Of a stretch of DNA of 64,000 bases, positions 1 through 64,000 are shown in pieces (position 1 is the first letter of the stretch; every line of letters begins with the position of its first letter). The stretch is taken from NCBI GenBank assembly GCA_963666055.2, contig CAXWPH010000013.1:1-64000 (forward strand), in the 5' to 3' direction. The DNA comes from Acidobacteriota bacterium (GTDB taxonomy: Bacteria; Acidobacteriota; UBA890; WLXD01). Made by a program: the position numbers and the translations under genes. The notes beneath the pieces were generated by a model that did no database searches, had not been told where the DNA came from, and saw only the letters and a program-made list of their open reading frames with translations.

Positions 1-855
1 TTGGGGCTAGGCGGCGCGGTCACCCCTCCACTCGTCGCCTGGCTCATGCTCGAGATCGGCTGGCGGGGAGCCTTCTATGCCACTGCCCCGCTGGCCCTGC
101 TGGGCGCGTGGATCTGGTGGCGACTAAGCCGTGACGATCCGCGCGAGCACTGGGCCACCAACGCCGCCGAGATCGCGCTGATTCGTGCCGGTCGAGAGAA
201 TGCGGCGAACCGTGGCAGCTGCAACGGCGAGCCTTCCACCCAGGCACCGGAGACCGCCGCCTGGAGGCGGCTGCTGCGCAACCGCAACATACTTCTCATC
301 ACCTTCAGTTACTTCTCGATGAATTACGTCTTCTATATCTTCTTCAACTGGTTCTACATCTATCTCGTCGAGGTGCGCGGATTCGGCATGCTGGCCGGTG
401 GCTTCGTCGCCTCCCTGCCATGGCTCGCGGGGGCGGTCATGGCGTCGGTCGGCGGCGAGACATGCGACCGGCTGTGTCAACGGCTCGGCCCGCGCTGGGG
501 CTGCCGGCTGCCGTGCGCCGTGGCGATGCCGCTCGTCGGCGTCTTCCTCTTGCTCGGCGCGCTGGCGGAGAGCGCTCCCTGGGCGATCTTCTTCCTGACG
601 ATCTGCTTCAGCCTCACGCAATTCACCGAGGGCAGCTACTGGGCGGGCACGAGCTTCGTGGCTAGAAGACACACCTACAACGCAGCCGGCATCCTGAACA
701 CCGGGGGCAATCTGGCCGGTGTGGTGTCCGCGCCGCTGATTCCGATCTTCGTAGGCTGGTTCGGATGGGTTGGCGCCCTCGGCACCGGCTCTGTGATGGC
801 GATCGTGGCCGGGCTCCTGTGGTTCTGGATACGCGTGGACGAGCCCTTCGAGTAA
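1..855 (+). CDS. MFS transporter (anion:cation symporter-like), 5'-truncated by window
   Basis: Many TM helices; 'GWRGAF', 'FFNWFYIYLVEVRGF' and 'GILNTGGNLAG' motifs typical of ACS-family MFS. Confidence 0.85.
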   Translation: MGLGGAVTPPLVAWLMLEIGWRGAFYATAPLALLGAWIWWRLSRDDPREHWATNAAEIALIRAGRENAANRGSCNGEPSTQAPETAAWRRLLRNRNILLITFSYFSMNYVFYIFFNWFYIYLVEVRGFGMLAGGFVASLPWLAGAVMASVGGETCDRLCQRLGPRWGCRLPCAVAMPLVGVFLLLGALAESAPWAIFFLTICFSLTQFTEGSYWAGTSFVARRHTYNAAGILNTGGNLAGVVSAPLIPIFVGWFGWVGALGTGSVMAIVAGLLWFWIRVDEPFE

Positions 856-910
856 ATCGCGACGGGCTCGCGAGCCGCCCCGCGGGGGTCCGATTCGGGC
901 GTTCCACGCC

Positions 911-2463
911 TCAGGATCGATCGACGACCAGCAGTTGGTTCGCCGCCACGCGGCCGAGCGATTGTGTCTCGCCATCGGGCCAGACCACACCCACCCGGGC
1001 ATGGGTCGCCCGGTCGAGACCGAAATGCGCCTCGATCGGGTTCTGCGAGACGTAGTTACTGCCACACCGCAGCTCGCGCATCTGCGTGACGCCGTTGGCG
1101 GTCACGAACACTCTCGCCCCGACCCCGGCCGTGTTCGGCCCGTCATCCACTAATACAACATCGAGGAACGATCGCCCGTTGCCGCCATCATTGCGATACA
1201 GGCGCGGCAGATCGTTGTGGTTCCCCACCAGAATGTCGGTATCGCCATCGCGGTCGTAGTCAAAGCAGGCGACGGCGCGGCCGGAGCCCTGGTCGGCGAT
1301 GCCGTGCCTCTCGCCGCGCTCGCGGAAACGACCACGGGTGTTCATGAACGGCCTTGATCTATCGGCACCATAGGTGAACCAGCCGTTGGTGTGGAAGATG
1401 TCCAGCCAGCCATCGTTGTCGAAGTCGGCGAAGCACGCACCCATCCCCAGCCGCCGTCGCGCACCCGAGCTCGGCTGGTGACATGGCTGAAGACCCCGTC
1501 GCCATGATTGCGATACAGACGATTGCCGCTGTTCGGGTTGGACTCGTACCAGACGCTGGTCACGAACCAGTCCAAATCGCCATCGTTGTCGTAGTCTCCG
1601 ACGGCAGCGCCCATGCCGCTCTGGTCGGTGGTCTCGACCCAGCCGCGCCCGCGGTCATTGAGGAACACACGGCTGGTGCGCAAGTCGGCGGCGACCAACA
1701 GGTCGGGCCAGCCGTCGGAGTTGATATCCGCGAAGTTCGGCGTAAACGAGTAGTCCTCCTCGTAGCTCGGCAGCTTCCACTGCGGGTCGGCGATTCTGAA
1801 GGCCCCGGCGCCGTCGGGCTGCCACAGGTGATCGCCGGCGCAGCCATCGCGGCAGTTCAGGTCCCAGTGCGTCATCGCGAGATCAAGGTCACCGTCACCA
1901 TCGATATCCGCCAGCGCAGTCGAGAACGTGTTCTTCGCAGTCCGTACAGTCGCGCCGGCGCCGGTATCGATGAAACGGGTACCGGGGCCGCCAGTAAGAA
2001 ACCGCGGCTGACCCGAGCTGACGCTGCCACTAATCAGGTCGAGCCACCCATCGCCGGTGTAATCTGCCAGCGTTGGCCCAGTGGCCCACACGTCGAGGCC
2101 AGCGATCGGCTGCGGTTTCGCGAACGTCCCATCGCGCAGGTTCATCAACAAGGCCGGCTTACCCGCATCGGCGCGCACCAGAATCAGGTCGACGAAGCCG
2201 TCGCCATCCACGTCTCCGGTAGCGATGCCGCCCGAGGCCCAGGCAGCCATCCCGATGTCTGAGACGTTACCGTCGAAGCGATGTTCGACGGCCAATCCGG
2301 CCGGCTCGGTGACGTCGGTGAACATCAGCTTCACGTCGACCGCACGATCCGGCGGCGCGGTCGGCACCGCTGCAGCCATGGCAAGGGTGGCCCCGAGCAA
2401 CGCGCCGAGGCGCAGAGCACTGCGAGCGACAATGCTGGCGGCCGGCCGGCCGCTCAACCGCAT
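911..2463 (-). CDS. FG-GAP/CRTAC1-type repeat protein with C-terminal ASPIC/UnbV domain; -1 frameshift near 1443
   Basis: Repeated DxDGDGxxDL motifs. ORFs 1342-2604 and 911-1444 join at GWGW/GACFADFD. ATG at 2463 follows GGAGGA. Confidence 0.85.
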
Positions 2464-2543
2464 AGTGCGTTCCTCCAGTAGGTAGGCCGGTCGATCCGCC
2501 TGGGCCGGAGAGCCGACGAACTCGGACATCGTATCCGCCGCGC

Positions 2544-2715
2544 CTAGCAGGCCGTGGTGAAAGTGTGGTGGGTCTGGCGACAGGGTCTTGCGAAGTGCAG
2601 GCAAGGAGAGAGGAGGAGGCGATGGTTACCCCATCGTTGACGAGGAACGACGCAGCATGCGCGCGCAACCCCCTGTCGCCCGAAGGGTTACCACACTTTC
2701 ACCACGGCCTGCTAG
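2544..2715. mobile_element. CTAG-flanked MITE-like element, short form
   Basis: CTAG-CAGGCCGTGGTGAAAGTGTGGT ... ACCACACTTTCACCACGGCCTG-CTAG terminal inverted repeat; near-identical to 12597-12875. Confidence 0.85.
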
Positions 2716-4403
2716 CGCTTCAGCAGCAACCTGCCGTGGCGCGCACCGTTGTACTCGCCAGCGTCGATACTCACGCCGCCGTTGACAATCACGTAGTCGA
2801 TGCCGGTGGCATAACGGTGTGCGTCGGCCCACGTCGCCCGATCTTCGACGCGCCCGGGATCGAAGATGGCCAGATCTGCCTTGAACCCTTCGGCGATCAG
2901 GCCACGGTCTCTCATGCCGAGAAACTGGGCCGGCAACGAGGTCATTTTTCGTATCGCGTCGACTAGCGTAAGCACGCCCTCGTCACGCACATACTGACGG
3001 AGCGCCACCGCCTGGCTGGCGAACGAGCGCGGGTGGCTGGGAACAGGGTAGCTGGCGGGTGCGAACGGGCCGGCACCATCGCTGCTGATCATCACCCACG
3101 GCTGCGCCATCGCGTGCCGCAGATCATCGGGTGACATCGAGCCCCCGGCGAACAACATGTCGGGCTCGTCGAGAACCAGGTCGACGACGATGTCGAAGCC
3201 GTCCCTGCCCTGCTCCCGCTCGAGGTCCAGCAGGTTCTTATCCAGTAACGCGGGGTGCCTGGAGGTGTGCTTGATGCGGAAGTCCTGCCAACCCCATTTG
3301 GCCACTGCACTCCAGTCAGCGTCGCGCTCCTCGTACGTCGAGGCTCGCATCAACTGCCGTTGACTGTCGTCGCGCAGCGCTTCTTGAAGCGCCGCCACGT
3401 AGCGCGAGCGAGCACTGATCCTCTCCTCGTGCGACAGCCCGCGGTCGCGACTCCGGTCCCGCAGCTCGGCCAACTCCTCCATATCGTTGGGCACATCCAC
3501 CAGCGCGGTAATGTACCCGAACGGCGCGGACTGATCCCATGGGTACTGATCAGCGGTTATCGAGACGCCGCGATCCCGCGCTGCCTGAATCAGCTCGACG
3601 GCCTCGGTCATCAAGCCCCACTGCAATCGTCCGGCCGCTTTCATATGAGTGACGTTCACTGGCACTCCAGCACCCTCGCTGATATGCACGATCTCGCGGA
3701 TCGAATCGAGCAGACGAATGCCCTCATCCCGCATATGAGAGATGTAGACACCTTCGAACTCACCCACCGGCTTGGTAGCCTCGATGAGCTCCTCGGTACT
3801 GGCGTGGAGGTGCAGGCCCTCGTACTCGAGCCCGGCGCTGATTCCCCATGAGCCCTCACGCATCGCCTGCCGTACGAGGGACTGAATCTGCTCGATCTCG
3901 TCGGCGCTAGCGGCGCGCAGGAAGTCGTACCCCATGACCTCGCGGCGCACAGTGTTGAACCCGACTATATGGACGGCGTTCAAACCCATGCCGTTCGCCT
4001 CCCATCGGGCCTTGGTCTCGGAGACGCGATGCGACGCGCCGCCGTCGGACCCGGGCCGGACAGTCGTCACACCCTGGTGCAGGTAGTTGAGGATGGCGGC
4101 GGTGTCGGGCTGGTCGAAGCCACGGTCGACGTGCGTATGCATGTCGATAAATCCGGGGCTGACGACCTTGCCCCTGGCATCGATCGTGCGCGCTGCCCGT
4201 CTGTCCGAGAGGTCGCCGATCTCGACGATCGTGTCCCCGATGATGCCGACATCGGCGGCGTACCAGGGATTGCCAGTGCCATCGATGATCCTGCCGCCCT
4301 CGATCAACAGGTCGAAATTGGCAGCGCTCGGCGACGCGTATCCAGAGAGGCAATAGATCGCCACCACGGCGATCGGCCAGCGGGATGTCATTCGGACTCG
4401 CAT
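2712..4403 (-). CDS. N-acyl-D-amino-acid deacylase family amidohydrolase, signal peptide
   Basis: 'SPGFIDMHTH', 'SHMRDEG', 'HPRSF' and 'KMTSLPA...RG.I..G..AD' motifs. Confidence 0.88.
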   Translation of the reverse strand: MRVRMTSRWPIAVVAIYCLSGYASPSAANFDLLIEGGRIIDGTGNPWYAADVGIIGDTIVEIGDLSDRRAARTIDARGKVVSPGFIDMHTHVDRGFDQPDTAAILNYLHQGVTTVRPGSDGGASHRVSETKARWEANGMGLNAVHIVGFNTVRREVMGYDFLRAASADEIEQIQSLVRQAMREGSWGISAGLEYEGLHLHASTEELIEATKPVGEFEGVYISHMRDEGIRLLDSIREIVHISEGAGVPVNVTHMKAAGRLQWGLMTEAVELIQAARDRGVSITADQYPWDQSAPFGYITALVDVPNDMEELAELRDRSRDRGLSHEERISARSRYVAALQEALRDDSQRQLMRASTYEERDADWSAVAKWGWQDFRIKHTSRHPALLDKNLLDLEREQGRDGFDIVVDLVLDEPDMLFAGGSMSPDDLRHAMAQPWVMISSDGAGPFAPASYPVPSHPRSFASQAVALRQYVRDEGVLTLVDAIRKMTSLPAQFLGMRDRGLIAEGFKADLAIFDPGRVEDRATWADAHRYATGIDYVIVNGGVSIDAGEYNGARHGRLLLKR

Positions 4404-4540
4404 CGTTTCGCGTTCTCCAGCTACACCATTGGCTTGATAGGTCGCCTGTGCAGGCTACAATCCGCGCACGGCCCAGTGTAGCCGTCGGCTTCCGAACCAG
4501 TGGGCCGGTGACTCATGGTGTCCGCACCGGGAGGAGCAGC

Positions 4541-6082
4541 TTGACCGACAGGCGCACTGGCAGGCGGCGCGGTGGCGGGCGCGAGGCCCGCAAGGCGGCC
4601 CGGGCAGCGGCGCGCCCAGTCGCGGCCCCCTTCCTCACGCGCGCGCTCTCCCCAGTCGATCTGGTCGGCGACGAGGGCCTCGAGATCATCGAGCGCAACG
4701 CCGACACGATCCTCCAAGAGGCCGGCATCGAGTTTCGCGACTACCCTCGTGCCTTGGAGCTGCTAGGCAAGGCGGGGGCCGATATCGATGGCGAGCGCGT
4801 CCGGTTTCCGTCTGGCATGTGTCGTCAGATTGTCGGTTCGAACGCACCCCGGACCTATGTTCAGCACGCCCGCAACGCGGCGCGAAGCGTCACCATCGGG
4901 GGTGACGGGACGGTGTTCGTCCCCAACTACGGCTCGCCGTTCGTGACCGATCTCGATCGTGGTCGGCGTTACGGCACAATCGAGGACTTCCAGAACTTCG
5001 TGAAGCTGGCGTATCTGTCGCCCTACATTCATCACTCCGGCGGAACGGTCTGCGAACCCGTCGATGTGCCGGTCAACAAGCGGCATCTCGACATGGTGTA
5101 TGCCCATATCCGCTACAGCGACAAGCCGTTCATGGGCTCGGTGACAGCAGGGGAGCGCGCCGAGGACAGCTTCGAGCTAGCGCGCATTGCCTTCGGCGGC
5201 GATCTCGGCGATCGCACCGTGATGACCAGCCTGGTCAACGCCTCATCTCCCCTCGTATGGGACGCCTCGATGCTGGCGGCGATGGAGGTGTACGCACAAC
5301 ATAATCAGGCCAACTTGATCACGCCGTTCATACTCGCTGGTGCGATGGGCCCGGTAACCGTCGCCGGCGTCGCGGCTCAGACCCTGGCAGAAGCACTGGC
5401 CGGTATGACCTTCGTCCAGCTCGTCCGACCCGGCGCCCCGGTGATCTTCGGCTCGTTCGCCAGCTCGATGTCGATGCAAACCGGCGCTCCGACCTTCGGT
5501 ACACCGGAAGCCGCTTTGACGCTCTACGTTGTCGCCGCCCTGGCGCGACGGCTCGGTGTGCCGTTCCGTTCCGGCGGGGCTCTCACAGCATCCAAGACGG
5601 CCGACGCCCAGGCGGCCTACGAGAGCCAGGCGACACTGATTCCAACTCTGATGGCGGGAGTGAACTTCGTCATGCACGCGGCTGGCTGGTTGGAGGGCGG
5701 CCTTACCGTCGGCTACGAGAAATTCGTCATGGATGCCGATCAACTCGGGATGATGCAGGTCTTCGCCAAGGGGATCGATCTCTCCGACAATGGTCAGGCG
5801 CTAGACGCGATTCTCGAAAACGAGCCCGGACAGCACTTCCTCGGCACGGCCCACACGCTGGCAAACTTCGAGCAAGCCTTCTATCGCTCGCCTGTGGCCG
5901 ACAACTCCAGCTTCGAGCAGTGGGAGGAGGAAGGCAGCACGACCGCCGTGCAGCGGGCCAATGTCCTCTGGAAGGAGCAGTTGGCCTCGTACGAGCCGCC
6001 ACCGATCGATGCGGCGATCGATGAGGAGCTGCTGGAGTTCATCGCGCGCCGCAAGGCGTCAATGCCCGACGCCTTCGTCTAG
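4541..6082 (+). CDS. Trimethylamine methyltransferase (MttB) superfamily protein, non-pyrrolysine (MtgB-like)
   Basis: 'CEPVDVPVNKRHLDM', 'GAPTFGTPE' and 'SKTADAQAAYES' motifs; no in-frame amber codon; TTG at 4541 follows GGAGGAG. Confidence 0.92.
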   Translation: MTDRRTGRRRGGGREARKAARAAARPVAAPFLTRALSPVDLVGDEGLEIIERNADTILQEAGIEFRDYPRALELLGKAGADIDGERVRFPSGMCRQIVGSNAPRTYVQHARNAARSVTIGGDGTVFVPNYGSPFVTDLDRGRRYGTIEDFQNFVKLAYLSPYIHHSGGTVCEPVDVPVNKRHLDMVYAHIRYSDKPFMGSVTAGERAEDSFELARIAFGGDLGDRTVMTSLVNASSPLVWDASMLAAMEVYAQHNQANLITPFILAGAMGPVTVAGVAAQTLAEALAGMTFVQLVRPGAPVIFGSFASSMSMQTGAPTFGTPEAALTLYVVAALARRLGVPFRSGGALTASKTADAQAAYESQATLIPTLMAGVNFVMHAAGWLEGGLTVGYEKFVMDADQLGMMQVFAKGIDLSDNGQALDAILENEPGQHFLGTAHTLANFEQAFYRSPVADNSSFEQWEEEGSTTAVQRANVLWKEQLASYEPPPIDAAIDEELLEFIARRKASMPDAFV

Positions 6083-6115
6083 CAGGCCCACAACACTTCC
6101 ATCACCGCCTGCTAG
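6079..6115. repeat. 37-bp remnant of the CTAG MITE between convergent stop codons
   Basis: CTAGCAGGC...CCCACAACACTTCCATCACCGCCTGCTAG resembles the right end of 12597-12875. Confidence 0.7.
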
Positions 6116-7077
6116 CCGCGCTTCTTGACCTCGGCCACCAGAGCCGGGACCACCTCGTGCAAGTCGCCGATGACACCGTAGTCTGCCTTGGAAAAAAACG
6201 GCGCTTCGCGATCGGTGTTGATCACCAAGATGTGCTTGGCACCCTTGCAGCCCACCAGATGCTGGATAGCGCCGCTGATCCCGCAGGCGATATACAGTTG
6301 CGGCGCAATGCGGGTACCGGTCAGGCCGACCTGATTCGTATGCGGCCGCCAGCCGTTATTTGTGGCGACGCGCGAGCCACCGACAATTCCTCCCAGGACC
6401 GCGGCCAGTTCTTCCAGCACTGCGAACCCCTCGGCGCTGCCGACGCCGCGACCGCCGCCGACAACCACCCGAGCTGTCTTCAGTGTAACGCCCGAGCTCG
6501 CGGTCTCGTCCCGCCGCGTCACCTTGACCCTGAGGTCGGCCTCCGAGAGCGTCGGCTCGAAATCTTCCACGGTCACGGTGTCGCAACGAGCCTCCGTCGC
6601 CTCGACGGTGTGAGGCGCGACGCTCAAGAGCTTGATCTCACCGCTAAGCTCAGCCTCCTCCAGCAAGCTGCTACCCCAGCGCAATCGGAGGACCCGGTAC
6701 ACATCCCCGGCCTCCACTTGCGCGCAGTTCGCCGCCATGGCCAGCCCGGTCTTGGCCGCCACATGCGCGAGAACCTCGTTGCCGCGGTCCGAGCCCGCCG
6801 CCAGGATCGCCTGCGCACCGCGAGCTCGCCCCAGCTGAACGACCGCCTCCGCCCATGCCGCGGGCGCGTAGTCGTCCAGCTGCGGATGGGTAACTCGGTG
6901 GATCGCCGCCATGCCGAACGGTTTGATGGTCTCCTCCAGCGATGCTGCGTCGTCGCCGATCAGCGCTGCCTCGAGCGAGGTTCCCGTTTGCTCGGCGAGG
7001 CCACGGCCCAGGGTGAGCATCTGCAGAGAGGTCGCCTCGATCACCCCGCGGTCGTGCTCGATGATTCCCAGAATCAT
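6112..7077 (-). CDS. etfA: Electron transfer flavoprotein alpha subunit
   Basis: 'VVVGGGRG', 'QVGLTG' and 'LYIACGISGAIQHLVG' motifs. Confidence 0.95.
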   Translation of the reverse strand: MILGIIEHDRGVIEATSLQMLTLGRGLAEQTGTSLEAALIGDDAASLEETIKPFGMAAIHRVTHPQLDDYAPAAWAEAVVQLGRARGAQAILAAGSDRGNEVLAHVAAKTGLAMAANCAQVEAGDVYRVLRLRWGSSLLEEAELSGEIKLLSVAPHTVEATEARCDTVTVEDFEPTLSEADLRVKVTRRDETASSGVTLKTARVVVGGGRGVGSAEGFAVLEELAAVLGGIVGGSRVATNNGWRPHTNQVGLTGTRIAPQLYIACGISGAIQHLVGCKGAKHILVINTDREAPFFSKADYGVIGDLHEVVPALVAEVKKRG

Positions 7078-7841
7078 TCGAGCAACCCCAGCTTTTCGAG
7101 CAGTTCGACCACGCGTGGTGCCGCCGCCGGCCCCTCACCCAGAATCTCGACTTCCTTTCCTTGATCCGCCGGGTGGAGGACACGCTGCAAACGTAGGTCC
7201 CCCTCGCTATGCGACGGCGAGCTCCGGCTGAACGGCTTCTTCTTGGCACCCATGGTGCCGCGCAAAGACGGATATCGCGGCAGGTTCAGGCCCTCCTTGG
7301 TGGTGAGGACGACCGGCATCTGCACTTCGTAAACCTCCCATCCAGCAGCGATCTCACGCCTCGCCTGCAGCACGCCGCCGCGAATGTCGATGCCCTTGAC
7401 GCCGGTAACACAAGGCAGATCCAGTGCATGGGCCACCCGAACCCCGATCTGATAGCCACCGCTGTCGGCAGACTCGTTGCCGAAAATGATCAAGTCATAT
7501 TGGTGGCCGGAAGCCGCCTCCCGGCGTACCGATTCGACGATGGCCTCCGCGGTGCGCTGCGGATCCCAATCCTCGCCATCGATCTCCAACAGGATGGCGC
7601 GATCCATGCCGCGTGCCAGCGAGTCGCGCAGCTGCTCTTCGGCCTCCGCTGGGCCAAGCGTGAGCACCACGCCCTCGCCGCCCTCGCGCTCGATAATCTG
7701 CACCGCCTCCTCGACGGCGCACTCCTCATGCGGGCTGATGGTAAATCCCAGCCGCCTCGTGTCCACGGCGCGCTCGTCCTCGGTGAGCCGCAGCTTGGCT
7801 CCCGTGTCCGGGACACGCTTGACGCAGACGAGGATGTTCAT
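7074..7841 (-). CDS. etfB: Electron transfer flavoprotein beta subunit
   Basis: 'MNILVCVKRVPD', 'GNESADSG' and 'PRYPSL' motifs; overlaps the etfA start. Confidence 0.95.
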   Translation of the reverse strand: MNILVCVKRVPDTGAKLRLTEDERAVDTRRLGFTISPHEECAVEEAVQIIEREGGEGVVLTLGPAEAEEQLRDSLARGMDRAILLEIDGEDWDPQRTAEAIVESVRREAASGHQYDLIIFGNESADSGGYQIGVRVAHALDLPCVTGVKGIDIRGGVLQARREIAAGWEVYEVQMPVVLTTKEGLNLPRYPSLRGTMGAKKKPFSRSSPSHSEGDLRLQRVLHPADQGKEVEILGEGPAAAPRVVELLEKLGLLE

Positions 7842-10353
7842 TTCCGCATGCGCTCGTTGGCGGGATCGAAGAGCGGCTTGCTGCCTGCAACCGCCACCGT
7901 TACCGGATACTGCTCGGCGAAGTACTCCACCAGTAGCTCGGTGCCTTCTTGCGCGTGCTCCGGAGGCAGATACGCCATCAGTAGGTACTTCCCCACCGAC
8001 GGCCCGGCGCCAGCGCTCGTTGTGTATGAGCCGCGACCATGCGCATCGACGATCCGCTTGCCATCCTTGGTCAGCACCGGCTCGCGACCGAGCATGAACC
8101 GCGCTTCGCCCGATGACGATGTGTGGTCGTCAACGGTCAGTGTACACAGTGTCGCCGCCGGCTCGTTCTCTAGCGCTCGCGCGTAGGCCTCCCTGCCAAC
8201 GAAGTCCTGCTCCTTGACCGTCTTACGAGCAAGACCGGCCTCGACCGGGCTGGTGTCGCCCTCGAGCTCGGCACCGAACAGTCGGTATCCCTTTTCCAAC
8301 CGGCCCGTAGTGCCATACACGCCGATACCTGCGGGGATCAGCCCACTCGGCCGCCCCGCCTCCGACAACAGATCCCAGACGTAACGCCCGTTCTCCATCG
8401 GCATGTATAGCTCCCACCCGAGCTCTCCGACATAGGAGATACGCAGGGCCCATACAGGCACACGATCGACGACGATATGCTGTGCGGTACCGAACGGGAA
8501 GCCTGGTGCGAGACATCGTCACGGGTGAGCGACTGCAGGATATCGCGCGCCCGCGGCCCCCAGAGTCCCAGCGTGCAAAGCGCCGACGAGCGGTTGTCGA
8601 AGTGCGTCGACCCGTCGTCCGGCAGGTTGACCCGCAGCCACTTCTCGTCCCGGCTCCCGTCAGCGCCACCAGTTACGACGCGAAATGACTCGTCACCGGT
8701 GCGCATGATGGTCAGGTCGGATTTGAAGCCACCGTTGCGGTGCAACAGCGGCGTGTAGACGGCCCGGCCAACCGGCACATCCATCTGGTTTACCGCCATC
8801 TTCTGAACGTACCCCAGAGCGCCCGGGCCGGAAACGTCGAAGATCGCCAGCGCCGACAGATCGACCATCGCGGCACGATCGCGCATCGCCAGGTGCTCGG
8901 CATTGATGATCGGTGACCACCAACGCGCGTCCCATTCGTTCGGACGATCGGGTATGCGGTCCCGGTACTCCTCGAGCAGGCTCCGGTTGGAGTCGTACCA
9001 GTGCGGGCGCTCCCAACCGGCGGTTTCGTAGAACACCGCGCCCAGGGACTCTTCCTGAGCGTAGAAGGGGCTGCAGCGGACTCGCCGCGACGACTCCCAC
9101 TGCTCCATGGGGTGCACCACGCCGTAGATCTTGTTGAAGCTCTCACAGGCGCGCGCCACCACATGCGTGTTGGTGCGGGCGAACGGGTAGAGGCGCGAGA
9201 TGTCGAGCTCGTGGGGGTCGATCTCCGGCTGGCCGTCGACCATCCATTCGGCGATCATGCGCCCGACCCCGGGTCCCTCCTTGATCCAGACGGCGGCGGC
9301 CGACCATAGGTTCTTCACCTCGACCGTCTCGCCCAGCACCGGCTCCCCGTCAGGCGTAAGCGATAACAGCCCGTTGATGGCGTACTGGATCTCGACATCG
9401 TCGCGATCCAGTATTTCCGGCAGCAGCTCGATCGCATGAGCGAGCTGGGGATCGAAATCCTCGCGCGTGAACGGCATCTCGGTGGGCGACAGCGCCGCCT
9501 CGTCGTTGGACGGGATGTCGTCGGCGTTGTGGATGATCGGCCGATGCGCGTACGAGCCGATCTCCAGGTTGTTCCCCGCCTGGCGTTCATACATGAAGAC
9601 GCTCATATCGCGGATGATCGGGTACTCGATCTCGCTCTCGGCACCCTCGAAAGCCTCGATCGGTCCGACGTCGATCATCTGGTGGATGATCGGCGTCAGC
9701 GGGATCGTCGCCCCCGCCATCGCCGCAATGCGCGGGCTCCACACGCCGCAGGCGACGACCACGTGCTCGGCGGTCATGTCACCGCGCGAGGTGCGCACAC
9801 CCGTCACCCGACCGTTCTCCACATCAATGCCCAGGATCTCCGTGCTGGGGAACACGCTCAACGCTTCGAGCGCCTGGGCGCGCTCCCGCATGATGGTTCC
9901 GGCACGTAGCGAGTCGACGACGCCGACGGTGGGACTCCAATACGACCCCAGAATGACCTGCCGATCAATCCACGGGAACAGCTTCAGCGTTTCATCGGGG
10001 CTCAGCAGCTCGGCCTCGACGCCCCAACACTTGGCCGACTGTAGCCGGCGACGGAGCTCGATGAAGTGCGCCTCGTCGCGGGCCACCTCGAGGCCACCGC
10101 TCTGGCGGAACACGCCCATCTCTTCGTACTGGCGCGTGCTGTCGGCGGTGATCTCCGTCATCACCTTGGAGTGGTCCATCGGGTAGACAAAATTCGACGC
10201 GTGACCGGTCGAGCCACCCGGATTGGGCAGCGGCCCCTTGTCGACCTGCACGATGTCGCGCCAGCCCAGTCGGGCGAGGTGCCAGGCGAGGCTGTTTCCG
10301 ACGATGCCGGCGCCAACAACAACGACGTTGGCATGCTTGGGTAGCTCACGCAC
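7838..10353 (-). CDS. Dimethylglycine/sarcosine dehydrogenase (FAD oxidoreductase plus GcvT domain); frameshift near 8499
   Basis: GxGxxG, 'GSTGHA', 'GWERPHW' and 'RISYVGELGWE' motifs; adding one T restores HQAFPFGT. Confidence 0.9.
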
Positions 10354-10520
10354 TGAGCGCTCCTTGGTGATTCCCGCGTCCTGCTGGCGTTGGCCGCCAC
10401 TGTTCCGGGCTTGGGCTCGAAAGCCGGAACCGGTCTCTCAACTTGATCCGCGCATCCTATACCCTTGCAGCGCTGCGAATTGCTCAGTTGTGAAGCTCAC
10501 GCGAGGAACCCGGCGCGACC

Positions 10521-12590
10521 GTGTCTGATGACCTTGTAACCCGCGAAGTCTTCTGGAATATCTCGGCAGCCGCGGAGTCAGTTTTTCTGGCGCTGGCGTT
10601 CTTGGCATCGTCGATCTGCGTAGGCGGATTGGTCGCGCACGTGCGGCGCATACTGCGCGGCAAGAGCGTCGCGCTTCCGCCCGGTCGCTTGCTGGGGCAA
10701 CTGGTCCGGACTCTGGGGACGGTGGCCACGAATCGCACCATCGCACGCTCCGATCGCGGCGCCGGCATGATGCACCTGGCGATCATGTGGGGGTTCATCA
10801 CGCTGTTTGTCGGCACGATCATCGTGGCGCTTGAGTACGACGTGTTCCAGAAGCTCTTGCAGCGCGAGCACGGCTTCTGGACCGGGGGTTTCTTCCTGGG
10901 CTACGAGCTCGTGCTCGACGTCCTGGGCGCGGTGTTCATCATCGGGCTGGTTCTCGCCCTGATACGACGCTACGGCCCGGGCAACCCAGAGCTACGTTGG
11001 AGCACTAGCGACCTGTTGCTGCCGCTCGGGTTGCTGCTGATCGCCACCACGGGGTTCGTCGTCGAAGGTACGCGGCTCGCCGCCACCAGCGGTGAGCTTG
11101 CCTACGACCCTCGCTGGTCACCGGTCGGGTTCGCGATCTCCTTGATCGCCGCCAGCGTGAGTACCGAGGCTCTCATGACGCTGCACCGCACCCTGTGGTG
11201 GTTCCACGCCATCATAGTGTTCGGCTTCGTCGCCGCCTTGCCCTTCGCTCCGAAGGTCGTCCACATTCTGAGCGCAGCGATCAACATCCTGCTTCAGGAT
11301 CTGCGACCGGCGGGCAGATTGCAGGCCGTTGACGTCGAGACGGCGTTTGAGAACGACGAAGTACTCGGCTATGCAACGATCACCGACCTGACACGCAAGG
11401 ACTTGCTCGACCTCACCAGCTGCACCGAGTGTGGACGCTGCGAGATCAGCTGCCCGGCTCATCTTTCCGGCAAGACGCTGTCGCCGCGCGACATCGTGCT
11501 GCAACTACGCGATCAGCTCAACGACGAGCAGCCGTTGTTCGGCGCCGGTCAGACGCCCCAGCCAATCATCGAGAACAGCATTACCCGCGAGGAGATCTGG
11601 GCCTGTACCTCGTGCATGGCATGCGTCGAGGAGTGCCCTGTGGGGATCGATCCTCTCGGCAAGATCCTGGAGCTGAGGCGCAGCGAGGTGATGCTCGAGG
11701 ATCAGTACCCCGAGACCTACGGGGAGGTGTTCTCCGGGCTCCAGCGACGCAACAACCCGTGGAACCAGCACCCGAGCGCGCGGCTGGACTGGGCCCGTGG
11801 TCTCGACGTCCGGACGATGGCCGATGTGGCCGCCGCTGGCGACAGCGTCGAGTACCTGTTCTGGGTCGGCTGTTCCGCCGCCTTCGACGCGCGCAACCAG
11901 AAGATCGCTCGCAGCATCGTCCGTATCCTGAACGCTGCCGGGGTGTCCTTCGCCGTGCTCGGCGAGGAGGAGTCGTGCACCGGCGATCCGGCACGGCGCA
12001 TGGGACACGAGTACCTCTACCAGATCCACGCCGAGACCAACATCGAGGTGATGAAGCAGTACAGGATTCAAAAGGTACTGACCATCTGCCCGCACTGTTT
12101 CAACACGATGAAGAACGAGTACCCCGACTTCGGCGGCGAATACGAGGTCGTGCACCACACCGAGCTGATCCTCGAGCTGCTCGAGCAGGGCCGCCTGGAG
12201 CTGACGCAACCTACCGAGCGCGTCATCACCTACCACGACTCCTGCTACCTCGGAAGACACAACCGCATCTTCGAAGCTCCTCGAGAGATCTTGCGTCGGC
12301 TTCCAGGCGTCGAGCTCGTGGAGATGGAAGCAAGCCGCGAGAACGGCATGTGTTGCGGCGCTGGCGGGGGGCTCATGTGGTTCGAGGAAGAGCCCGGCAA
12401 GCGCGTCAACGACATTCGCATTGCCCAAGCCCGTACGGCGTTGTCAGCCGCCGATAGCAACAAGCCTGCGACCATCGCCTCGGCATGCCCGTTCTGCATG
12501 ACGATGATGGAGGACGGTCTGGGTGCGCAGGAGGCAGCCATCGAGGATCGAGACATCGCTGAGCTGGTCGCCGAAGCGCTCGGCGCCTGA
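10521..12590 (+). CDS. Membrane Fe-S oxidoreductase (TM + 4Fe-4S + two CCG domains; FadF/EtfD-like)
   Basis: N-terminal TMs, two CxxCxxCxxxCP motifs, 'YHDSCYLGR', 'CCGAGGG', 'ACPFC'. Confidence 0.9.
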   Translation: MSDDLVTREVFWNISAAAESVFLALAFLASSICVGGLVAHVRRILRGKSVALPPGRLLGQLVRTLGTVATNRTIARSDRGAGMMHLAIMWGFITLFVGTIIVALEYDVFQKLLQREHGFWTGGFFLGYELVLDVLGAVFIIGLVLALIRRYGPGNPELRWSTSDLLLPLGLLLIATTGFVVEGTRLAATSGELAYDPRWSPVGFAISLIAASVSTEALMTLHRTLWWFHAIIVFGFVAALPFAPKVVHILSAAINILLQDLRPAGRLQAVDVETAFENDEVLGYATITDLTRKDLLDLTSCTECGRCEISCPAHLSGKTLSPRDIVLQLRDQLNDEQPLFGAGQTPQPIIENSITREEIWACTSCMACVEECPVGIDPLGKILELRRSEVMLEDQYPETYGEVFSGLQRRNNPWNQHPSARLDWARGLDVRTMADVAAAGDSVEYLFWVGCSAAFDARNQKIARSIVRILNAAGVSFAVLGEEESCTGDPARRMGHEYLYQIHAETNIEVMKQYRIQKVLTICPHCFNTMKNEYPDFGGEYEVVHHTELILELLEQGRLELTQPTERVITYHDSCYLGRHNRIFEAPREILRRLPGVELVEMEASRENGMCCGAGGGLMWFEEEPGKRVNDIRIAQARTALSAADSNKPATIASACPFCMTMMEDGLGAQEAAIEDRDIAELVAEALGA

Positions 12591-12596
12591 ACGCCC

Positions 12597-12875
12597 CTAA
12601 CAGACCGTGGTGAAAGTGTGGTGGGTCTGGCGACAGGGTCTTGCGAAGTGGAGGCAAGGAGAGAGGAGGAGGCGATGGTTACCCCATCGTTGACGAGGAA
12701 CGACGCAGGATACGCGCGCAACCCCCTGTCGCCCGAAGGGTTACGGTGATTTGGGGCCATCTGCAGCGTTGGCCTTCTTCGACGATGGCTAGGGCATCGC
12801 CTGTGTCAGGCCGCCTTGTATCCGGCCCCAACTCGCCGTAACCAGACCCACCACACTTTCACCACGGCCTGCTAG
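12597..12875. mobile_element. CTAA/CTAG-flanked MITE-like element, long form
   Basis: ~30-bp terminal IR CAGACCGTGGTGAAAGTGTGGTGGGTCTGG / CCAGACCCACCACACTTTCACCACGGCCTG; nested internal stems. Confidence 0.85.
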
Positions 12876-12913
12876 CAGGCCACCCGGCTGGCTGGCGCAT
12901 TCCGACCGATCCG

Positions 12914-13012
12914 AGCATGCCCGTTCCGCACCACGATGGTGGAGGATGGCCGGGGCGCGCAGAAGTCCGCTATCGAGGATCGGCGCATTGCCGAGTTGGT
13001 GGCCGCGGTGCT
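12914..13012 (+). pseudogene. Diverged duplicate of the 3' end of the Fe-S oxidoreductase gene
   Basis: Translates ACPFRTTMVEDGRGAQKSAIEDRRIAELVA, versus ACPFCMTMMEDGLGAQEAAIEDRDIAELVA in the intact gene. Confidence 0.75.
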
Positions 13013-13024
13013 AAACCTCGAAGC

Positions 13025-13936
13025 ATGTCGCCGATGGATACCCACCCGATCAACGTCCGCCCGCTGACGCTGCTGGTCGCCGTTTTGCTGTCGTCGCTAG
13101 CGCTCGCCTCACCCTTGGGAGCGCCAGCGACCGGCTCGCCGGCAACACCCCAAATCGTGGAGCCTCAGGCCCACGGCGCCAGGGCCACGGCGTCGGCTGC
13201 CTCCTCGGCCCACACGGGGCTCCGGGCCGCCAGGGTTGGTCGTAGAGAACCGCGTCGGGTGCAAGGCCAAGGTGACCTTCAAGGGTCGCGGATTCCCAGC
13301 CAAGGGTTAAGAAGATCACCGTCCGCGATGGCAAGGGCAAGCGCGTCAAGTTCAAGAGGAACGGCGAGGCCTACACCTGGACGGCTACAGCGGGCTGCTG
13401 TGACACTGGTGCCGGCGTGTACACCTCGCCGATCAGCGCCAAGGGTGCGGCGCCCTTGGTGTTCTCGTGCAACGGGACGATCGATGCGCCGTTCGGCACC
13501 GACAGCTCCGACTTCGAGGAAGGTGGGACGATTCCGACCCGCCATACATGCGCCGGCCCAGATGTGTCGCCCGAGCTTTTCATCTACAACGCACCGCCGG
13601 AGACTGAGAGCCTAGCGTTGATCATGGATGATCCCGACGCGGTGAGGTGTGTTCACCCACTGGCTGCTGGTCGATATTCCACCGGCTCAAAGCGAGCTAC
13701 CTGAAGGCTTCCAGGTTGGCGACTACGGCGTCTCGGGCCGCAACGACTTCCGCCGCAACGGCTACGACGGCCCGTGCCCGCCGCCCAACGGCCCACATCG
13801 TTACTTCTTCAAGGTGTTCGCTCTCGACGTGGCATCTCTCGGGGTGGCGGAGGGCGCGTCGCGTGCCGCCATCGAAAAGGCCGTGGCCGGCAGCGTTCTC
13901 GATGAAGTCGAGCTCATGGGTCTGTACGAAAGCTAG
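13025..13936 (+). CDS. Secreted protein with C-terminal YbhB/YbcL (PEBP/RKIP-like) domain; several frameshifts
   Basis: 'MDDPDA', 'FTHW' and 'YDGPCPP...HRYFF' motifs; signal peptide-like N-terminus. Confidence 0.75.
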
Positions 13937-13980
13937 CAGGCCGAGTTGGCCCTCGACGACGCGGCAACCGCTGGCCGACA

Positions 13981-15462
13981 TCACTGGCGAATTCCGTAGA
14001 TCGCCTTGGTGCGCGCTTCGATGCTATCGGCTAGCGCCTCCCCGAGGCGCAACCCGTTAAGCGCTTCGGTGCCGGCGTAGTACGTCAGGTACCGGCGGGC
14101 CAGCTCGGACTCGCCGGCCTCGAAGAGCTTCAAGGCGGTACGTTCCACGTCTGCCTGCTCGGCGATCAGACGACGTTCGAACGCCACCAGCGCCTCGGTC
14201 ACCTCGGGGAGGAACTTCTCCTCGTGCTCTTCCATCAGGTATCGGAGTCGTTTGTAGGTGCGCAGCGCGAAGCGGGTCGATTCGAGACCCCTGATCTCCT
14301 CATCGATGTAGGCGTCCCGCGCTTGCCCCGAGCTCAGGTACCGATGGTACTTGAGCTCGGGCGGGACATCGGTCACGCCAATGCGGAACGGGATAAAGGG
14401 GGCTGTCTCCGGTGTCGTGGCCGCCACCCACAGGAGCGCCAACTCCGGGTGCTCGGCATTGCGGAGCTCCGCCACCTGACCGTAGCCGGCGCTATCGTGG
14501 GTCACCTGACCCATGCGCACGATGGCGATGACGTCCTCGAGCGTCACGCGACGCCCGAGGTTACGGAGCCGGTCCTCGATATGGTGAACGCCGAGATGGT
14601 TCTTGGTGATGAGCTCGGGAGTGGGGTCGCCCGGACGCTCGTCCTGACCATAGACCTCGGTGACGTCGAACGGCTCACCGGAGCCCGGGTCGTACCAGCC
14701 CTGCTCGACCGCAAAGCTGATGAAGTTGTCCGACGCCATGTAGTCGGAGCGGCTATCAAAGTCGAGCGGAAACTCGTGGATGTAACCGGGCCGCGAAACG
14801 CGGATATCGTCGGGTCCGAGCCGCTCCGCCGCCCAAAGTCCCTGCCCGCCGGCGAAGTTGATGAAGACCCAGCCCTCGTCGGCGTCGGCGAACAGATGGG
14901 AGTTACCGCCGTAGGTACTGAACCCGTAACGATCGATGAGGTCACCGACGATCTCCACCGCCTGGCGCGCCGTGTGCGCGCGCTCCATGACGATGCGCGC
15001 CAGGTCGCTGTAGTTCGGCCCCCCGGTCTGCGGATTGGGCGTCATGTCGCGCAGCTCTTGGCGGCTCGTCGACCACACGTCGCGCGCCGCCACGCCGTGT
15101 TCGTTGAGTCCGCCATTGGTGAGCGGCGCCGGGAAGCCGGCATACTCCGAGTAGTTCATGGTGATGTACTTGGCCGTCTGCGGCAGCTGCGGTATCTCGC
15201 TCATCACGCCGGGGTAATTCGCACGGTCGGTCACACCCACTCGGGTCATCGCGCCGGGGGCGAAAGTCCGTGCCGACACGATCTCCAACCAATGGCTCGA
15301 GGGCTCGTCGCCGTAACCGCCGAGGAAAACGCTGCCGTTGGCGGTGAGATTCTTGCCCACGTAGACGCAATAGCTCGCCAAGACCGGCGTGGACATGGAG
15401 AGACATGCGACGACCGCAACCACGCGGATCGCTGTCGCGCGGCTACGACGTTGAACAGTCAT
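13981..15462 (-). CDS. Peptidase C69 (dipeptidase/secernin-like), secreted
   Basis: 'VGKNLTANGS', 'GLNEHGVA' and 'ERAHTARQAV...G..IDRYG' motifs; signal peptide. Confidence 0.75.
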   Translation of the reverse strand: MTVQRRSRATAIRVVAVVACLSMSTPVLASYCVYVGKNLTANGSVFLGGYGDEPSSHWLEIVSARTFAPGAMTRVGVTDRANYPGVMSEIPQLPQTAKYITMNYSEYAGFPAPLTNGGLNEHGVAARDVWSTSRQELRDMTPNPQTGGPNYSDLARIVMERAHTARQAVEIVGDLIDRYGFSTYGGNSHLFADADEGWVFINFAGGQGLWAAERLGPDDIRVSRPGYIHEFPLDFDSRSDYMASDNFISFAVEQGWYDPGSGEPFDVTEVYGQDERPGDPTPELITKNHLGVHHIEDRLRNLGRRVTLEDVIAIVRMGQVTHDSAGYGQVAELRNAEHPELALLWVAATTPETAPFIPFRIGVTDVPPELKYHRYLSSGQARDAYIDEEIRGLESTRFALRTYKRLRYLMEEHEEKFLPEVTEALVAFERRLIAEQADVERTALKLFEAGESELARRYLTYYAGTEALNGLRLGEALADSIEARTKAIYGIRQ

Positions 15463-15617
15463 CGGCGGCTCCCAGGTAGAGAAGTAGATCGCAACATAGT
15501 GCCGTGAGCTCGCGCTCGCAATGGCCCGCGGCGGTGCGGGGCCAGCACCCCGAGAACATGTGACAGACTGCCGCGAGCTATCTCGATAACGAAGCGACGA
15601 TCAGATCGAGGAACGCC

Positions 15618-16403
15618 ATGGCCGATGAGCCGATTCGCACCCGCCGCGAAGGCGGTGTGCTTGAAGTCACCCTGGACCGCCCCAAGGCAAATGCGATCGA
15701 CCAAGCCACTAGCCAGGCGATGGGTGAGGTCTTCGCCGGTTTCCGCGACGACCCTGACCTGCGAGTCGCCATCGTTACGGGCGGAGGCGAGAAGTTCTTC
15801 TGCGCCGGCTGGGATCTGAAAGCCGCGGCGGCCGGCGACCCGGTCGACTGCAACTACGGTGTCGGTGGTTTCGGCGGCATCCAGGAACTGCGAGATCTCA
15901 ACAAGCCGATCATCAGCGCCATCAACGGCATCTGCTGCGGTGGTGGCTTGGAGCTGGCGATCTCCGGCGACATTCTCATCGCCGCCGATCACGCTACCTT
16001 TGCGCTGCCAGAGATTCGCTCGGGTACGGTGGCCGATGCCGCCTCGGTGAAGCTCCCAAAGCGCATCCCCTACCACATCGCCATGGAGATGCTTTTCACC
16101 GGCCGGTGGCTGGACGCGGAGGAAGCCCACCGCTGGGGCCTCATCAACGAGATCGTCGCGGCAGACCAGCTGATGCCCCGCGCCTGGGAGGTTGCCCGGC
16201 TGCTCGAGTCCGGTCCTCCCCTGGTCTATGCCGCCATCAAAGAGATCGTACGCGAGTCTGAGGACATGCGCTTCCAAGACGCCATGAACCGCCTCAACGG
16301 ACGCCAGCTCCGCACCATCGACGCGCTCTATGCGAGCGAAGACCAGCTCGAGGGCGCGCGGGCGTTCGCCGAAAAACGCGATCCGGTGTGGAAGGGGCGC
16401 TGA
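15618..16403 (+). CDS. caiD: Carnitinyl-CoA dehydratase (crotonase family)
   Basis: 'LDRPKANAID', 'FFCAGWDLKAA' and 'EDQLEGARAFAEKRDPVWKGR' are typical of CaiD. Confidence 0.8.
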   Translation: MADEPIRTRREGGVLEVTLDRPKANAIDQATSQAMGEVFAGFRDDPDLRVAIVTGGGEKFFCAGWDLKAAAAGDPVDCNYGVGGFGGIQELRDLNKPIISAINGICCGGGLELAISGDILIAADHATFALPEIRSGTVADAASVKLPKRIPYHIAMEMLFTGRWLDAEEAHRWGLINEIVAADQLMPRAWEVARLLESGPPLVYAAIKEIVRESEDMRFQDAMNRLNGRQLRTIDALYASEDQLEGARAFAEKRDPVWKGR

Positions 16404-16468
16404 CTCGACGCCGGACTGCTAGCGGGCCCCTTGTTGAGGGCGGAGCCGTAGCGGTAGCCTCTGCAGAC

Positions 16469-16999
16469 ATGAAGAGCAGGCTTGACGGCGGGACCGGCGA
16501 AGCAGAGCCGACGACATCGGTTCGACGGGTCGCGGCGATCAACGTCAACGGCGCCGACTTTCCGCTGGATGTCGATCCGCGCCAGCCGCTGCTGTGGGTG
16601 CTGCGCGACAACCTCGGCCTCACTGGCAGCCACTACGGCTGTGGCGAGGGTCAGTGCGGTGCGTGCACCGTGCTGGTTGACGGCACACCGCGCCGGTCGT
16701 GCATCATCGCCGTTGGCGATGTTGCCGGCCGGGCGATCACGACGATCGAGGGTCTCGCCCAAAACGGCCGGCTGCACCCGTTGCAGCAGGCGTTCCTCCA
16801 ACAGGACGCGCTGGAGTGCGGCTACTGCACCTCGGGAATGATCATGTCGGGAGCCGCCCTGCTACAACGTGACCCGAACCCGTCACGTCGCGAGATCGTC
16901 CGCCGCATGGTGGGTCACATCTGCCGCTGCGGCGTCTATCAACGCATCGTCGCGGCGATCCAATCGGTGGCTGAAACGGTACCCGAGAAGGAGCGATGA
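16469..16999 (+). CDS. (2Fe-2S)-binding subunit of a Mo-hydroxylase (IorA/CoxS-like)
   Basis: 'GCGEGQCGACTV', 'CGYCTSG', 'ICRCG'. Confidence 0.92.
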   Translation: MKSRLDGGTGEAEPTTSVRRVAAINVNGADFPLDVDPRQPLLWVLRDNLGLTGSHYGCGEGQCGACTVLVDGTPRRSCIIAVGDVAGRAITTIEGLAQNGRLHPLQQAFLQQDALECGYCTSGMIMSGAALLQRDPNPSRREIVRRMVGHICRCGVYQRIVAAIQSVAETVPEKER

Positions 17000-19187
17000 G
17001 CGGCCCGACACAGCGACCGGCCGAGGTCGAGCCGATCGCCACTCCCCCAGTAGAGCCCGAACGCTACGAGCTCGAGGAGCGCCCCACCCATACCTTCGCT
17101 CTTGACCGGCGTGAGGTCTTCCGCGTGCTCGGCGGCGGCATCGCGGTGGCGCTCTTGCTAGGAGGCGATTCGCACGCCCAGGAATCTGGCCGCGCCGGCC
17201 GGCGCGGGGAGCTGCCACGTGACGTTGCCGTTTGGCTGCACATCGACGAGGCAGGCGCTGTCACCGTCTATACCGGCAAGGTCGAGGTAGGTCAAAACAT
17301 CCGCACTTCGCTGACCCAGGCAGTATGTGAGGAGCTGCGCGTACCCGCCGACGCGGTCCGACTCGTGATGGGCGATACCGATCGGGTGCCCTACGACCGG
17401 GGCACGTTCGGCAGCCTCACCACGCCGATCATGTCGTCTCACCTTCGCCGGGTGGCGGCGGCGGCGCGGGCGACGCTACTCGGTTTGGCGGCCGAGCAGC
17501 TAAAGATCGACGCCACGAATCTGGAGGTGAGCGCCGGCCACGTGGCGCACAACGCTTCCGGCCGCAGCTTGGACTTCGGAGAGCTAACCGGCGGACGGGA
17601 GATCCTTCGCACGGTGCGCGACGACGAGGCTGTGACCGAACCGACTCGCTGGACAATCTCCGGCACTCGGGTACCCAAGGTGGGCGGCAGAGCGTTTGTC
17701 ACCGGACAGCACCTGTACCCGTCCGACGTGACGCTCCCGGACATGCTTCACGGCAAGGTGCTGCGACCGACGGCCCTCAACTCCACATTGAAGCGCATCG
17801 ACGTTTCCGCCGCCGAGGCCATGACGGACGTAACCGTCGTCCACGACGGCGACTTCGTCGGAGTTGCGGCCCCAACGCTGAGTGGCGCGGAGGCCGCCCT
17901 TGCATCGATCGATGCGGAGTGGTCGTCGTTACCTCAACAGGGTGATCGGGAGTTGTTCGACTACTTGCGCACCCAGGCCACCGAGGAGTCGCAGGGAGGC
18001 GGCGGGCGCTCGCGCAGCGATGTGGCGGGCTCGCTCGAGCAGGGGTTCGAGAACGCCGAGGTAACGGTGGAGGCCACGTACGAGGTGGCCTACATCCAGC
18101 ATGTGCCGCTGGAGCCGCGCGCCGCGATAGCCTCATGGGATGAACACGGCTTGACGGTTCAAACGGGTACCCAGCGACCGTTCGGCGTTCGTACCGAGCT
18201 CGCGGAGGCCTTCCGGCTGCCGGAAGTGCGGGTGCGCGTAATCATGCCTGACACCGGATCAGGATATAGCGGCAAGCACACCGGCGAGACTGCTGTCGAA
18301 GCGGCGCGCCTGGCACGGGCGGCAGGCCGGCCCGTTCGTGTGGTCTGGACTCGCGAGGAGGAGTTCACCTGGGCCTACTTCCGCCCGGCCGGCGTCATCG
18401 ACGTCAGGGCCGCCGCCGCGGCCGATGGGGCGCTGAGACCGCCTGGGAGTTTCACAACTACAACTCCGGCGCCTCCGCCATCGCGACTCCGTATCAGGTC
18501 GCCAACCGCAGCATCCACTTCCACCGTACCCACTACCCGCTTCGGCAGGGCTCCTACCGCGGGCTGGCCGCGACTGCCAACGTCTTCGCGCGCGAAACCG
18601 CCATCGACGAGCTTGCCGCCGCACTCGGTATCGACCCGTTGCAGATGCGGCTCCGCAACCTCGATGCCGGCCGGCTTCGCGACGTTCTAGTCGCCGCGAC
18701 TGACGCCTTCGGGTGGGCCGGTCGCTCGACAGCACCGGGGCGCGGCGCCGGCATCGGCATCGGCACCGAGAAGGGCGGCTACGTCGCCTGCTGCGCCGAG
18801 GTCGAGGTGGGGTCGATGGGCGACGTTCGCATTCTACGGGCGGCGCAAGCGTTCGAGTGCGGTGCGATCGTCAATCCGTCGCACCTTCGCGGTCAGGTCG
18901 AGGGCGGCCTTGTGCAGGGCATCGGCGGGGCGCTCTTCGAGGCGGTGCGCTTCGACAACGGCCGCATCCTGAACCCGCGCCTTTCCGACTACCGAGTACC
19001 GCGCTTCAGCGATATACCCGAAATCGAGACGATTCTTGTCGATCGCCCGGATCTGCCCTCTGCAGGTGCCGGAGAGACGCCGATCGTGGGTATCGCTCCG
19101 GCCGTGGGCAACGCGATCTTCGACGCCACCGGCGTCCGTCTGCGTGCTTTGCCGCTGGTGCCCAATGGTTTGCCGGGGCTTGCGTAG
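16996..19187 (+). CDS. Molybdopterin-binding subunit (isoquinoline oxidoreductase beta-like); 2-nt insertion near 18437
   Basis: 'GKVEVGQ', 'WTREEEF' and 'GAGETP' motifs; removing 'AG' restores LTAWEFHNYNSG. Confidence 0.88.
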
Positions 19188-19379
19188 TAAGCCCGAGCTT
19201 GTTTGGATCTTTGCAAAACCCGACATTTCTTTACGCTGTTGGCGCCGCAAAAGATGCCCCGAGCGCCTTTCTACCAAGGGTGCCGAGCTGCCTATGATCG
19301 ATGGTCAACGGTCGACCCTCCCGTGACGCGCCGACGAAACCCCGTGCCACCCCACCACGGAAAGACAGCCGCTCGCGAC

Positions 19380-20111
19380 ATGGGCGCGTTCGTGTGCCTG
19401 CTGCTGACGGTGATCACGTCGGTGGCGGCCGGGTGCCGAGCCGATGCCGATGCACGGCGTGCCGCAGATCAACAGGAGGCGGAGCCTCTCGCGGTCGAGC
19501 GAGCTGCCCTGCTGCGGGAGCTACGGGATCAGGGCATCGAGAGCAATACCGTGCTCGAGGCGCTCGATCGCGTACCACGGGAGCGCTTCGTCCCGCGCAG
19601 CGTCCGCCACCTCGCCTACGCCAACCACCCGCTACCGATCGGCTACGACCAGACCATCTCGCAGCCCTACATCGTGGCGTTGATGACGGAGCTGATCGAT
19701 CCGCAACCCACCGACCGCGTGCTGGAGATCGGCACCGGCTCCGGCTACCAGGCCGCCGTGCTCGGCGAGCTGGGCGCGGAGGTATTCACCATCGAGATCG
19801 TTCCGGAGCTGGCAGCCTCGGCGGCCACGCTGCTCGGTGAGCTCGGCTACGACCGCGTCCACGTTCGTCATGGCGACGGGTACCTGGGTTGGCCCGACGA
19901 GGCGCCGTTCGACAAGGTGATCGTGACGGCGGCTCCGGAAGAGATCCCCGCGGCGCTGGTTGAGCAGCTCCGCACCGGGGGGAGGATGGTGCTGCCGGTC
20001 GGTCCCCAAGGCGGAGTGCAGCAACTGGTGTTGTTGCGCAAGACCAGTGAGGGAGAGGTGCGTCAGGAGCGCGTCATCCCGGTGCGGTTCGTCCCCATGG
20101 TGCGGCAGTAG
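19380..20111 (+). CDS. pcm: Protein-L-isoaspartate O-methyltransferase
   Basis: 'QTISQPYIVA', 'VLEIGTGSGY', 'APFDKVIVTAA', 'VRFVPM'. Confidence 0.95.
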   Translation: MGAFVCLLLTVITSVAAGCRADADARRAADQQEAEPLAVERAALLRELRDQGIESNTVLEALDRVPRERFVPRSVRHLAYANHPLPIGYDQTISQPYIVALMTELIDPQPTDRVLEIGTGSGYQAAVLGELGAEVFTIEIVPELAASAATLLGELGYDRVHVRHGDGYLGWPDEAPFDKVIVTAAPEEIPAALVEQLRTGGRMVLPVGPQGGVQQLVLLRKTSEGEVRQERVIPVRFVPMVRQ

Positions 20112-20201
20112 AGGCGACATAAGGCGCCCCTGGTTACGGAATTGAACCACCGACGCAGGGCTTCTCAGGCCCTCGCTCCAGGCCGGCGGAGCCGAATCCT
20201 G

Positions 20202-20822
20202 GGTACTGTCGAGTTGAGGACGCGACGCTCGGATTCGGGCAAGCTGCGGCCTGGAGCCGGGTTACCTCAGGCGGTGACGACCTCCCCCCAGGTCACAAAG
20301 GCGCGAGTCCGAAGCACCCGGTAGTTCGCAGATCGTAATCGGTGCCGGCTAAGGTTGAAGAGACTCCGGACTGCACCGTGCACGGACAGAGACCGCTGAG
20401 CTTGAGCCGCGGACTTGAACTTGCGCATCTGCCTCTCTCTTTGCCGGGTCGGCTGATGCGAGACCTCTGCTCGGTTGTTCGCGTAGCGCGCGGTGACATG
20501 CTCCATCGAGGGCATCACACTCCTGTGCGCGGCCCCATAGCTTCTGAGCTTGTCGGTCACCAACCATCGACCCTGCCGCCGCCGTAGCTTAGCCGCATAC
20601 TTGGGTCCGAACTTGCCGCACCAGCACCGGATTGCTTCGTGCGAGACCGTCACACCTCGCTTCGCCAGGAGATCCTCGACGTCTCGGAGGCTCAAGCCAA
20701 AGCGATGATAGAGCCAGACGGCGTGACTGATGATCTAAGGAGGAAACCGATGCCTGTAGTAGCGACGCGTGCAGTTGACCATCGGCGCAATCTGCCAGAC
20801 GCGTCGTTAACTTGACAATGCC
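20202..20822 (-). mobile_element. Degenerate IS6-family element with internally deleted transposase
   Basis: IRs GGTACTGTCGAGTTG (20202) and TTAACTTGACAATGCC (to 20822); 'RHRFPP*IISHAVWLY', 'SLRDVEDLL', 'VTDKLRSY', 'NNRAEVSHQPTR'; first DDE Asp segment missing. Confidence 0.9.
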
Positions 20823-20836
20823 GGCTTGGGGCGTCC

Positions 20837-21422
20837 TTACTTCCACGCTCCTTCGAACGGCGTCTGGGCAAACATGAGGTGCGCAGACTTCATGCCCGAC
20901 AGCATGAGTGAGGGAACGTCATGGTTCATCTCGCTGTATAACCCCAGGCCAGTTGTTTCAGGCGTGGCGTTGGGCAAGAACATGTAATTAGCCACAACCG
21001 CGTTCTCACCGTCCATGCTCATCACCCTGTACCCGATGGCTCCGTAGCCCCAGAGTGGAAGTTGACCTGTCTCCACTGCTTCGACCAGTAGGGTATCGGC
21101 CTCCATGAAGGATTTCCCTTCCATCCGCCACTTGCGCACGGCATCTTCGTGTACCAACTCCGCTTCACGGCTGCAAAGCACCATAAACGCTGGCGGGGGG
21201 CTCTGAGTTCGGGACGCAGTAGATGCCGTTGTCGCCTTCCCGCAGCACCTTCCGATTGCCGTCCTCGTCATAGGTGACGACCATGGCCCCGTCCTTGAGC
21301 GCATCGGGCAGCGGCAGCAACGCCTCGGTGATTTGTTCCTCGATAGATCCAGCGGTGGATTGCGAGGCACCTACAGTGGGCGACGCCAGCAACAGGCATG
21401 AGGCGAGGGCGAGGTACTTCAT
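20837..21422 (-). CDS. Hypothetical secreted protein; frameshift in G-run near 21198
   Basis: Signal peptide MKYLALAS...; two ORFs join at the homopolymer. Confidence 0.6.
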
Positions 21423-21466
21423 GGCGGGACTCCTTGGGTCGGCTGCGCGATAGAGCGTAGAGCTTC

Positions 21467-21534
21467 CTAGCAGGCCACGAGCAACGGCCATGGAGTACCG
21501 CGTGCCAGCCGGCCAGTCAACGGAAGGCTGCTAG
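21467..21534. repeat. Possible degenerate CTAG-MITE relative
   Basis: CTAGCAGGCC ... GGCTGCTAG ends. Confidence 0.4.
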
Positions 21535-21603
21535 ATCCGGCTCAGTCCAACCCCGGAAGATATTGCGCGATTCTTGACCAACATGTGTGGACGGTAGAGG
21601 CAG

Positions 21604-21663
21604 GTGCTGCCTGCCGAGTTCGCATCTGACCCCGAGCGCCTCGCCCGCTTCGAGCAGGAGGCC
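21604..21663 (+). pseudogene. Orphan kinase fragment ([20 protein letters not shown])
   Basis: Near-identical to the N-terminal region of the kinases starting at 27962 and 51259. Confidence 0.85.
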
Positions 21664-21676
21664 CCGTGCCGCCGGG

Positions 21677-22255
21677 ATCGAGTTCAAAACAGCGCTCGAC
21701 GGTTGTAATAGCCCTGCGTTTCGGTTTCAGTGCGCCTGTGTCACCGGCTCCCCTTGGCTCGCTGGTGGCGTTTCGAAGTCCGCGCCTTCGCGTTGGTCGC
21801 GGAAGCGCAGGTAAAAGGAGCGTCAGAATGTCCGAACGTATCCTCTTAGCCCTGATCGTAGTCGTCGCGATCCTGGGAACCGTCCCGGCCATTGCCGAAG
21901 CGGCCCCGTATGCGGGACTCGCCCTCGTCGTCCTCGGTTTGGTTGCGGGTTTCATAGGCAGCGACAGCGCTGATGTCAACCAACGGACGGCGTTCTACGT
22001 CGTCGCCGTGGCACTCCCCGTGTTTTCCGACAGTCTGGACGCCATCGCTGTCGTCGGTCCCTGGGTCAATTCAGTTCTCGACGGCGTTGCGACCGGCATC
22101 CAGGGCATGGCCGTCGCGTTCGTGCTAATGCAGCTCAAGGTCAGGATCATGCCCGCCGCCTGATGGCGTAGCTCGGCGAACCCATGCCCCTCGGGAGGGC
22201 CTAGATGGCGGCGCATCGGCACCCCGTTGGAGTTGAGCGTCCGGTGCATCTCCAC
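21677..22255 (+). repeat. ~580-bp segment duplicated in inverted orientation at 45228-45806
   Basis: Both copies run from ATCGAGTTCAAAACAGCG to ...ATCTCCAC and contain the same gene. Confidence 0.9.
21828..22163 (+). CDS. Small four-TM membrane protein, copy 1
   Basis: AGGAG RBS; hydrophobic 111 aa; paralog at 45320-45655. Confidence 0.8.
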   Translation: MSERILLALIVVVAILGTVPAIAEAAPYAGLALVVLGLVAGFIGSDSADVNQRTAFYVVAVALPVFSDSLDAIAVVGPWVNSVLDGVATGIQGMAVAFVLMQLKVRIMPAA

Positions 22256-22393
22256 GGCCCTAGCCCACCCTCGCCAGCCGAGCCACGTACCCCGCGTGGT
22301 GTTCGAAATCGTGACCGTGGGGCTACTACCTCCATTTCGCCACTGTTCGAGGTGCCTCCCCCGCCTCCGCCCCCGCCCCGTTGGTTCTCATCC

Positions 22394-22442
22394 GCTCTGG
22401 CGATAGGCTTCAGGCGCTCACCCACCCTGCTTCGAAAGCGCC
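22394..22442 (+). promoter_or_regulatory. Conserved kinase leader (TAGGCT -10-like box plus GGCGCT/AGCGCC stem); six copies in window
   Basis: Same motif precedes ATGs at 22443, 27962, 37710, 51259, 53760 and 57577. Confidence 0.7.
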
Positions 22443-22832
22443 ATGGACCCCGGCACCAAACTCGGCCACTACGAGATCCTGTCCCCGCTCGGTGAAGGCG
22501 GAATGGGGCAGGTGTATCGAGCACGCGACACGACGCTGGATCGTGATGTCGCCATCAAGGTGCTGCCGGAGGATTTCGCCAGCGACGCGAACCGGCTGGC
22601 TCGCTTCGAGCGCGAAGCCAAGCTGCTCGCCTCCCTGAACCATCCCAACATCGCCACGATCTTCGGCTTCGAGGAATCCGACGGCGTGCGCTTCATCGCC
22701 ATGGAGCTGGTGGAGGGGCAAAGCCTCGCCGAGCGCATTGAAGCGTCTGGTCGCATCGAGGTCGATGAGGCGCTAGAGATCGCTCGCCGGATCGCACTGG
22801 CGCTCGAAGCCGCTCACGAAGCCGGCGTCATC
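22443..22832 (+). pseudogene. Ser/Thr kinase 5' stub ending just before HRD
   Basis: [13 protein letters not shown]...AAHEAGVI, then runs head-on into the GH99-like gene. Confidence 0.9.
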
Positions 22833-24026
22833 GAAAGTCGCCTGGCGCGCTCGCGCTCCTCCATTTCGCTCCAGCTCACCTGGGCGGGCGGATGGAATGG
22901 GTTGGGCACATAACACGAGTCCTCAGGGACTGTTCTGCGGGCGATGCTGTCGAAGCCGGGGTTCGTATTGAACGAGTAGACCAGACCGTCGCTGTTGGCG
23001 CGTTCGGAGTGCCCTTGCCAGGTCGACGGGTCGAGGAAGTTGTCGTACACGGCGATGCCATCGAAGCCGGACTTGCGGGTGCGGTTCATGTTCAAGGAAT
23101 CGGCCAGCATCGTCACCTGGTCGAATTCCCCTGCGAAACGCTCGCGGACGCCGTCGGTCTGCTGCTTCCAGATCTCGTCGGGGGTGTAGTCCGGTACGTC
23201 ATGGACGATGTCGTGGCAATCGGTGACCTGCGCTGCAACGATCGTGCGGAAAGACTTGAACACTGGCCCGACCTTGCCGTTGGCGTCGCGCAGTAGCAGA
23301 AATGCGTCCCAGCCCCGCCGTTCGCCGTACTCTTGGATCAGGTAGGTGATGTCGTCGAGATAACGGTGGGCACGATCGTGCCGATACGGTTCGATGTGGA
23401 ACATCACCTTGATGTCGTGATCGGCCATCACGTCCATCACGGCATGGGCGGACCCTCCGGAGAAGCTGTCGGCGCCCCACCAGCTCAAGTTCACGGCGCC
23501 CGCCCCGACTTCTTTGATCCAGCGTGCGTGCCGCTCGATCACCTTCCTGTTGCGGGAGCTGTAGGCTCCCAACTTTGGAACGCTGGTGGCGGCGAGGTCG
23601 TGCGGTGGGACGCGATCCCACTGCTGCCAGTGACGGAAAGGATCGTTGTTGTACCAGGGGTAGTACTCGAAGATGAAGTGGCGGTTCAGATCACCGCACC
23701 GTAGCTTCAGCAGCCGGCCGAACTCAGCCCACGGGAAGGCGACGCCGGCGCGCTTCGAGGGATCGGCAGCGAGGATGAGCCGCTGGAGGTCGGCGCCGCC
23801 ATAGCGCAGCTCCATCTCCAACGAGGAAAAACCATGCCGCTCAAGCGCGGGGTCCGGAAGCCCCGTCAAACCGGCTGGCGTGTACGGTCCAGGCGTCGGT
23901 CCACTCCCCCCCCCCCCCAGCCGCCGGTAGAGACCGCGCCACCAGGCCACCGCCGAAGCCGAACGCGGCTGGTGCCGCGATCGCTCCGAGGCTGCCGAGC
24001 ACGCGTCGTCGTGACCAGTCAATCAT
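22833..24026 (-). pseudogene. Tat-exported glycoside hydrolase family 99-like protein; frameshift at C-run near 23910; 3'-truncated
   Basis: 'SRRRVL' Tat motif, 'EYYPWY', 'PKLGAYSS', 'SWWG', 'FHIEPY'. Confidence 0.7.
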
Positions 24027-25335
24027 GGGACAATTGAACCCTCTGACACGACCAAACGGCAAGTCTGTCCGGGGTCGCGCTGATTTCGCATCGGCGGCCT
24101 GGGAGGTCCCACTGGCCGTCCGGTGAGAAAAACGGGGAGCGTGGGAACTCAGAAAACAGGAGAGTGCTCTCTTGCTTGTCAAGCGAGCGGACGTATAGCT
24201 CGGGCTGGGCGCCGGCACTGCCCGTGACGTAGGCGATGTGTGTGCCATCCGGCGATAGGACAGCTCCCCCCCGATAACTTTGGTTGATGCCCTCTTCGGT
24301 GAGCCGCACCTTCAGGTGCATGGGGGGCGCAGGCGGCTGAGGATCTTGGCGCATCAAGGACCACATCGCCAGCGCCGTGACCGCGACCGCGCCAATTCCG
24401 ATAGGTGTCGGGATGTAGCGTCGCCAGGAGGGCCGCACAGCCTCACCAGAGCCAGCATTCAGGCCGAGGCCCCCATCTGGATCGTTGATGGTATTAACGA
24501 TGCCGATACGGGCATCGGCGATGTCGTGGAGCCGCCGTTCAGGGTCCTTCTCTAGGCACTGTCGCAGAAGAAGCTGGATGAGCGGGGAGGTCGTCTCCGG
24601 CACCGCGATCCAGTCTGGCTCCTCTTTGAGGATCGCCGCCATCGTGTCGCTGACGGTCTTGCCGTCGAAGGCGCGCTTGCCGGCGAGCATCTCGTACAGC
24701 ACACAGCCGAAGGCCCAGATGTCCGTGCGCTTATCGACGGGCTGACCCCGTGCCTGCTCCGGGCTCATGTAGGGAGCCGTACCCATGATCACGCCGGTGC
24801 CAGTGGCGGCCATCATCGTGGGTGAGTGGCTCAGATCCGACGACGGATCGCTGCCGTCCACTTCGTAGGCTTTAGCCAGCCCGAAGTCGAGCACCTTGAC
24901 CGTGCCATCGGGTGACACCTGCACGTTGGCGGGTTTCAGATCGCGATGGATGACACCAGCCTCGTGAGCGGCTTCGAGCGCCAGGGCGATCCGGCGGCCG
25001 ATCTCTAGCGCCTCATCGATCTCGATGCGTCCGGTGGCTTCAATGCGCTCGGCGAGGCTCTGCCCCTCGACCAACTCCATGGCGATGAAGCGCACTCCGT
25101 CGGACTCATCGAACCCATGGATGGTGGCGATGTTGGGGTGATTCAGCGAGGCGAGCAGCTTGGCTTCACGCTCGAAGCGAGCCAGTCGGTTGGCATCGCT
25201 GGCGAAGTCCTCCGGCAGCACCTTGATGGCGACATCACGATCCAGCGTCGTGTCGCGTGCTCGGTACACCTGACCCATGCCGCCTTCACCCAGCGGGGAC
25301 AGGATCTCGTAGTGGCCGAGCGCCTTGCCGATCAT
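24019..25335 (-). pseudogene. Ser/Thr kinase-TM-beta-propeller, type B copy 1, truncated near 24105
   Basis: Intact VAIK/HRDLKPAN/DFG/GTAPYMSPE and TM; propeller stops after 'SPDGQW'. Confidence 0.88.
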
Positions 25336-27962
25336 CAGGAGCCGCCTGTCGGCACCAGCCGCTTCAATTCCTCGAACCAGTTGACCAGAACCTGCAGCTT
25401 CGGCACCGGGCCGTCCTTCACCATCAGGAACCTCTGTCCATCCGGGTAGACGTCGTAGTTGAAGGCCCAGTCGATGTATCCATAGCTATAGTCACCGCGA
25501 AAAAGCAGCTCGGGGTCGCCTGGGTTGAAGGTCGCGCCAGCCTCATAGGGGACGACCCACATTTCGTCATTGTTCCGGTAGAACAACTCCGCGCCGGCGC
25601 GCGACCAGGCGGGCTCCTTGCCACCACCGATTGAAACCAGCACGGGCGCGCCGCCCTGCGGGTAAGGGACGACCCAAATCTGATCGAGCCCTGAGCGGTC
25701 GGAAGTGTAGGCAAGCCATCGGCCATCCGGGGAGAACTTCGCCCCGCGCTCGTTGTACTCGCCGACGAGGAATTCCTGCAGATCGTGTTCCTGGCCATCG
25801 CCCATCGGCAGCAGGAGAACGTCCCGCTGATTGTTGGGACCTTGCTCGATAGCAAGAGTGCCGTCGGCGGACCAGGAACTCGGAATGGTGCGAACATTGC
25901 TCTCGAATGTCAGTTGTTCCACGCCCCCGCTTCCGTCGGCACGGACGCGAAACGTATTAATACCTGTGGGGGAGAAGGAAACAAAGGCGACCCATTCTCC
26001 ATCCGGACTCCACACTGGCCAGGTTGCGAGCCCTGTGCCGGGGCGGTAGAGCGGTATACGGCGTCCACCAGCATCGAGATCAAGGCTGTAGATACCTGAG
26101 CCACCACCCCGCGGAATGCGAGCGTACGCAACCCTGGAGCCGCTCGGCGAAAACTGTGGCTGCACCCATCCCGCGTCCTGCGCAGCATAAGCGGGCGTCG
26201 GGTTGCCATCGCGGTCCAACGTAACCAGCGATGATTCGACCAGTTGGGTCGCAGCCTCCAGATAGACGAGATGGCCACTGTCGGCCACCCCGTAATGCGC
26301 GCCGCCATAGAACACCCACTGCACTTCGGCCACTACCTCAACAGCATCGCCCAGCACATCTCCCGAGGCGATGTCGAAGGCCACCGCCGACAAGGCTCCG
26401 CCTCGCCGAAAGAGGAGATGCCCCGTTGACGTGTAGGCCGCCGCGGATCCGTCGAGCAAGATCGTCGTGATGCCATCGGCCAGTGAAAGGTGCGCCACCT
26501 GTGAGCGATCATCGCTGCCCCCCGAGATAGTGAACAAGATCGATTCTCCCCCGGGCAGGAAGTGAGGCCAGACATGGACCGTCCCCTCGTCTCCCGGGGG
26601 CACGGCGTAGATGATTTCGCCCTTCGGTCCCCAGGTCGCGCCCACCGCTTCAGGCGTTTCACAAATAGCCTCGCGCCTACCTCCCTGTATGGGGACTTTC
26701 CACAGCACACCTTGGGCATGGAAGCCGAGCCACTCGGAGTTGGGTGAGAAAAACTGATATTCGCCTCCCGTCGTCCCCTCGACTTCGTACACGTTCGGAT
26801 GGTCCAGCGCGCGCGCGTAGATGACTTGGTTTCCCTCTCCGTTAACGCCCGTGTACGCGATGAACCGACCGTCAGACGACAGCGCCGAGGAGGCACCGAC
26901 CGACAGGATGCCCGGCATCTCGACTTCGTAGTGTTCCGTGGGTAGGGGTGGCGGGGGTAGCGATTGCGCAAAGAACACGCCAGCGAGAGCGGCGAAGACA
27001 CCGGCAACGGCCCATGGGAGCACACGCGCCCCTGAGACCACCCACGCAGGATCCGTTACCTCTGCCGTAGCGTCGTGCGCAGAACGTGCGGTGCCCGACT
27101 CCACCTCAAGGGCGATTGCCTTCAGGTCCACTGCGAGATCGCCGGCACCCTGGTAGCGACCACCGGGCTCCTTCGCCACGCTCTTTCGGATGATGCGTTG
27201 TAGCTCGTCGGGCAGTGACGGATCAGACTCCTGAATCGGCGTTGGGTCATCGTGTTGGATGTGTGCCAGCGTTTCGGCGATACTGCGACCGGCGAACGCC
27301 CGTACACCGCTCACCATCTCGTAGAGCACGCAGCCGAAGGCGAACAGATCGGCCCGATGGTCGATCTTGTCGGAGCCCTCCACCTGCTCCGGTGCCATGT
27401 AGCCGGCTGTACCCATCACCTGCCCGGCGACCGTCCCCATCATCGTGGGTGACTGCGTCGCACCGCCCGGTGAGCCTGCCCCCGCCACCTCGGTGAGCTT
27501 TGCCAGGCCGAAGTCCAGCACCTTGGCGTGCCCTTCCTTGGTGACGAAGATGTTCTCCGGCTTCAGATCCCGGTGGATGATCCCGGCAGCGTGAGCTGCC
27601 GCCAGTGCCTCGGCGATCTCGGTGGCCAACCCGAGCGCCTTCTTGAGCGGCAGCGCACCCTTCTGTAGCGGCTCCCGCAGCGTGTCTCCTTCCAGGTACT
27701 CCTGCACCATGAAGTGGGTGTCGCCTTCGGTGCCGATATCGTGAACGACCGCGATGTGCGGATGGTTCAGGGCGGCGGCAGCACGGGCTTCCTGCTCGAA
27801 GCGGGCGAGGCGCTCGGGGTCAGAGGCGAACTCAGCAGGCAGCACCTTGATGGCCACCTTGCGGCCCAGGCGCGTGTCCTGCGCCAGGTACACCTCGCCC
27901 ATGCCGCCAGCACCGAGCTGCTCGGTGATCTCGTAGGGGCCTAGTTTGGTGCCGGGTTCCAT
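25335..27962 (-). CDS. Hanks-type Ser/Thr kinase-TM-PD40/TolB-like beta-propeller, type A copy 1
   Basis: [20 protein letters not shown]; TM; SPDG repeats; ends [15 protein letters not shown]. Confidence 0.92.
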
Positions 27963-28292
27963 GGCGCTCCCGAAGCAGGGAGGGGGTGAGCGCCTGAAGC
28001 GTATCGCTGGAGGGGGCGAGATCCAACGAAGGCCGCGGATAGGGAGCGTTGCGCGCTCTACCGCCCGTATCCGTATCGAGCCGTCGTTGCCCTCACCCAC
28101 TCTCGAGCGCCGGGAATCACAGCGCCCGCTGATCTCCGACCTGCCCGGCGGAGACACGCTCCCCGGCCGATCTCGCGCTCCATGTCCCCGCATTCAACGC
28201 TTCCGAGTGGTCACGGAGTCCCGGTGACTGAGTTCAACTCGGTGATGGCACTGCGTAAGAAGCTGCGGAAGCGGATATCGGTGCCGGCCTAG

Positions 28293-28628
28293 CTAGGTCG
28301 CTTGAGGCCGATGAGGCGCTTGTATTCGGCAGTGCGCGTTGCCTTTGATAATGCCTTCGTAGGCCCGGTGATTCTTGTAATGGACCTTCTCGCCGGGCAG
28401 TTTGGGCTTGCGATCACACGCGAACCGCGCCGACTCGCACTCAAGCTCAGAAACGGAAGCTCGCTTACCGTCCGGGCTTCTTCGCAGCTTTGCCACGACT
28501 CGAGCCCATCCGTTCCGCGAAAACGTTCCCACGTACCGGCCTTTTTTCTGTGGCACCGAATCGGGAACGTGTCCGAAACAGTAGCGGATCTTGGGGCCTT
28601 GGATCGAGGCTCTGGCAGCCCTAAGCAT
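28293..28628 (-). CDS. Hypothetical basic protein, possibly frameshifted
   Basis: Overlaps the stop of the upstream ORF; third gene of an apparent operon. Confidence 0.35.
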   Translation of the reverse strand: MLRAARASIQGPKIRYCFGHVPDSVPQKKGRYVGTFSRNGWARVVAKLRRSPDGKRASVSELECESARFACDRKPKLPGEKVHYKNHRAYEGIIKGNAHCRIQAPHRPQAT

Positions 28629-28929
28629 CCGGGGCGAGAAGACCCTCTTCGCACATCTCTGTCACCACGTCGTCCACGAAGGCGAACGGGATGCCAAGCA
28701 TGCGGGCGATGATCTCGGAGTCGAGATCACCTGGATTGATCGTCACCATCTCCAAGATCGCAAGCCGGAGCTGGCGTGTACGACAAACTGCAGTAGCGCT
28801 CCCAGGGATGGGCCGTGTGACTACACTAGTTGCGTCGGAGGTCGCCTCCTGTTCGGCGTCTCCCGTCCAGGCCGCCCAGGAATTGCCAACCGGATGAAAC
28901 TGCGAGGTATCGTCTTCTTGGTAGAGCAT
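28621..28929 (-). CDS. Hypothetical protein with C-terminal winged-helix-like segment
   Basis: 'LDSEIIARMLGIPFAFVDDVVTEMCEEGLL'. Confidence 0.5.
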   Translation of the reverse strand: MLYQEDDTSQFHPVGNSWAAWTGDAEQEATSDATSVVTRPIPGSATAVCRTRQLRLAILEMVTINPGDLDSEIIARMLGIPFAFVDDVVTEMCEEGLLAPDA

Positions 28930-28931
28930 GA

Positions 28932-29195
28932 TCAGTGACTCGTGTCGTCTTCGGTAAGACGGAGATTCTCTGGCGACTCGACTGCCAGCACGTTCTGTGA
29001 CCGAACGTTGTAGATCGGGTTGCCAGTGTCGTCGTACATCCCGTCAATTCGAGCAACCTGTACCACGACGGTGCGCATCGTCAAAGTGGTGCCGTCTTCG
29101 AGTTTATAGACGTTGGCATGCTCATCGAATTCCGTAACGGCGACGGTTTCGGCGTCGACGGTCTGACCCTGGAAAACGACCTTGGACGATGGCAT
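28932..29195 (-). CDS. Small acidic beta-rich hypothetical protein
   Basis: 'NVYKLEDGTTL...YDDTGNPIY'; closely spaced with the next ORF. Confidence 0.65.
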   Translation of the reverse strand: MPSSKVVFQGQTVDAETVAVTEFDEHANVYKLEDGTTLTMRTVVVQVARIDGMYDDTGNPIYNVRSQNVLAVESPENLRLTEDDTSH

Positions 29196-29539
29196 GCGGG
29201 GCGGGTTGTAGTCACACGGCGTGCGGGGTGTATCTCCGATACGCAACAATTCTTGCCTACAAATGTTGCGTACGCCTATACATTATTGCCGGAAGCTACC
29301 CGAAACTGCTAGCAGATACCAGCGAGTCACGCGGGTCACGGCCGGACTCCCCCCCCCCCCCCCCAAAGATGCCTCCGTGCTGCCTGTCGCTGGGAGGCGA
29401 GACGAAGCAACACGCGCAGCACAAACCGCACAAGAGCCGAAGCGAATCGTGCGTGCGATGATTCAGTGCATCCCAACGTCCCCGACGTGGCAGCCGAGTA
29501 TCCTGTAGGGGATTCGGTGGGGGCGTGTTTCCTCTGTCA

Positions 29540-30103
29540 ATGGGATTCTCTGGATTGCCCAAGTTCGACCCGACGCGAGCTCCATCTCCAAAGACCGAGG
29601 CTCTCGCCCTGGAAGGCTACGGGGCCGATCCCACCTCGCCGGCCATTCGCACGTTCGCCTACCTCGTCGCACAGGGCGAATCACTAGCCCGTGCGTATTC
29701 CCGCCTGTTTCCGAGTGCGAGCCCGAGCACGGCCTCTAGCCAAGGGTCAGTCTTGGCGGCCCATCCGAAGGTGAGGGAGATGATCGTCGCAGCCGGACTC
29801 CCGGCCCCGGAACATGTCCGCGCCCTGGTGCCGGCGGCCATCGAGACGCTAGCGGCCGGCCTCGACAGTCCGAGCGCCTCAGCCAGGCAGAGAGCCGCCG
29901 ACTCCATCTTGGACCGTGGCGGCGTACCTCGAGCCTCACAGACCCATGTGGACGTGCGGCAAGAGATCGCGCTGTCGGGCCGGGCGCTGCTGGAGGTGGC
30001 GGCCTCGGTCGCACCGCCGCCGTTGCCTCGGGCGGCCCGTCGTCGCGAGATGTCGCCGGCGTTCGACCTCGAGGACCAGGCGGACTCAGAGACGGAGCTC
30101 TAG
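29540..30103 (+). CDS. Terminase small subunit-like protein
   Basis: N-terminal 'FAYLVAQGESLARAY...S.LAAHPKV' HTH-like pattern and 'RQRAADSILDRGG' motif. Confidence 0.5.
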   Translation: MGFSGLPKFDPTRAPSPKTEALALEGYGADPTSPAIRTFAYLVAQGESLARAYSRLFPSASPSTASSQGSVLAAHPKVREMIVAAGLPAPEHVRALVPAAIETLAAGLDSPSASARQRAADSILDRGGVPRASQTHVDVRQEIALSGRALLEVAASVAPPPLPRAARRREMSPAFDLEDQADSETEL

Positions 30104-30216
30104 GGGCGCCCCGACCGCAGCTTCCATAAGACTCGTTATCCAAGCCCAAGAGTCGGATAACCTTGGCTACCAAGATTCCAATTCGCCACGAACGAGCACA
30201 TGGGGGCTGACTACTG

Positions 30217-30429
30217 ATGCTCCAAGAAGTCCCGGTAGCGCCGCCGCCGCTGCTCGTGGCCGCGGCGACGTTCCGGCCGGTCTGGCGTGTCTGGTGGCGC
30301 GGCGCGGGGATTATCGCCTACCTGCCGTTTGCTTCCGACAGAGTGCCCGAGCGGCTAGAGGAACTCGCCGAGCTGTGCAGATTGCTCGAAGCGGAGATCG
30401 ATAGACGGTGCAACGCGGACGCTAGGTAA
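30217..30429 (+). CDS. Hypothetical protein
   Basis: Short ORF co-oriented with the terS-like gene. Confidence 0.35.
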   Translation: MLQEVPVAPPPLLVAAATFRPVWRVWWRGAGIIAYLPFASDRVPERLEELAELCRLLEAEIDRRCNADAR

Positions 30430-30639
30430 CGACGCCGACCGATTCGGGAGGGGGGGGGGGGGGGGGGGGGGGTACCGGGCCGGCCGGGGCCCCTGGGCCT
30501 CAGGGTATCCGTGCCCCCGCCATTACATTTGCGAAACCGTCGTAAGCGGACACGCGGGCATGTGAGCATGTGGTCCGCGTCAGTCACTGTTGATTCCCCT
30601 CTACGGTATCTGGATACCTGGCGCGGACGAAGTAGCGCG

Positions 30640-31284
30640 TTAACTTTGCCGCTTCGCCCGTTCTCGAGATCGGCGCTTTGCACGACGGAAGTAATCCGGG
30701 TCCTCTGCACGCCGCCGTTCATTGTTCGCGCGTTGTCGGCAGGAGGACCGGCAAAATTGCTGACGCTGCGATGGCCTCGCGATCTGTCGGTCTTCGATGA
30801 AGAAGTTATTGCACTCGTTGCGCGCACATACGTGAATCTCGAGGATTCGGTTAGTCGCGCCGTCGACGATCAGGGCGAGCCCCATATGGAACGCCTCGAT
30901 GGACATACCGTTCCTGAGGACCTCGTCCGTGAGCAGGTCGGTCGCTGCGTCGAACTTAGCCTCCAGACCACGGAGTTCCTTGATAGCCGTAAGCGTCGCG
31001 GTCGCGTGCCCCTCGCTGATCGTAAGACGATCATCTAGGCTCCCCGTCCTGTGGGGCAACCACGGCTTGGGGAGTCCCAGCGACCACTGGGTGAAGCTTT
31101 GAAGGAATTCCAGTAGCTCAGCTACTCGGGAGTGGATCTCCGCGACGTCTGATCGCTCGAATCTAAGGTCCACCCCCGCAGCACGACAGCGCGTTTGGTA
31201 GCTGTTCCAAACGTGCTCCGGCTCCGTGTTGGCGAAGGCAAGCACGCGCCGAATCGGCGCATAGTCCCGAGGCCGGTTCTTCAA
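30640..31284 (-). CDS. CGNR-type zinc-finger protein (probable regulator)
   Basis: 'CARNECNNFF...FCRSSCRQRA' with basic tail; divergent from the helicase gene. Confidence 0.7.
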   Translation of the reverse strand: MKNRPRDYAPIRRVLAFANTEPEHVWNSYQTRCRAAGVDLRFERSDVAEIHSRVAELLEFLQSFTQWSLGLPKPWLPHRTGSLDDRLTISEGHATATLTAIKELRGLEAKFDAATDLLTDEVLRNGMSIEAFHMGLALIVDGATNRILEIHVCARNECNNFFIEDRQIARPSQRQQFCRSSCRQRANNERRRAEDPDYFRRAKRRSRERAKRQS

Positions 31285-31423
31285 GGGGTTCTCCCTATCG
31301 ATGTCAAATCGGATAAGTTATTATGGCACTTGACCTTTTTTGGCACAAGGATTTGAAGCGTCGACTCTAGCCAGACCCGTTCAAGATGTTCCATACGACT
31401 CCATCTACAAAGGACCGGCGCGG

Positions 31424-32953
31424 GTGGGGAGAAGCAACCTGAGCGCCAGCAAACGCTCCATGCCGCACGACCCGCAGGCCGAGGAGGCAATCCTCGGCAG
31501 CATCCTGCTCGAAAACGGCGCGTTCGTCGCCGCCGTTGGTGCGGGTCTGACCGGCGACGACTTCTTCGGCGACGGTAGCCTCTCGATCTGGGAGGCGATG
31601 CTGGCGCTCTACCAGCGCGATGAGCCCATCGACAACATCACGCTACGTGCCGAGCTGGATCGACGGGGTGATCTTGAACGAGTCGGTGGCCAGGCGCGCA
31701 TCTCGTCCCTGATCGATGGCTTGCCGGCAGTAGCGAACGTGGCCGACTACGTCCGCATCGTAAAAAACCATGCGGTGTGCCGGCATCTGGCACGAGTGTG
31801 TTTCGAGACGGGGACGAAGGCGCTCGAAGGCGGGCAAGACCCTGCTGGCCTCGGCGCGCGGCTTCGTGGTCATTTAGACGCCATCGCCGTTGTGGGTGAT
31901 TGGCGGTCAGATCTGGAGATTTGCTCGCTCGCGTCGATCCTCGAAGACCCCGAGGCGCTGTGCGGCCCGAGCGTGGTCGTTCCTCGGCTCGCGTGGGCGG
32001 GTCGCGTGACGCTGCTGGCAGCACGGGAGAAGGAAGGCAAATCCACGTTGGTGTCGGGAGCGGCCTCCGCTGTCACGAATGGCGCGTTCTGGCTCGATGC
32101 CGTGGCACCGAGAGGGAAGGTGATGTGGATCTGCGTGGAGGAGCACAAGAACGACCTGGGCAAACGTCTCGAAGAGTTCGGCGCGGATCCTCAGATCGAC
32201 GTGGTCAGCGTGAAACATGGGGCGCGAGATCCTCTCGCCGCCATCCACTCGGCAGTCGCGGAGCGTCGGCCAGCGCTGGTAATCATCGACACGCTCTCGA
32301 CTTTGGTGGCGCATTGCGCCGACAGCCCTGACCCCGGTAACTCGGCCGCGTGGGTAGCGATCATGTCGGCGCTCACCCGGATCGCCAGGGACACGAACGC
32401 TGCGCTTATCCTGATCCATCACGCTCGAAAGTCCGACGGCAAGTACCGCGATAGCAGCGCCATTGGCGCTGGTGTAGACGCGATCATCGAGATGTCTGTG
32501 AAAAGCGGCGACGGTAACGCTCGGAACCTCCAAGTCAGAGCACGGTGGCGCGTCGACGACTACTCCATACGCCTCGTCGACCATCGGTACGAACTCATTT
32601 CCGGCCCGCTTGAGGCGAGAGTTCTCCAACACGTCTCCCGGCACCCCGGCTGCTCAATGCGTGCGCTGCGGGAAGCTGTGGGTGGACGCACTGCCGCTAT
32701 CGGTGAGGCAGTAGAGCAGTTGATCGACAACGAGGATCTTGAGAACCGAGGCGACAAGAAGTCCATGCGGCTGCATGCCGTAGGTGGTTCCCAGCCCCGG
32801 AACCACCCCCATGAGGAGGTGGTTCCCGATAGTGGTTCCGCCCTGGTTCCACGGGCAAGTCAGCCGGAACCGGGCGTGGTTCCCCCCCGCCAACCCCTAT
32901 GGGTTGGCAGGGGAACCGCCCCGGCCCCTGACTCCGACGTGATTGAACTATGA
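31424..32953 (+). CDS. DnaB N-terminal domain fused to AAA_25/RepA-like helicase and winged helix
   Basis: 'PHDPQAEEAILGSILL', 'AREKEGKST', 'LVIIDT', 'LIHHARK...RDSSAI'. Confidence 0.8.
   Translation: MGRSNLSASKRSMPHDPQAEEAILGSILLENGAFVAAVGAGLTGDDFFGDGSLSIWEAMLALYQRDEPIDNITLRAELDRRGDLERVGGQARISSLIDGLPAVANVADYVRIVKNHAVCRHLARVCFETGTKALEGGQDPAGLGARLRGHLDAIAVVGDWRSDLEICSLASILEDPEALCGPSVVVPRLAWAGRVTLLAAREKEGKSTLVSGAASAVTNGAFWLDAVAPRGKVMWICVEEHKNDLGKRLEEFGADPQIDVVSVKHGARDPLAAIHSAVAERRPALVIIDTLSTLVAHCADSPDPGNSAAWVAIMSALTRIARDTNAALILIHHARKSDGKYRDSSAIGAGVDAIIEMSVKSGDGNARNLQVRARWRVDDYSIRLVDHRYELISGPLEARVLQHVSRHPGCSMRALREAVGGRTAAIGEAVEQLIDNEDLENRGDKKSMRLHAVGGSQPRNHPHEEVVPDSGSALVPRASQPEPGVVPPRQPLWVGRGTAPAPDSDVIEL
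32786..32917. repeat. Cluster of eight GGTTCC/GGAACC hexamers, putative replication origin
   Basis: Copies at 32786, 32799, 32821, 32834, 32845, 32866, 32878 and 32912, plus GCCAACCC/GGGTTGGC hairpin. Confidence 0.65.
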
Positions 32954-33264
32954 GCCCCACCGAGCTTCTGGAGCAGGTCCGACTCAGTGGGGTTGAGATT
33001 TGGGCGGTGGATGATCGGTTACTGCTCAAGCCTGCCTCGCGGCTCACTCCAGAACTCGTCGACTGTCTTCGCTCCCACAAGCCCGAGCTGCTCGTGGAGA
33101 TCCGCTCGCGTGAGCGTGAACAGGCTGGAGACGTAGGGCCGTGGGCGCTCCGCGGTGTTACCCGTCACTGCTTCTCCTGCGGTGGCGGATTGCAGCCGGA
33201 TGACCTCGATGACGAGGCTTGCTTTAGCTGCCGCTGGCCCGGCGCTTCGCTGAGGGTCCAGTGA
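32950..33264 (+). CDS. Small protein with TubC_N-like N-terminus and CxxC...CxxC
   Basis: 'ELLEQVRLSGVEIWAVDDRL...LTPELVDCLRSHKPELL'. Confidence 0.65.
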   Translation: MSPTELLEQVRLSGVEIWAVDDRLLLKPASRLTPELVDCLRSHKPELLVEIRSREREQAGDVGPWALRGVTRHCFSCGGGLQPDDLDDEACFSCRWPGASLRVQ

Positions 33265-33361
33265 ATATGTCGGCGGTGTGCAGCCTGCTGCTCGTGGTCG
33301 GCGACGACATCGGGCACGAGATCGATTTCGAGGAGATGGCGCCGGCGCGGGGCAGGGTAGC

Positions 33362-33595
33362 GTGACCGAGCCGGCAAAGGTCCTCCGTCACCCTAACTCG
33401 CCGGTGGAGCATCTCGTCGACGCGCAGGCGGTCGCCAACTGGCTCGGTGTGGAAGCGAACACGGTCCAGAAGTGGGCCTCGAAGCGGAAGATTCCACATC
33501 GGAAGATCAACGGCGTGGTCCGATACATGATGTCTGAGGTAGTCTCCTGGGCACTTGAGGATTGCGACAGGCCGGTCAGGGGGGCAGGTCGATGA
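33362..33595 (+). CDS. Excisionase/AlpA-like HTH protein
   Basis: 'LVDAQAVANWLGV...TVQKWASKRKIPHRKINGVVRY'. Confidence 0.85.
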   Translation: MTEPAKVLRHPNSPVEHLVDAQAVANWLGVEANTVQKWASKRKIPHRKINGVVRYMMSEVVSWALEDCDRPVRGAGR

Positions 33596-35031
33596 CGATC
33601 GAACGCTGGCGCACAAAGAAGGACGCCAAGCGTTTCCGTGCACGCCTCGTCCATCAAGGTGCCGTGATCCACGGTCGGGTTCGCAACGCGGAATGGCAGG
33701 CGCTAGAGGACGAGGCAGCGCTGAAGAAGGCCCGCGATCAGGGTACGCTCGGCGACGACTACGGACAGAATCGCATTCCCACGTTTGCTGAGGCGGCCAA
33801 GGAGTATCTCGCGCACTGTGCCGCCCGCGTCGAGCAGGGCGACGAGGCGCCAAGGACGTACGATGCCAAGGCGACCCACCTTGAGCTGGTGTTGCTGCCC
33901 CGGTTCGGACCGCAGCGGCTAGATGAGATCACCGTCGACCAGGTCGAGGTTGTAAAGCGGTGGCTGTACCGCAACAAGTCGGGGCCGACGGCGAACCGCT
34001 ATCTCGCGACCCTCTCGGGCCTGTTCAAGTTCTACCGCAGGCGAGTGACCAGCCCGGTCGCCGGCGTCACGCGGTACGAGGAGAACACGGACGCCTGGCA
34101 GGCTCCGTCGCGGCCGACGGTGGAGCACATCATCGGTGTGGCGAGGCAGAGCGGGTCACGGCATCTGGCGCCCATTGTCCTGCTCTGCTTCGAGATCGCA
34201 GCCCGCATCGATGAGATCCGGCCGCTGCGGTGGGAAGCGATTGACTTCGATTGGTGCGATCGCAGCGGAACCCGTCGGGGGATCATCACCTGGGAGCGCA
34301 CCAAGGCCGGGAAGCGGCAGACGGGGCCGCTGAGTTTACGGGCTCGCGAGGAACTGCTTGAGCAGCGGATGCGGGTCGGTAACAGCGACTGGTGCTTCCC
34401 GAGCCCCGTGCAGGATGCACCGATCTCCTACTTCGCGATCAACGAAGCCTGGCACCGGGTTCTCGTGAAGGCCAGGGTGCCGCCCATGCGTATTCACACG
34501 ATCGTGCCCGAGATCCTCGCAGCGTATCCGGCTTTCTCGCCCGACGGCACACGGGTGGCCTTCCAAGGATGGACCTCTGATGCCGGTTATCGTCTGTATT
34601 CGGCGGCAATCGACGGCGCAGGGACCACGATCATACCGACCCCAGAGGGAAGTCCCGGCAACGCGTCGTGGGCACCCGACGGCAATGCTATCTATTATCA
34701 GCTGGACGATTCGCTCAGCCGCCGGAACATCTGGATGGTCGATCTGGAGAGCGGCGAGTCGCATCAAGTCACGAGCGGAAACGTCGACGATGCCCATCCC
34801 GCCGTGACTCGCGATGGCGAGCTGTTGCTTTTCCTCCGCAACCACCAAGAGATCTACGTCATGCCAACGGCCGGCGGTACGGAGCGGCTCGTTCACTCTT
34901 ACAGCGGATACAACCAACTGATTGAGTTGCCTTCATGGTCGCATGATGACACGTCGATTCTTTTCAGCCTTGCCCGACGGACTGGAGACATATTTGCCAT
35001 CGTCGGGGCCGATACACGCGATCCACCCTGA
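33592..35031 (+). pseudogene. Tyrosine integrase truncated at HxxR (~34497), fused in frame to PD40 beta-propeller repeats
   Basis: 'GPQRLDEIT', 'TANRYLATLS', 'ARIDEI..LRW', 'TKAG', 'MRIH', followed by 'PAFSPDG' and 'SWAPDG'. Confidence 0.85.
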
Positions 35032-35121
35032 GACTCGAACGGCTAATGTCCCGTCGAAGCCTTAACGACTATGGCCAACACCGAAGCTAACCCTTTTGGA
35101 ACAAACATAAGGAGGACTGCC

Positions 35122-35628
35122 GTGCGCAGCGCCGCAGTGTTACTTCTGATCGCGATTGTTGCGGGCTGCTCGCCTGCTGCAGAGGAGCCGGCCGCCGAGG
35201 AGGCAGCCTCGCCCAAAGCCGAGGCCGGCGCCGTCACTGCGCCAGAAGCATCCCTTTATGAGCGGCTCGGCGGTGAAGGTGCGATCGCGGCCGTCGTCGA
35301 CGAGTTCATCGACGTGCTCAGTAGCGATGACGTTCTCAACGCGAATCCCGCGATTAAGGAAGCCCGCGACCGGGCCGACCCAGACGAACTGAAGGCCAGC
35401 GTCACGGCATTGGTGTGCCAGGCGACCGGGGGGCCTCAGGAATACACCGGTCGGTCCATGAAGGAGTCCCATGCAGACATGAACATCAGCGGGACGGAAT
35501 GGGATCAGATGGTCGAGGATTTCATCATGGTCCTCGACGGATTCAACGTGCCGGAGAAAGAACAGAGCGAACTGTTGGAGATCATCGGAAGCACGAAAGC
35601 CGACATCGTCACGCGACCGAATGACTGA
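35122..35628 (+). CDS. Group 1 truncated hemoglobin with lipoprotein signal peptide
   Basis: 'SLYERLGG', 'TGGPQEYTGRSMKESH', lipobox IVAGC, AAGGAGG RBS. Confidence 0.88.
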   Translation: MRSAAVLLLIAIVAGCSPAAEEPAAEEAASPKAEAGAVTAPEASLYERLGGEGAIAAVVDEFIDVLSSDDVLNANPAIKEARDRADPDELKASVTALVCQATGGPQEYTGRSMKESHADMNISGTEWDQMVEDFIMVLDGFNVPEKEQSELLEIIGSTKADIVTRPND

Positions 35629-35667
35629 TGTCGCGTCATACAGCGGGCCAGTAGCTAGAGCAACAGC

Positions 35668-35733
35668 GGCTATGTGACGCTCGTCCTCAACTGGTTCGAC
35701 GAGCTGAAGCGGCTCGTGCCGACGGACCACTAG
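35668..35733 (+). repeat. Orphan kinase-propeller 3' tail ([21 protein letters not shown])
   Basis: Matches tails at 44334, 45145, 45837 and 55930. Confidence 0.9.
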
Positions 35734-35859
35734 CGCCTGTCAAACGGACGAACAGGATCTGCCCCTCGGAGCCCGGGGGTTGGCCAGTTTGGTCGGCGGA
35801 TGGGACAGCGATCTACTATGTAGCCATTCTCCTGGAAAGCTCGGTATGGAGGTCGTCTC

Positions 35860-37509
35860 ATGAAGTTCCACCGTCGCCACTCCCGTGACTTGACCCTGAT
35901 GGGTCTGTCCTTCGTGGCTGCTGTTCTCGGCGCGTCTTCTGCCCTGGCCCAAGAGGGGCAACAGCATGCGACCGACGGCGCTCTCGGGGTGGTCGTGTTT
36001 CCGATCTCATGTGCTCCTGCCGTGCAGGCCGAGTTCAAGCGTGGGGTCGCCCTGCTCCATCACATGATGTACGTCGAGGCTCGGAGTACCTTTCAGGACA
36101 TTGCGAGAACGGATCCCGGGTGCAGCATGGCGCATTGGGGTGTCGCCATGACGCTGTTCCAACCGTTGTGGCCGACCCGGCCGGGGCCAGAAGAGCTCAC
36201 GAGGGGCTGGGAGGCGATCCAGAGAGCAAAGGAACGGGCTCCTGGGAACGACCGGGAGAAGGGCTACATCGCGGCGGTCGAGGACTTCTATCGCGAACCG
36301 GAGAGCACGGATTACTGGGCCAGAATCCGGCGCTTCGAGCAGGGAATGGAGAAGCTGCACGAGTCCTATGGCGATGATCGGGAGGCCGCGGCGTTCTATG
36401 CGCTGTCACATCTGGCGACGGCGCCGCAATCGAGTGATCGACTGGCCCACCATGCGAAGTCTGCGAAGATTCTGCTAAACAACTACGAGGCGGAGCCGAC
36501 TCACCCAGGCGCTCTCCACTACACCATTCACGCGAACGATATCGAGGGTCGACAGCGGGAAACGCTGGACGTGGTCCAGGGCTACGATGACATCGCCCCG
36601 AGCGTTCCTCACGCGCTGCACATGCCGACCCACATCTTCGTAAGGCTCGGCGACTGGGGGGAGGTGATTCGCTGGAACGAGAAGTCGGCGGATGCCGCCT
36701 TGAATTTCCCCGCCGGCGATGCGACTTCGCATCACTACCCGCATGCCCTCGACTACTTGATCTACGCTCACCTGCAACGCGGTGACGACAATCGGGCAAA
36801 GGAGATCCTCGAGGCGCTCGATTCGAGAGACAACTACCAGCAAACGTTCATTAGCGCCTACCATCTGGCGGCGATCCCAGCGCGTTACTTGGTCGAGCAA
36901 CGGCAATGGGCCGAAGCCGCGGCGATACCAGAGCGCACCCCGCGTTCGTTTCCCTGGCAGCTGTTCCCCTGGCCTGAGGCGACCAACCAGTTTGCTCGGG
37001 GTCTCGGAGCAGCACGCTCTGGCGATCTCGCCGGTGCCCGAAGGGCGGCGGCCAGGTTGGCCACATTGAGGGAGACGGCGGAGACGGCGGGTGAGGAGTA
37101 CTTCGCTCAGCAGATTGAGATCGGGCGAATGGCGGTTGCGGCCTGGCTTGCGCACGCTGAAGGCAAGGACGATGAAGCGCTGCGGTTGATGCGATCGTCA
37201 GCCGCGCTGGAGGAGTCAACCGAGAAACATCCGGTCACGCCTGCGGCCATTCAACCAGCATACGAGCTGCTGGGAGACCTGCTGTTGGAACTGGAACGTC
37301 ACACAGACTCACTCGACGCCTACAAGGCTTCCCTCAAAGCGTGGCCGCGCCGCTTCAATAGTTTGTTGGGGGCTGCCCGGGCGGCCGCGGGCGCGGGCGA
37401 TAGGGTGCAGGCGGCCTCGTATTACTCGAAACTCCTGCAGCTGGCCAGCGAAGCGAGCAGCGACAGGCCGGCCCTCGGAGAGGCAGCAGCCTATCTAGGC
37501 GCAAGCTGA
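35860..37509 (+). CDS. Secreted TPR-repeat protein ('PHALHMPTHIF' family)
   Basis: Signal peptide, helical repeats, 'HPGALHYTIHA'. Confidence 0.8.
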   Translation: MKFHRRHSRDLTLMGLSFVAAVLGASSALAQEGQQHATDGALGVVVFPISCAPAVQAEFKRGVALLHHMMYVEARSTFQDIARTDPGCSMAHWGVAMTLFQPLWPTRPGPEELTRGWEAIQRAKERAPGNDREKGYIAAVEDFYREPESTDYWARIRRFEQGMEKLHESYGDDREAAAFYALSHLATAPQSSDRLAHHAKSAKILLNNYEAEPTHPGALHYTIHANDIEGRQRETLDVVQGYDDIAPSVPHALHMPTHIFVRLGDWGEVIRWNEKSADAALNFPAGDATSHHYPHALDYLIYAHLQRGDDNRAKEILEALDSRDNYQQTFISAYHLAAIPARYLVEQRQWAEAAAIPERTPRSFPWQLFPWPEATNQFARGLGAARSGDLAGARRAAARLATLRETAETAGEEYFAQQIEIGRMAVAAWLAHAEGKDDEALRLMRSSAALEESTEKHPVTPAAIQPAYELLGDLLLELERHTDSLDAYKASLKAWPRRFNSLLGAARAAAGAGDRVQAASYYSKLLQLASEASSDRPALGEAAAYLGAS

Positions 37510-37666
37510 AGGGGTCATGTAGTAGCAGAGGAAGGGCGCCCATGTCCCCGCATCTGCGTGGTGCGGAAACAACCAGGGTTGTCGGACTCAAAAATCCGGT
37601 GAAAGCTCGGTGGCACTCGGTCGGGTTGGCATGAGGGCATCGTCTGTGGACCCTCGCGTGCCCCAA

Positions 37667-37769
37667 CGATAGGCTTCAGGCGCTCACCCAACCCCCGTCC
37701 GGTAGCGCCATGGAACCCGGCACCAAACTAGGCCACTTCGAGATCACCGAGCAGCTTGGTGCAGGCGGC
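37667..37769 (+). pseudogene. Kinase leader plus 20-codon 5' stub ([20 protein letters not shown])
   Basis: Leader motif and ATG at 37710; homology ends abruptly. Confidence 0.88.
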
Positions 37770-37996
37770 TGGAGCGGCACCGCGCGTGCCGTGATATATC
37801 CGCCGAGAGCATCCGGTACTTCGACGACAGCGGCATCGCCCGAGTCATCCTGGTAGGGGGCGGCAAGGGGTACCTCGACAAGAGCAGAAACCTCGGTAAC
37901 AGCATGTGCGGCTAGCACGGCCACCAGGGCCGTAAGTACCAATCTCAACTGCCTGTTCCTGCGCTCTAGCCTGTCGAGCCGCTGCTCCCAATCCAT
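37770..37996 (-). pseudogene. Coiled-coil plus TM hypothetical protein, 3' end cut by the kinase stub
   Basis: MDWEQRLDRLERRNRQLRLVL...; resembles 61757-61867. Confidence 0.5.
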
Positions 37997-38272
37997 CGCG
38001 CCCCTCACCGTTCGTAGTGATTTGTTCCACTAGCGTGGGCCGAGCGCGGCGCGCAGACAAGGGCATCCCCGTAAATGTTTGCTCCTGACCAGCTCCAAGG
38101 ACCAGGGGTTGTCTGTCGTCATCGACCCCGAAGCCGTCGGCCGTTTGAGTCGATAGAGATCGCCTACAGGGTGACGGAGCGTTTGACCTGCCCCCTCCCG
38201 CCTCTCGAGAGTTAGGTCCGTGACCTCTGAAAACAGGCCGTTATCGGTCGGTTAGCGAGCCGCTATCGCCAC

Positions 38273-38581
38273 GTGAGGCGCACCGACAGCCGCCTGAGTG
38301 CTTCGGGACGGATCAAAGAATGGAGTCGCTCTACGGGCCACAGAGCCTTTCTTCGTGCAGCCGACCGTAGCCTCTTCTGGACCGGCATCACCGGCCAGCG
38401 GGCGGTGCGGCGCGGTCGTTGGAAGTACCTGCGCGACGGAAGCACAGGGCTGCTGTTCGACCTGCAAGCCGACATCGGCGAACGCAACAACGTGTTCCGT
38501 GACCGCCCGGAGCTCGCGCGCGAGTTGCATGCGGAGCTGAATGCGTGGGTCGAGCTGCTGCCGGAGCCCGAGCGGCAATAA
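38273..38581 (+). pseudogene. Sulfatase C-terminal fragment
   Basis: 'LFW...RAVRRGRWKYL...LFDLQADIGERNNV...PE'; no catalytic N-terminus. Confidence 0.8.
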
Positions 38582-38943
38582 CTCAGGCCGAACGCTCTAC
38601 CCTACGCGCCTCGGTTAGCGATGGGCGACGCCGCAGAACACAGTGCGCCGCGGCCGTCCCAGGTTCCAGAGAGGAAGGATCCGTGGATGCCGACAGCGTC
38701 GGCTACCGATGCGACAGTTTCGAGACATACTCCGGCTCAAACACGAGGCGGTTCCATGAGGGAGCGCATTCGCGCTGGGCCTACTGGCCCACATCCCCCA
38801 CATCCTGAATCGCGTTCATCAACCCCAACTTCTCCCGGCACTATCACAGTCAGCTACATGGATATTGAGTAGTTGGGATTCCTCGTCGGGCAGGTCGTTC
38901 TCCAGCCAGGCGAGAAGGGTGGGCCAGGTGGGGCAGGTATCGG

Positions 38944-39966
38944 TCATTCGTGCCGGGGACGGCACTCGTTGATGAGAATGTCCAGGATCTTGTCCGCTCC
39001 TTGCGGAGTCCGGGGAACGCGATGAGCCACGTTGGGCAGCACATCCACGCGACCCATCGGGGAGTGATTCTCGATCAGCAGGTCGTGATAGGTCAGTCCG
39101 CGCCGGATGTTGGGCTCATCGTTTTCTCCCTGCACGAACCAAACGAACGTCCCCGGGTAGAAATAGTCGCCGTACCCAGAGGCCACGCTCGCCTCTCGGA
39201 GTTGATCGCGGAATGCGTTGTCGCCTTGCGCACAAGGACCAGAACCATCCGGTGGATAGCCGAAACCTTCATCTATTAGCCGGTCCGCTGGGAAGCTATC
39301 GTTCTCGAGTCCAAGGCGCATGACTTCATTGTCCGGATCATCTCGAAGGCAACTGAGGTCGAGGCGGCCCATGGGTGGACCACCGGTGGGCACAACGGCA
39401 TCCAGTACCTGGTCCAAGCCGTAGTGAGTCAACATATAGCTGATTTGCGCCGCGCCGCCTGATTGCCCGGTCGCGCAGTAGGCCAGCTCCGGAAGCTGCT
39501 GGTGGATGTTCTCGTAAACCCAACGAGCCACCGTTGCTGGTCGGCAGGCAAGTCGCGCATGGCCTGCTTCCTCGCCTGGCGAAGCCATTAGCCAGCCATC
39601 AACCCACTGAAGCTGCGCGGTGTGGAACCCCGCTGAACGGAGTCCATCGACGATTCGTTGCCCATGCTGGTAGTTCTCCTCATACAACCTCGTCCCCCCG
39701 CCACCGGACGCGATCAGAACCGTCCCCCTGGCCGGAGGCTCGGTCGGCATCCCGACCTTCACGATGGCCCGTGCGGGTGCGGCGACGTTCGCGCACGTCA
39801 CCTGAATCTCGCAGCCTTCCCCGTCACATGGCACTGACCCGGACATAACCTCGACTTCCCCTGTGGGCCAGGGAACTTGCGGGTTTTGGGTCGGCTCGCT
39901 GACCTGCGCCGAAGCAAGCACGGCAATCAACGCTAGGAAACCCACGGCACTTCGTCGGTAGCTCAC
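38944..39966 (-). CDS. Secreted alpha/beta-hydrolase-like hypothetical protein
   Basis: GGAGG RBS, signal peptide, GQSGG nucleophile-elbow motif. Confidence 0.65.
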   Translation of the reverse strand: MSYRRSAVGFLALIAVLASAQVSEPTQNPQVPWPTGEVEVMSGSVPCDGEGCEIQVTCANVAAPARAIVKVGMPTEPPARGTVLIASGGGGTRLYEENYQHGQRIVDGLRSAGFHTAQLQWVDGWLMASPGEEAGHARLACRPATVARWVYENIHQQLPELAYCATGQSGGAAQISYMLTHYGLDQVLDAVVPTGGPPMGRLDLSCLRDDPDNEVMRLGLENDSFPADRLIDEGFGYPPDGSGPCAQGDNAFRDQLREASVASGYGDYFYPGTFVWFVQGENDEPNIRRGLTYHDLLIENHSPMGRVDVLPNVAHRVPRTPQGADKILDILINECRPRHE

Positions 39967-39990
39967 GGGTACCTCCTCACTTGTTGTCGG

Positions 39991-40622
39991 TCACCGTCCC
40001 GTCGGCACCCGCTGCTTCAGCTCCTCGAACCAGTTGAGCACGACGTGGATCTGCGTGATTGGCTCCGGTTTGGCCCATTGGATCATCACAAAGTCGCCGT
40101 CGGGGGTGATGTCGAAGCTATGCGATCTCAATGGACCATGCGCCGTTGCGAATCGGCCTTGCATCTCGAATAGCCGGCGGGGCTTCCCGGGAGCGAAACC
40201 CGAGTCGTAGTTCACATCAACGACCATCATCGCGCCTCCCCCACTGGTCATGTAGTAGATCGCACGCCCGTCCCTGGACCAGACTGGCCAACCCCCGGAA
40301 TCGGTCGAGATCTGCGTCCTTTCGCCCGGCCCTGGATACGGCTGGACATAGGTGTGCCAGTCGCCTGACTCCAGCGAGTGGTAGACGATCCACTTGCCAT
40401 CCGGTGAGAACATGGCTCCGCTCTCCCAAGCCGTAGAGGCGGACAGATCCAGCGGCCGTCCTCCGTTCTCCAGCGGCAGGAGCCGGATGTTCTCTCCAGT
40501 CTTTGGATGGATCTGTTGGTAGGCGAGGAACTCACCGTCAGTGGAAAGGATTGCGGGTATATGGGGTATTCGGCCTCCAGGAGTTGTCGCGGCGTGCCGC
40601 TGCCATCCGCAGGGCGCATGAG
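39991..40622 (-). pseudogene. Kinase-propeller 3' fragment (last blades plus NWFEELKQRVPTGR*), frameshifted
   Basis: 'FSPDGKWIVY', 'QPYPGPG', 'PVWSRDG' and the conserved tail. Confidence 0.85.
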
Positions 40623-40786
40623 GCGCACGGCTTTCGCCGTTTCTCGTTGACAGGGACCCGTTTGCGGCGGCTCAAGTAGTCGACTCCAGTCGACTGGCGT
40701 CTACTGGAGTGAACCCCCGTCGTGGAGACGTTTTGGAGACGCCTATGTTCAACCCCTCGTGCGTCGCGAGTCGCCGAACTCGCCTG

Positions 40787-42712
40787 CTAGGTCTTCGCCG
40801 ACAAAAGCTCACTCACGGCGCGGTGAGCCTGACCGATGGCGATCTCCGTCATGGCCCGTGCGCCGGTGTCGGAGTTGGCGATGGCGATCCGGCCACGAGG
40901 ATGCCGGGCGGTGACCCACGGGGCACGCTCGGGCGGCACCTCATCGGGCCTCCACGCGATCTGACCCGTCTTCGGATCGAGGCCTTTGGCATAGCCGTGC
41001 GGCCAGCGGTTCACCGTGATGGCCTCGATGTCGCGCGCCGGGTCGAAGCCTCCGGCGGACAGTATCCGGCCGAGCTGGTCCCTGATCTTGCGCTCGAAGG
41101 TCGCGAACGTCGTCGCCAACAGACCATGGCGGGCTGCCTTCCACTGCTCAGCCACGGACCGCCCGCGGGCCTCCGGTACGAGGGGAACGCGCCACATGCG
41201 CACGACGATGGGCTCCTCGGGCGTGCTCGCGTGTCGGTAGTTGCCGATGCTGATGGGTGGCGGCACATTCACGTTCTCGAAATAACTCCCCGGGCAGCGC
41301 ACCCTGCTCACACCGAGCCTGGCGAAGGCGGTCCAGTTGCGGATCAGGACGTTGGTGTAGACAAGGGGCGACTTGAGTGCGTTCGATAGCGCCCGTTTTT
41401 GAGTATCCGGCAGTTCCTCGCAAATCAAAGGGATCACGGCGTTGTAACAGGCGAGCACGCAACGACCGGCGCGAACGCGCCGGGCGTGGCCGTCGCGGAC
41501 GTAGGTGACCTCGACCTCCTTGGCGGTTCGTCGATCGCCACGGTGAGCTACCCGCACCGCTGTGCTCTCCAGACGCACGCGGACAGCCGAGCCCTCCCGA
41601 TCGAGCTTGCCGTAGTCGAACGGAGCGTCGACGACGTCCTCCATCGTGCTGCCGGGAGCGACCTCTGGGATCAGCGACCGGACGATCAGACGCGCGATTG
41701 ACGCGTTGCCATCCGGAAACTGGAAGAAAGCACGCTCCTCGGCGGTATCATCGGCACCATCATCGTCCTCGCCGAGCCCCAGCCCGGTGGTCCCAGGCCA
41801 GCTGCCGGCGCCGAGCCAGGTGGGGACGCCATCGAGGCCGATAGTCCAACCGCCGGAGGTCTCGAGGAAGGAGATTGCCTCGCGACCTACCTTGGCCACC
41901 TTCAAGAGAAAGTCTTCGTAGCTCGTGTTGCGAAGAAACTCGACCTTTTCCTCCAAGCTGAGGTGCGCCAGGTAATCGATGTTCGGCTCGTGGAGTCTTA
42001 CAAGGTCATCGCGTGCCGTTTCGGACAGGGGCGCGCGCGCCAGGAACTCGCGCCAAGAGGGCTCGCCTTCGCCTACTAGCAGCCGATCGGTGCCGAACGT
42101 TTCGCGGTCGAAGAAAACCGATCCGCGCATACCGAGCGAGCTGTACAGATCGCTATCGACGAATTCGGAGTAACGGCTTACGTCGATGCCAATCCCGCGG
42201 ATCAGGCGCTGGGCTCCTTCACCGTACTCGTTCAGGTTGGAGATAAAGATCGTGCCGCCATGTGACAGGAACATCCGACCGTCGAGCCGGAACTCGTTGC
42301 GCTTGGCATGACCGCCGAAGTCGTCGTGATTATCGAGAATCAAGATGCGGGCGCCGGGAACAGCTTCTTGGTAGAACCACGCCGCCGCGAGGCCGCTGAG
42401 GCCACCGCCAACCACGACCAGATCATAGAGCTCACCCGTCTCCTCCGCGTTGTCCCAGCGCATGCCTTCGACAAGCTGGTGGGCAACCTCGTAGGAGCCG
42501 TCGTGGCTGCCGCGCATACCAGTGCGGATGGGTGGATACGTGTCGGCGAGGGCCTGTGAGACCCCTCCCGGAGCCTCAGGGCTCGCCAAGGCGTTCGTCT
42601 GCGCCCATGGGAACGTGAGGCTGCCGCTCAGCGCAACGCTGACACCGGCGACGAAGTCGCGACGGGTAATCTCCCGGTGCATCCCGAGATCACGATCATC
42701 ACTGCTGGACAC
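40787..42712 (-). CDS. Tat-exported FAD oxidoreductase, spermidine dehydrogenase (SpdH)-like
   Basis: 'ITRRDF', 'GMRGSHDGS', 'LDNHDDFGGHAKRNEF', 'FPDGNAS', 'NRWPHGYA'. Confidence 0.85.
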   Translation of the reverse strand: MSSSDDRDLGMHREITRRDFVAGVSVALSGSLTFPWAQTNALASPEAPGGVSQALADTYPPIRTGMRGSHDGSYEVAHQLVEGMRWDNAEETGELYDLVVVGGGLSGLAAAWFYQEAVPGARILILDNHDDFGGHAKRNEFRLDGRMFLSHGGTIFISNLNEYGEGAQRLIRGIGIDVSRYSEFVDSDLYSSLGMRGSVFFDRETFGTDRLLVGEGEPSWREFLARAPLSETARDDLVRLHEPNIDYLAHLSLEEKVEFLRNTSYEDFLLKVAKVGREAISFLETSGGWTIGLDGVPTWLGAGSWPGTTGLGLGEDDDGADDTAEERAFFQFPDGNASIARLIVRSLIPEVAPGSTMEDVVDAPFDYGKLDREGSAVRVRLESTAVRVAHRGDRRTAKEVEVTYVRDGHARRVRAGRCVLACYNAVIPLICEELPDTQKRALSNALKSPLVYTNVLIRNWTAFARLGVSRVRCPGSYFENVNVPPPISIGNYRHASTPEEPIVVRMWRVPLVPEARGRSVAEQWKAARHGLLATTFATFERKIRDQLGRILSAGGFDPARDIEAITVNRWPHGYAKGLDPKTGQIAWRPDEVPPERAPWVTARHPRGRIAIANSDTGARAMTEIAIGQAHRAVSELLSAKT

Positions 42713-43012
42713 AGGTCCTCCGGATTCTTTGACGCCGTAGCTGCGCGGAACGTCGGTTCTCGAGTCCCTACCGATTCCTCTCGTGTCCAAGCTCTACCGT
42801 TCCGGAGCCTACTGCCCAGCTGGGCTGAGCGCCACGGCACGTCGGAGGGAAATCCGCCGACTGTGTCACGTGTCCGGTGCACCTCGCCCATCCCGCCGGG
42901 TCCGACAACCTCTTGTCAGCATCGACTCTATGAGTTACGAAGTGGCCCAAACACTCGGCGCAGGGCAAGGTCAAACTTCATTGCCAGTCCTGCCCCACAC
43001 GTGGAGGAAGCC

Positions 43013-44044
43013 ATGAGACGTACCGCTCCTCTGATCCTGACCCTCGCCCTGTTTGGCTGCGGTTCACCCGCTCCCGAGCCTGCGGGTGAGGATCCGGTGA
43101 CTGCACCTGACGCTGAGGTCGAGATCACGGAATGGCTGGTTCCGTGGGAGGGCACGACTCCTCGAGATCCGTACGTGGGCCCGCAGAACCATGTTTGGTT
43201 CGTTGGGCAGGGAGGAGACTACATCGCATCTTTCGACCCAACGACTGGCGAGTTCACCCGCTTCGACCTGGATCCTGGAACCGGCCCGCACAACCTGATC
43301 GTGGATGATGACGGCAGCGTCTGGTACGCGGGAAATGCAGCCGCCCATATCGGCAAGCTAAATCCGGAGAGCGGAGAGATCACCAAGCTCCCCATGCCAG
43401 ATCCGGCAGCGGGGGATCCGCACACGCTCGTGTTCGACCAGAATGGCGACATATGGTTTACGGTGCAGGCGGGGAACTTCGTCGGCAAGCTGTCGCCTCG
43501 GTCTGGCGAGATTCAGTTGATCTCTGTGCCGACAGAAGGTGCGCGTCCGTACGGCATTGTCATCGACTCCAACAACCGGCCGTGGATCGTCGAATTCGGC
43601 GTCAACAAGATTGCGACTGTTGATCCCGACACGATGGCACTTGAGGAGATAACGCTGCCCCGCCCGGAGACCCGGCCTCGCCGACTCGCAGTAACCTCAG
43701 ACGACAAGATCTGGTACGTCGACTACGGTCAAGGATTCCTTGGTCGGCTCGATGGTGTCACCCACGAAATCGAAGAATGGCCAGTGCCTGCCGGGAGCGG
43801 CGCCCTGGCGTATGGCATGGCGGTAGATGATCGCGACCGCCTTTGGTTCGTGGAGAGCGGTCCGCAGCCAAATCGATTGGTTGGATTCGACCCGGCTACG
43901 TCGGAGTTCTTCAGCATCACCGAGATTGAAAGCGGTGGTGGGACGGTGCGTCACATGTACTTCGATGAACGAAGTCGAGAGATCTGGTTTGGGACCGACA
44001 CCAACTACATCGGCAGAGCCCGGCTTAAGGCACTGTCAACTTAA
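43013..44044 (+). CDS. Virginiamycin B lyase (Vgb)-like beta-propeller lipoprotein
   Basis: Lipobox LFGC; repeats 'GPHNL', 'DPHTL', 'RPYGI', 'RPRRL'. Confidence 0.8.
   Translation: MRRTAPLILTLALFGCGSPAPEPAGEDPVTAPDAEVEITEWLVPWEGTTPRDPYVGPQNHVWFVGQGGDYIASFDPTTGEFTRFDLDPGTGPHNLIVDDDGSVWYAGNAAAHIGKLNPESGEITKLPMPDPAAGDPHTLVFDQNGDIWFTVQAGNFVGKLSPRSGEIQLISVPTEGARPYGIVIDSNNRPWIVEFGVNKIATVDPDTMALEEITLPRPETRPRRLAVTSDDKIWYVDYGQGFLGRLDGVTHEIEEWPVPAGSGALAYGMAVDDRDRLWFVESGPQPNRLVGFDPATSEFFSITEIESGGGTVRHMYFDERSREIWFGTDTNYIGRARLKALST
44029..44044. mobile_element. Solitary IS6-type terminal inverted repeat
   Basis: GGCACTGTCAACTTAA resembles the GGCATTGTCAAGTTAA end at 20822. Confidence 0.55.
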
Positions 44045-44333
44045 CCGCCCGAGCCTGTGGAGCTCTCACCGACGAGCGACACGTATCCCCGAGGCCCGGG
44101 ACTGGGTCTCCCTGGTACACGAACAGCTCGATCCGGCCCGGTACCGCCCCCGGGATCTCGTGTACGAGGGAGAAGCTCGGGGACAACTGGAGGCCGGGGG
44201 CCTAGGCGGATAGCCGCTCCCGGAGTTGCCGGATCATCGTCATCGTCGTCACAGCGTCACTGCCCTAGACGCGTCCGGGTACCCCGGGTCCCGTGCAGCG
44301 GCGGTCGCGCGCTCGGGAATCAGGCTGGGGCCG

Positions 44334-44393
44334 CTACGGGTCCGTCGGCACGAGCCGCTTTAGCTCGTCGAACCAGTTGGTGATCAGCGTCAG
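44334..44393 (-). repeat. Orphan kinase 3' tail ([18 protein letters not shown])
   Basis: Near-identical to 45145-45202 and the tail at 55930. Confidence 0.9.
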
Positions 44394-44559
44394 GGGCAGA
44401 AGGGCCCATTCGCTGTACGTGACGGAGCAGACTCTCGACTGCCGGTTGTACCTGATGCTGCGCCCCTTCCTCGTGTCGATCCCCGGTTTGGCCTACGATC
44501 AGCGGCATCCCACGGTGACAGACACGGGCCCCGCTGCCCATTGTGTGAGGAGTGCCGCG

Positions 44560-45060
44560 ATGAAACTCATGGGGCGAATTGTATTGACGCTGGTGGTGCT
44601 GCTCGTTGGGCCCATGTCAGCGGTCAGTGATGAGGCGTCCATCCAGGTGGCCGACTCGGTCGAAGCGGTTCGGCAGATGTTCGTGGGCAATTACGAGCTC
44701 GTAGAATACGAGTCGTTTCCGTCGCCTGGCGAGGTCGTTGCGCGGCACTATGTCGCTCGGATCATGTACGACGCCTACGGCAACATGGCGGCAATCGGCA
44801 TGCCGAAAGACCTGCCAGAGCTCGACCGAGCGTCGGACGACGAACGGGCACGACGTGGCTTTGCCTATTTCGGCAAGTTCCAGATCAACATCGAGGAAGG
44901 CACCGTCACCCACCACTTGATCGGCTCGCCAGTAGCGGCGCGATCGGTGGGCGAGGGCTGGGTGCGGTATTACGAGTTCGACGGCGACCTGCTGACGCTG
45001 TCCATCAAGAACGCTGAGGGTCGCATCACCGGCCAGCTAACATGGAAGAAGTTTGGATAG
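44560..45060 (+). CDS. Secreted lipocalin-like domain protein
   Basis: 'FVGNYELV', 'IMYDAYGNM', 'FAYFGKF', 'LTWKK'; signal peptide. Confidence 0.75.
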   Translation: MKLMGRIVLTLVVLLVGPMSAVSDEASIQVADSVEAVRQMFVGNYELVEYESFPSPGEVVARHYVARIMYDAYGNMAAIGMPKDLPELDRASDDERARRGFAYFGKFQINIEEGTVTHHLIGSPVAARSVGEGWVRYYEFDGDLLTLSIKNAEGRITGQLTWKKFG

Positions 45061-45144
45061 GGCGGAGCCTAGGTGATCGTTCCTGGCGCTACGGACGAGC
45101 GGAATCGAAGGTCGCTAGGCGGCTCGCGAGACTCGGCTACGACC

Positions 45145-45202
45145 CTACGGGTCCGTCGGCACGAGCCGCTTCAGCTCGTCGAACCAGTTGGTGATCAGAA
45201 CC
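45145..45202 (-). repeat. Orphan kinase 3' tail ([18 protein letters not shown])
   Basis: Direct repeat of the tails at 44334 and 45837. Confidence 0.9.
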
Positions 45203-45319
45203 ACATCGGTCTTCAGTCGAGACAGGTGTGGAGATACACCGGCCCCTCAACTCCAACGGGGTGCCGACGCGCCGCCACCTCGCCCCTCCTGAGGGACACG
45301 GGTTCGCCGAGCTACGCCA

Positions 45320-45655
45320 TCAGGCGGCGGGCATGATCCTGGCCTTGAGCTGCATCAGCACCAACGCGACAGCCATCCCCTGGACGCCGGTCGCAACGCC
45401 GTCGAGAACTGAATTGACCCACGGACCGACAACAGCGATGGCGTCCAGACTGTCGGAAAAGACCGGGAGTGTCACCGCAACGACGTAGATCACCGTCCGT
45501 TGGTTGACATCAGCGTTGTCGCTGCCCATGAAACCCGCAACCAAACCGAGGACGACGAGGGCGAGTCCGGCGTACGGGACCGCTTCGGCAATGGCCGGGA
45601 CGGTTCCCAGGATCGCGACGACTACGATTAGGGCGATGAGGACACGTTCGGGCAT
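45320..45655 (-). CDS. Small four-TM membrane protein, copy 2
   Basis: Close paralog of 21828-22163. Confidence 0.8.
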   Translation of the reverse strand: MPERVLIALIVVVAILGTVPAIAEAVPYAGLALVVLGLVAGFMGSDNADVNQRTVIYVVAVTLPVFSDSLDAIAVVGPWVNSVLDGVATGVQGMAVALVLMQLKARIMPAA

Positions 45656-45836
45656 TCTGACGCTCCTTTCAGCTGCGCTTCCGCGACCAACGCGAAGACG
45701 CGGACTTCGAAACGCCACCAGCGAGCCAAGGGGAGCCGGCGACACAGGCGCACTGAAGCCGAAACGCAGCGCTTTTACAACCGTCGAGCGCTGTTTTGAA
45801 CTCGATGCCGCGTGGTGGATCGCGAGGCTGACGGCG

Positions 45837-48560
45837 CTACCGGTCCGTCGGCACGAGCCGCTTCAGCTCCTCGAACCAGTTGGTGACCAGCGTCACATGG
45901 CCGCTGCCGGTCTGGCTCTGGCCGGCGTCGGGGAACATCACGAATTGCTGACCGTCGCCCGTCACGTCGTAGTCGGCATAACAACATCCACTGTTGATAG
46001 TCATTCCGTCTGGCCCGCCAAGAAAACTCCCCTCGAAAAGCTGCTCGGCTCTGCTGTAGGTGAAGGAATCACCTTCCGTCTCTACAGCAACCACCATGAT
46101 CCCTGTATCGGTGCGGTAGAACAGCTCCCGACCGTCGGCTGACCATCTGGGCTGGCCGCCACCGCTGCTGGAGAGCTGCCACTTGCCCGGTCCAGGAGGA
46201 TAGGGCCGGACATAGACTTCATTGCTTCCCGACTCGTAGGAGTCGTAAGCGATCCAGCGACCGTCCGGTGAGAAAGCCGACCACGCGTCGGTAGCATCGG
46301 TATTCACAAAGACCTCCGGCTCCCGATCCTCCTCAAGCGGCAACACCAAAATGTCCCAGCCGGTCGTCTGTGGGTGATTCTCGCCGTATACGAGAAACCT
46401 GCCATCCGCAGACCACGAATACAGCCACTGTCCCCTGTCGCTCTCTGTCAGCCGCTCCACAGTTCCCGATCCGTCGGCACGAGTCCGATAGATGTTCGTC
46501 GCTCCGTCGCGGTTCGACATGAATGCGAGAAACTGCCCGTCCGGTGACCAAACAGGTTCGTCGTCGTTCGCTTCATCAAACGTCAGCCTTGTCGGCACAC
46601 CCCGCTGGATGTCATAGATCCATACGTCAGCGTTTTCGTTGACCAAGGCGCGCACGGCTAGCCGTGTGCCGCCCGGCGACAACCGAGGAGAACTGTAGGA
46701 GCCAGGCTCATCCCACAGCGGTGTCGCGTTGCCCTGCCGGTCTACCCATGCGACGGGATATGCCTCCTGAAGAACGGCCTCGCTCAGATACGCCAGCATT
46801 CCTGTACTTGAGAAGCTGAACTGTGCGACAACCCCCCCCCAACCAAAGGTGGCAAGCCCCTGCACGATGGGTACCGGCTAGCCCTTCACCTCCAGCTCTC
46901 CCAGATCAAACGCGACAGCAAACAGGGTTCCCTGGTTGTGATAGACGAGATGCCCCGTAGGTACGTAACGTCCTTGTCCGCCTTGCTGCACGACCCGTCG
47001 TTGTCTCGTCTCTAGATCCAGCACTTCGATGGCAGACGAATACGCTCCTGGCTCCCCGGCCAAGGAGGAGAACAGCACCGACTTGCCGTCAGGCAGCACC
47101 TGCGGGTCGTTGTGCCAGAGTTCCCCTTGATCGAGTTGAGTCAATGGTTCCGGTTCTCCCCCGCTGGCGGACACGCGGGAGAGGCCGGAGAAGGAGCCGA
47201 TGATGATCGTGTCGTCCGCCCCCCAGCTTCCCGTCAGGGTGCCAGAACCGAAGGAACTGATAGTCAGGGGGGTGCCGCCTATGACGGGGACTATCTTCAG
47301 TTCCGCGCCGCTGAAAAAACCTATCCACTGGCCGTCCGGTGAGAAGAATGGTGCCAATACAGAGCCAGAGACCAAGCGAACGCCCGCTAGCTGATCGAGC
47401 GAGCGAACGTATAGCTCCCTTCGGTCTACTCCGATACCCACGATGTAGACGATCTGTGTGCCATCCGGCGATAGGACAACTCCCTCAGAAGCCAAGCTAA
47501 GATCATCATCGGCCAGCCTCACCTCCAGGTGCATGGGGGACGCAGGTGGCTGATGATTGTGATCTGTCAGGGTCCACGTCAAAAAGGTTGCCGCTGCGGC
47601 GATGGCGACGCCGAGACCGGCTGCCACAGGCATGGGGACGTAACGCCACCAAGACGGCTTTGCAGCCTCACCCGAGCCAACCGTCAGACCGAGGCCACCA
47701 TCTAGGTCGTTGATGACGTAGACGATGCCGATTCGCGCATCAGCGATGTCGTGAAGACGGTCACGCGGTTCCTTCGTAAGACACCGGTCGAGAAGTCGTC
47801 GTAATGCTCTCGGGGTAGCCGCCGGGAGCACTGCCCAGTCCGGCTCCGCCCTGAGAATCGCCGCCATGGTGTCGCTGACTGTCTTACCGTCGAAGGCGCG
47901 CTTGCCCACCAGCATCTCGTACAGCACGCAGCCGAACGACCAGATATCGCTACGCTTATCGACGGGCTCCCCCCGTGCCTGCTCCGGGCTCATGTAGGGA
48001 GCCGTGCCCATGATCACGCCGGTGCCTGTGGCGGCCATCATCGTGGGCGACTGGCTAAGGCCGGACGACGGCTCACTGCCTGCCGCTTCGTAGGCTTTGG
48101 CCAGCCCGAAGTCGAGCACCTTGACGGTGCCATCGGGTGCAACCTGGACGTTGGCGGGCTTCAAATCACGATGGATGACACCAGCCTCGTGAGCGGCTTC
48201 CAGTGCCAGGGCGATCCGTCGGGCGATCTCCAGTGCCTCATCTACGCCGATGCGGCCACTGGACTTGATGCGATCCGCGAGGTTGTCGCCCTCCACCAAC
48301 TCCATGGCGATGAACCGAACACCGTCCGATTCCTCGAAGCCGAAGATCGTGGCGATGTTGGGGTGGTTCAGTGAGGCGAGCAGCTTGGCTTCGCGCTCGA
48401 ACCGGGCTAGTCGGTTGGCGTCGCTAGCAAAGTCCTCCGGCAGCACCTTGATGGCGACATCACGATCCAGCGTCGTATCGCGTGCTCGATACACCTGCCC
48501 CATGCCGCCTTCACCGAGCGGGGCGAGGATCTCGTAGTGCCCGAGCGTCTTGCCGATCAT
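45837..48560 (-). pseudogene. Ser/Thr kinase-TM-beta-propeller, type B copy 2, one in-frame TAG at 46878-46880
   Basis: ORFs 46878-48560 and 45837-46865 share a frame (EVKG*PVPIVQG); ends [14 protein letters not shown]. Confidence 0.88.
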
Positions 48561-51259
48561 CAGGAGCCGCCCGTGGGCACTAGCCGGTTCAATTCCTCAA
48601 ACCAGTTGAGCACAACGTTGAGTCGTGTGCTGGGTGCCGCGCCCCCGGTCTCATCACTACCAGCGGGCACCGTCACGAGGAACCTCTGGCCATCGGCGGT
48701 GACATCGAAGTTGGACAGGGCCTGCATGACGATGTCCGAGACTTCGACAGGGTCGGATGCGGAAAACGACTCCAAATCCACTTCCGCAACGAGGATGCCT
48801 GGGCTGTTCCAGGATTCGTAGTAAATCTCCCTTCCATCCCGCGACCAGCGAGGCCACCAACCACCACGGGTACTCGTAGAGACCGGAAATGTCCGACCGC
48901 TCGATACCTCCCGCACGTACACCTCGAATTGCCCGGTCTCGTCGGAATGAAAGGCGAAGAAGCGACCGTCCGGCGAGAAACTGGCCCAAAACTCACTGGC
49001 GGCGGTATCGACGTGTATTTCCGTATCACCTGTATCGAGAGCCAGTATCCCCAGGTCGATCTGATTTTCGGGCCCGCTGCCAAACAGCAGCATCTCACCG
49101 TCGTCCGAGATCGATATCGGGTACACGTCAGCCTCTGTATCCAACACCAGCTCGGCGTCGAGACTCCGGTCAGCCCGGCGCTTGAAGATGTCGTTGTTGC
49201 CGCCCCGATCCGACCTGAAGAAGACCCACTGTCCATCGGGCGACCAAACGGGCACTTCGTTGTTGCCCTCCGTGTTCAGCAGCACCTGGCTGCCCCCTCG
49301 TTCGATCTCGTAGATCCAGATGTCCCAGTCCCCATCATTTCCCTGGATTTGGAGCGCGATGCGCTGGTCATCCGGCGAGAGGCCCAAGTACTGAGACCGA
49401 CGGGGCTCGAAGGGCAGCGGCTCGACTTGGCCGTCACGATCCACCCAGACGAGTAGGGAACTGCCCGAAGCGCCGCCATTCCTCATGTGATAGACGAGCA
49501 TCCCGGTCTCGGAGAAGTCGAACGAGACCCCGCCTTCAACGTCGGCGGCGAGGTTCTCGACCACGGGTATCGGCGAGCCGGTCGTCTCCAGGGTATCGAG
49601 GTCGAAGGGCACCGCGAACAACGCTCCGGCGTTTGAATACACCAGATGGCCCGTTGGCACGTATCGGCCGTAGGTGCCGCCCTGGTGCACGACCTGGCGC
49701 TCGCCGGTCTCGAGATCTACGACCTCGAGGTTGGCCCTGTCGAAACCTCCGGTCTCGGTCGAAGTGAATAGCACTGCCTTTCCGCCGGGTAAGAACTGGG
49801 GCCAGCGGTGGCTGCGCTCGCCCTCTGAAAGCTCGGTGAGCAGTCCCGGCTCACCTTCGACAGCCGACACGAGAAACAGGCCGCTGTTGACGTTGGGTGT
49901 GAAGACGATCGTATCGTCGGGCCCCCAATCCGCACCTCGGCTCCTGTCCACCGGCGCGATCGACTGCGGGGTGCCTCCAGTTACGGACGCCTTTTTCAGC
50001 TCCGAAATGGTGACGAACCCTACCCACTGCCCGTCGGGCGAGAAGAAGGGATGGTACGGCGCACCCAGGATGGTTGCCGAGGACGCGAGTGTCGTCGAGT
50101 CCTGCTGGTCGAGAGCGCGAAGGTACAGCGTGCTTCCACCGTCCGGGTCACCCTCGACGTAGGCAACGCGCCGTCCATCGGGCGATAGCACGACTGCGGA
50201 GCCGGGCCCACTCAGGATCGTGTCGACGAGGGGGTCGAGCTGCAGGCGGATGGTGTTTCCGGGCTCCGGTTGCATTGCCCACCAGGTGGCAAGAACCGCC
50301 AGAAGGGCGCTGGCCACAGCTATCGGGACGCCCAGCTTCCACGAGATGCCGCGTGTCGTTTCCACGGCGACAGGGGGTGTCGGAAGCGCCGCTCCTGACT
50401 CCACGTCTGTACCGAGCGCCTGTATGTCGACGACCAGATCGCCGGCTGTCTGGTAACGCTTGGCCGGCTCCTTCGCGAGTGCCTTGCGGACGATCCTCTG
50501 CAACTCTATCGGCAACGACCGGTCGATCTCCCCAATCGCTGGCGGCTCATCGGACAGGATGTGCGCCAAGGTCTCGTGGACGTTCTTCCCGCCGAATGCC
50601 TGCCTGCCCGTGACCATCTCATAGAGCAAACAGCCGAAGGCGAACAGGTCGGCTCGATGGTCGATCTTGTCGGAGCCTTCCACCTGCTCTGGGGCCATGT
50701 AGCCGGCGGTGCCCATCACCTGACCGGCCACCGTGCCCATCATCGTGGGTGATTGAGTTGCACCGCCCGGTGAGCCTGCCGCCACCTCGGTCAGCTTCGC
50801 CAGGCCGAAGTCCAGCACCTTGGCGTGGCCCTCCTTGGTGACGAAGATGTTCTCCGGCTTCAGATCCCGGTGGATGATGCCGGCGGCGTGAGCAGCAGCC
50901 AGCGCCTCGGCGATCTCGGTGGCTAATCCGAGCGCCTTCTTGAGCGGCAGCGCACCCTTGCCCAGCGGCTCCCGAAGTGTGTCTCCCTCCAGGTACTCCT
51001 GCACCATGAAGTGGGTGTCGCCTTCGGTGCCGATATCGTGAACGACCGCGATGTGCGGGTGGTTCAGCGCGGCGGCAGCGCGGGCCTCCTGCTCGAAGCG
51101 GGCCAGGCGCTCGGGGTCAGAGGCGAACTCGGCGGGCAGCACCTTGATGGCTACCTTGCGACCCAGGCGGGTGTCCTGGGCCAGGTACACCTCTCCCATG
51201 CCGCCCGCACCGAGCTGCTCGGTGATCTCGTAGGGGCCTAGTTTGGTGCCGGGTTCCAT
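48560..51259 (-). CDS. Hanks-type Ser/Thr kinase-TM-PD40 beta-propeller, type A copy 2
   Basis: All catalytic motifs, TM and SPDG repeats present; ends [15 protein letters not shown]. Confidence 0.93.
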
Positions 51260-51430
51260 GGCGCTTCCGATGCGGGGTAGGGGAGTGCCTGAAGCCTATC
51301 TCTGGGGCAGTCGAGGGTCCACGGGGCAGGCAGGATGGCACCTGCTCTCAGACGACCTCCATGCCCACGCCAGGGGGCGGGGGTATCAGGAATCCCGCCG
51401 GTCGGTAACCCGCTCAGAGACGACCCTGAG

Positions 51431-52636
51431 TCATTGCGGGATCTCGCTCGTCGAACACAATATGCTGGCCGCTCTGGGACCAATGGGAATGGTCGGAGCC
51501 GGCGCACCGAACTGTGACTCAACCCAGATACACACCAGATCGCGTAACACGTCTCTACCGTTATCGCTGTTCGTCAACATGACGATCGCCCGTCGTCTGT
51601 GTGGGGCGGATACGAATAGCGCTCGCCATCCAAAGTTTGATCCACCGTGGTTTGCGCTCCGCACACCCTCGGCTCCCAGCGGGCCGGTCATGTAGCCGAG
51701 GCCACTTTGTGCGGTGCCGTCATGGATGGAAACAGGTTGGTACATTGAGGCGATGGTCTCGCGTTCGAGGACGCCGCGCCCCGGGGCGGCCCGGTTCGGA
51801 CCAACCATGCTGGCGGCCACGAATCGGGCCAGATCGGTGACAGTCGTGTAGAGACCGGCACCAGCCGTTCCGGCAAAGCGATAGGTCGGATGTGTCTCGC
51901 CCGACGACCGGTGCGGGGACGCCATCGGGGCGAGTGACTCGTCCCAACCAAATCGGCTACTGGTCATGCCGAGTCGATCGAGAATTTCGCGTTGCATATA
52001 TTCAGCGAACGTGGTGCCCGTTACTTCTTCGACAAGCAGCTGGAGTAGTACGAAACCGCCCCCGGAGTAACGGAATCCCTGTCCCGGCTCTTGAATCTGG
52101 ACAACCGGTGATCCCCCGCTGGCATATACGCTACCCGTGTAGTCGCCCAACAGTTTCTGCTTGAGGGTCGGGAGCGGCGCAGGGACTGCAAATCCCGGAA
52201 TGCTTGGCATCGACAGACCGGCCGTGTGACTCAGGAGACGGCGCACCGTCACTTCATCACTGTCGAACGCCGAATCCGGGAGGCGCCAACGACTGAGGAA
52301 CGCGGCTACCGGCCGGTCGAGATCGAGTTTCCCTTGCTCCACCAGATTCATGACACCCCACGCCGTGACGGTCTTGGAGATCGACCCGGCGTTGAAGATC
52401 GTCTCCGCAGCGATGACGGGATCTTCTGCATCGGCGACTCCGAAGCCTTTCGCCCAAATCGCCGCGCCCTCCTCGACGATCGCAACGGCCGCTCCCACGA
52501 CATTGTGGCGCTCCAGCGCATCCGGTATCGCCGCCACGAGTGTCGCTTGGGTGTCCGGTGGATCCTGCACGAAACCCGAGGCCGTTATCGATTGGGGAGA
52601 CCACACCAACCAGAGACCGATAACGAGCGCACTCAA
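51431..52636 (-). CDS. Serine hydrolase, beta-lactamase class C/PBP-like
   Basis: SISK (SxxK), 'LLSHTAG', 'YSGGG', 'HGGSN'. Confidence 0.9.
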   Translation of the reverse strand: MSALVIGLWLVWSPQSITASGFVQDPPDTQATLVAAIPDALERHNVVGAAVAIVEEGAAIWAKGFGVADAEDPVIAAETIFNAGSISKTVTAWGVMNLVEQGKLDLDRPVAAFLSRWRLPDSAFDSDEVTVRRLLSHTAGLSMPSIPGFAVPAPLPTLKQKLLGDYTGSVYASGGSPVVQIQEPGQGFRYSGGGFVLLQLLVEEVTGTTFAEYMQREILDRLGMTSSRFGWDESLAPMASPHRSSGETHPTYRFAGTAGAGLYTTVTDLARFVAASMVGPNRAAPGRGVLERETIASMYQPVSIHDGTAQSGLGYMTGPLGAEGVRSANHGGSNFGWRALFVSAPHRRRAIVMLTNSDNGRDVLRDLVCIWVESQFGAPAPTIPIGPRAASILCSTSEIPQ

Positions 52637-52702
52637 TCAAAAGACTCCGTATGAACGAGAAACGGGGTTGAGTTTTCATCGGCCACGATCGGATCGTCGC
52701 GC

Positions 52703-53353
52703 CTATCCGAGGCCCGCAAGGGTTTGCCCTAAACGGATCACCGGCAAGATGAACACCCGTAAGGCGCCGAGCCATATCAGCGCGATCAGGATGAAGAAGC
52801 CGTATGGCTGTATGGAGCGGTAGAACCGCGCCACCGAGCCGGACAGCGTCGCCGAGAGGATCCACGAGCCGTCCAGCGGCGGAATCGGGATCATGTTGAA
52901 GGCGGCCAGCAGCAAATTGATCAGCAAGGAAGCCACCAGCAACTGCAGGACTGGCAGAAACACGCTTGCTGAGACAAGGCCGACGAGCACTTCCTGGTTG
53001 GCACGCATCAAACGTATCAAGAACACGCAAATCACCGCTAAGAGCACGTTGCTCAGCGGCCCCGCGGCGGCAATCCAGGCGTGATCTCGCTTCGGACGGA
53101 GCAGGTTGGCCGTATTGACCGGCACCGGCTTCGCAGCACCGAACGGTGGCAGCCCGGCGAAGATCATCATGGCCGGGAACAAGATCGTCATTATCGGATC
53201 GATATGGGCGAGCGGGTTCATGGTCACTCGGCCAAGCATCCGTGCCGTCGGGTCGCCGAGTCGGTCGGCCGACCAGGCGTGCGCCGACTCGTGAAACGAG
53301 ATCGCGAACAGCAGCGCGACGATCTGGGTGACGATGAGGCCGGCTCCCTCCAT
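52703..53353 (-). CDS. Site-2 protease family (M50) membrane metalloprotease
   Basis: HESAH, 'AAAGPLSN', 'NMIPIPPLDG'. Confidence 0.93.
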   Translation of the reverse strand: MEGAGLIVTQIVALLFAISFHESAHAWSADRLGDPTARMLGRVTMNPLAHIDPIMTILFPAMMIFAGLPPFGAAKPVPVNTANLLRPKRDHAWIAAAGPLSNVLLAVICVFLIRLMRANQEVLVGLVSASVFLPVLQLLVASLLINLLLAAFNMIPIPPLDGSWILSATLSGSVARFYRSIQPYGFFILIALIWLGALRVFILPVIRLGQTLAGLG

Positions 53354-53362
53354 AGTGTGATG

Positions 53363-53515
53363 CTATCCCGCCGGTCTGGTCGGTGCTAGAACGTCGCGGA
53401 TCGACCCGGCGAGGTTGATGCCGACGACCTCGGCCAATTCCGCCTCTGAGGCCCGGCGCACCCCGGCAAGGGACCCGAACCTACGAAGCAAAGCGCGTTG
53501 GCGCTTCGGTCCGAG
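53363..53515 (-). pseudogene. uvrC: UvrC C-terminal helix-hairpin-helix fragment
   Basis: [32 protein letters not shown]..., read in a frame not in the ORF track. Confidence 0.75.
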
Positions 53516-53760
53516 TCGAACCAGTTGATGACCAGCGTCACCGTGCCACTGCTGATCTGGCGTTGGTTAGTGTCAGGGAACATCACGAAACGCTGACCGT
53601 CGGCAGCAACGTCGGCGTCAGAGGCAAACTCGGCAGGCAGCACCTTGATGGCGACATCACGATCCAGCGTCGTATCGCGTGCTCGGTACACCTGCCCCAT
53701 GCCGCCTTCACCGAGCGGGGCGAGGATCTCGTAGTGGCCTAGTTTGGTGCCGGGTTCCAT
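53516..53760 (-). pseudogene. 'Empty' kinase gene: first ~48 codons joined in frame to the last ~33 codons
   Basis: MEPGTKLG...VLPAEFASD|[15 protein letters not shown]...VTLVINWFD. Confidence 0.9.
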
Positions 53761-54041
53761 GGCGCTCCCGAAGCATGGTGGCTGAGCGCATGAAGCGTAT
53801 CGTCAGGCCATGCGAAGGTCCACGGGGCGCGAAGCCACCCGCTATACGTCAGTCCGCACATCAGAGATGCTCCGTCGGATCCACGGCGGAGAGCGTCTGG
53901 GAGTTGTCCCGCAGCGAATCCCTTGAGGAGCCCAACGATCGGTGGTTGTATCCAGGCGTCCCGATACTGACCAAGCCAAGAGCCTGACTCGACCAGGGTT
54001 ATCTCGGAAATCCCGGGAGGTAGACCGTGGCTGGAGGATCG

Positions 54042-55841
54042 ATGACGGAAACCAGGCCCGGGCTGTGGATCCTTTTGCTGGCGAGCCTGAGCGTATCGGC
54101 TTGTCAGCCGTCAACGCAGGACGCGTCGCCAGGCGATGCTGCCAGCCCTGCCGATTTGGTGCTGCAGGGCGGTAAGTTCTTTACCGTCGACGAAGCCCAG
54201 GTCTGGGCTGAAGCCGTCGCGATCAAGGACGGCAGGTTCGTCTACGTAGGCGACAACGCTGGTGCACAGAGCTTCGTTGGCCCCGATACCGATCGCCATG
54301 ACCTCGGCGGCAAGCTGGCAATTCCCGGTCTAGTGGATTCCCATACACACCCAGGTCTGATGGGGCGGGAGACGGCCGGGTTTACCGCGGTCCCCGTGGG
54401 TGGTGGTCCCAGAGGGACGCTGCCCAGGGACGGGAACAAGGAGGAGATCCTCGCTGCGGTGGAGGCGTATGCCCAAGCCAACCTGGACCTTGCCTGGATC
54501 GAGATGGGTAGCTGGTCCGGGGATCTGAACGGCGTCGCGGGCCCACATAGGAGAGATTTGGATCGCGTCGTACCGGATCGACCAGTGATGTTAGGAAGCG
54601 TCCATAGCCTTTGGGTCAATTCCGTGGCGCTTGAGATGATGGGGGTCGACAGCACCACACCCGATCCGGTACCCGGTCTTGCATACTTCGTACGAGATGC
54701 CGATGGTGAGCCTACCGGCTGGATCAAGGAATATGCCATCTGGCCCTATGCGCAGCACCTTACTGACGTTGACCTGGAGTCCAACAAGGAGGGTATTGTC
54801 ACCTTCTTGGAGTACCTGTCACGCCACGGCGTTACCTCACTCTTTGACGCTGGCAACTTCAACTACCACGATCTCACGTACTCGTTCCTGGCTGAGCTAG
54901 AGGCGGCCGGTCGTCTGCCGGTTCGCTACGAGGGCAGCTATCACATCTTCTTGCCCGATCATGTGCCCGATGCGATCGATGAGCTACAGCGGCTGCGCCG
55001 CACCTACGGCAGCGAACGTCTACGGTTCAATACCATCATGATTCACTTGGACGGCACCAATGAGATTCGTACCGGCGCGGTGCTCGAGCCGTACAGCGAT
55101 GACCCGGGCAACCGGGGCACGACCCTGCTCGACACCGAGGAACTGCGTGACTTCATCGTGCAGCTTCACGAAGCCAGGATCGATCTGCACATGCACATCG
55201 TGGGCGACCGGGGCGTGCGCATCGCACTGGATGCGGTGGAAGCAGCGCGCAGGTCGGTCGACGGCGAACTGTATCCACGCGTCACCCTGTGTGAGCTGGA
55301 CATCATCGATACGGCTGACTACCCCCGTTTCAAACAGCTGGGTGTCATTGCCAACTACACGCCCCAGTGGCACGGCCTGGGAAACCGACTGCCGTTGACC
55401 GCCGGTACCCTTGGCCCCCGCTTCGAAAGAATGTTGCTGGTGCAACCGTTACTGGATGACGGCGCGGTGGTGGCCTTCTCCAGCGGCGTGACATCGTTCA
55501 GGGCAATGGAGCGGGCCAACCCTTACCTGGGGATGCAGATCGGCCACAACCGCCAATACCATCAACAAGGTGAGGCTGCGCCGATAAGGCTGCCGATGAG
55601 CGAACGCCTGGACCTGGAGGATCTGGTCCAGGGATATACCTTGAGCGGCGCCTATCAGTTGCGTATGGAGGAGCAGCTTGGCTCAATCGAGGTAGGCAAG
55701 CTCGCCGACCTGGTCGTGTTGGATCGCAACCTGTTCGAAATCGATCGCTACGAGATCCACGAGGTTCGACCCGAAGCGGTCATCATGGACGGCGAGATCA
55801 TCAGGGGAAGCTTAGACGGTGGCGCGGAGATGAGGCCATAG
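54042..55841 (+). CDS. Amidohydrolase 3 (YtcJ-like) lipoprotein
   Basis: Lipobox VSAC, 'PGLVDSHTHP', 'GSIEVGKLADLVVL'. Confidence 0.85.
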   Translation: MTETRPGLWILLLASLSVSACQPSTQDASPGDAASPADLVLQGGKFFTVDEAQVWAEAVAIKDGRFVYVGDNAGAQSFVGPDTDRHDLGGKLAIPGLVDSHTHPGLMGRETAGFTAVPVGGGPRGTLPRDGNKEEILAAVEAYAQANLDLAWIEMGSWSGDLNGVAGPHRRDLDRVVPDRPVMLGSVHSLWVNSVALEMMGVDSTTPDPVPGLAYFVRDADGEPTGWIKEYAIWPYAQHLTDVDLESNKEGIVTFLEYLSRHGVTSLFDAGNFNYHDLTYSFLAELEAAGRLPVRYEGSYHIFLPDHVPDAIDELQRLRRTYGSERLRFNTIMIHLDGTNEIRTGAVLEPYSDDPGNRGTTLLDTEELRDFIVQLHEARIDLHMHIVGDRGVRIALDAVEAARRSVDGELYPRVTLCELDIIDTADYPRFKQLGVIANYTPQWHGLGNRLPLTAGTLGPRFERMLLVQPLLDDGAVVAFSSGVTSFRAMERANPYLGMQIGHNRQYHQQGEAAPIRLPMSERLDLEDLVQGYTLSGAYQLRMEEQLGSIEVGKLADLVVLDRNLFEIDRYEIHEVRPEAVIMDGEIIRGSLDGGAEMRP

Positions 55842-55929
55842 CGGCAGCTGCGGCTTCGTGCGCGCGTGGGCACAGTTCGGAACGTCACACTAGTCGGGTG
55901 ACGCTCCTGCGCGACGATAGCCAACGGCG

Positions 55930-56070
55930 CTACGGGTCCGTCGGCACGAGCCGCTTCAGCTCGTCGAACCAGTTGGTGACCAGCGTCACCATGCCCGTCT
56001 GGGTGTCCTGGCCGGGGTCGGGGAACATCACGAACCGCTGACCGTCACCCGTCACGTCGTAGTCTGACGC
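55930..56070 (-). repeat. Orphan kinase 3' tail, long form ([18 protein letters not shown]...[14 protein letters not shown])
   Basis: Closely matches the 3' end of the type B gene at 45837. Confidence 0.9.
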
Positions 56071-56086
56071 GTTCAGACCGGCGACT

Positions 56087-57227
56087 TCACCTCGGCTCCC
56101 CCCCCCCCGCTTCGGCGGTCTCACGTTCCTGCGCCCGCGCCCCGAGAAGCACATTGGACAGCGCGTAGTTGGCTTCGTGGCAGGCGTATTCGTATACCAG
56201 ATCAGGCAGTGCCTTGAACGGCACCTGAGCAGTCCATGGCCTCGAGTAGAAGGCGGGATCGTCGATGGTGAACTCGTAGTTGATGGTGTGCTCATCGACG
56301 CGCGTGAGGCGTTCGGTCACCTTGAAATCTTCCGACCCGCCAGCAAAGTTAGTGTTTCCGTTGAGCTGCTGGCGCGGCAGATTTGTCGTCTCCACCACCA
56401 GCGTATCTCCTTCCCAACGGCCCCACGAGTCGCCCAACCACGGACGGATGTGCGCTGGCAGCGGCGTAGGCTCGCCCAACTTGATGATGCGAGCGTCGTG
56501 CACCATTTCGGTCATGACCATCACGTGATCGGCGGTCTGAACGATGGTGTAGTTGTTGTTGTAGAAGTAGTTGGGGATCATCGGCGGGCCGGCGTTGGAG
56601 CCGAACGAAAGTAAGCAGCGCAAGGCAAGCGAGAGATTCTCCGGATTGTCGTAATTCGCCAAACTGGGCCCGCTGTTGCGCCAGCTCGCTGCGCGCCTTT
56701 TCTCCCTCGGGGCTCAACGGTGGGATACGCCCGTCCGGCGGGTCCACCACCAACGAGCTGCGTGGCTCGCCGTTCCAGATCGCCACCCGATCGCCCGGGT
56801 CCAAGTAGAAGATGTTGTAGGCACCGGCTCCCCCGAAGGGCGGATCATAGAGCGCCGAGATCTTATCGTAGAGCGCCGAGGCCTCATTCTCGAGCGAATC
56901 GCCCCAGGGTACCCCCCCCACCGCCGGTGCCTCACGGTCGGGGTCGCTGTCCGCCAAGTGGGTATCGATGAACGTCGCTCGGTCGCCCTCGAGGGCAGCG
57001 ACTTGTTCCGGCGCCATCACACGCTCGTATCCCGGCGGACGCTCGATCCGCGTCATCGTCGCGTTGGTCCAGTTACCCTGCAGATCCGGATGGCCGTCGG
57101 GTGTCCGTGGCAGGACCCAGGCCTCGGTGGCGGCGTCCTGTGTCTGCGTCAGGGCCGGCAACGCCAGGCCAAGCGCCAGCACGGCACAAGCGAGGCCCGC
57201 TAGCGCGCTGCGAGTCGCGATCCTCAT
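56087..57227 (-). CDS. Secreted hypothetical protein ('PRTPDGHPDLQG' family); +1 frameshift near 56655
   Basis: Signal peptide; 'GDSWGRWEGDTLVVET', 'YEYACHE'. Confidence 0.75.
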
Positions 57228-57239
57228 CTGTTTCCCCTA

Positions 57240-57457
57240 TTAACCAATCGGGTTCTTGCGCAGATGCCCGTACAGTAGCTCCTCGACGAACTCCACGCAC
57301 TTGAACTGACCGAGGCGGGCGTCCGGGTCGATATTGCGGTACAACGGCAGGCGGATCGTCCACGGACGCGAGAACGTCTCGGGATCTTCGATAGTGGCCT
57401 CGTACCAGATGTCGTCGGGGCTCGCCATCTCGTACCGCTCGGTTACCGTCATCGCCG
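57240..57457 (-). pseudogene. C-terminal fragment of a paralogous secreted protein
   Basis: 'VTERY...YEATIEDPETFSRPWT' parallels the downstream gene; 5' end replaced by a kinase stub. Confidence 0.7.
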
Positions 57458-57626
57458 CACCTTGATGGCTACCTTGCGGCCCAGGCGCGTGTCCTGCGCC
57501 AGGTACACCTCGCCCATGCCGCCAGCGCCGAGCTGCTCGCTGATCTCGTAGGGGCCTAGTTTGGTGCCGGGGTCCATGGCGCTGCCGATGCGGGGTGGGT
57601 GAGCGCCTGAAGCCTATCGCCAGAGC
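57458..57626 (-). pseudogene. Kinase leader plus 40-codon 5' stub ([15 protein letters not shown]...VAIKV)
   Basis: Near-identical to type A kinase starts; ATG at 57577. Confidence 0.9.
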
Positions 57627-57900
57627 TTGCGAGCGTCCAAGGGAGAGGACAGGGGCCGGGCAGATCGGACCGCGCAGAAAGGGCGAGTAGCCCCAACGGT
57701 CACGATTTCGAACACCACGCGGAGTACGTGGCGCGGTTCGCGCAGGTTGGCTAGGAGCTACGGCTCACTCCAGGTCTCCCGGCCGCGCCTTGAGGCCGAA
57801 GTCGGCTTCAACGCGATCGTACCAGGCGTCGTCATCGAGGGCGCCCCAGTCGGCCCAGGCTGGCTAAGCGCCTGGCCGGCCTGCGGGCGAAGGCTGCCCA

Positions 57901-58113
57901 ATGAGAAGCCAGCTCATCGCCCTAAAGATGGACCTTCTGTCAGGACAGGTCAGCTATCGGTGCAAGTGCAGGCGTATCGTCCGGGTTCACGCCTCGAACC
58001 TATCTACCGGAGCGGTCGACTACTGCGGCTGCGGTCATTTGCGGCTCGACCTCAGTCAGGCTCAGGTCAACGGACACCGACAGATGGCCGGTCTCCCGGA
58101 GCTCGAGGAGTAG
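57901..58113 (+). CDS. Small Cys-rich hypothetical protein
   Basis: CKC...CGC; 4 nt from the next ORF. Confidence 0.45.
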   Translation: MRSQLIALKMDLLSGQVSYRCKCRRIVRVHASNLSTGAVDYCGCGHLRLDLSQAQVNGHRQMAGLPELEE

Positions 58114-58117
58114 GCCC

Positions 58118-58486
58118 ATGAATACGCTCGAGATCATCGACGGCGACACCCTCGTCGTTCGAGACGAGGACGGGGCCGAGCTCGGCCGGATTCAACGACA
58201 CGAAGCGGTTACGGTGCGCGACGCTGACGGGAACGTGCTCACCAGGGCGGACGTCACTGCGTTCGCGCCCGGCCACCCCGCCCCACGCGGCGAGAATCGC
58301 GAGTCCGTAGCGATCACCCTGTGGCCACGGACCCGGCAAGCCGCCAACCTGATAGACTCGCTGCTCCAGAACAACGCCGTGCTGCTCATCCAGATCGAGA
58401 CGGCCGACGGGTTCGTGCTTGACCTGGGGGTACGCGCTGGGGGCCTGAGGGCTACGCGTGGCTGGTTCGCCGCTACCGTCTGGTGA
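58118..58486 (+). CDS. Hypothetical protein
   Basis: GAGGAG RBS; plausible codon usage. Confidence 0.55.
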   Translation: MNTLEIIDGDTLVVRDEDGAELGRIQRHEAVTVRDADGNVLTRADVTAFAPGHPAPRGENRESVAITLWPRTRQAANLIDSLLQNNAVLLIQIETADGFVLDLGVRAGGLRATRGWFAATVW

Positions 58487-58549
58487 GGGGCGCATGAGCG
58501 ACGAGGAGCGCATCGGCATCCAGTGGGGAAGTTTTTCTCTGCCACCATT

Positions 58550-58625
58550 AATCGCCCGGCTGCACGCTCTCACGTGGTGAGAGCCGACCTATTCCGCTAG
58601 GCTGAGCGAAGCCCTGGCGGCAGGC
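58550..58625 (+). repeat. Hairpin/promoter repeat, copy 1 of 3
   Basis: AATCGCCCGGC..CGCTCTCACGTGGTGAGAGCCGACCTATTCCGCTAGGCTGAGC. Confidence 0.9.
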
Positions 58626-58632
58626 GAATCCT

Positions 58633-59283
58633 ATGCAGAACCAGCTGACGGAAGTAGCGACGAGTGAGCTACAACGCCACGTAGAGCGCCTACACGACTG
58701 CGCAGCGACCTGCAGCGCCGCAGTTGAGGTCCATGATCGCTTCGGTAGCGAGACGTTATGGCATGGCGTCGTCCACGTCTTCGACCTCACATACCATCCC
58801 ACGGCTGACCTTTGCTACGCCTGGTCGTCACCCGTGGCCGGATCTCGGAAGCGGCGTTTCTACGCGGTTCTACACACCGAGCAGGTGGACTCGCCTGCGA
58901 AAGCGGTTCGGGCTGCGATTGTCAAAGACTTCAAGAGAGAGAGTCAGAACCCTTCCGGAATGGGCTTCGTCGACGGACGGCACTACTCGGCCTACGTGGT
59001 GGAGGTTCGTCGCCTCAAGCGGGTGGGCGACCTCGATGGCGCGAAGGAGCTTCTCCTGCGCCTGGTGGACGCCTCAGAGGCCGAGGCCGAGGGCGGAGGT
59101 TGGGGGGTTGATCCGTGGTACTGCGAGCAGCTGGCCATCATCTACCAGAAGAAGAAGCAGCCAGCCGACGAGCTCGCGATCCTCGAGCGGTACGAACGAC
59201 AAGCGAAGGCCCCGGGGATGGTTTCAGAGAGGCTGGCTAGGCGCCTAGCAGAGCTGCGCGCCAAGGCCCGAAAGAGCGAATGA
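58633..59283 (+). CDS. Two-domain hypothetical protein with C-terminal TPR-like domain
   Basis: C-terminal half near-identical to 59773-60153. Confidence 0.65.
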   Translation: MQNQLTEVATSELQRHVERLHDCAATCSAAVEVHDRFGSETLWHGVVHVFDLTYHPTADLCYAWSSPVAGSRKRRFYAVLHTEQVDSPAKAVRAAIVKDFKRESQNPSGMGFVDGRHYSAYVVEVRRLKRVGDLDGAKELLLRLVDASEAEAEGGGWGVDPWYCEQLAIIYQKKKQPADELAILERYERQAKAPGMVSERLARRLAELRAKARKSE

Positions 59284-59407
59284 CCCCGACCACTTACCGA
59301 ATCCTCTACCCGGGAGCACGAATAGCCACGTGACCGACGACGAAGGGGACCAAAAGCAAGAGCGCCCCCCGAACACGAACGACTCTTCTTGCGGTCGTTC
59401 GTCTGTG

Positions 59408-59548
59408 TCAGCGCTGACGCCGCGACCCGCCGCTGTGCCTTTGTACTCTTCGGTCGACGCTCCGCGGTGCCTTCGTGTTCTTCGGATCGCGCAAGACCCT
59501 GCCGGCTTTCGGCGCCACCTTCCTCGATGTTCTCTTGTTCTTCGCCAA
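59408..59548 (-). pseudogene. Tiny basic protein (MAKNKRTSRKVA...VAASALTQ) disrupted by internal duplication
   Basis: GGGAGG plus TTG start; the DPKxTKA.R.V unit occurs twice, out of frame. Confidence 0.5.
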
Positions 59549-59641
59549 CTTGCCTCCCGTCGTCTTGCATGCGCGGAATGCCCCTCCCGATTCTACCAGT
59601 CGGCTCCGAAACCCTTCGGAAGAGCGGTCGCGACGCCCCCC

Positions 59642-59703
59642 CCCTCGCAAATCGCCCGGCCGCTCTCCCGTGGTGAGAGCCGATCTATTCCGCTAGGCTG
59701 AGC
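59642..59703 (+). repeat. Hairpin/promoter repeat, copy 2 of 3
   Basis: CCCTCGCAAATCGCCCGGCCGCTCTCCCGTGGTGAGAGCCGATCTATTCCGCTAGGCTGAGC. Confidence 0.9.
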
Positions 59704-59772
59704 AGCCTTTACGGAGATCCGCCCCTTCCGGAACCCGCGACCGGCGATCTGTATGGCCAGGACTGATTGACC

Positions 59773-60153
59773 ATGACCCCGACCACCTACCGAGTTCGCC
59801 ACGGATCCACCAACAAGGAACTCGACGTCAAGCCGAGCTTCGTCGCTGGCGGGCACTACTCGGCCTACGCGGAGGTTCGTCACCTCAAGCGGATGGGCGA
59901 CCTCGATGGCGCCAAGGAGCTTCTCCTGCGCCTGGTGGACGCCACAGAGGGCGAGGCCGCCGCCGAGGGCGAAGGCTGCGGGGTTGATCCGTGGTACTAC
60001 GAGCAGCTTGCAATGATCTACCGGAAGAAGAAGCAGTCAGCCGATGAGCTCGCGATCCTCGAGCGGTACGAACGACAAGCGAAGGTCCCTGGGGCCGTTC
60101 CAGAGAGGCTGGCTAATCGCCTGGCCGGCCTGCGACCCAAGGCGGACGAGTGA
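59773..60153 (+). CDS. TPR-like hypothetical protein, paralog of the 58633-59283 C-terminus
   Basis: 'HYSAY.EVR.LKR.GDLDGAKELLLRLVDA...DPWY.EQLA.IY.KKKQ'. Confidence 0.65.
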   Translation: MTPTTYRVRHGSTNKELDVKPSFVAGGHYSAYAEVRHLKRMGDLDGAKELLLRLVDATEGEAAAEGEGCGVDPWYYEQLAMIYRKKKQSADELAILERYERQAKVPGAVPERLANRLAGLRPKADE

Positions 60154-60503
60154 GAGGCCGCAGCAGCGCCACCCCCCGCCCACTCGCCTACCCCCGCTGC
60201 CAGTTCGGCAACTACCTCGGCGAGTTGATCGACGCGCACCCTACCTCGAGGCCCACGCTAGCCAAGCGAATCGGCGTGTCTCCGGGGAACCTCAGCAACT
60301 ACCGCCACGGGCGCTACCTCCCGCCGGACCGCAAGGCTATCGGTGTGATCGCTCGAGTCCTGGCGCCGAGCAGGGCAAAGCAGGTGGAGATCCGAGCCGA
60401 GCTCACGCGCCGCTGTATCGCCGACCTGCTTGATGCGCACCTGCGCGCGGGCGGTGTGTCGCTGGATGAGGCGCGGTTGGCGATTCACGATCTGGGGGAG
60501 TGA
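60150..60503 (+). CDS. XRE-family HTH protein
   Basis: 'SRPTLAKRIGVSPGNLSNYRHGRYLP'. Confidence 0.75.
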   Translation: MRGRSSATPRPLAYPRCQFGNYLGELIDAHPTSRPTLAKRIGVSPGNLSNYRHGRYLPPDRKAIGVIARVLAPSRAKQVEIRAELTRRCIADLLDAHLRAGGVSLDEARLAIHDLGE

Positions 60504-60921
60504 GACCGTCATGACGCCACGTGCTGGGCGGGCGGTTCAGGATACGGCGGGGGCACGGAGCCGTAGGTAGAGGAACCCGGAGGCTACCGCCGCTCCTTCT
60601 TCCGCAGCTCCCACCACTCCCGGATGAACTTCACCAGCTTGCCATTGAGAATCGGCTGGTCGCGCGTCGTCCTTGTTTCGACCCGAAGCCCGACTAGCTG
60701 TGTTGTTTGGGCTCGCCGACGCCCGGTACAATAAGAAGCGGCCCGGGAGCTGCGAACTCCACGGGCCGCAAAACGAACTGCAGTAGTGGGACGGTACGTC
60801 CTCGCCGGCCGCCGGTCAATTATGGTCGGCTCCGCGCGTCCACTGGGGTGGGCTGCTGCGGTCCTCAATGCCTGTAAGTCCGAGCGGCCTTCGTGCTGCG
60901 GCAGGGCGAGGAGATGAAGTC

Positions 60922-61218
60922 ATGGGTGCTTTCGTGACCCAACAGCCGAGCGTATTCACACGCGACGGCATCGAAGCGCTGAGTCCAAACCAGCCCGGTG
61001 TGTACGGGCTATACCGCGGGGACCGATGGGTCTATGTCGGCCAGAGTGAAGACGTTCGGCGACGCTTGCTGGAGCATCTCGGCGGCGACAACTCCTGCAT
61101 CACAGGCAGCTGGCCGTCACACTTCGTAGCCGAACTGGTCCACGGTGGCCACGCTGCACGTGAGGCGCGAGAGCGCGTCCTAATCAACGAGTGCCAGCCG
61201 CTCTGCAACGTGGCGTAG
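60922..61218 (+). CDS. Stand-alone GIY-YIG nuclease domain protein
   Basis: 'PGVYGL...VYVGQSEDVRRRLLEH...E..LI....P..N'. Confidence 0.85.
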   Translation: MGAFVTQQPSVFTRDGIEALSPNQPGVYGLYRGDRWVYVGQSEDVRRRLLEHLGGDNSCITGSWPSHFVAELVHGGHAAREARERVLINECQPLCNVA

Positions 61219-61220
61219 CC

Positions 61221-61520
61221 CTAGTGGCTGCAGCCTGAACCTGTACCCTCCAGGCAGCCGGTGACTCGATCGAAGTAGTAGTCTCGGCCGCCTACGGTCA
61301 ACTGTGTGTAGCGTCGGCCGACGCGCACGTCTAGCTGCTGACCGGTGACCTGGTCGCGGTAACTGATCGGGCGGATGGCCCCCGGCGCACCGAGCCGATG
61401 CAGTGCCGCGCAGAACGCGTCGCGGACGCGGTCCCGAAACCAGTTGGTCCGCCCGCACTTCAGGGCAGCTGGTTGCGGCGGGTGAGGGTGGCTGAACGGT
61501 AACACCGTGGCGTCAGACAT
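61221..61520 (-). CDS. Hypothetical protein
   Basis: GGAGG RBS; convergent with the GIY-YIG gene. Confidence 0.5.
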   Translation of the reverse strand: MSDATVLPFSHPHPPQPAALKCGRTNWFRDRVRDAFCAALHRLGAPGAIRPISYRDQVTGQQLDVRVGRRYTQLTVGGRDYYFDRVTGCLEGTGSGCSH

Positions 61521-61643
61521 CGCGCCCTCCACGCTAGCGTTCACCCCCAACGCCGAGTCTACAACGAGCGAGCTCCTTGCGGAGCTTGAAGTAGATATTC
61601 GGATCCACGCCCAGCAGCGCCCCGAGCATCGCCAGCTTCAGCG

Positions 61644-61725
61644 CCCTCGCAAATCGCCCGGCTGCGCTCTCCCGTGGTGAGAGCCGATCTATTCCGCTAG
61701 GCTGAGCGAAGCCCGGGCGGCAGGC
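61644..61725 (+). repeat. Hairpin/promoter repeat, copy 3 of 3
   Basis: Shares the left extension with copy 2 and the right extension (GAAGCCC.GGCGGCAGGC) with copy 1. Confidence 0.9.
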
Positions 61726-61756
61726 TGAAGGGCATCCCAAACGAGCGAGGTGCGCG

Positions 61757-61867
61757 ATGGATCTTGAACAGCAAGTTGAGCGGCTGAAGCGAGACAACCG
61801 GAGGCTAAAGATTGCCCTCGGCGCGGTGGCGGCGTTGCTGGTGGCGGCTGTGCTGGTGGGCGTGTGA
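61757..61867 (+). CDS. 36-aa coiled-coil plus TM peptide (not in ORF track)
   Basis: GAGG RBS; MDLEQQVERLKRDNRRLKIALGAVAALLVAAVLVGV. Confidence 0.5.
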   Translation: MDLEQQVERLKRDNRRLKIALGAVAALLVAAVLVGV

Positions 61868-61918
61868 TGCTGCAGGAGGCTCTGACGCAGACCGTGCTGG
61901 AGTAGGCGGAGATAGTCA

Positions 61919-62221
61919 TCATCGCAGCATCCGCTTGAGATCGATCTGCTTTCCCAGCCGCTGAACCAATCCATGTGAAGCTTCGTTGAGCGACTGCTCC
62001 AAGAACTTCGGGCCGCTTACTGTTCCGCCTTCCACTTCCCTCAGCTCGTGGACGGCAATCGCGTAGTCGAGTCCTGCGCCTACGCCGATCTCGAGCGATA
62101 TCTCTTTGCCGTTCACTTTCGGCGAGCCGATCTGGTGGCTGTCGCGCAGTGCTCCGGTGTCGACTGGTGTTCTCTCCTTGGACGCCTCGACGACTCCCTC
62201 TGCCTCGACGCGTAGAGCGCT
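61919..62221 (-). pseudogene. HK97 gp10-like phage tail-completion protein, 5' end lost
   Basis: 'TPVDTGALRDS', 'YAIAVHE', 'KFLEQS'; upstream in-frame TAG. Confidence 0.65.
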
Positions 62222-62878
62222 CTAGACCTGATCGCACCGCCGACGGCCGGACGAGCCTGGACGTCGTTGACCGGCTACCCGCATCTCGTTCCCGCTCAAC
62301 CCCTGGACACCACGGCCGGGAAAGGCCATCGTGTGCCTGCTACGGGAATCCCCACCCCCAAAGCGCTCGGGCCGAAGCCGTTTCTGCTTCGGCCCGAACT
62401 GTTTCTGGTGATCCCACCAACTGCTCTCGAGCTCGGTACGCCTTCCGGTGCTCCTGGTGGTGGCCTCCTAGTGCCCGCCGCTGCCGCCCGGAGATGGCTC
62501 GGGAAAAACCACCCCCAAGGCGGCTGGCGACGTGGTCCCCGCGACCGCCGGCCTGGCCGGATGAACCTAACCGTGGCGCGGAGATGGTCGTTCATGGCCG
62601 TAGCTCCTGCCGCTCGGCGCGCTCGTCGGCCAACGCGGCCTGGAATGCGGCTTGTGAACTCGACTGAAACTCGGCGGGCCGTGGTGGTGTCACACGATGG
62701 GACCCTCGGCGCAGAACGCGAAGCTCGATTACCCCTAGAAACAAGGGCCTCAAGCGGCAAACCCGGCGGCGCCGAGGAGACCGCTGGGTGTGACAGAATC
62801 GGACACCACGGAGCCGGGCGCCGCTCCTCAGAAATGTGAAGTTTTGTGAGGTCCCTGCGCTGTGGCTACGGCCTCTGA

Positions 62879-63094
62879 AATGTCTACATTTGTCAACAGG
62901 CGGCAGGTCCCTCGAGAGGGCGCCTTCTTCGGGTCGACGGCTTCGAGGAAGATTGGACCCGCTTCCGCGGCTTCGGATTCGACTGGTTCATCGAGAACGA
63001 CGGCAACTACGTGAAGCTCCTCGAGGGCAAGTACCGGCCCGACGTGCGGCCATCCGTTGATGCTTCGAAGAAACTCCGAATCCCGAGGGGCTAG
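62879..63094 (+). pseudogene. C-terminus of a phage replication initiator (not in ORF track)
   Basis: 'FDWFIENDGNYVKLLEGKY' immediately upstream of DnaB. Confidence 0.6.
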
Positions 63095-63097
63095 CCG

Positions 63098-64000
63098 GTG
63101 GTCGAGCGCGCGCTCCCGAACGACACTTCCACTGAGCAGGCGATCCTCGCTGCCATCATCTTGAACCGAGAGGCGTGGCACGAGGCACAGGCTAAGCTGG
63201 AAGCCAACGACTTCTTTTCAGAGTCTCACCAGCTCGTATTCAAGGCGATGCAAGAGATCGGCGGCGTTCGTCGGGAGGCCATCGACACGGTGTCGATACT
63301 GGCCGAGCTGAAGCGGGTCGACAGCTTGGAACGCGCTGGCGGCCCAGCCTACATCTCGAACCTGATCGAGGGCTTCCCGATGCGAGCCAACGTGCCGCAG
63401 TTGGCCAGGGTCGTGCGCGAATATTCCCTGAGGCGCCGGCTCATCCGCGTTACCAACACAGCGTTCCACCGGGCGATGGACACGCCGGACTGATGCGGAG
63501 GAGGCCATCGAGGAGGCTATCGAGGATCTGCGGTTGTTGCTGTCGCGAGCTGCCGGTGCCAGGGAACCGGAGCTGCGGGGTTCAGCGCTCCTGCTCGCGA
63601 GCCTGGAGCGCGGCGATCGAGTGCCGCTGGGATGGGGCCGAAACTGGACCGGCGCATGCGTGGGGGCTGCCCAGGGGCACGGTGATAACCGTGGGGGCGA
63701 AGGGCGCGGTGGGCAAGACACCGTTCGCACTACAGACCGCGGAGCGGATCCTCATGAGCCGTCCAGCGGCGCAAGTGGCGTTCTTCAACCTGGAGATGCC
63801 CGAAGAGGAAATCGTCCGTCGGCAGATCATGGCCTTCTGTCGCGTGACCGACTCTGAGGCCGCTGACCTCGTGCGAGGCGGTGCTGACAGACCGGTGGAG
63901 ATGGGCCTGTCGCTTGCCGAGTACGACGCCATGATGGAGCGGTTCCATATGTTCCGCTCTCAACGGACGATCAGGCAGATCGAATCGGCTGTGGCGTCGG
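63098..64000 (+). pseudogene. dnaB: Phage DnaB-like replicative helicase, frameshifted, runs off window
   Basis: 'LPNDTSTEQAILAAII', then 'GAKGAVGKT' and 'FFNLEM' in shifted frames. Confidence 0.8.

Follow-up and report, generated by a model that had tools for sequence, protein, structure and literature searches.

How fragments from the two ends of one kinase gene family come to lie between unrelated genes is the question raised by positions 21604..57626 of the window analyzed here, a 64,000-nt stretch of an Acidobacteriota genome (GCA_963666055.2 CAXWPH010000013.1:1-64000). An earlier note had described these orphan 5' stubs and 3' tails as recombination anchors bounding cargo cassettes, the kinase locus having thereby become an integron-like array. 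Our analysis makes it fairly probable that the stubs are the surviving ends of a ~30-copy kinase-propeller family that act as homology arms for host recombination, the 5' heads serving also as portable promoters. The features of the region are as follows.

20137..20178 (no strand): tRNA-Phe-like remnant at the left island edge, 97.6% identical to C7:119139-119180, inside tRNA-Phe
21602..21674 (+): piece from inside the kinase N-lobe, covering nt 116-190 of the gene, without promoter or start codon
21673..22255 (+): small membrane-protein gene unit, also present in inverted orientation at 45228-45810 (93%)
22376..22832 (+): promoter leader plus 130-codon kinase head, ATG at 22443
22832..24108 (-): GH99-like gene copy with its 3' end cut, 99.5% identical to C2:110916-112191
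24108..25335 (-): truncated second (B) kinase from a tandem pair, cut near codon 410
25335..28032 (-): full kinase-PD40 gene plus promoter leader, ATG at 27962, 875 aa
31340..35031 (+): integrated-element remnant with DnaB-N/AAA_25 protein, HTH_17 and tyrosine recombinase
35071..35628 (+): globin cargo gene
35643..35728 (+): orphan kinase 3' tail
35860..37509 (+): TPR-protein cargo gene
37646..37769 (+): promoter leader plus 20-codon head, ATG at 37710
39991..40621 (-): orphan 3' tail, 630 nt
40622..42898 (-): SpdH-like FAD oxidoreductase unit, with 96-97% copies in islands of G002 and G004
42862..42897 (-): 36-nt head fragment before the SpdH-like gene
43001..44044 (+): Vgb-lyase-like propeller cargo gene, with a 95% copy in a G002 island
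44334..44392 (-): orphan 3' tail, 59 nt
44393..45134 (+): lipocalin-like cargo with a tail on each side
45145..45209 (-): orphan 3' tail, 65 nt
45837..48560 (-): second (B) kinase-PD40 gene, with a frameshift close to 46.85 kb
48560..51327 (-): full kinase-PD40 gene plus promoter leader, ATG at 51259, 899 aa
51431..52636 (-): cargo gene for a serine hydrolase with beta-lactamase fold
52637..53514 (-): copy of a site-2 protease gene, matching core operon DNA (C12:45562-46439) at 99.3% identity
53515..53828 (-): promoter leader plus 49-codon head (ATG at 53760) fused to a 96-nt tail piece
53910..55843 (+): amidohydrolase cargo unit, with 86-96% copies at several loci of G000 and its congeners
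55930..56064 (-): orphan 3' tail, 135 nt
56086..57453 (-): frameshifted cargo with its 5' end cut, 83% identical to C12:404482-405861
57454..57648 (-): promoter leader plus 41-codon head, ATG at 57577
C13:66090-66187 (outside the window): tRNA-SeC, right island edge

Synteny with the congeneric genome G002 stops at 20119 on the left side of the island, and a tRNA search found none within the window. The 899-aa kinase comprises a Pkinase domain, one membrane span and a PD40 propeller. Several units recur elsewhere: the small membrane-protein unit has a third copy in G002, behind a promoter-only stub; the SpdH-like head junction has a longer, promoter-bearing version at C15:1362238; and the tail plus lipocalin unit is found at C8:38001-38800 (94%) and in G002. 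The tyrosine recombinase of the element remnant is cut and fused to a TolB-like propeller, and the remnant is not linked to the stubs.

All 11 positions listed in the earlier note are pieces of the kinase family by self-BLAST, tblastn and the genome catalogue. Although its 5' stubs are kinase pieces throughout, the one at 21604 is an internal N-lobe piece, not a 5' end; the 3' tail at 53516 is a tail piece, but one without its last ~10 codons and fused directly to the 53760 head. The list had also missed the 36-nt head at 42862-42897 and the cut B kinase at 24108. Cargo cut within the coding sequence, as had been proposed, is seen in the GH99-like copy, which lacks its 3' end when judged against the native gene, in the gene piece behind 57454 and in the integrase-propeller fusion, but truncation of the serine hydrolase was not confirmed, there being no close paralog to compare. 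The idea that intact cargo is mostly exported agrees with inspection of the window by eye but is weak genome-wide: by a crude hydrophobic-stretch test used as a proxy for export, 54/129 stub-adjacent genes, 114/357 other island genes and 1,233/3,675 remaining genes were positive (p ~0.05-0.06).

C8 holds a fold-back mirror and C13 overlaps C6 by 8 kb, features of the assembly that would favor reading the stubs as chimeras at repeats. This is extremely improbable. The best non-self match spanning each stub is only 80-95% identical, so that the stubs are not assembly copies of paralogs, and six junctions are bridged by contigs from public runs, five of them (21602, 22255/22376, 39991, 44322, 51327) in runs of two studies (X1, X2, X3) and the sixth (53828) in X1, possibly the source sample. 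Junctions 22832, 53514 and 57454 had no bridge among the contig pieces listed, which were the longest ones, a point on the side of chimerism; at 24108 the contig piece covers 30 nt on one side, below the 31-nt bridging rule. Against chimerism, moreover, genomes of other species, each assembled independently, have the same inner junctions, and orphan tails occur at 3/3 metagenome loci. Contig depth in run X2, which is not equivalent to copy number, varies along the island, parts of which might be polymorphic.

The kinases carry Pkinase and PD40 domains and a conserved C-terminal motif, which places them in a family that is Acidobacteriota-wide. Across the phylum the same kinases occur singly or in tandem, and in other Acidobacteriota short orphan heads lie beside them at low density. 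G000 holds ~29 near-full elements (at least 2.3 kb), 82 short heads, 59 tails and 26 internal pieces; the short end pieces, ~140 in total, lie between unrelated genes. These pieces form 21 genome-wide clusters, and the whole island is missing from the orthologous G002 site, which speaks against the conversion of one kinase locus into an array. Three congeneric genomes have the same kinase-stub pattern. The gene ends predominate, with ~110 copies over nt 0-50 and ~81 over the last 50 nt compared to 18-32 across the propeller. A 29-nt tail pattern (up to 3 mismatches) had 70 matches in G000, C8 mirror copies counted, vs 0 when reversed, so the recurrence of the tail is not due to chance.

Pieces share the orientation of their neighbor in 143/167 and 75/82 cases. 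After a short head, the next co-oriented piece was a head 21, a tail 12, a long element 11 and an internal piece 7 times in G000 (20, 8, 3 and 5, respectively, in G002), counts close to piece abundance that do not support head-to-tail pairing; a cassette with a 5' stub at one end and a 3' tail at the other is thus not borne out, heads and tails being unpaired. A 5' end follows within 400 nt after 15/59 tails. Comparing strand with GC skew revealed no clear replichore rule. Phage carriage of the stubs was considered and rejected, with no exact tail match in viral contigs.

The clearest evidence that the ends are used in recombination comes from stubs with a common inner junction to their cargo. 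In 24 of 27 such pairs the outer flank is unrelated, already within 30 nt of the stub in 20 of the 24; counted as distinct units, 15/17 have a changed outer flank, a modest excess over an island-gap control (p 0.034). The G002 tail C9:2075407 combines the left half of one G000 tail with the right half and trailer of another, and in three heads the paralog type switches inside the stub, at points that differ between stubs. Some of these exchanges cross species, and two units are present in three species at 90-98% identity, core DNA of G003 and G004 being ~82% identical. On this comparative evidence, crossovers within the stub have carried stub/cargo units to other loci and other species, presumably through RecA. 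The outer-flank changes and internal switches uphold the role of recombination anchors that the earlier note had given the conserved ends, and cargo does differ among the compared congeneric genomes, as it had anticipated. Two distant paralogs share 1,865 identical nt, pointing to concerted evolution, and among 14 intact kinase genes codon choice for a given residue agrees in 71% of comparisons within the first 20 plus last 19 codons vs 35-63% in other sampled windows. Tail and head stubs are likely to be short homology arms, or swap points, for ordinary recombination.

How the stub/cargo junctions arise is suggested by their breakpoints. The inner ends of heads are ragged (-32 to +487, median +70), and tails measure 30-1,163 nt (median 65). 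At recent 99% copies the new junctions are near-blunt, in support of the illegitimate recombination proposed earlier: the GH99-like copy overlaps the kinase pieces by ~1 nt at both ends, and the site-2 protease copy, which includes the cut ends of both native neighbors, joins the tail piece with zero overlap. The 3.2-kb copy C6:315240/C15:796589, with a crossover in the leader and a 2-nt overlap at its far end, fits homology-facilitated illegitimate recombination; the GH99 copy, illegitimate at both ends, does not. RecA, Ku, LigD and ComEC are present and intact in G000, and the units were probably made by host Ku/LigD end joining or by homology-facilitated illegitimate recombination. Two of the compared junctions could hold a 3-7 nt overlap, which makes the end-joining route tentative. 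A Chi-like stop signal in leader and tail was rejected: the 7-mer present in inverted order in both is not overrepresented elsewhere (ratio 1.07, rank 3,229/13,988).

The earlier note had missed the clearest functional signal, the predicted promoter carried by the 5' stubs. In each of the window's 6 leaders a T[TG]G block is followed 17 nt later by a TA..CT block, and in 1,792 upstream regions the same pattern ahead of other genes peaks at the 17-nt spacer (40 vs 15-28 for other spacers and 18 antisense). Among 196 de-duplicated junctions from four genomes, with genes from a simple in-house caller, leader stubs face a gene start in 71 cases and do not in 27, vs 32:44 for tails (p 9e-5) and 9:13 for heads without leader. 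The median distance to that start is 81 nt for leader stubs vs 336 nt for tails (p 8.5e-9), and it lies within 100 nt for 43/71 vs 3/32; in 11/71 the leader distance is 0, the gene call running into the stub, and excluding these, 32/60 are within 100 nt. In the window only 2/4 leader stubs face a co-oriented gene, and a stock sigma-70 scan did not predict these leaders. The outer edge of the leader is sharp near -66, coinciding with the -35 block. The pattern and the position of the predicted promoter would fit one placed ahead of promoterless cassettes, as in an integron. Head stubs are thus likely to be portable promoters for the genes joined behind them, as far as sequence and position can tell.

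Other roles were discarded. An RNA-templated origin was rejected because the -35 block, where heads begin, lies ahead of the predicted transcript start. Tails have no orientation bias, arguing against a terminator role, and no terminator-like site was found at the tails in 44000-58000. Translational fusion as the purpose of the stubs was rejected as well, the 11/66 that read on for at least 120 codons being explicable by proximity alone.

Two readings would assign the stubs to a dedicated mobile system, and each is very unlikely. If a site-specific recombinase acted at a leader/tail site, with integron-like insertion and excision, one could cite the near-invariant 45-nt tail with its 6-bp inverted repeat and 7-nt spacer, a head-to-head fusion of two tails across that repeat (C2:361836-361900), the sharp leader edge, the co-orientation of pieces with their neighbors and an integron integrase that scores above the cut-off in G002, with a stub cluster ~17 kb away. 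The leader edge is however that of the -35 block; breakpoints are spread rather than fixed, switch points vary from stub to stub, and no fixed crossover base as in an integron was found among the stubs. A heuristic search (R-box pattern plus folding, differing from the curated attC model) gave 44 attC-like hits genome-wide, none on C13, with at most 1 weak hit within 900 nt of a piece. Only 1/21 genomes has an integron integrase (TIGR02249) over the cut-off of 265 bits, the best G000 copy (149 bits) being a stop-containing remnant, and the tyrosine recombinase of the window is broken. The site-specific enzyme offered as one option by the earlier note is thereby largely refuted. Were the kinase ends instead the termini of a non-autonomous transposon whose internal-deletion derivatives capture filler in abortive gap repair, as in Pack-MULE and Ds elements, this would match the retention of both ends with lengths falling off from each, and the recent 99% copies of chromosomal DNA as filler. 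Such a transposon is hard to reconcile with the absence, on visual inspection, of a terminal inverted repeat shared by the start of the leader and the end of the tail, the ragged 3' outer edge, the unpaired heads and tails and internal genes that are ordinary kinases.

A plainer alternative is that the stubs are functionless, neutral debris of the most abundant gene in islands that are shuffled everywhere, the ends being simply the most conserved and hence the easiest to detect. Of 298 synteny breakpoints in the G002 islands, 62 fall no more than 120 nt from a short kinase piece against an expectation of 18.7, so ~79% lie elsewhere, and other island gene families also leave short repeated leaders; the orphan heads at low density in other Acidobacteriota point the same way. 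Island intergenic gaps with a kinase piece were classed as 10 same, 20 different, 43 one-sided and 11 none, vs 79, 57, 70 and 27 without (p 0.016 overall), so that gaps lacking a piece are often breakpoints too; among length-matched gaps of 200-600 nt the enrichment is not significant (p 0.29). Kinase ends are the commonest joints in the islands, though not the sole ones. We nonetheless think neutral debris unlikely. The orientation and distance bias is restricted to promoter-bearing stubs, paralogs switch inside stubs, and only 3/84 and 2/63 short heads are joined directly to a tail or internal piece, fusions that decay in place predicts. A 16-mer scan of the island zones added only 14 tiny pieces, 4/6 of the intergenic ones from gene ends.

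Known systems share parts of this pattern, which resembles Rhs tip displacement combined with promoter capture. Rhs C-terminal tip displacement (Jackson et al. 2009, PMC2935791) and T6SS effector-immunity arrays (Kirchberger et al. 2017, PMC5361080) likewise feature co-oriented, variable-length fragments of one conserved gene, each with variable DNA. Their explanation there needs no integrase and invokes circular intermediates, homology-facilitated illegitimate recombination or homologous recombination through the conserved piece. Recombination inside the conserved fragment is common to both, here judged from the paralog switches. The variable part in those arrays is a toxin domain plus immunity gene that can complete the parent protein, whereas kinase-stub cargo consists of unrelated whole genes (enzymes, exported proteins), both gene ends are anchors, the arrays span 21 clusters and the head brings a promoter. 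In the Staphylococcus aureus lpl cluster, a tandem paralog cluster in a genomic island, a conserved 130-nt stretch is the crossover site with variable switch points (Tsuru and Kobayashi 2008, PMC2568036), and tail-spacer-head units span adjacent genes, comparable to the 15/59 tails here that have a 5' end within the next 400 nt. At the single lpl locus, halves of the cluster's own genes are reshuffled, while in the kinase islands foreign genes pass between loci and species, most kinase copies being destroyed.

Putative mobile promoters, similar promoter DNA before unrelated genes, occur mostly as pairs in a survey that filtered out promoters running into paralogous coding DNA (Nijveen et al. 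2012, PMC3575422). The kinase leaders share the hallmark, identity of 80% or more across 50 nt in front of genes that are unrelated; unlike the published families, one promoter type has 61 stub copies in one genome, doubling as recombination arm. Promoter capture by low-homology rearrangement is described by Li and Bock 2019 (PMC6614815). Capture of foreign DNA by NHEJ at an engineered break (Dupuy et al. 2019, PMC6379672) similarly involves Ku and LigD and near-blunt insertion of fragments in either orientation; in the kinase islands end joining is suggested by the junctions. Replacement flexible genomic islands of aquatic prokaryotes (Lopez-Perez et al. 2014, PMC4033161) exchange variable content by homologous recombination in conserved core-genome flanks, swapping whole islands, unlike the 1-3 kb units swapped here through 50-200 nt internal arms. 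With integrons the likeness is one of outline, variable genes behind a reusable promoter in co-oriented strings; the kinase-stub islands have no attC, intact G000 integrase or fixed crossover, their cargo is often cut, and they are not integron members. A word-matched search of open-access papers found none on kinase stubs in islands.

Taking the stubs as homology arms and portable promoters, the islands were probably built in three steps. Island DNA would break and rejoin other DNA with little or no homology, a break within a kinase gene yielding a stub/cargo junction. The unit then enters other loci and other species of the genus by crossover inside the stub, as genome comparison shows, with RecA the presumed enzyme, and the same crossovers would keep the ends alike. 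Units with a promoter-bearing head just before a gene start would be preferentially kept because the joined gene has lost its own promoter, the head's position being observed and transcription surmised. Repeated rounds would wear the stubs from the inner side, tail survival would be explained solely by homology arms and left-over flanks, and no dedicated recombinase would take part. A bolder version is possible but doubtful: an integrase-free, genome-wide integron analogue in which selection maintains a network of ~140 scattered kinase-end landing pads per genome, and any gene once joined to a stub could pass to every other pad of the genus and be turned on by a standard promoter. The kinase family's own regulation might govern this switch, and breaks directed at kinase genes might feed the network.

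Beyond integrons and IS elements, it is still to be explained how acquired genes gain both a chromosomal place and a promoter. A signaling-gene family appears to supply both at >100 sites per genome using host enzymes alone, with units crossing species borders within the genus. All parts of the mechanism are already known, which limits the surprise; together they would offer a countable, testable natural case of promoter capture and a mechanism for the patchwork islands of uncultured bacteria. The pattern is also a warning for annotation, as kinase "pseudogenes" and spurious in-frame fusions of kinase and cargo abound in genomes of this kind.

The kinase family was searched by tblastn with the 899-aa kinase encoded at positions 48560 to 51259 of the window (G000:C13:1-64000, from a 5.7-Mb genome in 15 contigs), the product of which combines a Pkinase domain with a single hydrophobic span and a PD40 propeller and has its closest relatives, among named genomes, nearly all in Acidobacteriota, making an acidobacterial host probable. 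Self-BLAST and tblastn confirmed kinase-family pieces at all 11 positions where an earlier note had listed orphan 5′ stubs (heads) and 3′ tails abutting unrelated cargo genes. The piece at 21604, described there as a 5′ stub, is of kinase origin but represents an internal N-lobe piece instead of the 5′ end, and that at 53516 is indeed a tail, but fused to the head at 53760. An additional head fragment, at 42862 to 42897, was missing from that account.

By sequence comparison, the window is a genomic island. In the congeneric genome G002, 91 to 93% identical to G000 in the island flanks, the orthologous site (from the PCMT gene to the core genes past tRNA-SeC) spans ~10 kb, in which no kinase pieces were found. 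Five window cargo units (the membrane gene, SpdH-like, Vgb-like, lipocalin, and amidohydrolase units) recur in other G002 islands at 86 to 96% identity, these islands being patchworks in which segments of 0.5 to 5 kb match places scattered over G000. At the right end, positions 58156 to 64000, and on to C13:66188, are 99.9% identical to C6:1-8030 on another G000 contig; past tRNA-SeC, C6 leads to core genes and C13 to a further integrated element, which carries a tyrosine recombinase, a difference that points to strain heterogeneity at selC. The element beside tRNA-SeC (58550 to 61725) has three copies of a 60- to 75-nt repeat (58565, 59661, and 61665) surrounding duplicated small genes, an HTH gene, and a GIY-YIG gene. 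A MITE- or REPIN-like 150/280-nt inverted-repeat element, found at 2539 to 2691 and 12592 to 12876, has >120 copies at ~96% identity and is also abundant in the compared genomes G002 to G004 and G007. The core cluster at 4385 to 12590 (trimethylamine methyltransferase MttB, ETF, a dimethylglycine/sarcosine dehydrogenase-like gene, and an Fe-S protein) has a predicted content that suggests methylamine or betaine use.

A blastn catalogue of G000 made with 28 near-full family members comprises 82 short 5′ pieces (61 of them leader-bearing, i.e., with the promoter-like stretch before the kinase ATG) and 59 3′ pieces (53 of them <400 nt). Another 26 pieces are internal, 29 elements measure 2.3 kb or more, and 21 clusters contain at least three kinase pieces. 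Copy coverage is ~110-fold at gene nt 0 to 50, declines steadily across the kinase domain although the domain is equally conserved, amounts to 18- to 32-fold in the propeller, and is ~81-fold over the last 50 nt. G000 contig C8 is mirrored about its middle (center near 48250; positions sum to 96499; ~18 kb per side), a fold-back assembly artifact, and its mirror copies were excluded from coverage, catalogue, and later counts. In the congeneric genomes, the counts cover fetched stretches rather than whole genomes and are raw classes that include some diverged full kinases: 69 5′ pieces, 28 tails, 18 internal pieces, and 5 full genes in G002 (857 kb around pattern matches); 24, 16, 6, and 3, respectively, in G004 (415 kb); and 5, 4, 2, and 2 in G003 (160 kb). 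A 29-nt tail pattern, present in 12 of 21 genomes overall, gave 70 matches in G000 (C8 mirror copies included), 31 in G002, 20 in G004, 11 in G003, 3 in the further genome G001, and no more than 6 in other genera. The 1.29 Mb surrounding 80 distant homologs yielded 8 orphan-head and 17 tail matches, ~4 of the latter apparently true tails, the reference being 18 and 19 in the 0.40 Mb around full genes of G000. Judged from these sequence counts, the tendency to leave kinase stubs is old and the high density is special to the genus of G000. A ~17-nt kinase fragment ending a 3.7-kb, 99.9% identical duplication at G000:C5:13364 indicates that pieces below the detection limit of the catalogue exist.

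Comparison of 251 short stubs from four genomes identified 27 stub pairs with the same inner junction (stub to cargo) and cargo; the outer flank, beyond the stub's other side, is unrelated in 24 of the 27, with identity of 70% or less within the first 30 nt past the stub in 20 of those 24. Fifteen stub alignments were inspected at base level. In the G002 tail C9:2075407, the cargo side matches one G000 tail and the trailer side another; paralog-allele switches lie within the stub in tails C9:180242, C9:2042577, and C9:2796648 and in heads C8:341927, C8:440373, and C8:1195781; and three tail pairs are ambiguous, the likeness running to the stub end or ~25 nt past it. Two units are common to three species at 90 to 98% identity versus 82% for core DNA, and one of them occurs in a fourth context in a metagenome contig, with a tail after the unit. 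A tract of 1865 nt is identical between distant paralogs, and the two ends of the kinase gene are where codon choice agrees best. Neighboring pieces have the same orientation in 143 of 167 and 75 of 82 cases, as a crossover between direct repeats requires.

Synteny chains end within 120 nt of a short kinase piece in 62 of 298 cases, versus 18.7 ± 4.5 in 1000 shuffles, and both flanks are kept at 5 of 77 isolated kinase pieces versus 200 of 308 random island points. Breakpoints are commoner in intergenic DNA. At least one side had changed in 127 of 206 scorable gaps without a kinase piece versus 63 of 73 with one, the same-versus-different comparison yielding P values of 0.016 overall and 0.29 for gaps of 200 to 600 nt. 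Intergenic gaps without a piece are thus also often changed, pointing to general island shuffling in which kinase ends are frequent joints but not required ones.

While the proposed role of the kinase ends as recombination anchors was supported, their reading as a site-specific, integron-like array was not. Heads are unpaired with tails, contrary to the postulated cassettes bounded by a 5′ stub and a 3′ tail, and a site-specific enzyme is disfavored by spread breakpoints, by the lack of attC-like sites on C13 in an attC heuristic search, and by an integron integrase that in G000 is only a stop-containing remnant (one of the 21 genomes has an integrase above cut-off). Head inner ends range from −32 to +487 (median, +70) and tail lengths from 30 to 1163 nt (median, 65), with similar values in G002. 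In the window, the tyrosine recombinase is truncated and joined to a propeller, and the leader has a sharp outer boundary near −66 that coincides with the −35 block of the promoter-like pattern. On this analysis, the stub layout would work somewhat like an integron in outline but fall outside integrons proper. Elsewhere, two convincing attC-like sites lie at G000:C15:773819-775284, with no integrase in G000; an integron integrase above cut-off lies at G002:C8:1214363-1215181; and G000:C2:361836-361900 is a head-to-head fusion of two kinase tails that is perfectly palindromic across the 6-bp inverted repeat of the tail. Nor are the stubs misassembled copies, since each one's best non-self match across the full stub is 80 to 95% identical. 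In contigs of 4 out of 24 listed public sequencing runs, the expectation that junctions are spanned by sequence held for 21602, 22255/22376, 39991, 44322, and 51327 (contigs of runs X1, X2, and X3, from two studies) and for 53828 (an X1 contig), but not for 22832, 53514, and 57454, which had no bridging contig among the pieces listed from the runs examined. A contig piece at 24108 misses the bridging threshold by one base, and run contigs start precisely at 22832 and 52637, as expected at the branch of two near-identical copies. Near 46831, the frameshift of the second kinase varies by run, the X2 contig having one base more and the X3 contig lacking it.

Two cargo segments are, from their identity, recent copies of chromosomal DNA: 22832 to 24108 is 99.5% identical to C2:110916-112191, and 52637 to 53514 is 99.3% identical to C12:45562-46439, in a core operon whose neighbor genes are cut in the window copy. 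Overlap with the kinase partner is 0 to 1 nt at three copy ends and ~2 nt (two perhaps 3 to 7 nt) in further recent copies ending at kinase pieces; among the 104 high-identity repeats listed, the majority end away from kinase pieces and many are IS copies. One promoter-only stub in G002 has the upstream flank of a full kinase in G000, and this shared flank shows the conversion of a full kinase gene into a promoter-only stub. Intact, adjacent Ku and LigD genes are present, as are intact RecA and ComEC genes. Capture of DNA at breaks by NHEJ has been demonstrated by Dupuy et al. (PMC6379672), and Ku/LigD may have made the stub-cargo joins.

The same stub layout and inferred mechanism have been proposed for T6SS immunity arrays (PMC5361080) and for the displacement of Rhs tips (PMC2935791), and Staphylococcus aureus lpl (PMC2568036) is a described case of island paralogs that cross over within a short conserved stretch. 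Promoter reuse has been described (PMC3575422), as have promoter capture (PMC6614815) and, for replacement islands, exchange through homologous flanks (PMC4033161); excerpts on the Solibacter genome (PMC3174227) report many kinase paralogs, <50% identical, and leave stubs unmentioned. A word-matched search of the open-access literature found no description of kinase ends as homology arms combined with promoter capture. We consider it reasonably probable that kinase paralog ends act as homology arms and in promoter capture, run by host enzymes, as a variant of known processes.

In all six window leaders, a T[TG]G block is separated from a TA..CT block by a 17-nt spacer. Across 108 stub leaders, both blocks are much more conserved than the spacer, and the block pattern upstream of other G000 genes peaks at a 17-nt spacer; a stock promoter scan requiring at least 9 of 12 matches reported none of these leaders. 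After de-duplication for shared junctions (196 of 219 retained; gene starts and ends from our own gene caller), leader stubs face a gene start at 71 junctions and a gene end at 27, tails at 32 and 44, and leaderless heads at 9 and 13. The median distance to the gene start is 81 nt for leader stubs (zero in 11 of the 71 cases) and 336 nt for tails, so that genes downstream of leader stubs often have no space for a promoter of their own, while those starting beside a tail retain theirs. Pattern and position together make it likely that orphan leaders donate a promoter to the cargo. In the window, the S2P copy fits this layout, as does the truncated gene behind 57454, but neither 22443 nor 37710 does. 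At no fewer than five loci, an 810- to 840-codon gene (sulfatase-like by eye) replaces the first kinase of a tandem pair, lying between a promoter-bearing head, of differing length, and the second kinase start.

Sulfatase-like replacement loci
G000, C10:8305-10836
G000, C15:414812-417403
G000, C15:525449-528032
G002, C9:1136116
G002, C9:1410214

The leader of the amidohydrolase family (window 53910 to 54014) has sharp bounds and ~110-nt orphan copies at C10:1422-1525 and C15:371352-371462, so promoter stubs may also come from other island families.

Follow-up and report, generated by a model that had tools for sequence, protein, structure and literature searches.

Three short direct repeats that separate single genes in a 64,000-nucleotide stretch of an Acidobacteriota genome (the whole stretch analysed here, called the window) are the leftover 3′ ends of a Ser/Thr kinase-beta-propeller family of about 90 copies. 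They are three of 89 copies genome-wide and are not a product of chance. The kinase leftovers are likely, in our judgement, to be short homology anchors where RecA-type recombination exchanges flanking genes. No description of such stubs was found in the open-access literature (searched at the level of listings and opening lines of abstracts).

The repeats lie on the minus strand and run from AAC to TAG over 45 bp each (45881-45837, 45189-45145 and 44378-44334), with pairwise mismatches at one to three of the 45 positions. The repeat codes for NWF(D/E)ELKRLVPTD(P/R), the last 14 codons before the stop, and the stop itself, of a Pkinase-TM-PD40 gene. Tail 1 (45837..45881, minus strand) is the terminal 14 codons and TAG of a full-length kinase gene, while orphan tails 2 and 3, also on the minus strand, carry an additional 14-20 nt of kinase-like sequence 5′ of the AAC. 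In tail 2 (45145..45209, the tail itself being 45145-45189) this is about 20 nt of a paralog type (DMVLIT-like) that differs from that of tail 1; in tail 3 (44334..44392, tail 44334-44378) it is 14 nt of the VTLIT type, the type of tail 1, with an exact match elsewhere. The membrane-protein unit between tails 1 and 2 (45228..45810, minus strand) has a 92.6% copy at 21673-22255 of the window. Its gene (45320-45655, minus strand, co-oriented with the tails) codes for a 111-aa membrane protein to which neither Pfam nor NCBIfam assigned a family and for which the ESM Atlas gave unnamed hypothetical clusters only. Tail 2 is followed by a post-stop spacer (45118..45144, minus strand) that is loosely conserved, each position reaching about 45-70% in 59 copies. 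The lipocalin unit between tails 2 and 3 (44393..45144, plus strand), to which orphan tail 3 is joined directly, contains a lipocalin gene in the opposite orientation to the tails (44560-45060, plus strand; Lipocalin_5, E 4e-9). An earlier, sequence-only reading had proposed three direct repeats of the kinase tail around single genes, and they are where it put them. The shared core that it quoted is exact, and its tails of about 58-60 bp correspond to the 45-bp repeat plus the 14-20 nt of kinase-like sequence upstream in both orphans. The present analysis adds that the repeat is genome-wide, that further tails and 5′ stubs lie within the window and that the kinase gene contains an in-frame TAG.

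Repeat-rich metagenome assembly could in principle create such an arrangement, and a perfect inverted duplication on contig C8, together with frameshifts in nine long kinases that are possibly read errors, would suit an artefact. However, all three joints are bridged by short-read contigs with zero differing letters (those at 45810 and 45210-45228 in run X1, that at 44393 in run X6), and the tail-lipocalin unit and orphan tails are also found among the related genomes G002, G003 and G004. Runs X1 and X6 possibly include the source sample of the assembly; unless they share source and error, an artefact is refuted for the window joints, and we give it hardly any weight.

Across the genome (G000), a 42-nt core with up to 12 substitutions gave 90 matches vs 0 in a triplet-shuffled copy. 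Setting aside one chance-like match (C12:271917) left the 89 copies, and removing five exact duplicates, four in the C8 inverted duplication and one on C15, left 84 distinct ones; a few additional tail copies are 5′-truncated or contain indels. Orphan stubs account for 51 of the 84, and the tails form 27 clusters dispersed across the genome. Upstream kinase homology (two chain artefacts corrected by hand) extends for less than 50 nt in 21 tails, 50-150 nt in 20, 150-600 nt in 10 and 600-2400 nt in eight, and is full length in 25. Fewer than 150 nt are kept upstream in 41 of the 59 truncated copies, and no test that we ran explains this closeness of the joints to the tail. The 5′ ends of the kinases leave equivalent stubs (92 matches, 87 after dropping two unrelated kinases and three duplicates), with 36 of 56 truncated 5′ ends retaining less than 300 nt. 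Local target duplication was rejected as a source of the orphans because the nearest upstream tail was the best match for none of 22.

Passive debris is the alternative that these fragments bring to mind: tandem kinase arrays would have decayed by large deletions in mosaic islands, with occasional gene conversion and no meaningful cargo route. We regard this as well possible, though unlikely. Among 26 full-length kinase copies 14 are intact and 12 broken, as decay would have it. Trimming was also seen directly, the locus C9:2075451 of G002 being the C2:373670 locus of G000 minus about 1 kb of stub by internal deletion. A circular permutation was considered for the same G002 locus and rejected, since it is the orthologous locus with a trimmed stub and one more copy of the upstream gene. 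Of the kinase-domain fragments (n=97), 89 begin at the gene start and eight internally, small internal propeller fragments being hard to detect. In a toy simulation with random log-uniform small deletions about eight events were required to reach the observed stub lengths, which then left about 0.9 internal pieces per gene, far above what is observed, a result that depends on the assumed distribution of deletion sizes. Amber read-through of the broken kinases was rejected as well: a TAG is the only defect in three of the 12 broken genes, and the call of a CUA-anticodon tRNA has a mispaired anticodon stem.

The tail DNA is conserved far beyond protein need. In seven long PTDP-ending genes with 44% protein identity (one of them frameshifted, and the pairs non-independent), identical residues of the tail have identical codons in 232 of 244 comparisons (95%), and in 135 of 141 at 4/6-fold residues. 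The same-codon rate is 26-46% in bins of the propeller and 48-71% in those of the kinase domain, and the highest codon identity in 321 other windows is 82.5%. The conservation profile, built from copies selected for TAG, rises at AAC, continues through two bases past the stop and then stands at about 45-70% for 25 bases. A point against debris is that orphans, at 95.8% identity to the consensus (n=39), come as near to it as do the tails of long genes (93.4%, n=14). The orphan differences are skewed to third codon positions (40:14:14), as if they came from coding alleles.

By protein profile, tails occur in 26 of 41 genomes. The exact tail DNA pattern occurs in three of four same-genus genomes and in none of 36 others, and records that contain the pattern are by title from Acidobacteriota, one of them from Vicinamibacteria. 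In three other lineages, for which the best 30 loci per genome were retrieved, stubs shorter than 600 nt make up 7 of 23, 5 of 24 and 6 of 21 of the loci scored. The Leu that follows NWFxE is encoded by CTG in 40 of 45 tails of G000, by TTG in 18 of 22 of G012 and by CTC in 10 of 11 of G039. Identity at 4/6-fold residues is 0.90 within G000, 0.78 within G039, 0.65 within G012 and 0.45 within G007, where homogenisation is slight, and it is 0.44-0.58 between genomes. Since each lineage has its own tail codons, the tail pattern is one of concerted evolution rather than of a single fixed protein-bound site. A degenerate tail pattern had 0 exact matches in viral_contigs, which leaves phage carriage unsupported.

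Relatives differ in whether and where they carry the intervening genes, and the flanks switch at the tail. Copies of the lipocalin unit taken with its tail (44393-45189) lie, at 93-96% identity, behind tails on C8 and in both G002 and G003. All four copies, from three species, start at the tail, and each has a different, unrelated sequence upstream. The far end of the unit is variable; a tail follows it in G000 but not in G002 or G003. A flank comparison covering 155 tails from G000 and the fetched parts of G002-G004 extends this pattern. Where two PTDP-type tails share one side at ≥90% identity (23 pairs), the other side differs in 22; counted as independent groups, 13 of 14 switch and one is a read-through. 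The read-through cases are C15:1042696/G002 and C15:1406145/G002 (90%). Of 35 G002 tails, 14 were informative in having a close shared block, and 13 of these 14 are block ends. Shared tail variants extend beyond base 70 in one pair and to about base 42-47 in others, and are gone by base 12 elsewhere. By this linkage, the crossover position varies, falling before base 12, near base 40 or beyond base 70.

Mosaicism is not confined to tails, and the islands around them are mosaic gene by gene. Among informative cases, ends of shared blocks were found in 48 of 85 and 74 of 207 tail-free 100-bp intergenic windows (36-56%), and in 49 of 62 and 76 of 117 whole tail-free gaps (65-79%), vs 15 of the 16 gaps with a tail (Fisher p 0.015, 3e-5, 0.28 and 0.021, respectively, with non-independent cases). 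The intergenic null was used because a null of any island position (9.7% block ends) was too lenient. Among 224 block ends, 12 are at tails, 16 at heads and about 197 away from kinase ends, so that tails and heads together account for about 12% of breakpoints, five- to six-fold over random. Both the frequent breakage of tail-free gaps and the many block ends away from kinase ends are what debris would give. Against debris, the switches lie between -6 and +75 relative to the tail start even though the median length of a tail-containing gap is 678 bp, and the new downstream partner usually has its own post-tail spacer and is adjacent to a tail in other contexts too. The switch position and the partner's own post-tail spacer are thus the tail-specific remainder after the control.

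The orientation of the cargo is random, which would also suit debris. Neighbouring genes downstream of orphans, as called by our own gene caller, are 20 in the same orientation to 16 convergent, and those upstream 16 to 19. A promoter or terminator role of the tail was rejected because the neighbours show no orientation bias. Tail-adjacent cargo consists mostly of hydrolases, oxidoreductases and transport proteins (19 of 27 with a Pfam family), for example amidases, amidohydrolases, a PQQ dehydrogenase, a TonB receptor, a sulfatase and aminotransferases.

Integrative elements are known to insert in the 3′ ends of genes (of the tRNA/tmRNA, guaA and prfC types), and a duplicated gene 3′ end beside foreign DNA is what the kinase tails share with them. 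The sequence-only reading had suggested serial insertion at an att-like site. Conservation of the tail, variation of the intervening genes and switching at the tail agree with that suggestion, and neither of the two outcomes that it had named as refuting came about, but a site-specific mechanism does not fit the variable crossover, the upstream sequence or the 5′ stubs. As a more specific version, the tail could be the att site of an island tyrosine recombinase, an explanation that we consider improbable. The sharply bounded conservation, which runs from AAC to two bases beyond the stop, the identical sequence in three further species of the genus, several joints within 20 nt of the AAC and 29 PF00589 matches in the genome would all accord with it. 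However, variant linkage shows the crossover to be variable, and a constant element arm is not seen, the orphans being preceded by sequence from diverse kinase paralogs that is 0 to more than 1000 nt long. Tail codons are lineage-specific, cargo orientation is random, and equivalent stubs occur at kinase 5′ ends. Nine tyrosine-recombinase matches lie no more than 5.5 kb from a tail; six of them have a tRNA or a copy of a tRNA end within 3 kb, and the two nearest intact-looking tyrosine recombinases outside the window flank tRNA-Sec. The integrases of G000 sit at tRNA/tmRNA sites, and most of those near tails have tRNA att sites to themselves. The search, which covered the tyrosine recombinases, found none linked to the tails, and the tail-bounded units, of about 0.7-1 kb, carry no integrase. 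The tails thus differ from 3′-end integrative elements in having neither fixed crossover, element arm nor unit integrase, and in the size of their units. No pair of empty and filled sites and no circle junction was seen in the fetched stretches of G002-G004. Public sequencing runs are available as contigs, which break at the repeat, and the few joints listed, with either paralog sequence separating the two sides or sides that were short, did not qualify as empty sites.

In integron cassette arrays a short repeat lies between units of one gene each, and in this the kinase tails resemble them. Their attC sites have ends of the form RYYYAAC..GTTRRRY and a stable single-strand hairpin. The tail can fold into a bulged hairpin (ACGAGC/GCTCGT), and C10 contains an IntI-like C-terminal remnant of 105 positions, two points that could favour integron attC-like single-strand hairpin sites. 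Such a reading is nevertheless largely refuted and has next to no probability. Folding z-scores of -1.8 to +0.9 for five sequences are non-significant, folding being no better than that of shuffles, and the hairpin is not kept in the tails of G012 or G039; the hairpin/attC reading of the tail was rejected on folding. On the sole strand ending in GTT the consensus has TAC instead of AAC. The remnant contains a TAG and lies 32 kb from the nearest tail, and no TIGR02249 match over the cut-off was found in G000 (95.7% complete). The tails therefore differ from integron arrays in lacking an intact intI and a significant hairpin, and in the random orientation of their cargo and the protein-coding origin of their repeat. 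REP/RAYT repeats combine a Y1 (HUH) transposase with a GTAG-led hairpin. The tails do not conform to this type, with the spacer after GTAG conserved at just 45-70%, and the genome has no PF01797 match for such a transposase. For reverse transcriptases (DGR, group II intron) there was no PF00078 match.

Homologous exchange at short anchors, the reading that we favour, would have begun with the conserved terminal peptide, which may have seeded 45 bp of homology. Recombination among the roughly 90 copies and across species would then have homogenised the tail, which may now serve as a crossover point. Orphans could have formed when incoming DNA anchored at one kinase end and closed by an illegitimate joint inside another kinase (displacement), or by single-crossover integration of a small circle carrying stub, tail and gene. 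The useless kinase body would have been trimmed afterwards, as in the one case of trimming described above. Both recA and comEC are present in all five genomes tested. Against this reading, an anchor of 45-75 bp is short for RecA to exchange efficiently. A bolder proposal, which we rate as rather unlikely, is that the two ends of the kinase family form a cassette exchange system in Acidobacteriota that maintains itself and needs no integrase. Genes adjacent to a tail or head would gain a universal docking sequence, through which they would spread between loci and species, and would keep stubs alive after loss of the kinase body.

Comparable behaviour has been described for toxin genes. The part of Jackson et al. 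(2009, PMC2935791) concerned with Rhs C-terminal displacement describes arrays of variable-length fragments downstream of an intact gene, and proposes that the conserved part is an anchor for homologous recombination with circular intermediates and no dedicated recombinase. The part of Kirchberger et al. (2017, PMC5361080) on T6SS orphan immunity arrays invokes homology-facilitated illegitimate recombination, in which a homologous anchor and an illegitimate joint displace the old gene end and push the old downstream gene back; there, arrays are built by serial events, with no evidence of an integrase. As described in those parts, the kinase stubs work like both kinds of array but are not members of either, because their passengers are separate genes and not in-frame tips. 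Variable-length fragments of a conserved gene part are arrayed downstream of the full kinase gene and exchange occurs at this part between loci and strains, as in Rhs. One-anchor displacement and serial build-up, as proposed here for the kinase stubs, and the lack of integrase evidence are shared with the T6SS arrays. Unlike the kinase tail, the Rhs core, on that description, precedes a variable in-frame toxin tip, so that exchange alters the protein. The kinase tail ends in a stop, its anchor is the very end (and start) of the gene and measures just 45-75 bp, and its passengers are unrelated whole enzyme or transport genes in either orientation. Compared with the T6SS arrays as portrayed there, the kinase stubs have no effector-immunity logic, carry metabolic and transport cargo and form about 27 dispersed clusters instead of occupying three loci.

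If exchange at the tails is real, a protein-coding motif would explain part of the reshuffling of accessory enzymes in islands of uncultured Acidobacteriota without an integrase. It would also broaden the Rhs/T6SS displacement model to cover complete, unrelated genes and not just toxin tips, and offer a natural case of concerted evolution limited to 45 bp of a gene. A repeat in these genomes that looks like att or attC can turn out to be a kinase stub, which annotators should bear in mind.

Other members of the family are spread over the window, where an Rfam search of 43000-47000 had no match at E≤1. The Ser/Thr kinase-TM-PD40 propeller gene that ends in tail 1 (45837..48560, minus strand, B type) is full length with one in-frame TAG at 46878-46880, where short-read contigs have the same letters. 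Its neighbour at 48560..51259 (minus strand) is an intact 899-aa paralog of A type whose stop overlaps the next ATG. Downstream of tail 3 lies a Vgb-lyase-like propeller gene (43013..44044, plus strand), of which G002 has a 95% copy in a different context. A further tail, at 39991..40035 (minus strand) with about 600 nt of propeller sequence upstream, is of the NWFEELKQRVPTGR type that is common in G012 and G007. Further orphan tails lie at 55930..55974 (minus strand, about 160 nt of propeller upstream) and 35689..35733 (plus strand, about 30 nt upstream). At 53386..53760 (minus strand) a kinase 5′ stub of about 50 codons continues in frame into a 3′ stub with its stop after NWFD, almost the entire kinase gene having been deleted. 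The second copy of the membrane unit (21600..22255, plus strand) has a kinase-domain fragment before it and a truncated kinase 5′ end (22443) after it, in a mirror-image layout.

The kinase genes of the genome that carries the window (G000), a Ser/Thr kinase-TM-PD40 propeller family of ~90 copies, have in many cases a conserved inverted repeat, GGCGCTC...GAGCGCC, directly before the start codon, seen in the window at 51260-51290 and at most other kinase 5′ ends. At three G000 sites (C10:10821, C3:2117 and C15:1302153) unrelated cargo genes are joined in frame to leftover kinase 5′ stubs, and translation of these genes therefore starts from the stub. At the opposite end of the gene, a near-perfect palindrome at C2:361836-361874 consists of two partial copies of the 45-bp kinase tail fused head-to-head. 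On C8, 28.6-41 kb and 55.4-67 kb form a near-perfect inverted duplication (99.8%–100%) that may have arisen in assembly, and the tails it duplicates are left out of the tail counts.

In a single open frame at 33592-35031 of the window, a tyrosine recombinase without the catalytic part at its C-terminus is fused to a fragment of a PD40 propeller; with the adjoining DnaB/AAA_25 helicase gene (31340-32953), this frame is an integrative-element remnant. Elsewhere in G000, the C-terminal remnant of an integron-type integrase (L261:924-1240, equivalent to C10:50422-50736) adjoins a gene pair that, judged by sequence, is PemK/MazF-like and ribbon-helix-helix-like. The CUA-anticodon tRNA called by ARAGORN at C5:65608-65685 has a mispaired anticodon stem and is probably a tRNA remnant.

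Borders of the cargo units also hold other short dispersed repeats (window 42863-42968, 40622-40741 and 44029-44172), and the repeat at 42900-42970 has many copies in three of the other genomes compared (G001, G003 and G004). The FAD-dependent oxidoreductase gene at 40787-42682 belongs to another expanded family, of about 20-30 copies, which likewise occurs as cargo in the kinase-stub islands.

Follow-up and report, generated by a model that had tools for sequence, protein, structure and literature searches.

How does a bacterial chromosome come to carry the two ends of a protein kinase gene with unrelated genes between them? Such an arrangement lies on the minus strand of the window, the 64,000-nt stretch analyzed here (G000:C13:1-64000), in a genome (G000) of 5.73 Mb that is assembled in 15 contigs and is 95.7% complete. 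The explanation that we favor, with a probability of about 0.6, is that a 1.4-kb piece of a foreign operon replaced the interior of a kinase gene or of a pair of such genes, and that leftover kinase ends act genome-wide as homology arms which move cargo.

Kinase gene ends with foreign cargo between them

Behind a promoter-like leader, the cassette carries 40 kinase codons; cargo of 1.37 kb and the last 44 kinase codons follow. A sequence-only reading of the window had described a kinase 5' end, foreign genes, and a kinase 3' end, all co-oriented, and sequence comparison confirmed this order. All features given in this section lie on the minus strand. Upstream of the leader, a remnant of a kinase stop and its trailer, the intergenic unit of tandem kinases, was found at 57687..57766. 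The remnant matches trailers behind other kinase 3' ends and shows 96% identity over 55 nt to the one at C15:1030503. The conserved leader itself (57578..57642) is common to many kinase paralogues and contains promoter-like boxes, TTGGAC at 57640-57635 and TAGGCT at 57616-57611, with a spacing of 18 nt. Among 55 leaders picked by their -10-like motif, conservation dropped upstream of the -35-like box. A strict sigma-70 scan returned zero promoter sites and a single terminator-like site, the latter at chance level. The leader may act as a promoter.

The kinase 5' stub (57457..57577, with its ATG at 57577) comprises 40 codons of an A-type head. Its profile match covers Pkinase positions 1-31 (E=5e-4), and 38/40 residues are identical to the full kinase at 51259. 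From the letters alone, the stub had been seen to jump into the middle of a gene, and this held: the joint at 57461-57457 enters the gene of an uncharacterized 290-aa protein with a hydrophobic N-terminus, just before Met220. At this illegitimate joint, kinase and donor-like gene share a 5-nt microhomology (57457..57461) and are alike at 10/12 nt. When random kinase/donor joints were drawn 200,000 times, a 5-nt exact overlap occurred in 0.17% of draws, and 5 exact positions plus >=10/12 in 0.005%. The frame of the stub ends two codons past the joint, and its TGA overlaps the internal ATG of cargo gene 1.

Only 71/290 codons of gene 1 are retained, as a 3' fragment (57240..57461) that runs from Met220 at 57452 to codon 290, with the stop at 57240. 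Cargo gene 2 (56087..57227), which would encode a predicted secreted protein of 378 aa if intact, had been read as a second secreted-protein gene. It is a pseudogene, with a +1 frameshift caused by one extra A near 56656 relative to the metagenome locus L062. The 3' joint lies ~1 nt past the gene 2 stop, where donor homology ends. The following 21 nt (56065..56085), which have no donor match, resemble the variable loop of five other kinase copies and are likely the loop that precedes DYDV. Homology to intact tails identifies the next segment (55930..56064) as a kinase-propeller 3' stub, DYDV...VPTDP-stop, with an FVMFP-type tail. A tail of ~46 codons had been expected ~17 nt behind gene 2; the tail is there, but it has 44 codons plus the stop and begins 22 nt from the gene 2 stop. 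It is followed by a degraded trailer (55866..55929) ending in one short direct-repeat unit, of a kind found behind other tails, which we take to resemble integrase arm sites.

Source and condition of the cargo

The native context of the cargo pair, which the sequence-only reading had proposed to seek in relatives, was located. Two metagenome loci, L062 and L061, carry the operon in intact form, free of kinase pieces over the compared stretch, and match the cargo at 90.5% over 1385 nt and at 89.9%, respectively. Identity to the genome's own operon copy (C12:404482-405861) was 83%. An 8-row tree joined the window cargo to L062 (100/100) and the C12 copy to G002. Judged by these affinities, the cargo is foreign DNA. 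Copying from the genome's own C12 operon was ruled out, as the tree pairs the cargo with L062. None of the cargo proteins, including that of the intact L062 gene 1, belonged to a Pfam or NCBIfam family, and the Atlas neighbors of gene 2 are unnamed clusters. The next gene in the native operon is DUF6152.

Public contigs from runs X1, X2, and X3 cross the frameshift site without gap or difference, and the frameshift is therefore not peculiar to this assembly. By the state of its reading frames, the window cassette is dead or decaying, with no intact cargo gene.

Support for the two junctions

Read support had been suggested as a check at ~56070 and ~57457, and it was obtained for the first position only. 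The 3' junction is bridged by contigs over 55960-56191 in X2 and X3, which come from two studies; the best runs used for this comparison may include the source sample. Over 57307-57457, no contig cover was found in 4/4 runs, a hole that alone proves nothing, and the 5' junction is thus unconfirmed by reads. JGI contigs contained zero exact matches to the 5' junction. The depth of the cargo equals that of its flanks, and zero differences were observed over 56163-57306 in public contigs. The window cassette was present in 0/30 relatives, and 0/4 congeners span the 5' joint. An empty allele was not found among the relatives examined, since they are not syntenic at this locus.

Could the 5' junction be an assembly chimera? 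The uncovered stretch in 4/4 runs would fit, as would several near-identical duplications of 2.5 to 13 kb in the assembly. Against it, the joint sits on a microhomology with donor-like sequence from outside the assembly, the cargo has the depth of its flanks, the 3' joint is bridged, and independently assembled relatives have the same architecture. We consider a chimera very improbable. One of the duplications, a 13-kb inverted copy with 99.9% identity (C8:29538-42541 versus 53958-66961), is possibly an assembly artifact.

One kinase gene or a tandem pair

The parent type is a ~900-aa protein made up of Pkinase, a membrane segment, and a PD40 propeller, as encoded at 51259-48560 in the window. 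An intact parent paralogue is a Hanks-type Ser/Thr kinase with a PD40/TolB-like propeller and a hydrophobic segment at residue 309. The sequence-only reading assumed that ~2.4 kb of one such gene had been replaced. Replacement by foreign DNA finds support in the donor-like native operon, the microhomology at the 5' joint, and a source other than the genome's own paralogue, whereas the loss of ~2.4 kb from one gene is doubtful.

The head and tail of the cassette best match different kinase subtypes. FVM(F/L)P tails occur in 4/44 full-length copies, and each of these four has a B-type head and is immediately preceded by another kinase. For this reason, replacement of a ~5-kb tandem pair, or two events, appears more likely than replacement within one gene. 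A related tail (0.82) is found on one A-headed copy, so that a single mosaic parent with an A head and such a tail is possible, if less likely. An independent origin of the two stubs had been named as a finding that would speak against a single cassette: the subtypes do differ, which two events would explain, but the tandem pair would fit too, and the mosaic parent may do so as well. A 5.4-kb tandem pair of an A-type and a B-type kinase with a TGATG overlap is present in the window at 45837-51259 (minus strand); its second kinase has a frameshift near 46878.

Kinase ends throughout the genome

The cassette had been presented as a single structure, a view that missed dozens of such structures in G000. 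The genome contains 28 full-length kinase-propeller copies, 17 with an intact frame and 11 broken. In addition, we found 52 5' stubs (<250 aa) and 20 longer 5' arms, and 43 3' stubs and 9 longer 3' arms. Head-to-tail fusions numbered 2, and a further 18 pieces were assigned to the kinase interior. Short kinase ends amount to ~95 and kinase pieces altogether to roughly 150, in counts from which the duplicated C8 arm (above 50 kb) and 60 weak "other" kinase/propeller matches were dropped and which are perhaps inflated by duplicated segments. Median stub lengths were 108 nt (5') and 60 nt (3'), the latter being lower bounds because the loop upstream is variable. Breakpoints are scattered, with 45/52 of those in 5' stubs falling at 39 to 250 nt.

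In a fragment control with one nucleotide method, kinases yielded 79 5' and 54 3' short fragments, compared with <=6 of either kind in 21/22 other families and 18 in the remaining one; detection favors tips in these counts, since as the best-conserved parts they are the easiest fragments to detect. Tail motifs numbered 79 in G000 versus 33, 21, 14, and 4 in congeners. The stub pattern is not confined to G000. In regions picked by tip matches, which do not give whole-genome counts, we observed 20 5' stubs, 12 3' stubs, and 8 full genes in G002 (13 regions), 2, 5, and 6, respectively, in G004 (7 regions), and 7 of each in G012, a member of another family (18 regions). Arms of intermediate length are numerous in G012 and G007, and a 417-aa arm in G000 corresponds to 43 aa at the orthologous G002 locus.

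Stub cargo is composed mostly of whole accessory genes, including those for sulfatases, peptidases, hydrolases, oxidoreductases, and TonB receptors. A 5' stub was followed by a 3' stub in 16 cases versus 9.6 or 11.0 after shuffling (p=0.012 and 0.027), a modest enrichment, next to 13 N>N and 9 C>C pairs. At 53386-53760 in the window (minus strand), a 46-codon kinase head runs straight into a tail fragment, and cargo is absent. The adjacent M50 peptidase gene (52637-53514) is 99.3% identical to C12:45562-46439, and the homology ends at the tail fragment.

These counts bear on a reading in which the stubs are neutral scars: a large, fast-dying family resides in plastic islands and is broken by insertions and deletions, its arms wear down, its tips survive beside functional neighbors and are easy to detect, they have no role in moving cargo, and the two stubs of the window are independent. 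Such decay would account for the 11/28 broken full-length copies, the nested erosion from 417 to 43 aa, the intermediate-length arms common in G012 and G007, the frequent N>N and C>C neighbors, and the differing subtypes of the window head and tail. It does not account for the rarity of plain head-to-tail fusions (2, versus 16 cargo-separated pairs). The evidence on tip exchange given below also bears on it, and overall we regard it as rather unlikely.

The stubs allow a further question to be addressed, namely whether the structure has been kept as the kinase leader expresses the cargo, as transcription of the cargo from the kinase promoter had been proposed for the window. The window leader is intact and promoter-like, the stop of the stub overlaps the ATG of the gene 1 fragment, and in-frame fusion to a cargo open reading frame (ORF) is found for 5/48 5' stubs, several of them, two sulfatases included, just before a signal-peptide-like stretch. 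For the window copy the proposal found no support, because only the 3' part of gene 1 remains and gene 2 carries a frameshift. Nor was there an excess of co-oriented cargo, at 31/48 (genes that follow 5' stubs; p=0.54) and 23/40 versus a background of 69%. Retention by promoter capture is improbable. In the sulfatase genes L086:4308-6836 and L087:881-3400 (G000 C10:10836 and C15:414881), 23 to 24 kinase codons form the N-terminus and run in frame into a lipoprotein-signal-like stretch. The junction is common to three copies with different head subtypes, and the kinase-codon N-terminus is possibly a domesticated leader.

Proposed exchange through the conserved tips

Tips of the kinase genes are homogenized at silent sites. 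Across 14 intact copies, identity at 4-fold sites was 0.63 for codons 1-25 and 0.67 for the last 24 codons, compared with 0.39 to 0.49 over codons 51-850. Codons 101-150, at an amino acid identity similar to that of the tips, reached 0.49. Full-length kinases are mosaics as well; C13_25338 is 89% identical to C6_267918 in the kinase domain, and its propeller is at best 50% identical to any copy.

A cassette with both a 5' stub and a 3' stub around a 181-aa gene occurs at three loci, C6:270623, C14:405833, and G002 (L039). Identity is 93 to 99% inside and falls to ~36 to 45% beyond kinase sequence. With 89 stubs queried, 17 alignments spanned a stub-cargo junction at another locus; they represent 10 distinct junctions, some of them reciprocal. 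Homology ended at the tip in 15/17 and continued into an upstream tandem kinase in 2/17. Only 14/88 stub-cargo junctions recurred elsewhere in the sequences compared. In 10/12 tips tested, the tip of the copy with the shared junction was more distant than unrelated tips, although some low identities are due to truncated partners or 20 to 70 nt of included flank. For the C6/C14 cassette, tip identity was 0.88 versus 0.98 for the cargo. Decay of a dying family does not predict swapped tips under shared junctions, the presence at three loci of one two-sided cassette with kinase sequence as its limits, or homogenization of tips at silent sites.

Synteny with relatives ended at 28/29 gene sides adjoining a kinase piece versus 89/129 elsewhere (Fisher p=0.002; the cases are not independent). 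Block ends fell in tip zones in 18/168 cases versus 8.7 expected, and most module boundaries lie elsewhere. General island shuffling therefore dominates, and that synteny breaks mostly away from tips is a point in favor of neutral scars. Of 14 junctions with a donor available, three had a donor overlap of 0 to 2 nt and two had overlaps of 9 and 12 nt, while the value was negative for the other nine. No general microhomology signature was seen across these junctions. Both joints of the window cassette are non-homologous. Among other modules, one-sided anchor patterns occur, as in C14:334011 versus L029. The amidohydrolase gene at 54027-55841 of the window (plus strand) behaves as a gene-sized module, with copies of 86 to 96% identity in G000-G004. 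Its boundaries differ by tens of bases, and it adjoins kinase pieces in G000, G003, and G004.

Under the favored reading, in which kinase ends act as homology arms, incoming DNA would have entered a kinase gene through joining at chance microhomologies or through end-joining by Ku. Long arms would then erode to short tips, and a module carrying a tip could recombine into any of the roughly 150 kinase pieces. Two routes may be envisaged, one tip with a new illegitimate joint (homology-facilitated illegitimate recombination, HFIR) or both tips (cassette swap). Weighing against the scheme are the many module boundaries away from tips, the few junctions that recur, the modest pairing of 5' with 3' stubs, the microhomology results at other junctions, the ease with which tips are detected, and the absence of the window cassette from the other genomes searched. 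G000 encodes ComEC, DprA, and Ku; the route of DNA uptake, the dependence on RecA, and an advantage of keeping a tip are presumed in this scheme.

A broader proposal, which we offer tentatively and hold to be possible rather than probable, is that the two kinase ends form a recombinase-free cassette system in these Acidobacteriota. The ~150 promoter-bearing heads and tails would be standing landing pads, and modules that keep a tip would be passed on more readily and would so travel between islands and genomes. The head would give some cargo its promoter and its start of translation, and propeller domains would be swapped between intact kinases by way of these arms.

Relation to known recombination systems

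In HFIR of naturally competent bacteria, a conserved stretch anchors incoming DNA, whose opposite end is joined by means of a short microhomology; resident DNA is replaced, and later spread occurs by ordinary homologous recombination (PMC5361080, PMC2884548, PMC6382021). HFIR has mostly been demonstrated as a rare laboratory event or invoked for single loci (PMC5361080, PMC2884548), and it has been proposed for displacement of Vibrio cholerae T6SS effectors and for Rhs arrays (PMC5361080). The window cassette resembles HFIR products in the 5-nt microhomology of its 5' joint, where a short, GC-rich one is expected, and in having foreign DNA in place of resident DNA. Its structure may reflect an HFIR-like process of illegitimate capture followed by homologous spread through tips. 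Unlike in the Vibrio T6SS case, the anchoring role would fall to the two ends of a single dispersed signaling-gene family with ~150 pieces per genome. The cargo here consists of unrelated genes, whereas effector-immunity pairs at few loci are involved there (PMC5361080).

A second precedent is lpl of Staphylococcus aureus, where crossovers take place in conserved segments of tandem paralogues within a genomic island, so that mosaic genes arise (PMC2568036). The kinases are alike in that their conserved segments are homogenized and their paralogues mosaic. They differ in that the lpl segment is central and only halves of paralogues are shuffled (PMC2568036), while the kinase segments are terminal and foreign genes replace the interior. 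Orphan modules of Rhs/CDI are strings of gene stubs beside variable modules, left by successive displacement (PMC5361080). There, the stub is followed by a C-terminal toxin that is variable and belongs to the stub's own family (PMC5361080); kinase stubs are both 5' and 3', and their cargo is mostly unfused.

No description of the kinase-end stub pattern in Acidobacteriota was found in the literature searched, which covered few subscription papers. If the favored reading is true, an ordinary signaling-gene family offers unrelated accessory genes places to dock across the whole genome, and no dedicated recombinase takes part. This would help explain the shuffling of gene-sized modules in flexible islands of uncultured Acidobacteriota, and HFIR could be examined at dozens of naturally occurring junctions. 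When such genomes are annotated, false short kinases will be numerous, as will chimeric N-termini. The significance rests on the genome-wide pattern and not on the dead window copy.

Integrases, direct repeats, and the neighboring element

In integrons, a repeated element separates the gene-sized cargo units of an array, and a promoter-like sequence often lies in front; the kinase-end pattern is similar in placing gene-sized cargo between repeated elements with a promoter-like leader. Unlike in an integron, the kinase joints have no fixed crossover base, and cargo lies in either orientation, the 31/48 co-oriented cases being at background. Pack-type elements and Helitron gene capture keep the ends and replace the interior with captured gene pieces. 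The kinase ends differ from those of Pack-type elements in being protein-coding and free of terminal repeats, and the parent is a kinase rather than a transposase.

We considered whether the tips are recognition sites of a recombinase or transposase within a dedicated mobile element or integron-like system, with cargo captured as in non-autonomous elements. G000 has 29 tyrosine-integrase (PF00589) matches, and 17/95 stubs lie within 10 kb of an integrase versus 8.7% of the genome, an ~2-fold difference. Trailers often continue into short direct repeats, and the island of the window adjoins an integrase at tRNA-Sec. On the other hand, breakpoints are scattered, neither terminal inverted repeats nor a target duplication, as expected of a MITE or Pack-type element, could be made out convincingly around the window cassette, and no reverse transcriptase was found in the 95.7% complete genome. 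A dedicated system is highly unlikely, and the tyrosine integrases mark islands without fixing the joints. Site-specific recombination as such was ruled out by the scattered breakpoints. An origin as a retro-copying or DGR product was likewise rejected, with 0 PF00078 matches in a genome of 95.7% completeness.

Soon after many kinase-tail trailers (for example, C14:23483, C7:12919, L015, and L016), direct repeats of 8 to 10 nt with a spacing of ~11 nt were observed, which may resemble the arm sites of tyrosine integrases. No tRNA was detected in the 64-kb window. A phage-satellite-like element beside tRNA-Sec occupies 58156-64000 of the window and continues on C13 to 66188; it encodes a DnaB-like N-terminal domain and an integrase (C13:64909-66042). 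Over 8,034 nt it is 99.9% identical to the start of contig C6, which therefore indicates a contig overlap or a strain variant. The ORF at 58633-59283 (plus strand) matched no Pfam or NCBIfam family. It is related to the ORF at 59767-60153 (plus strand), and the two share the segment DLDGAKELLLRLVDA...VDPWY.
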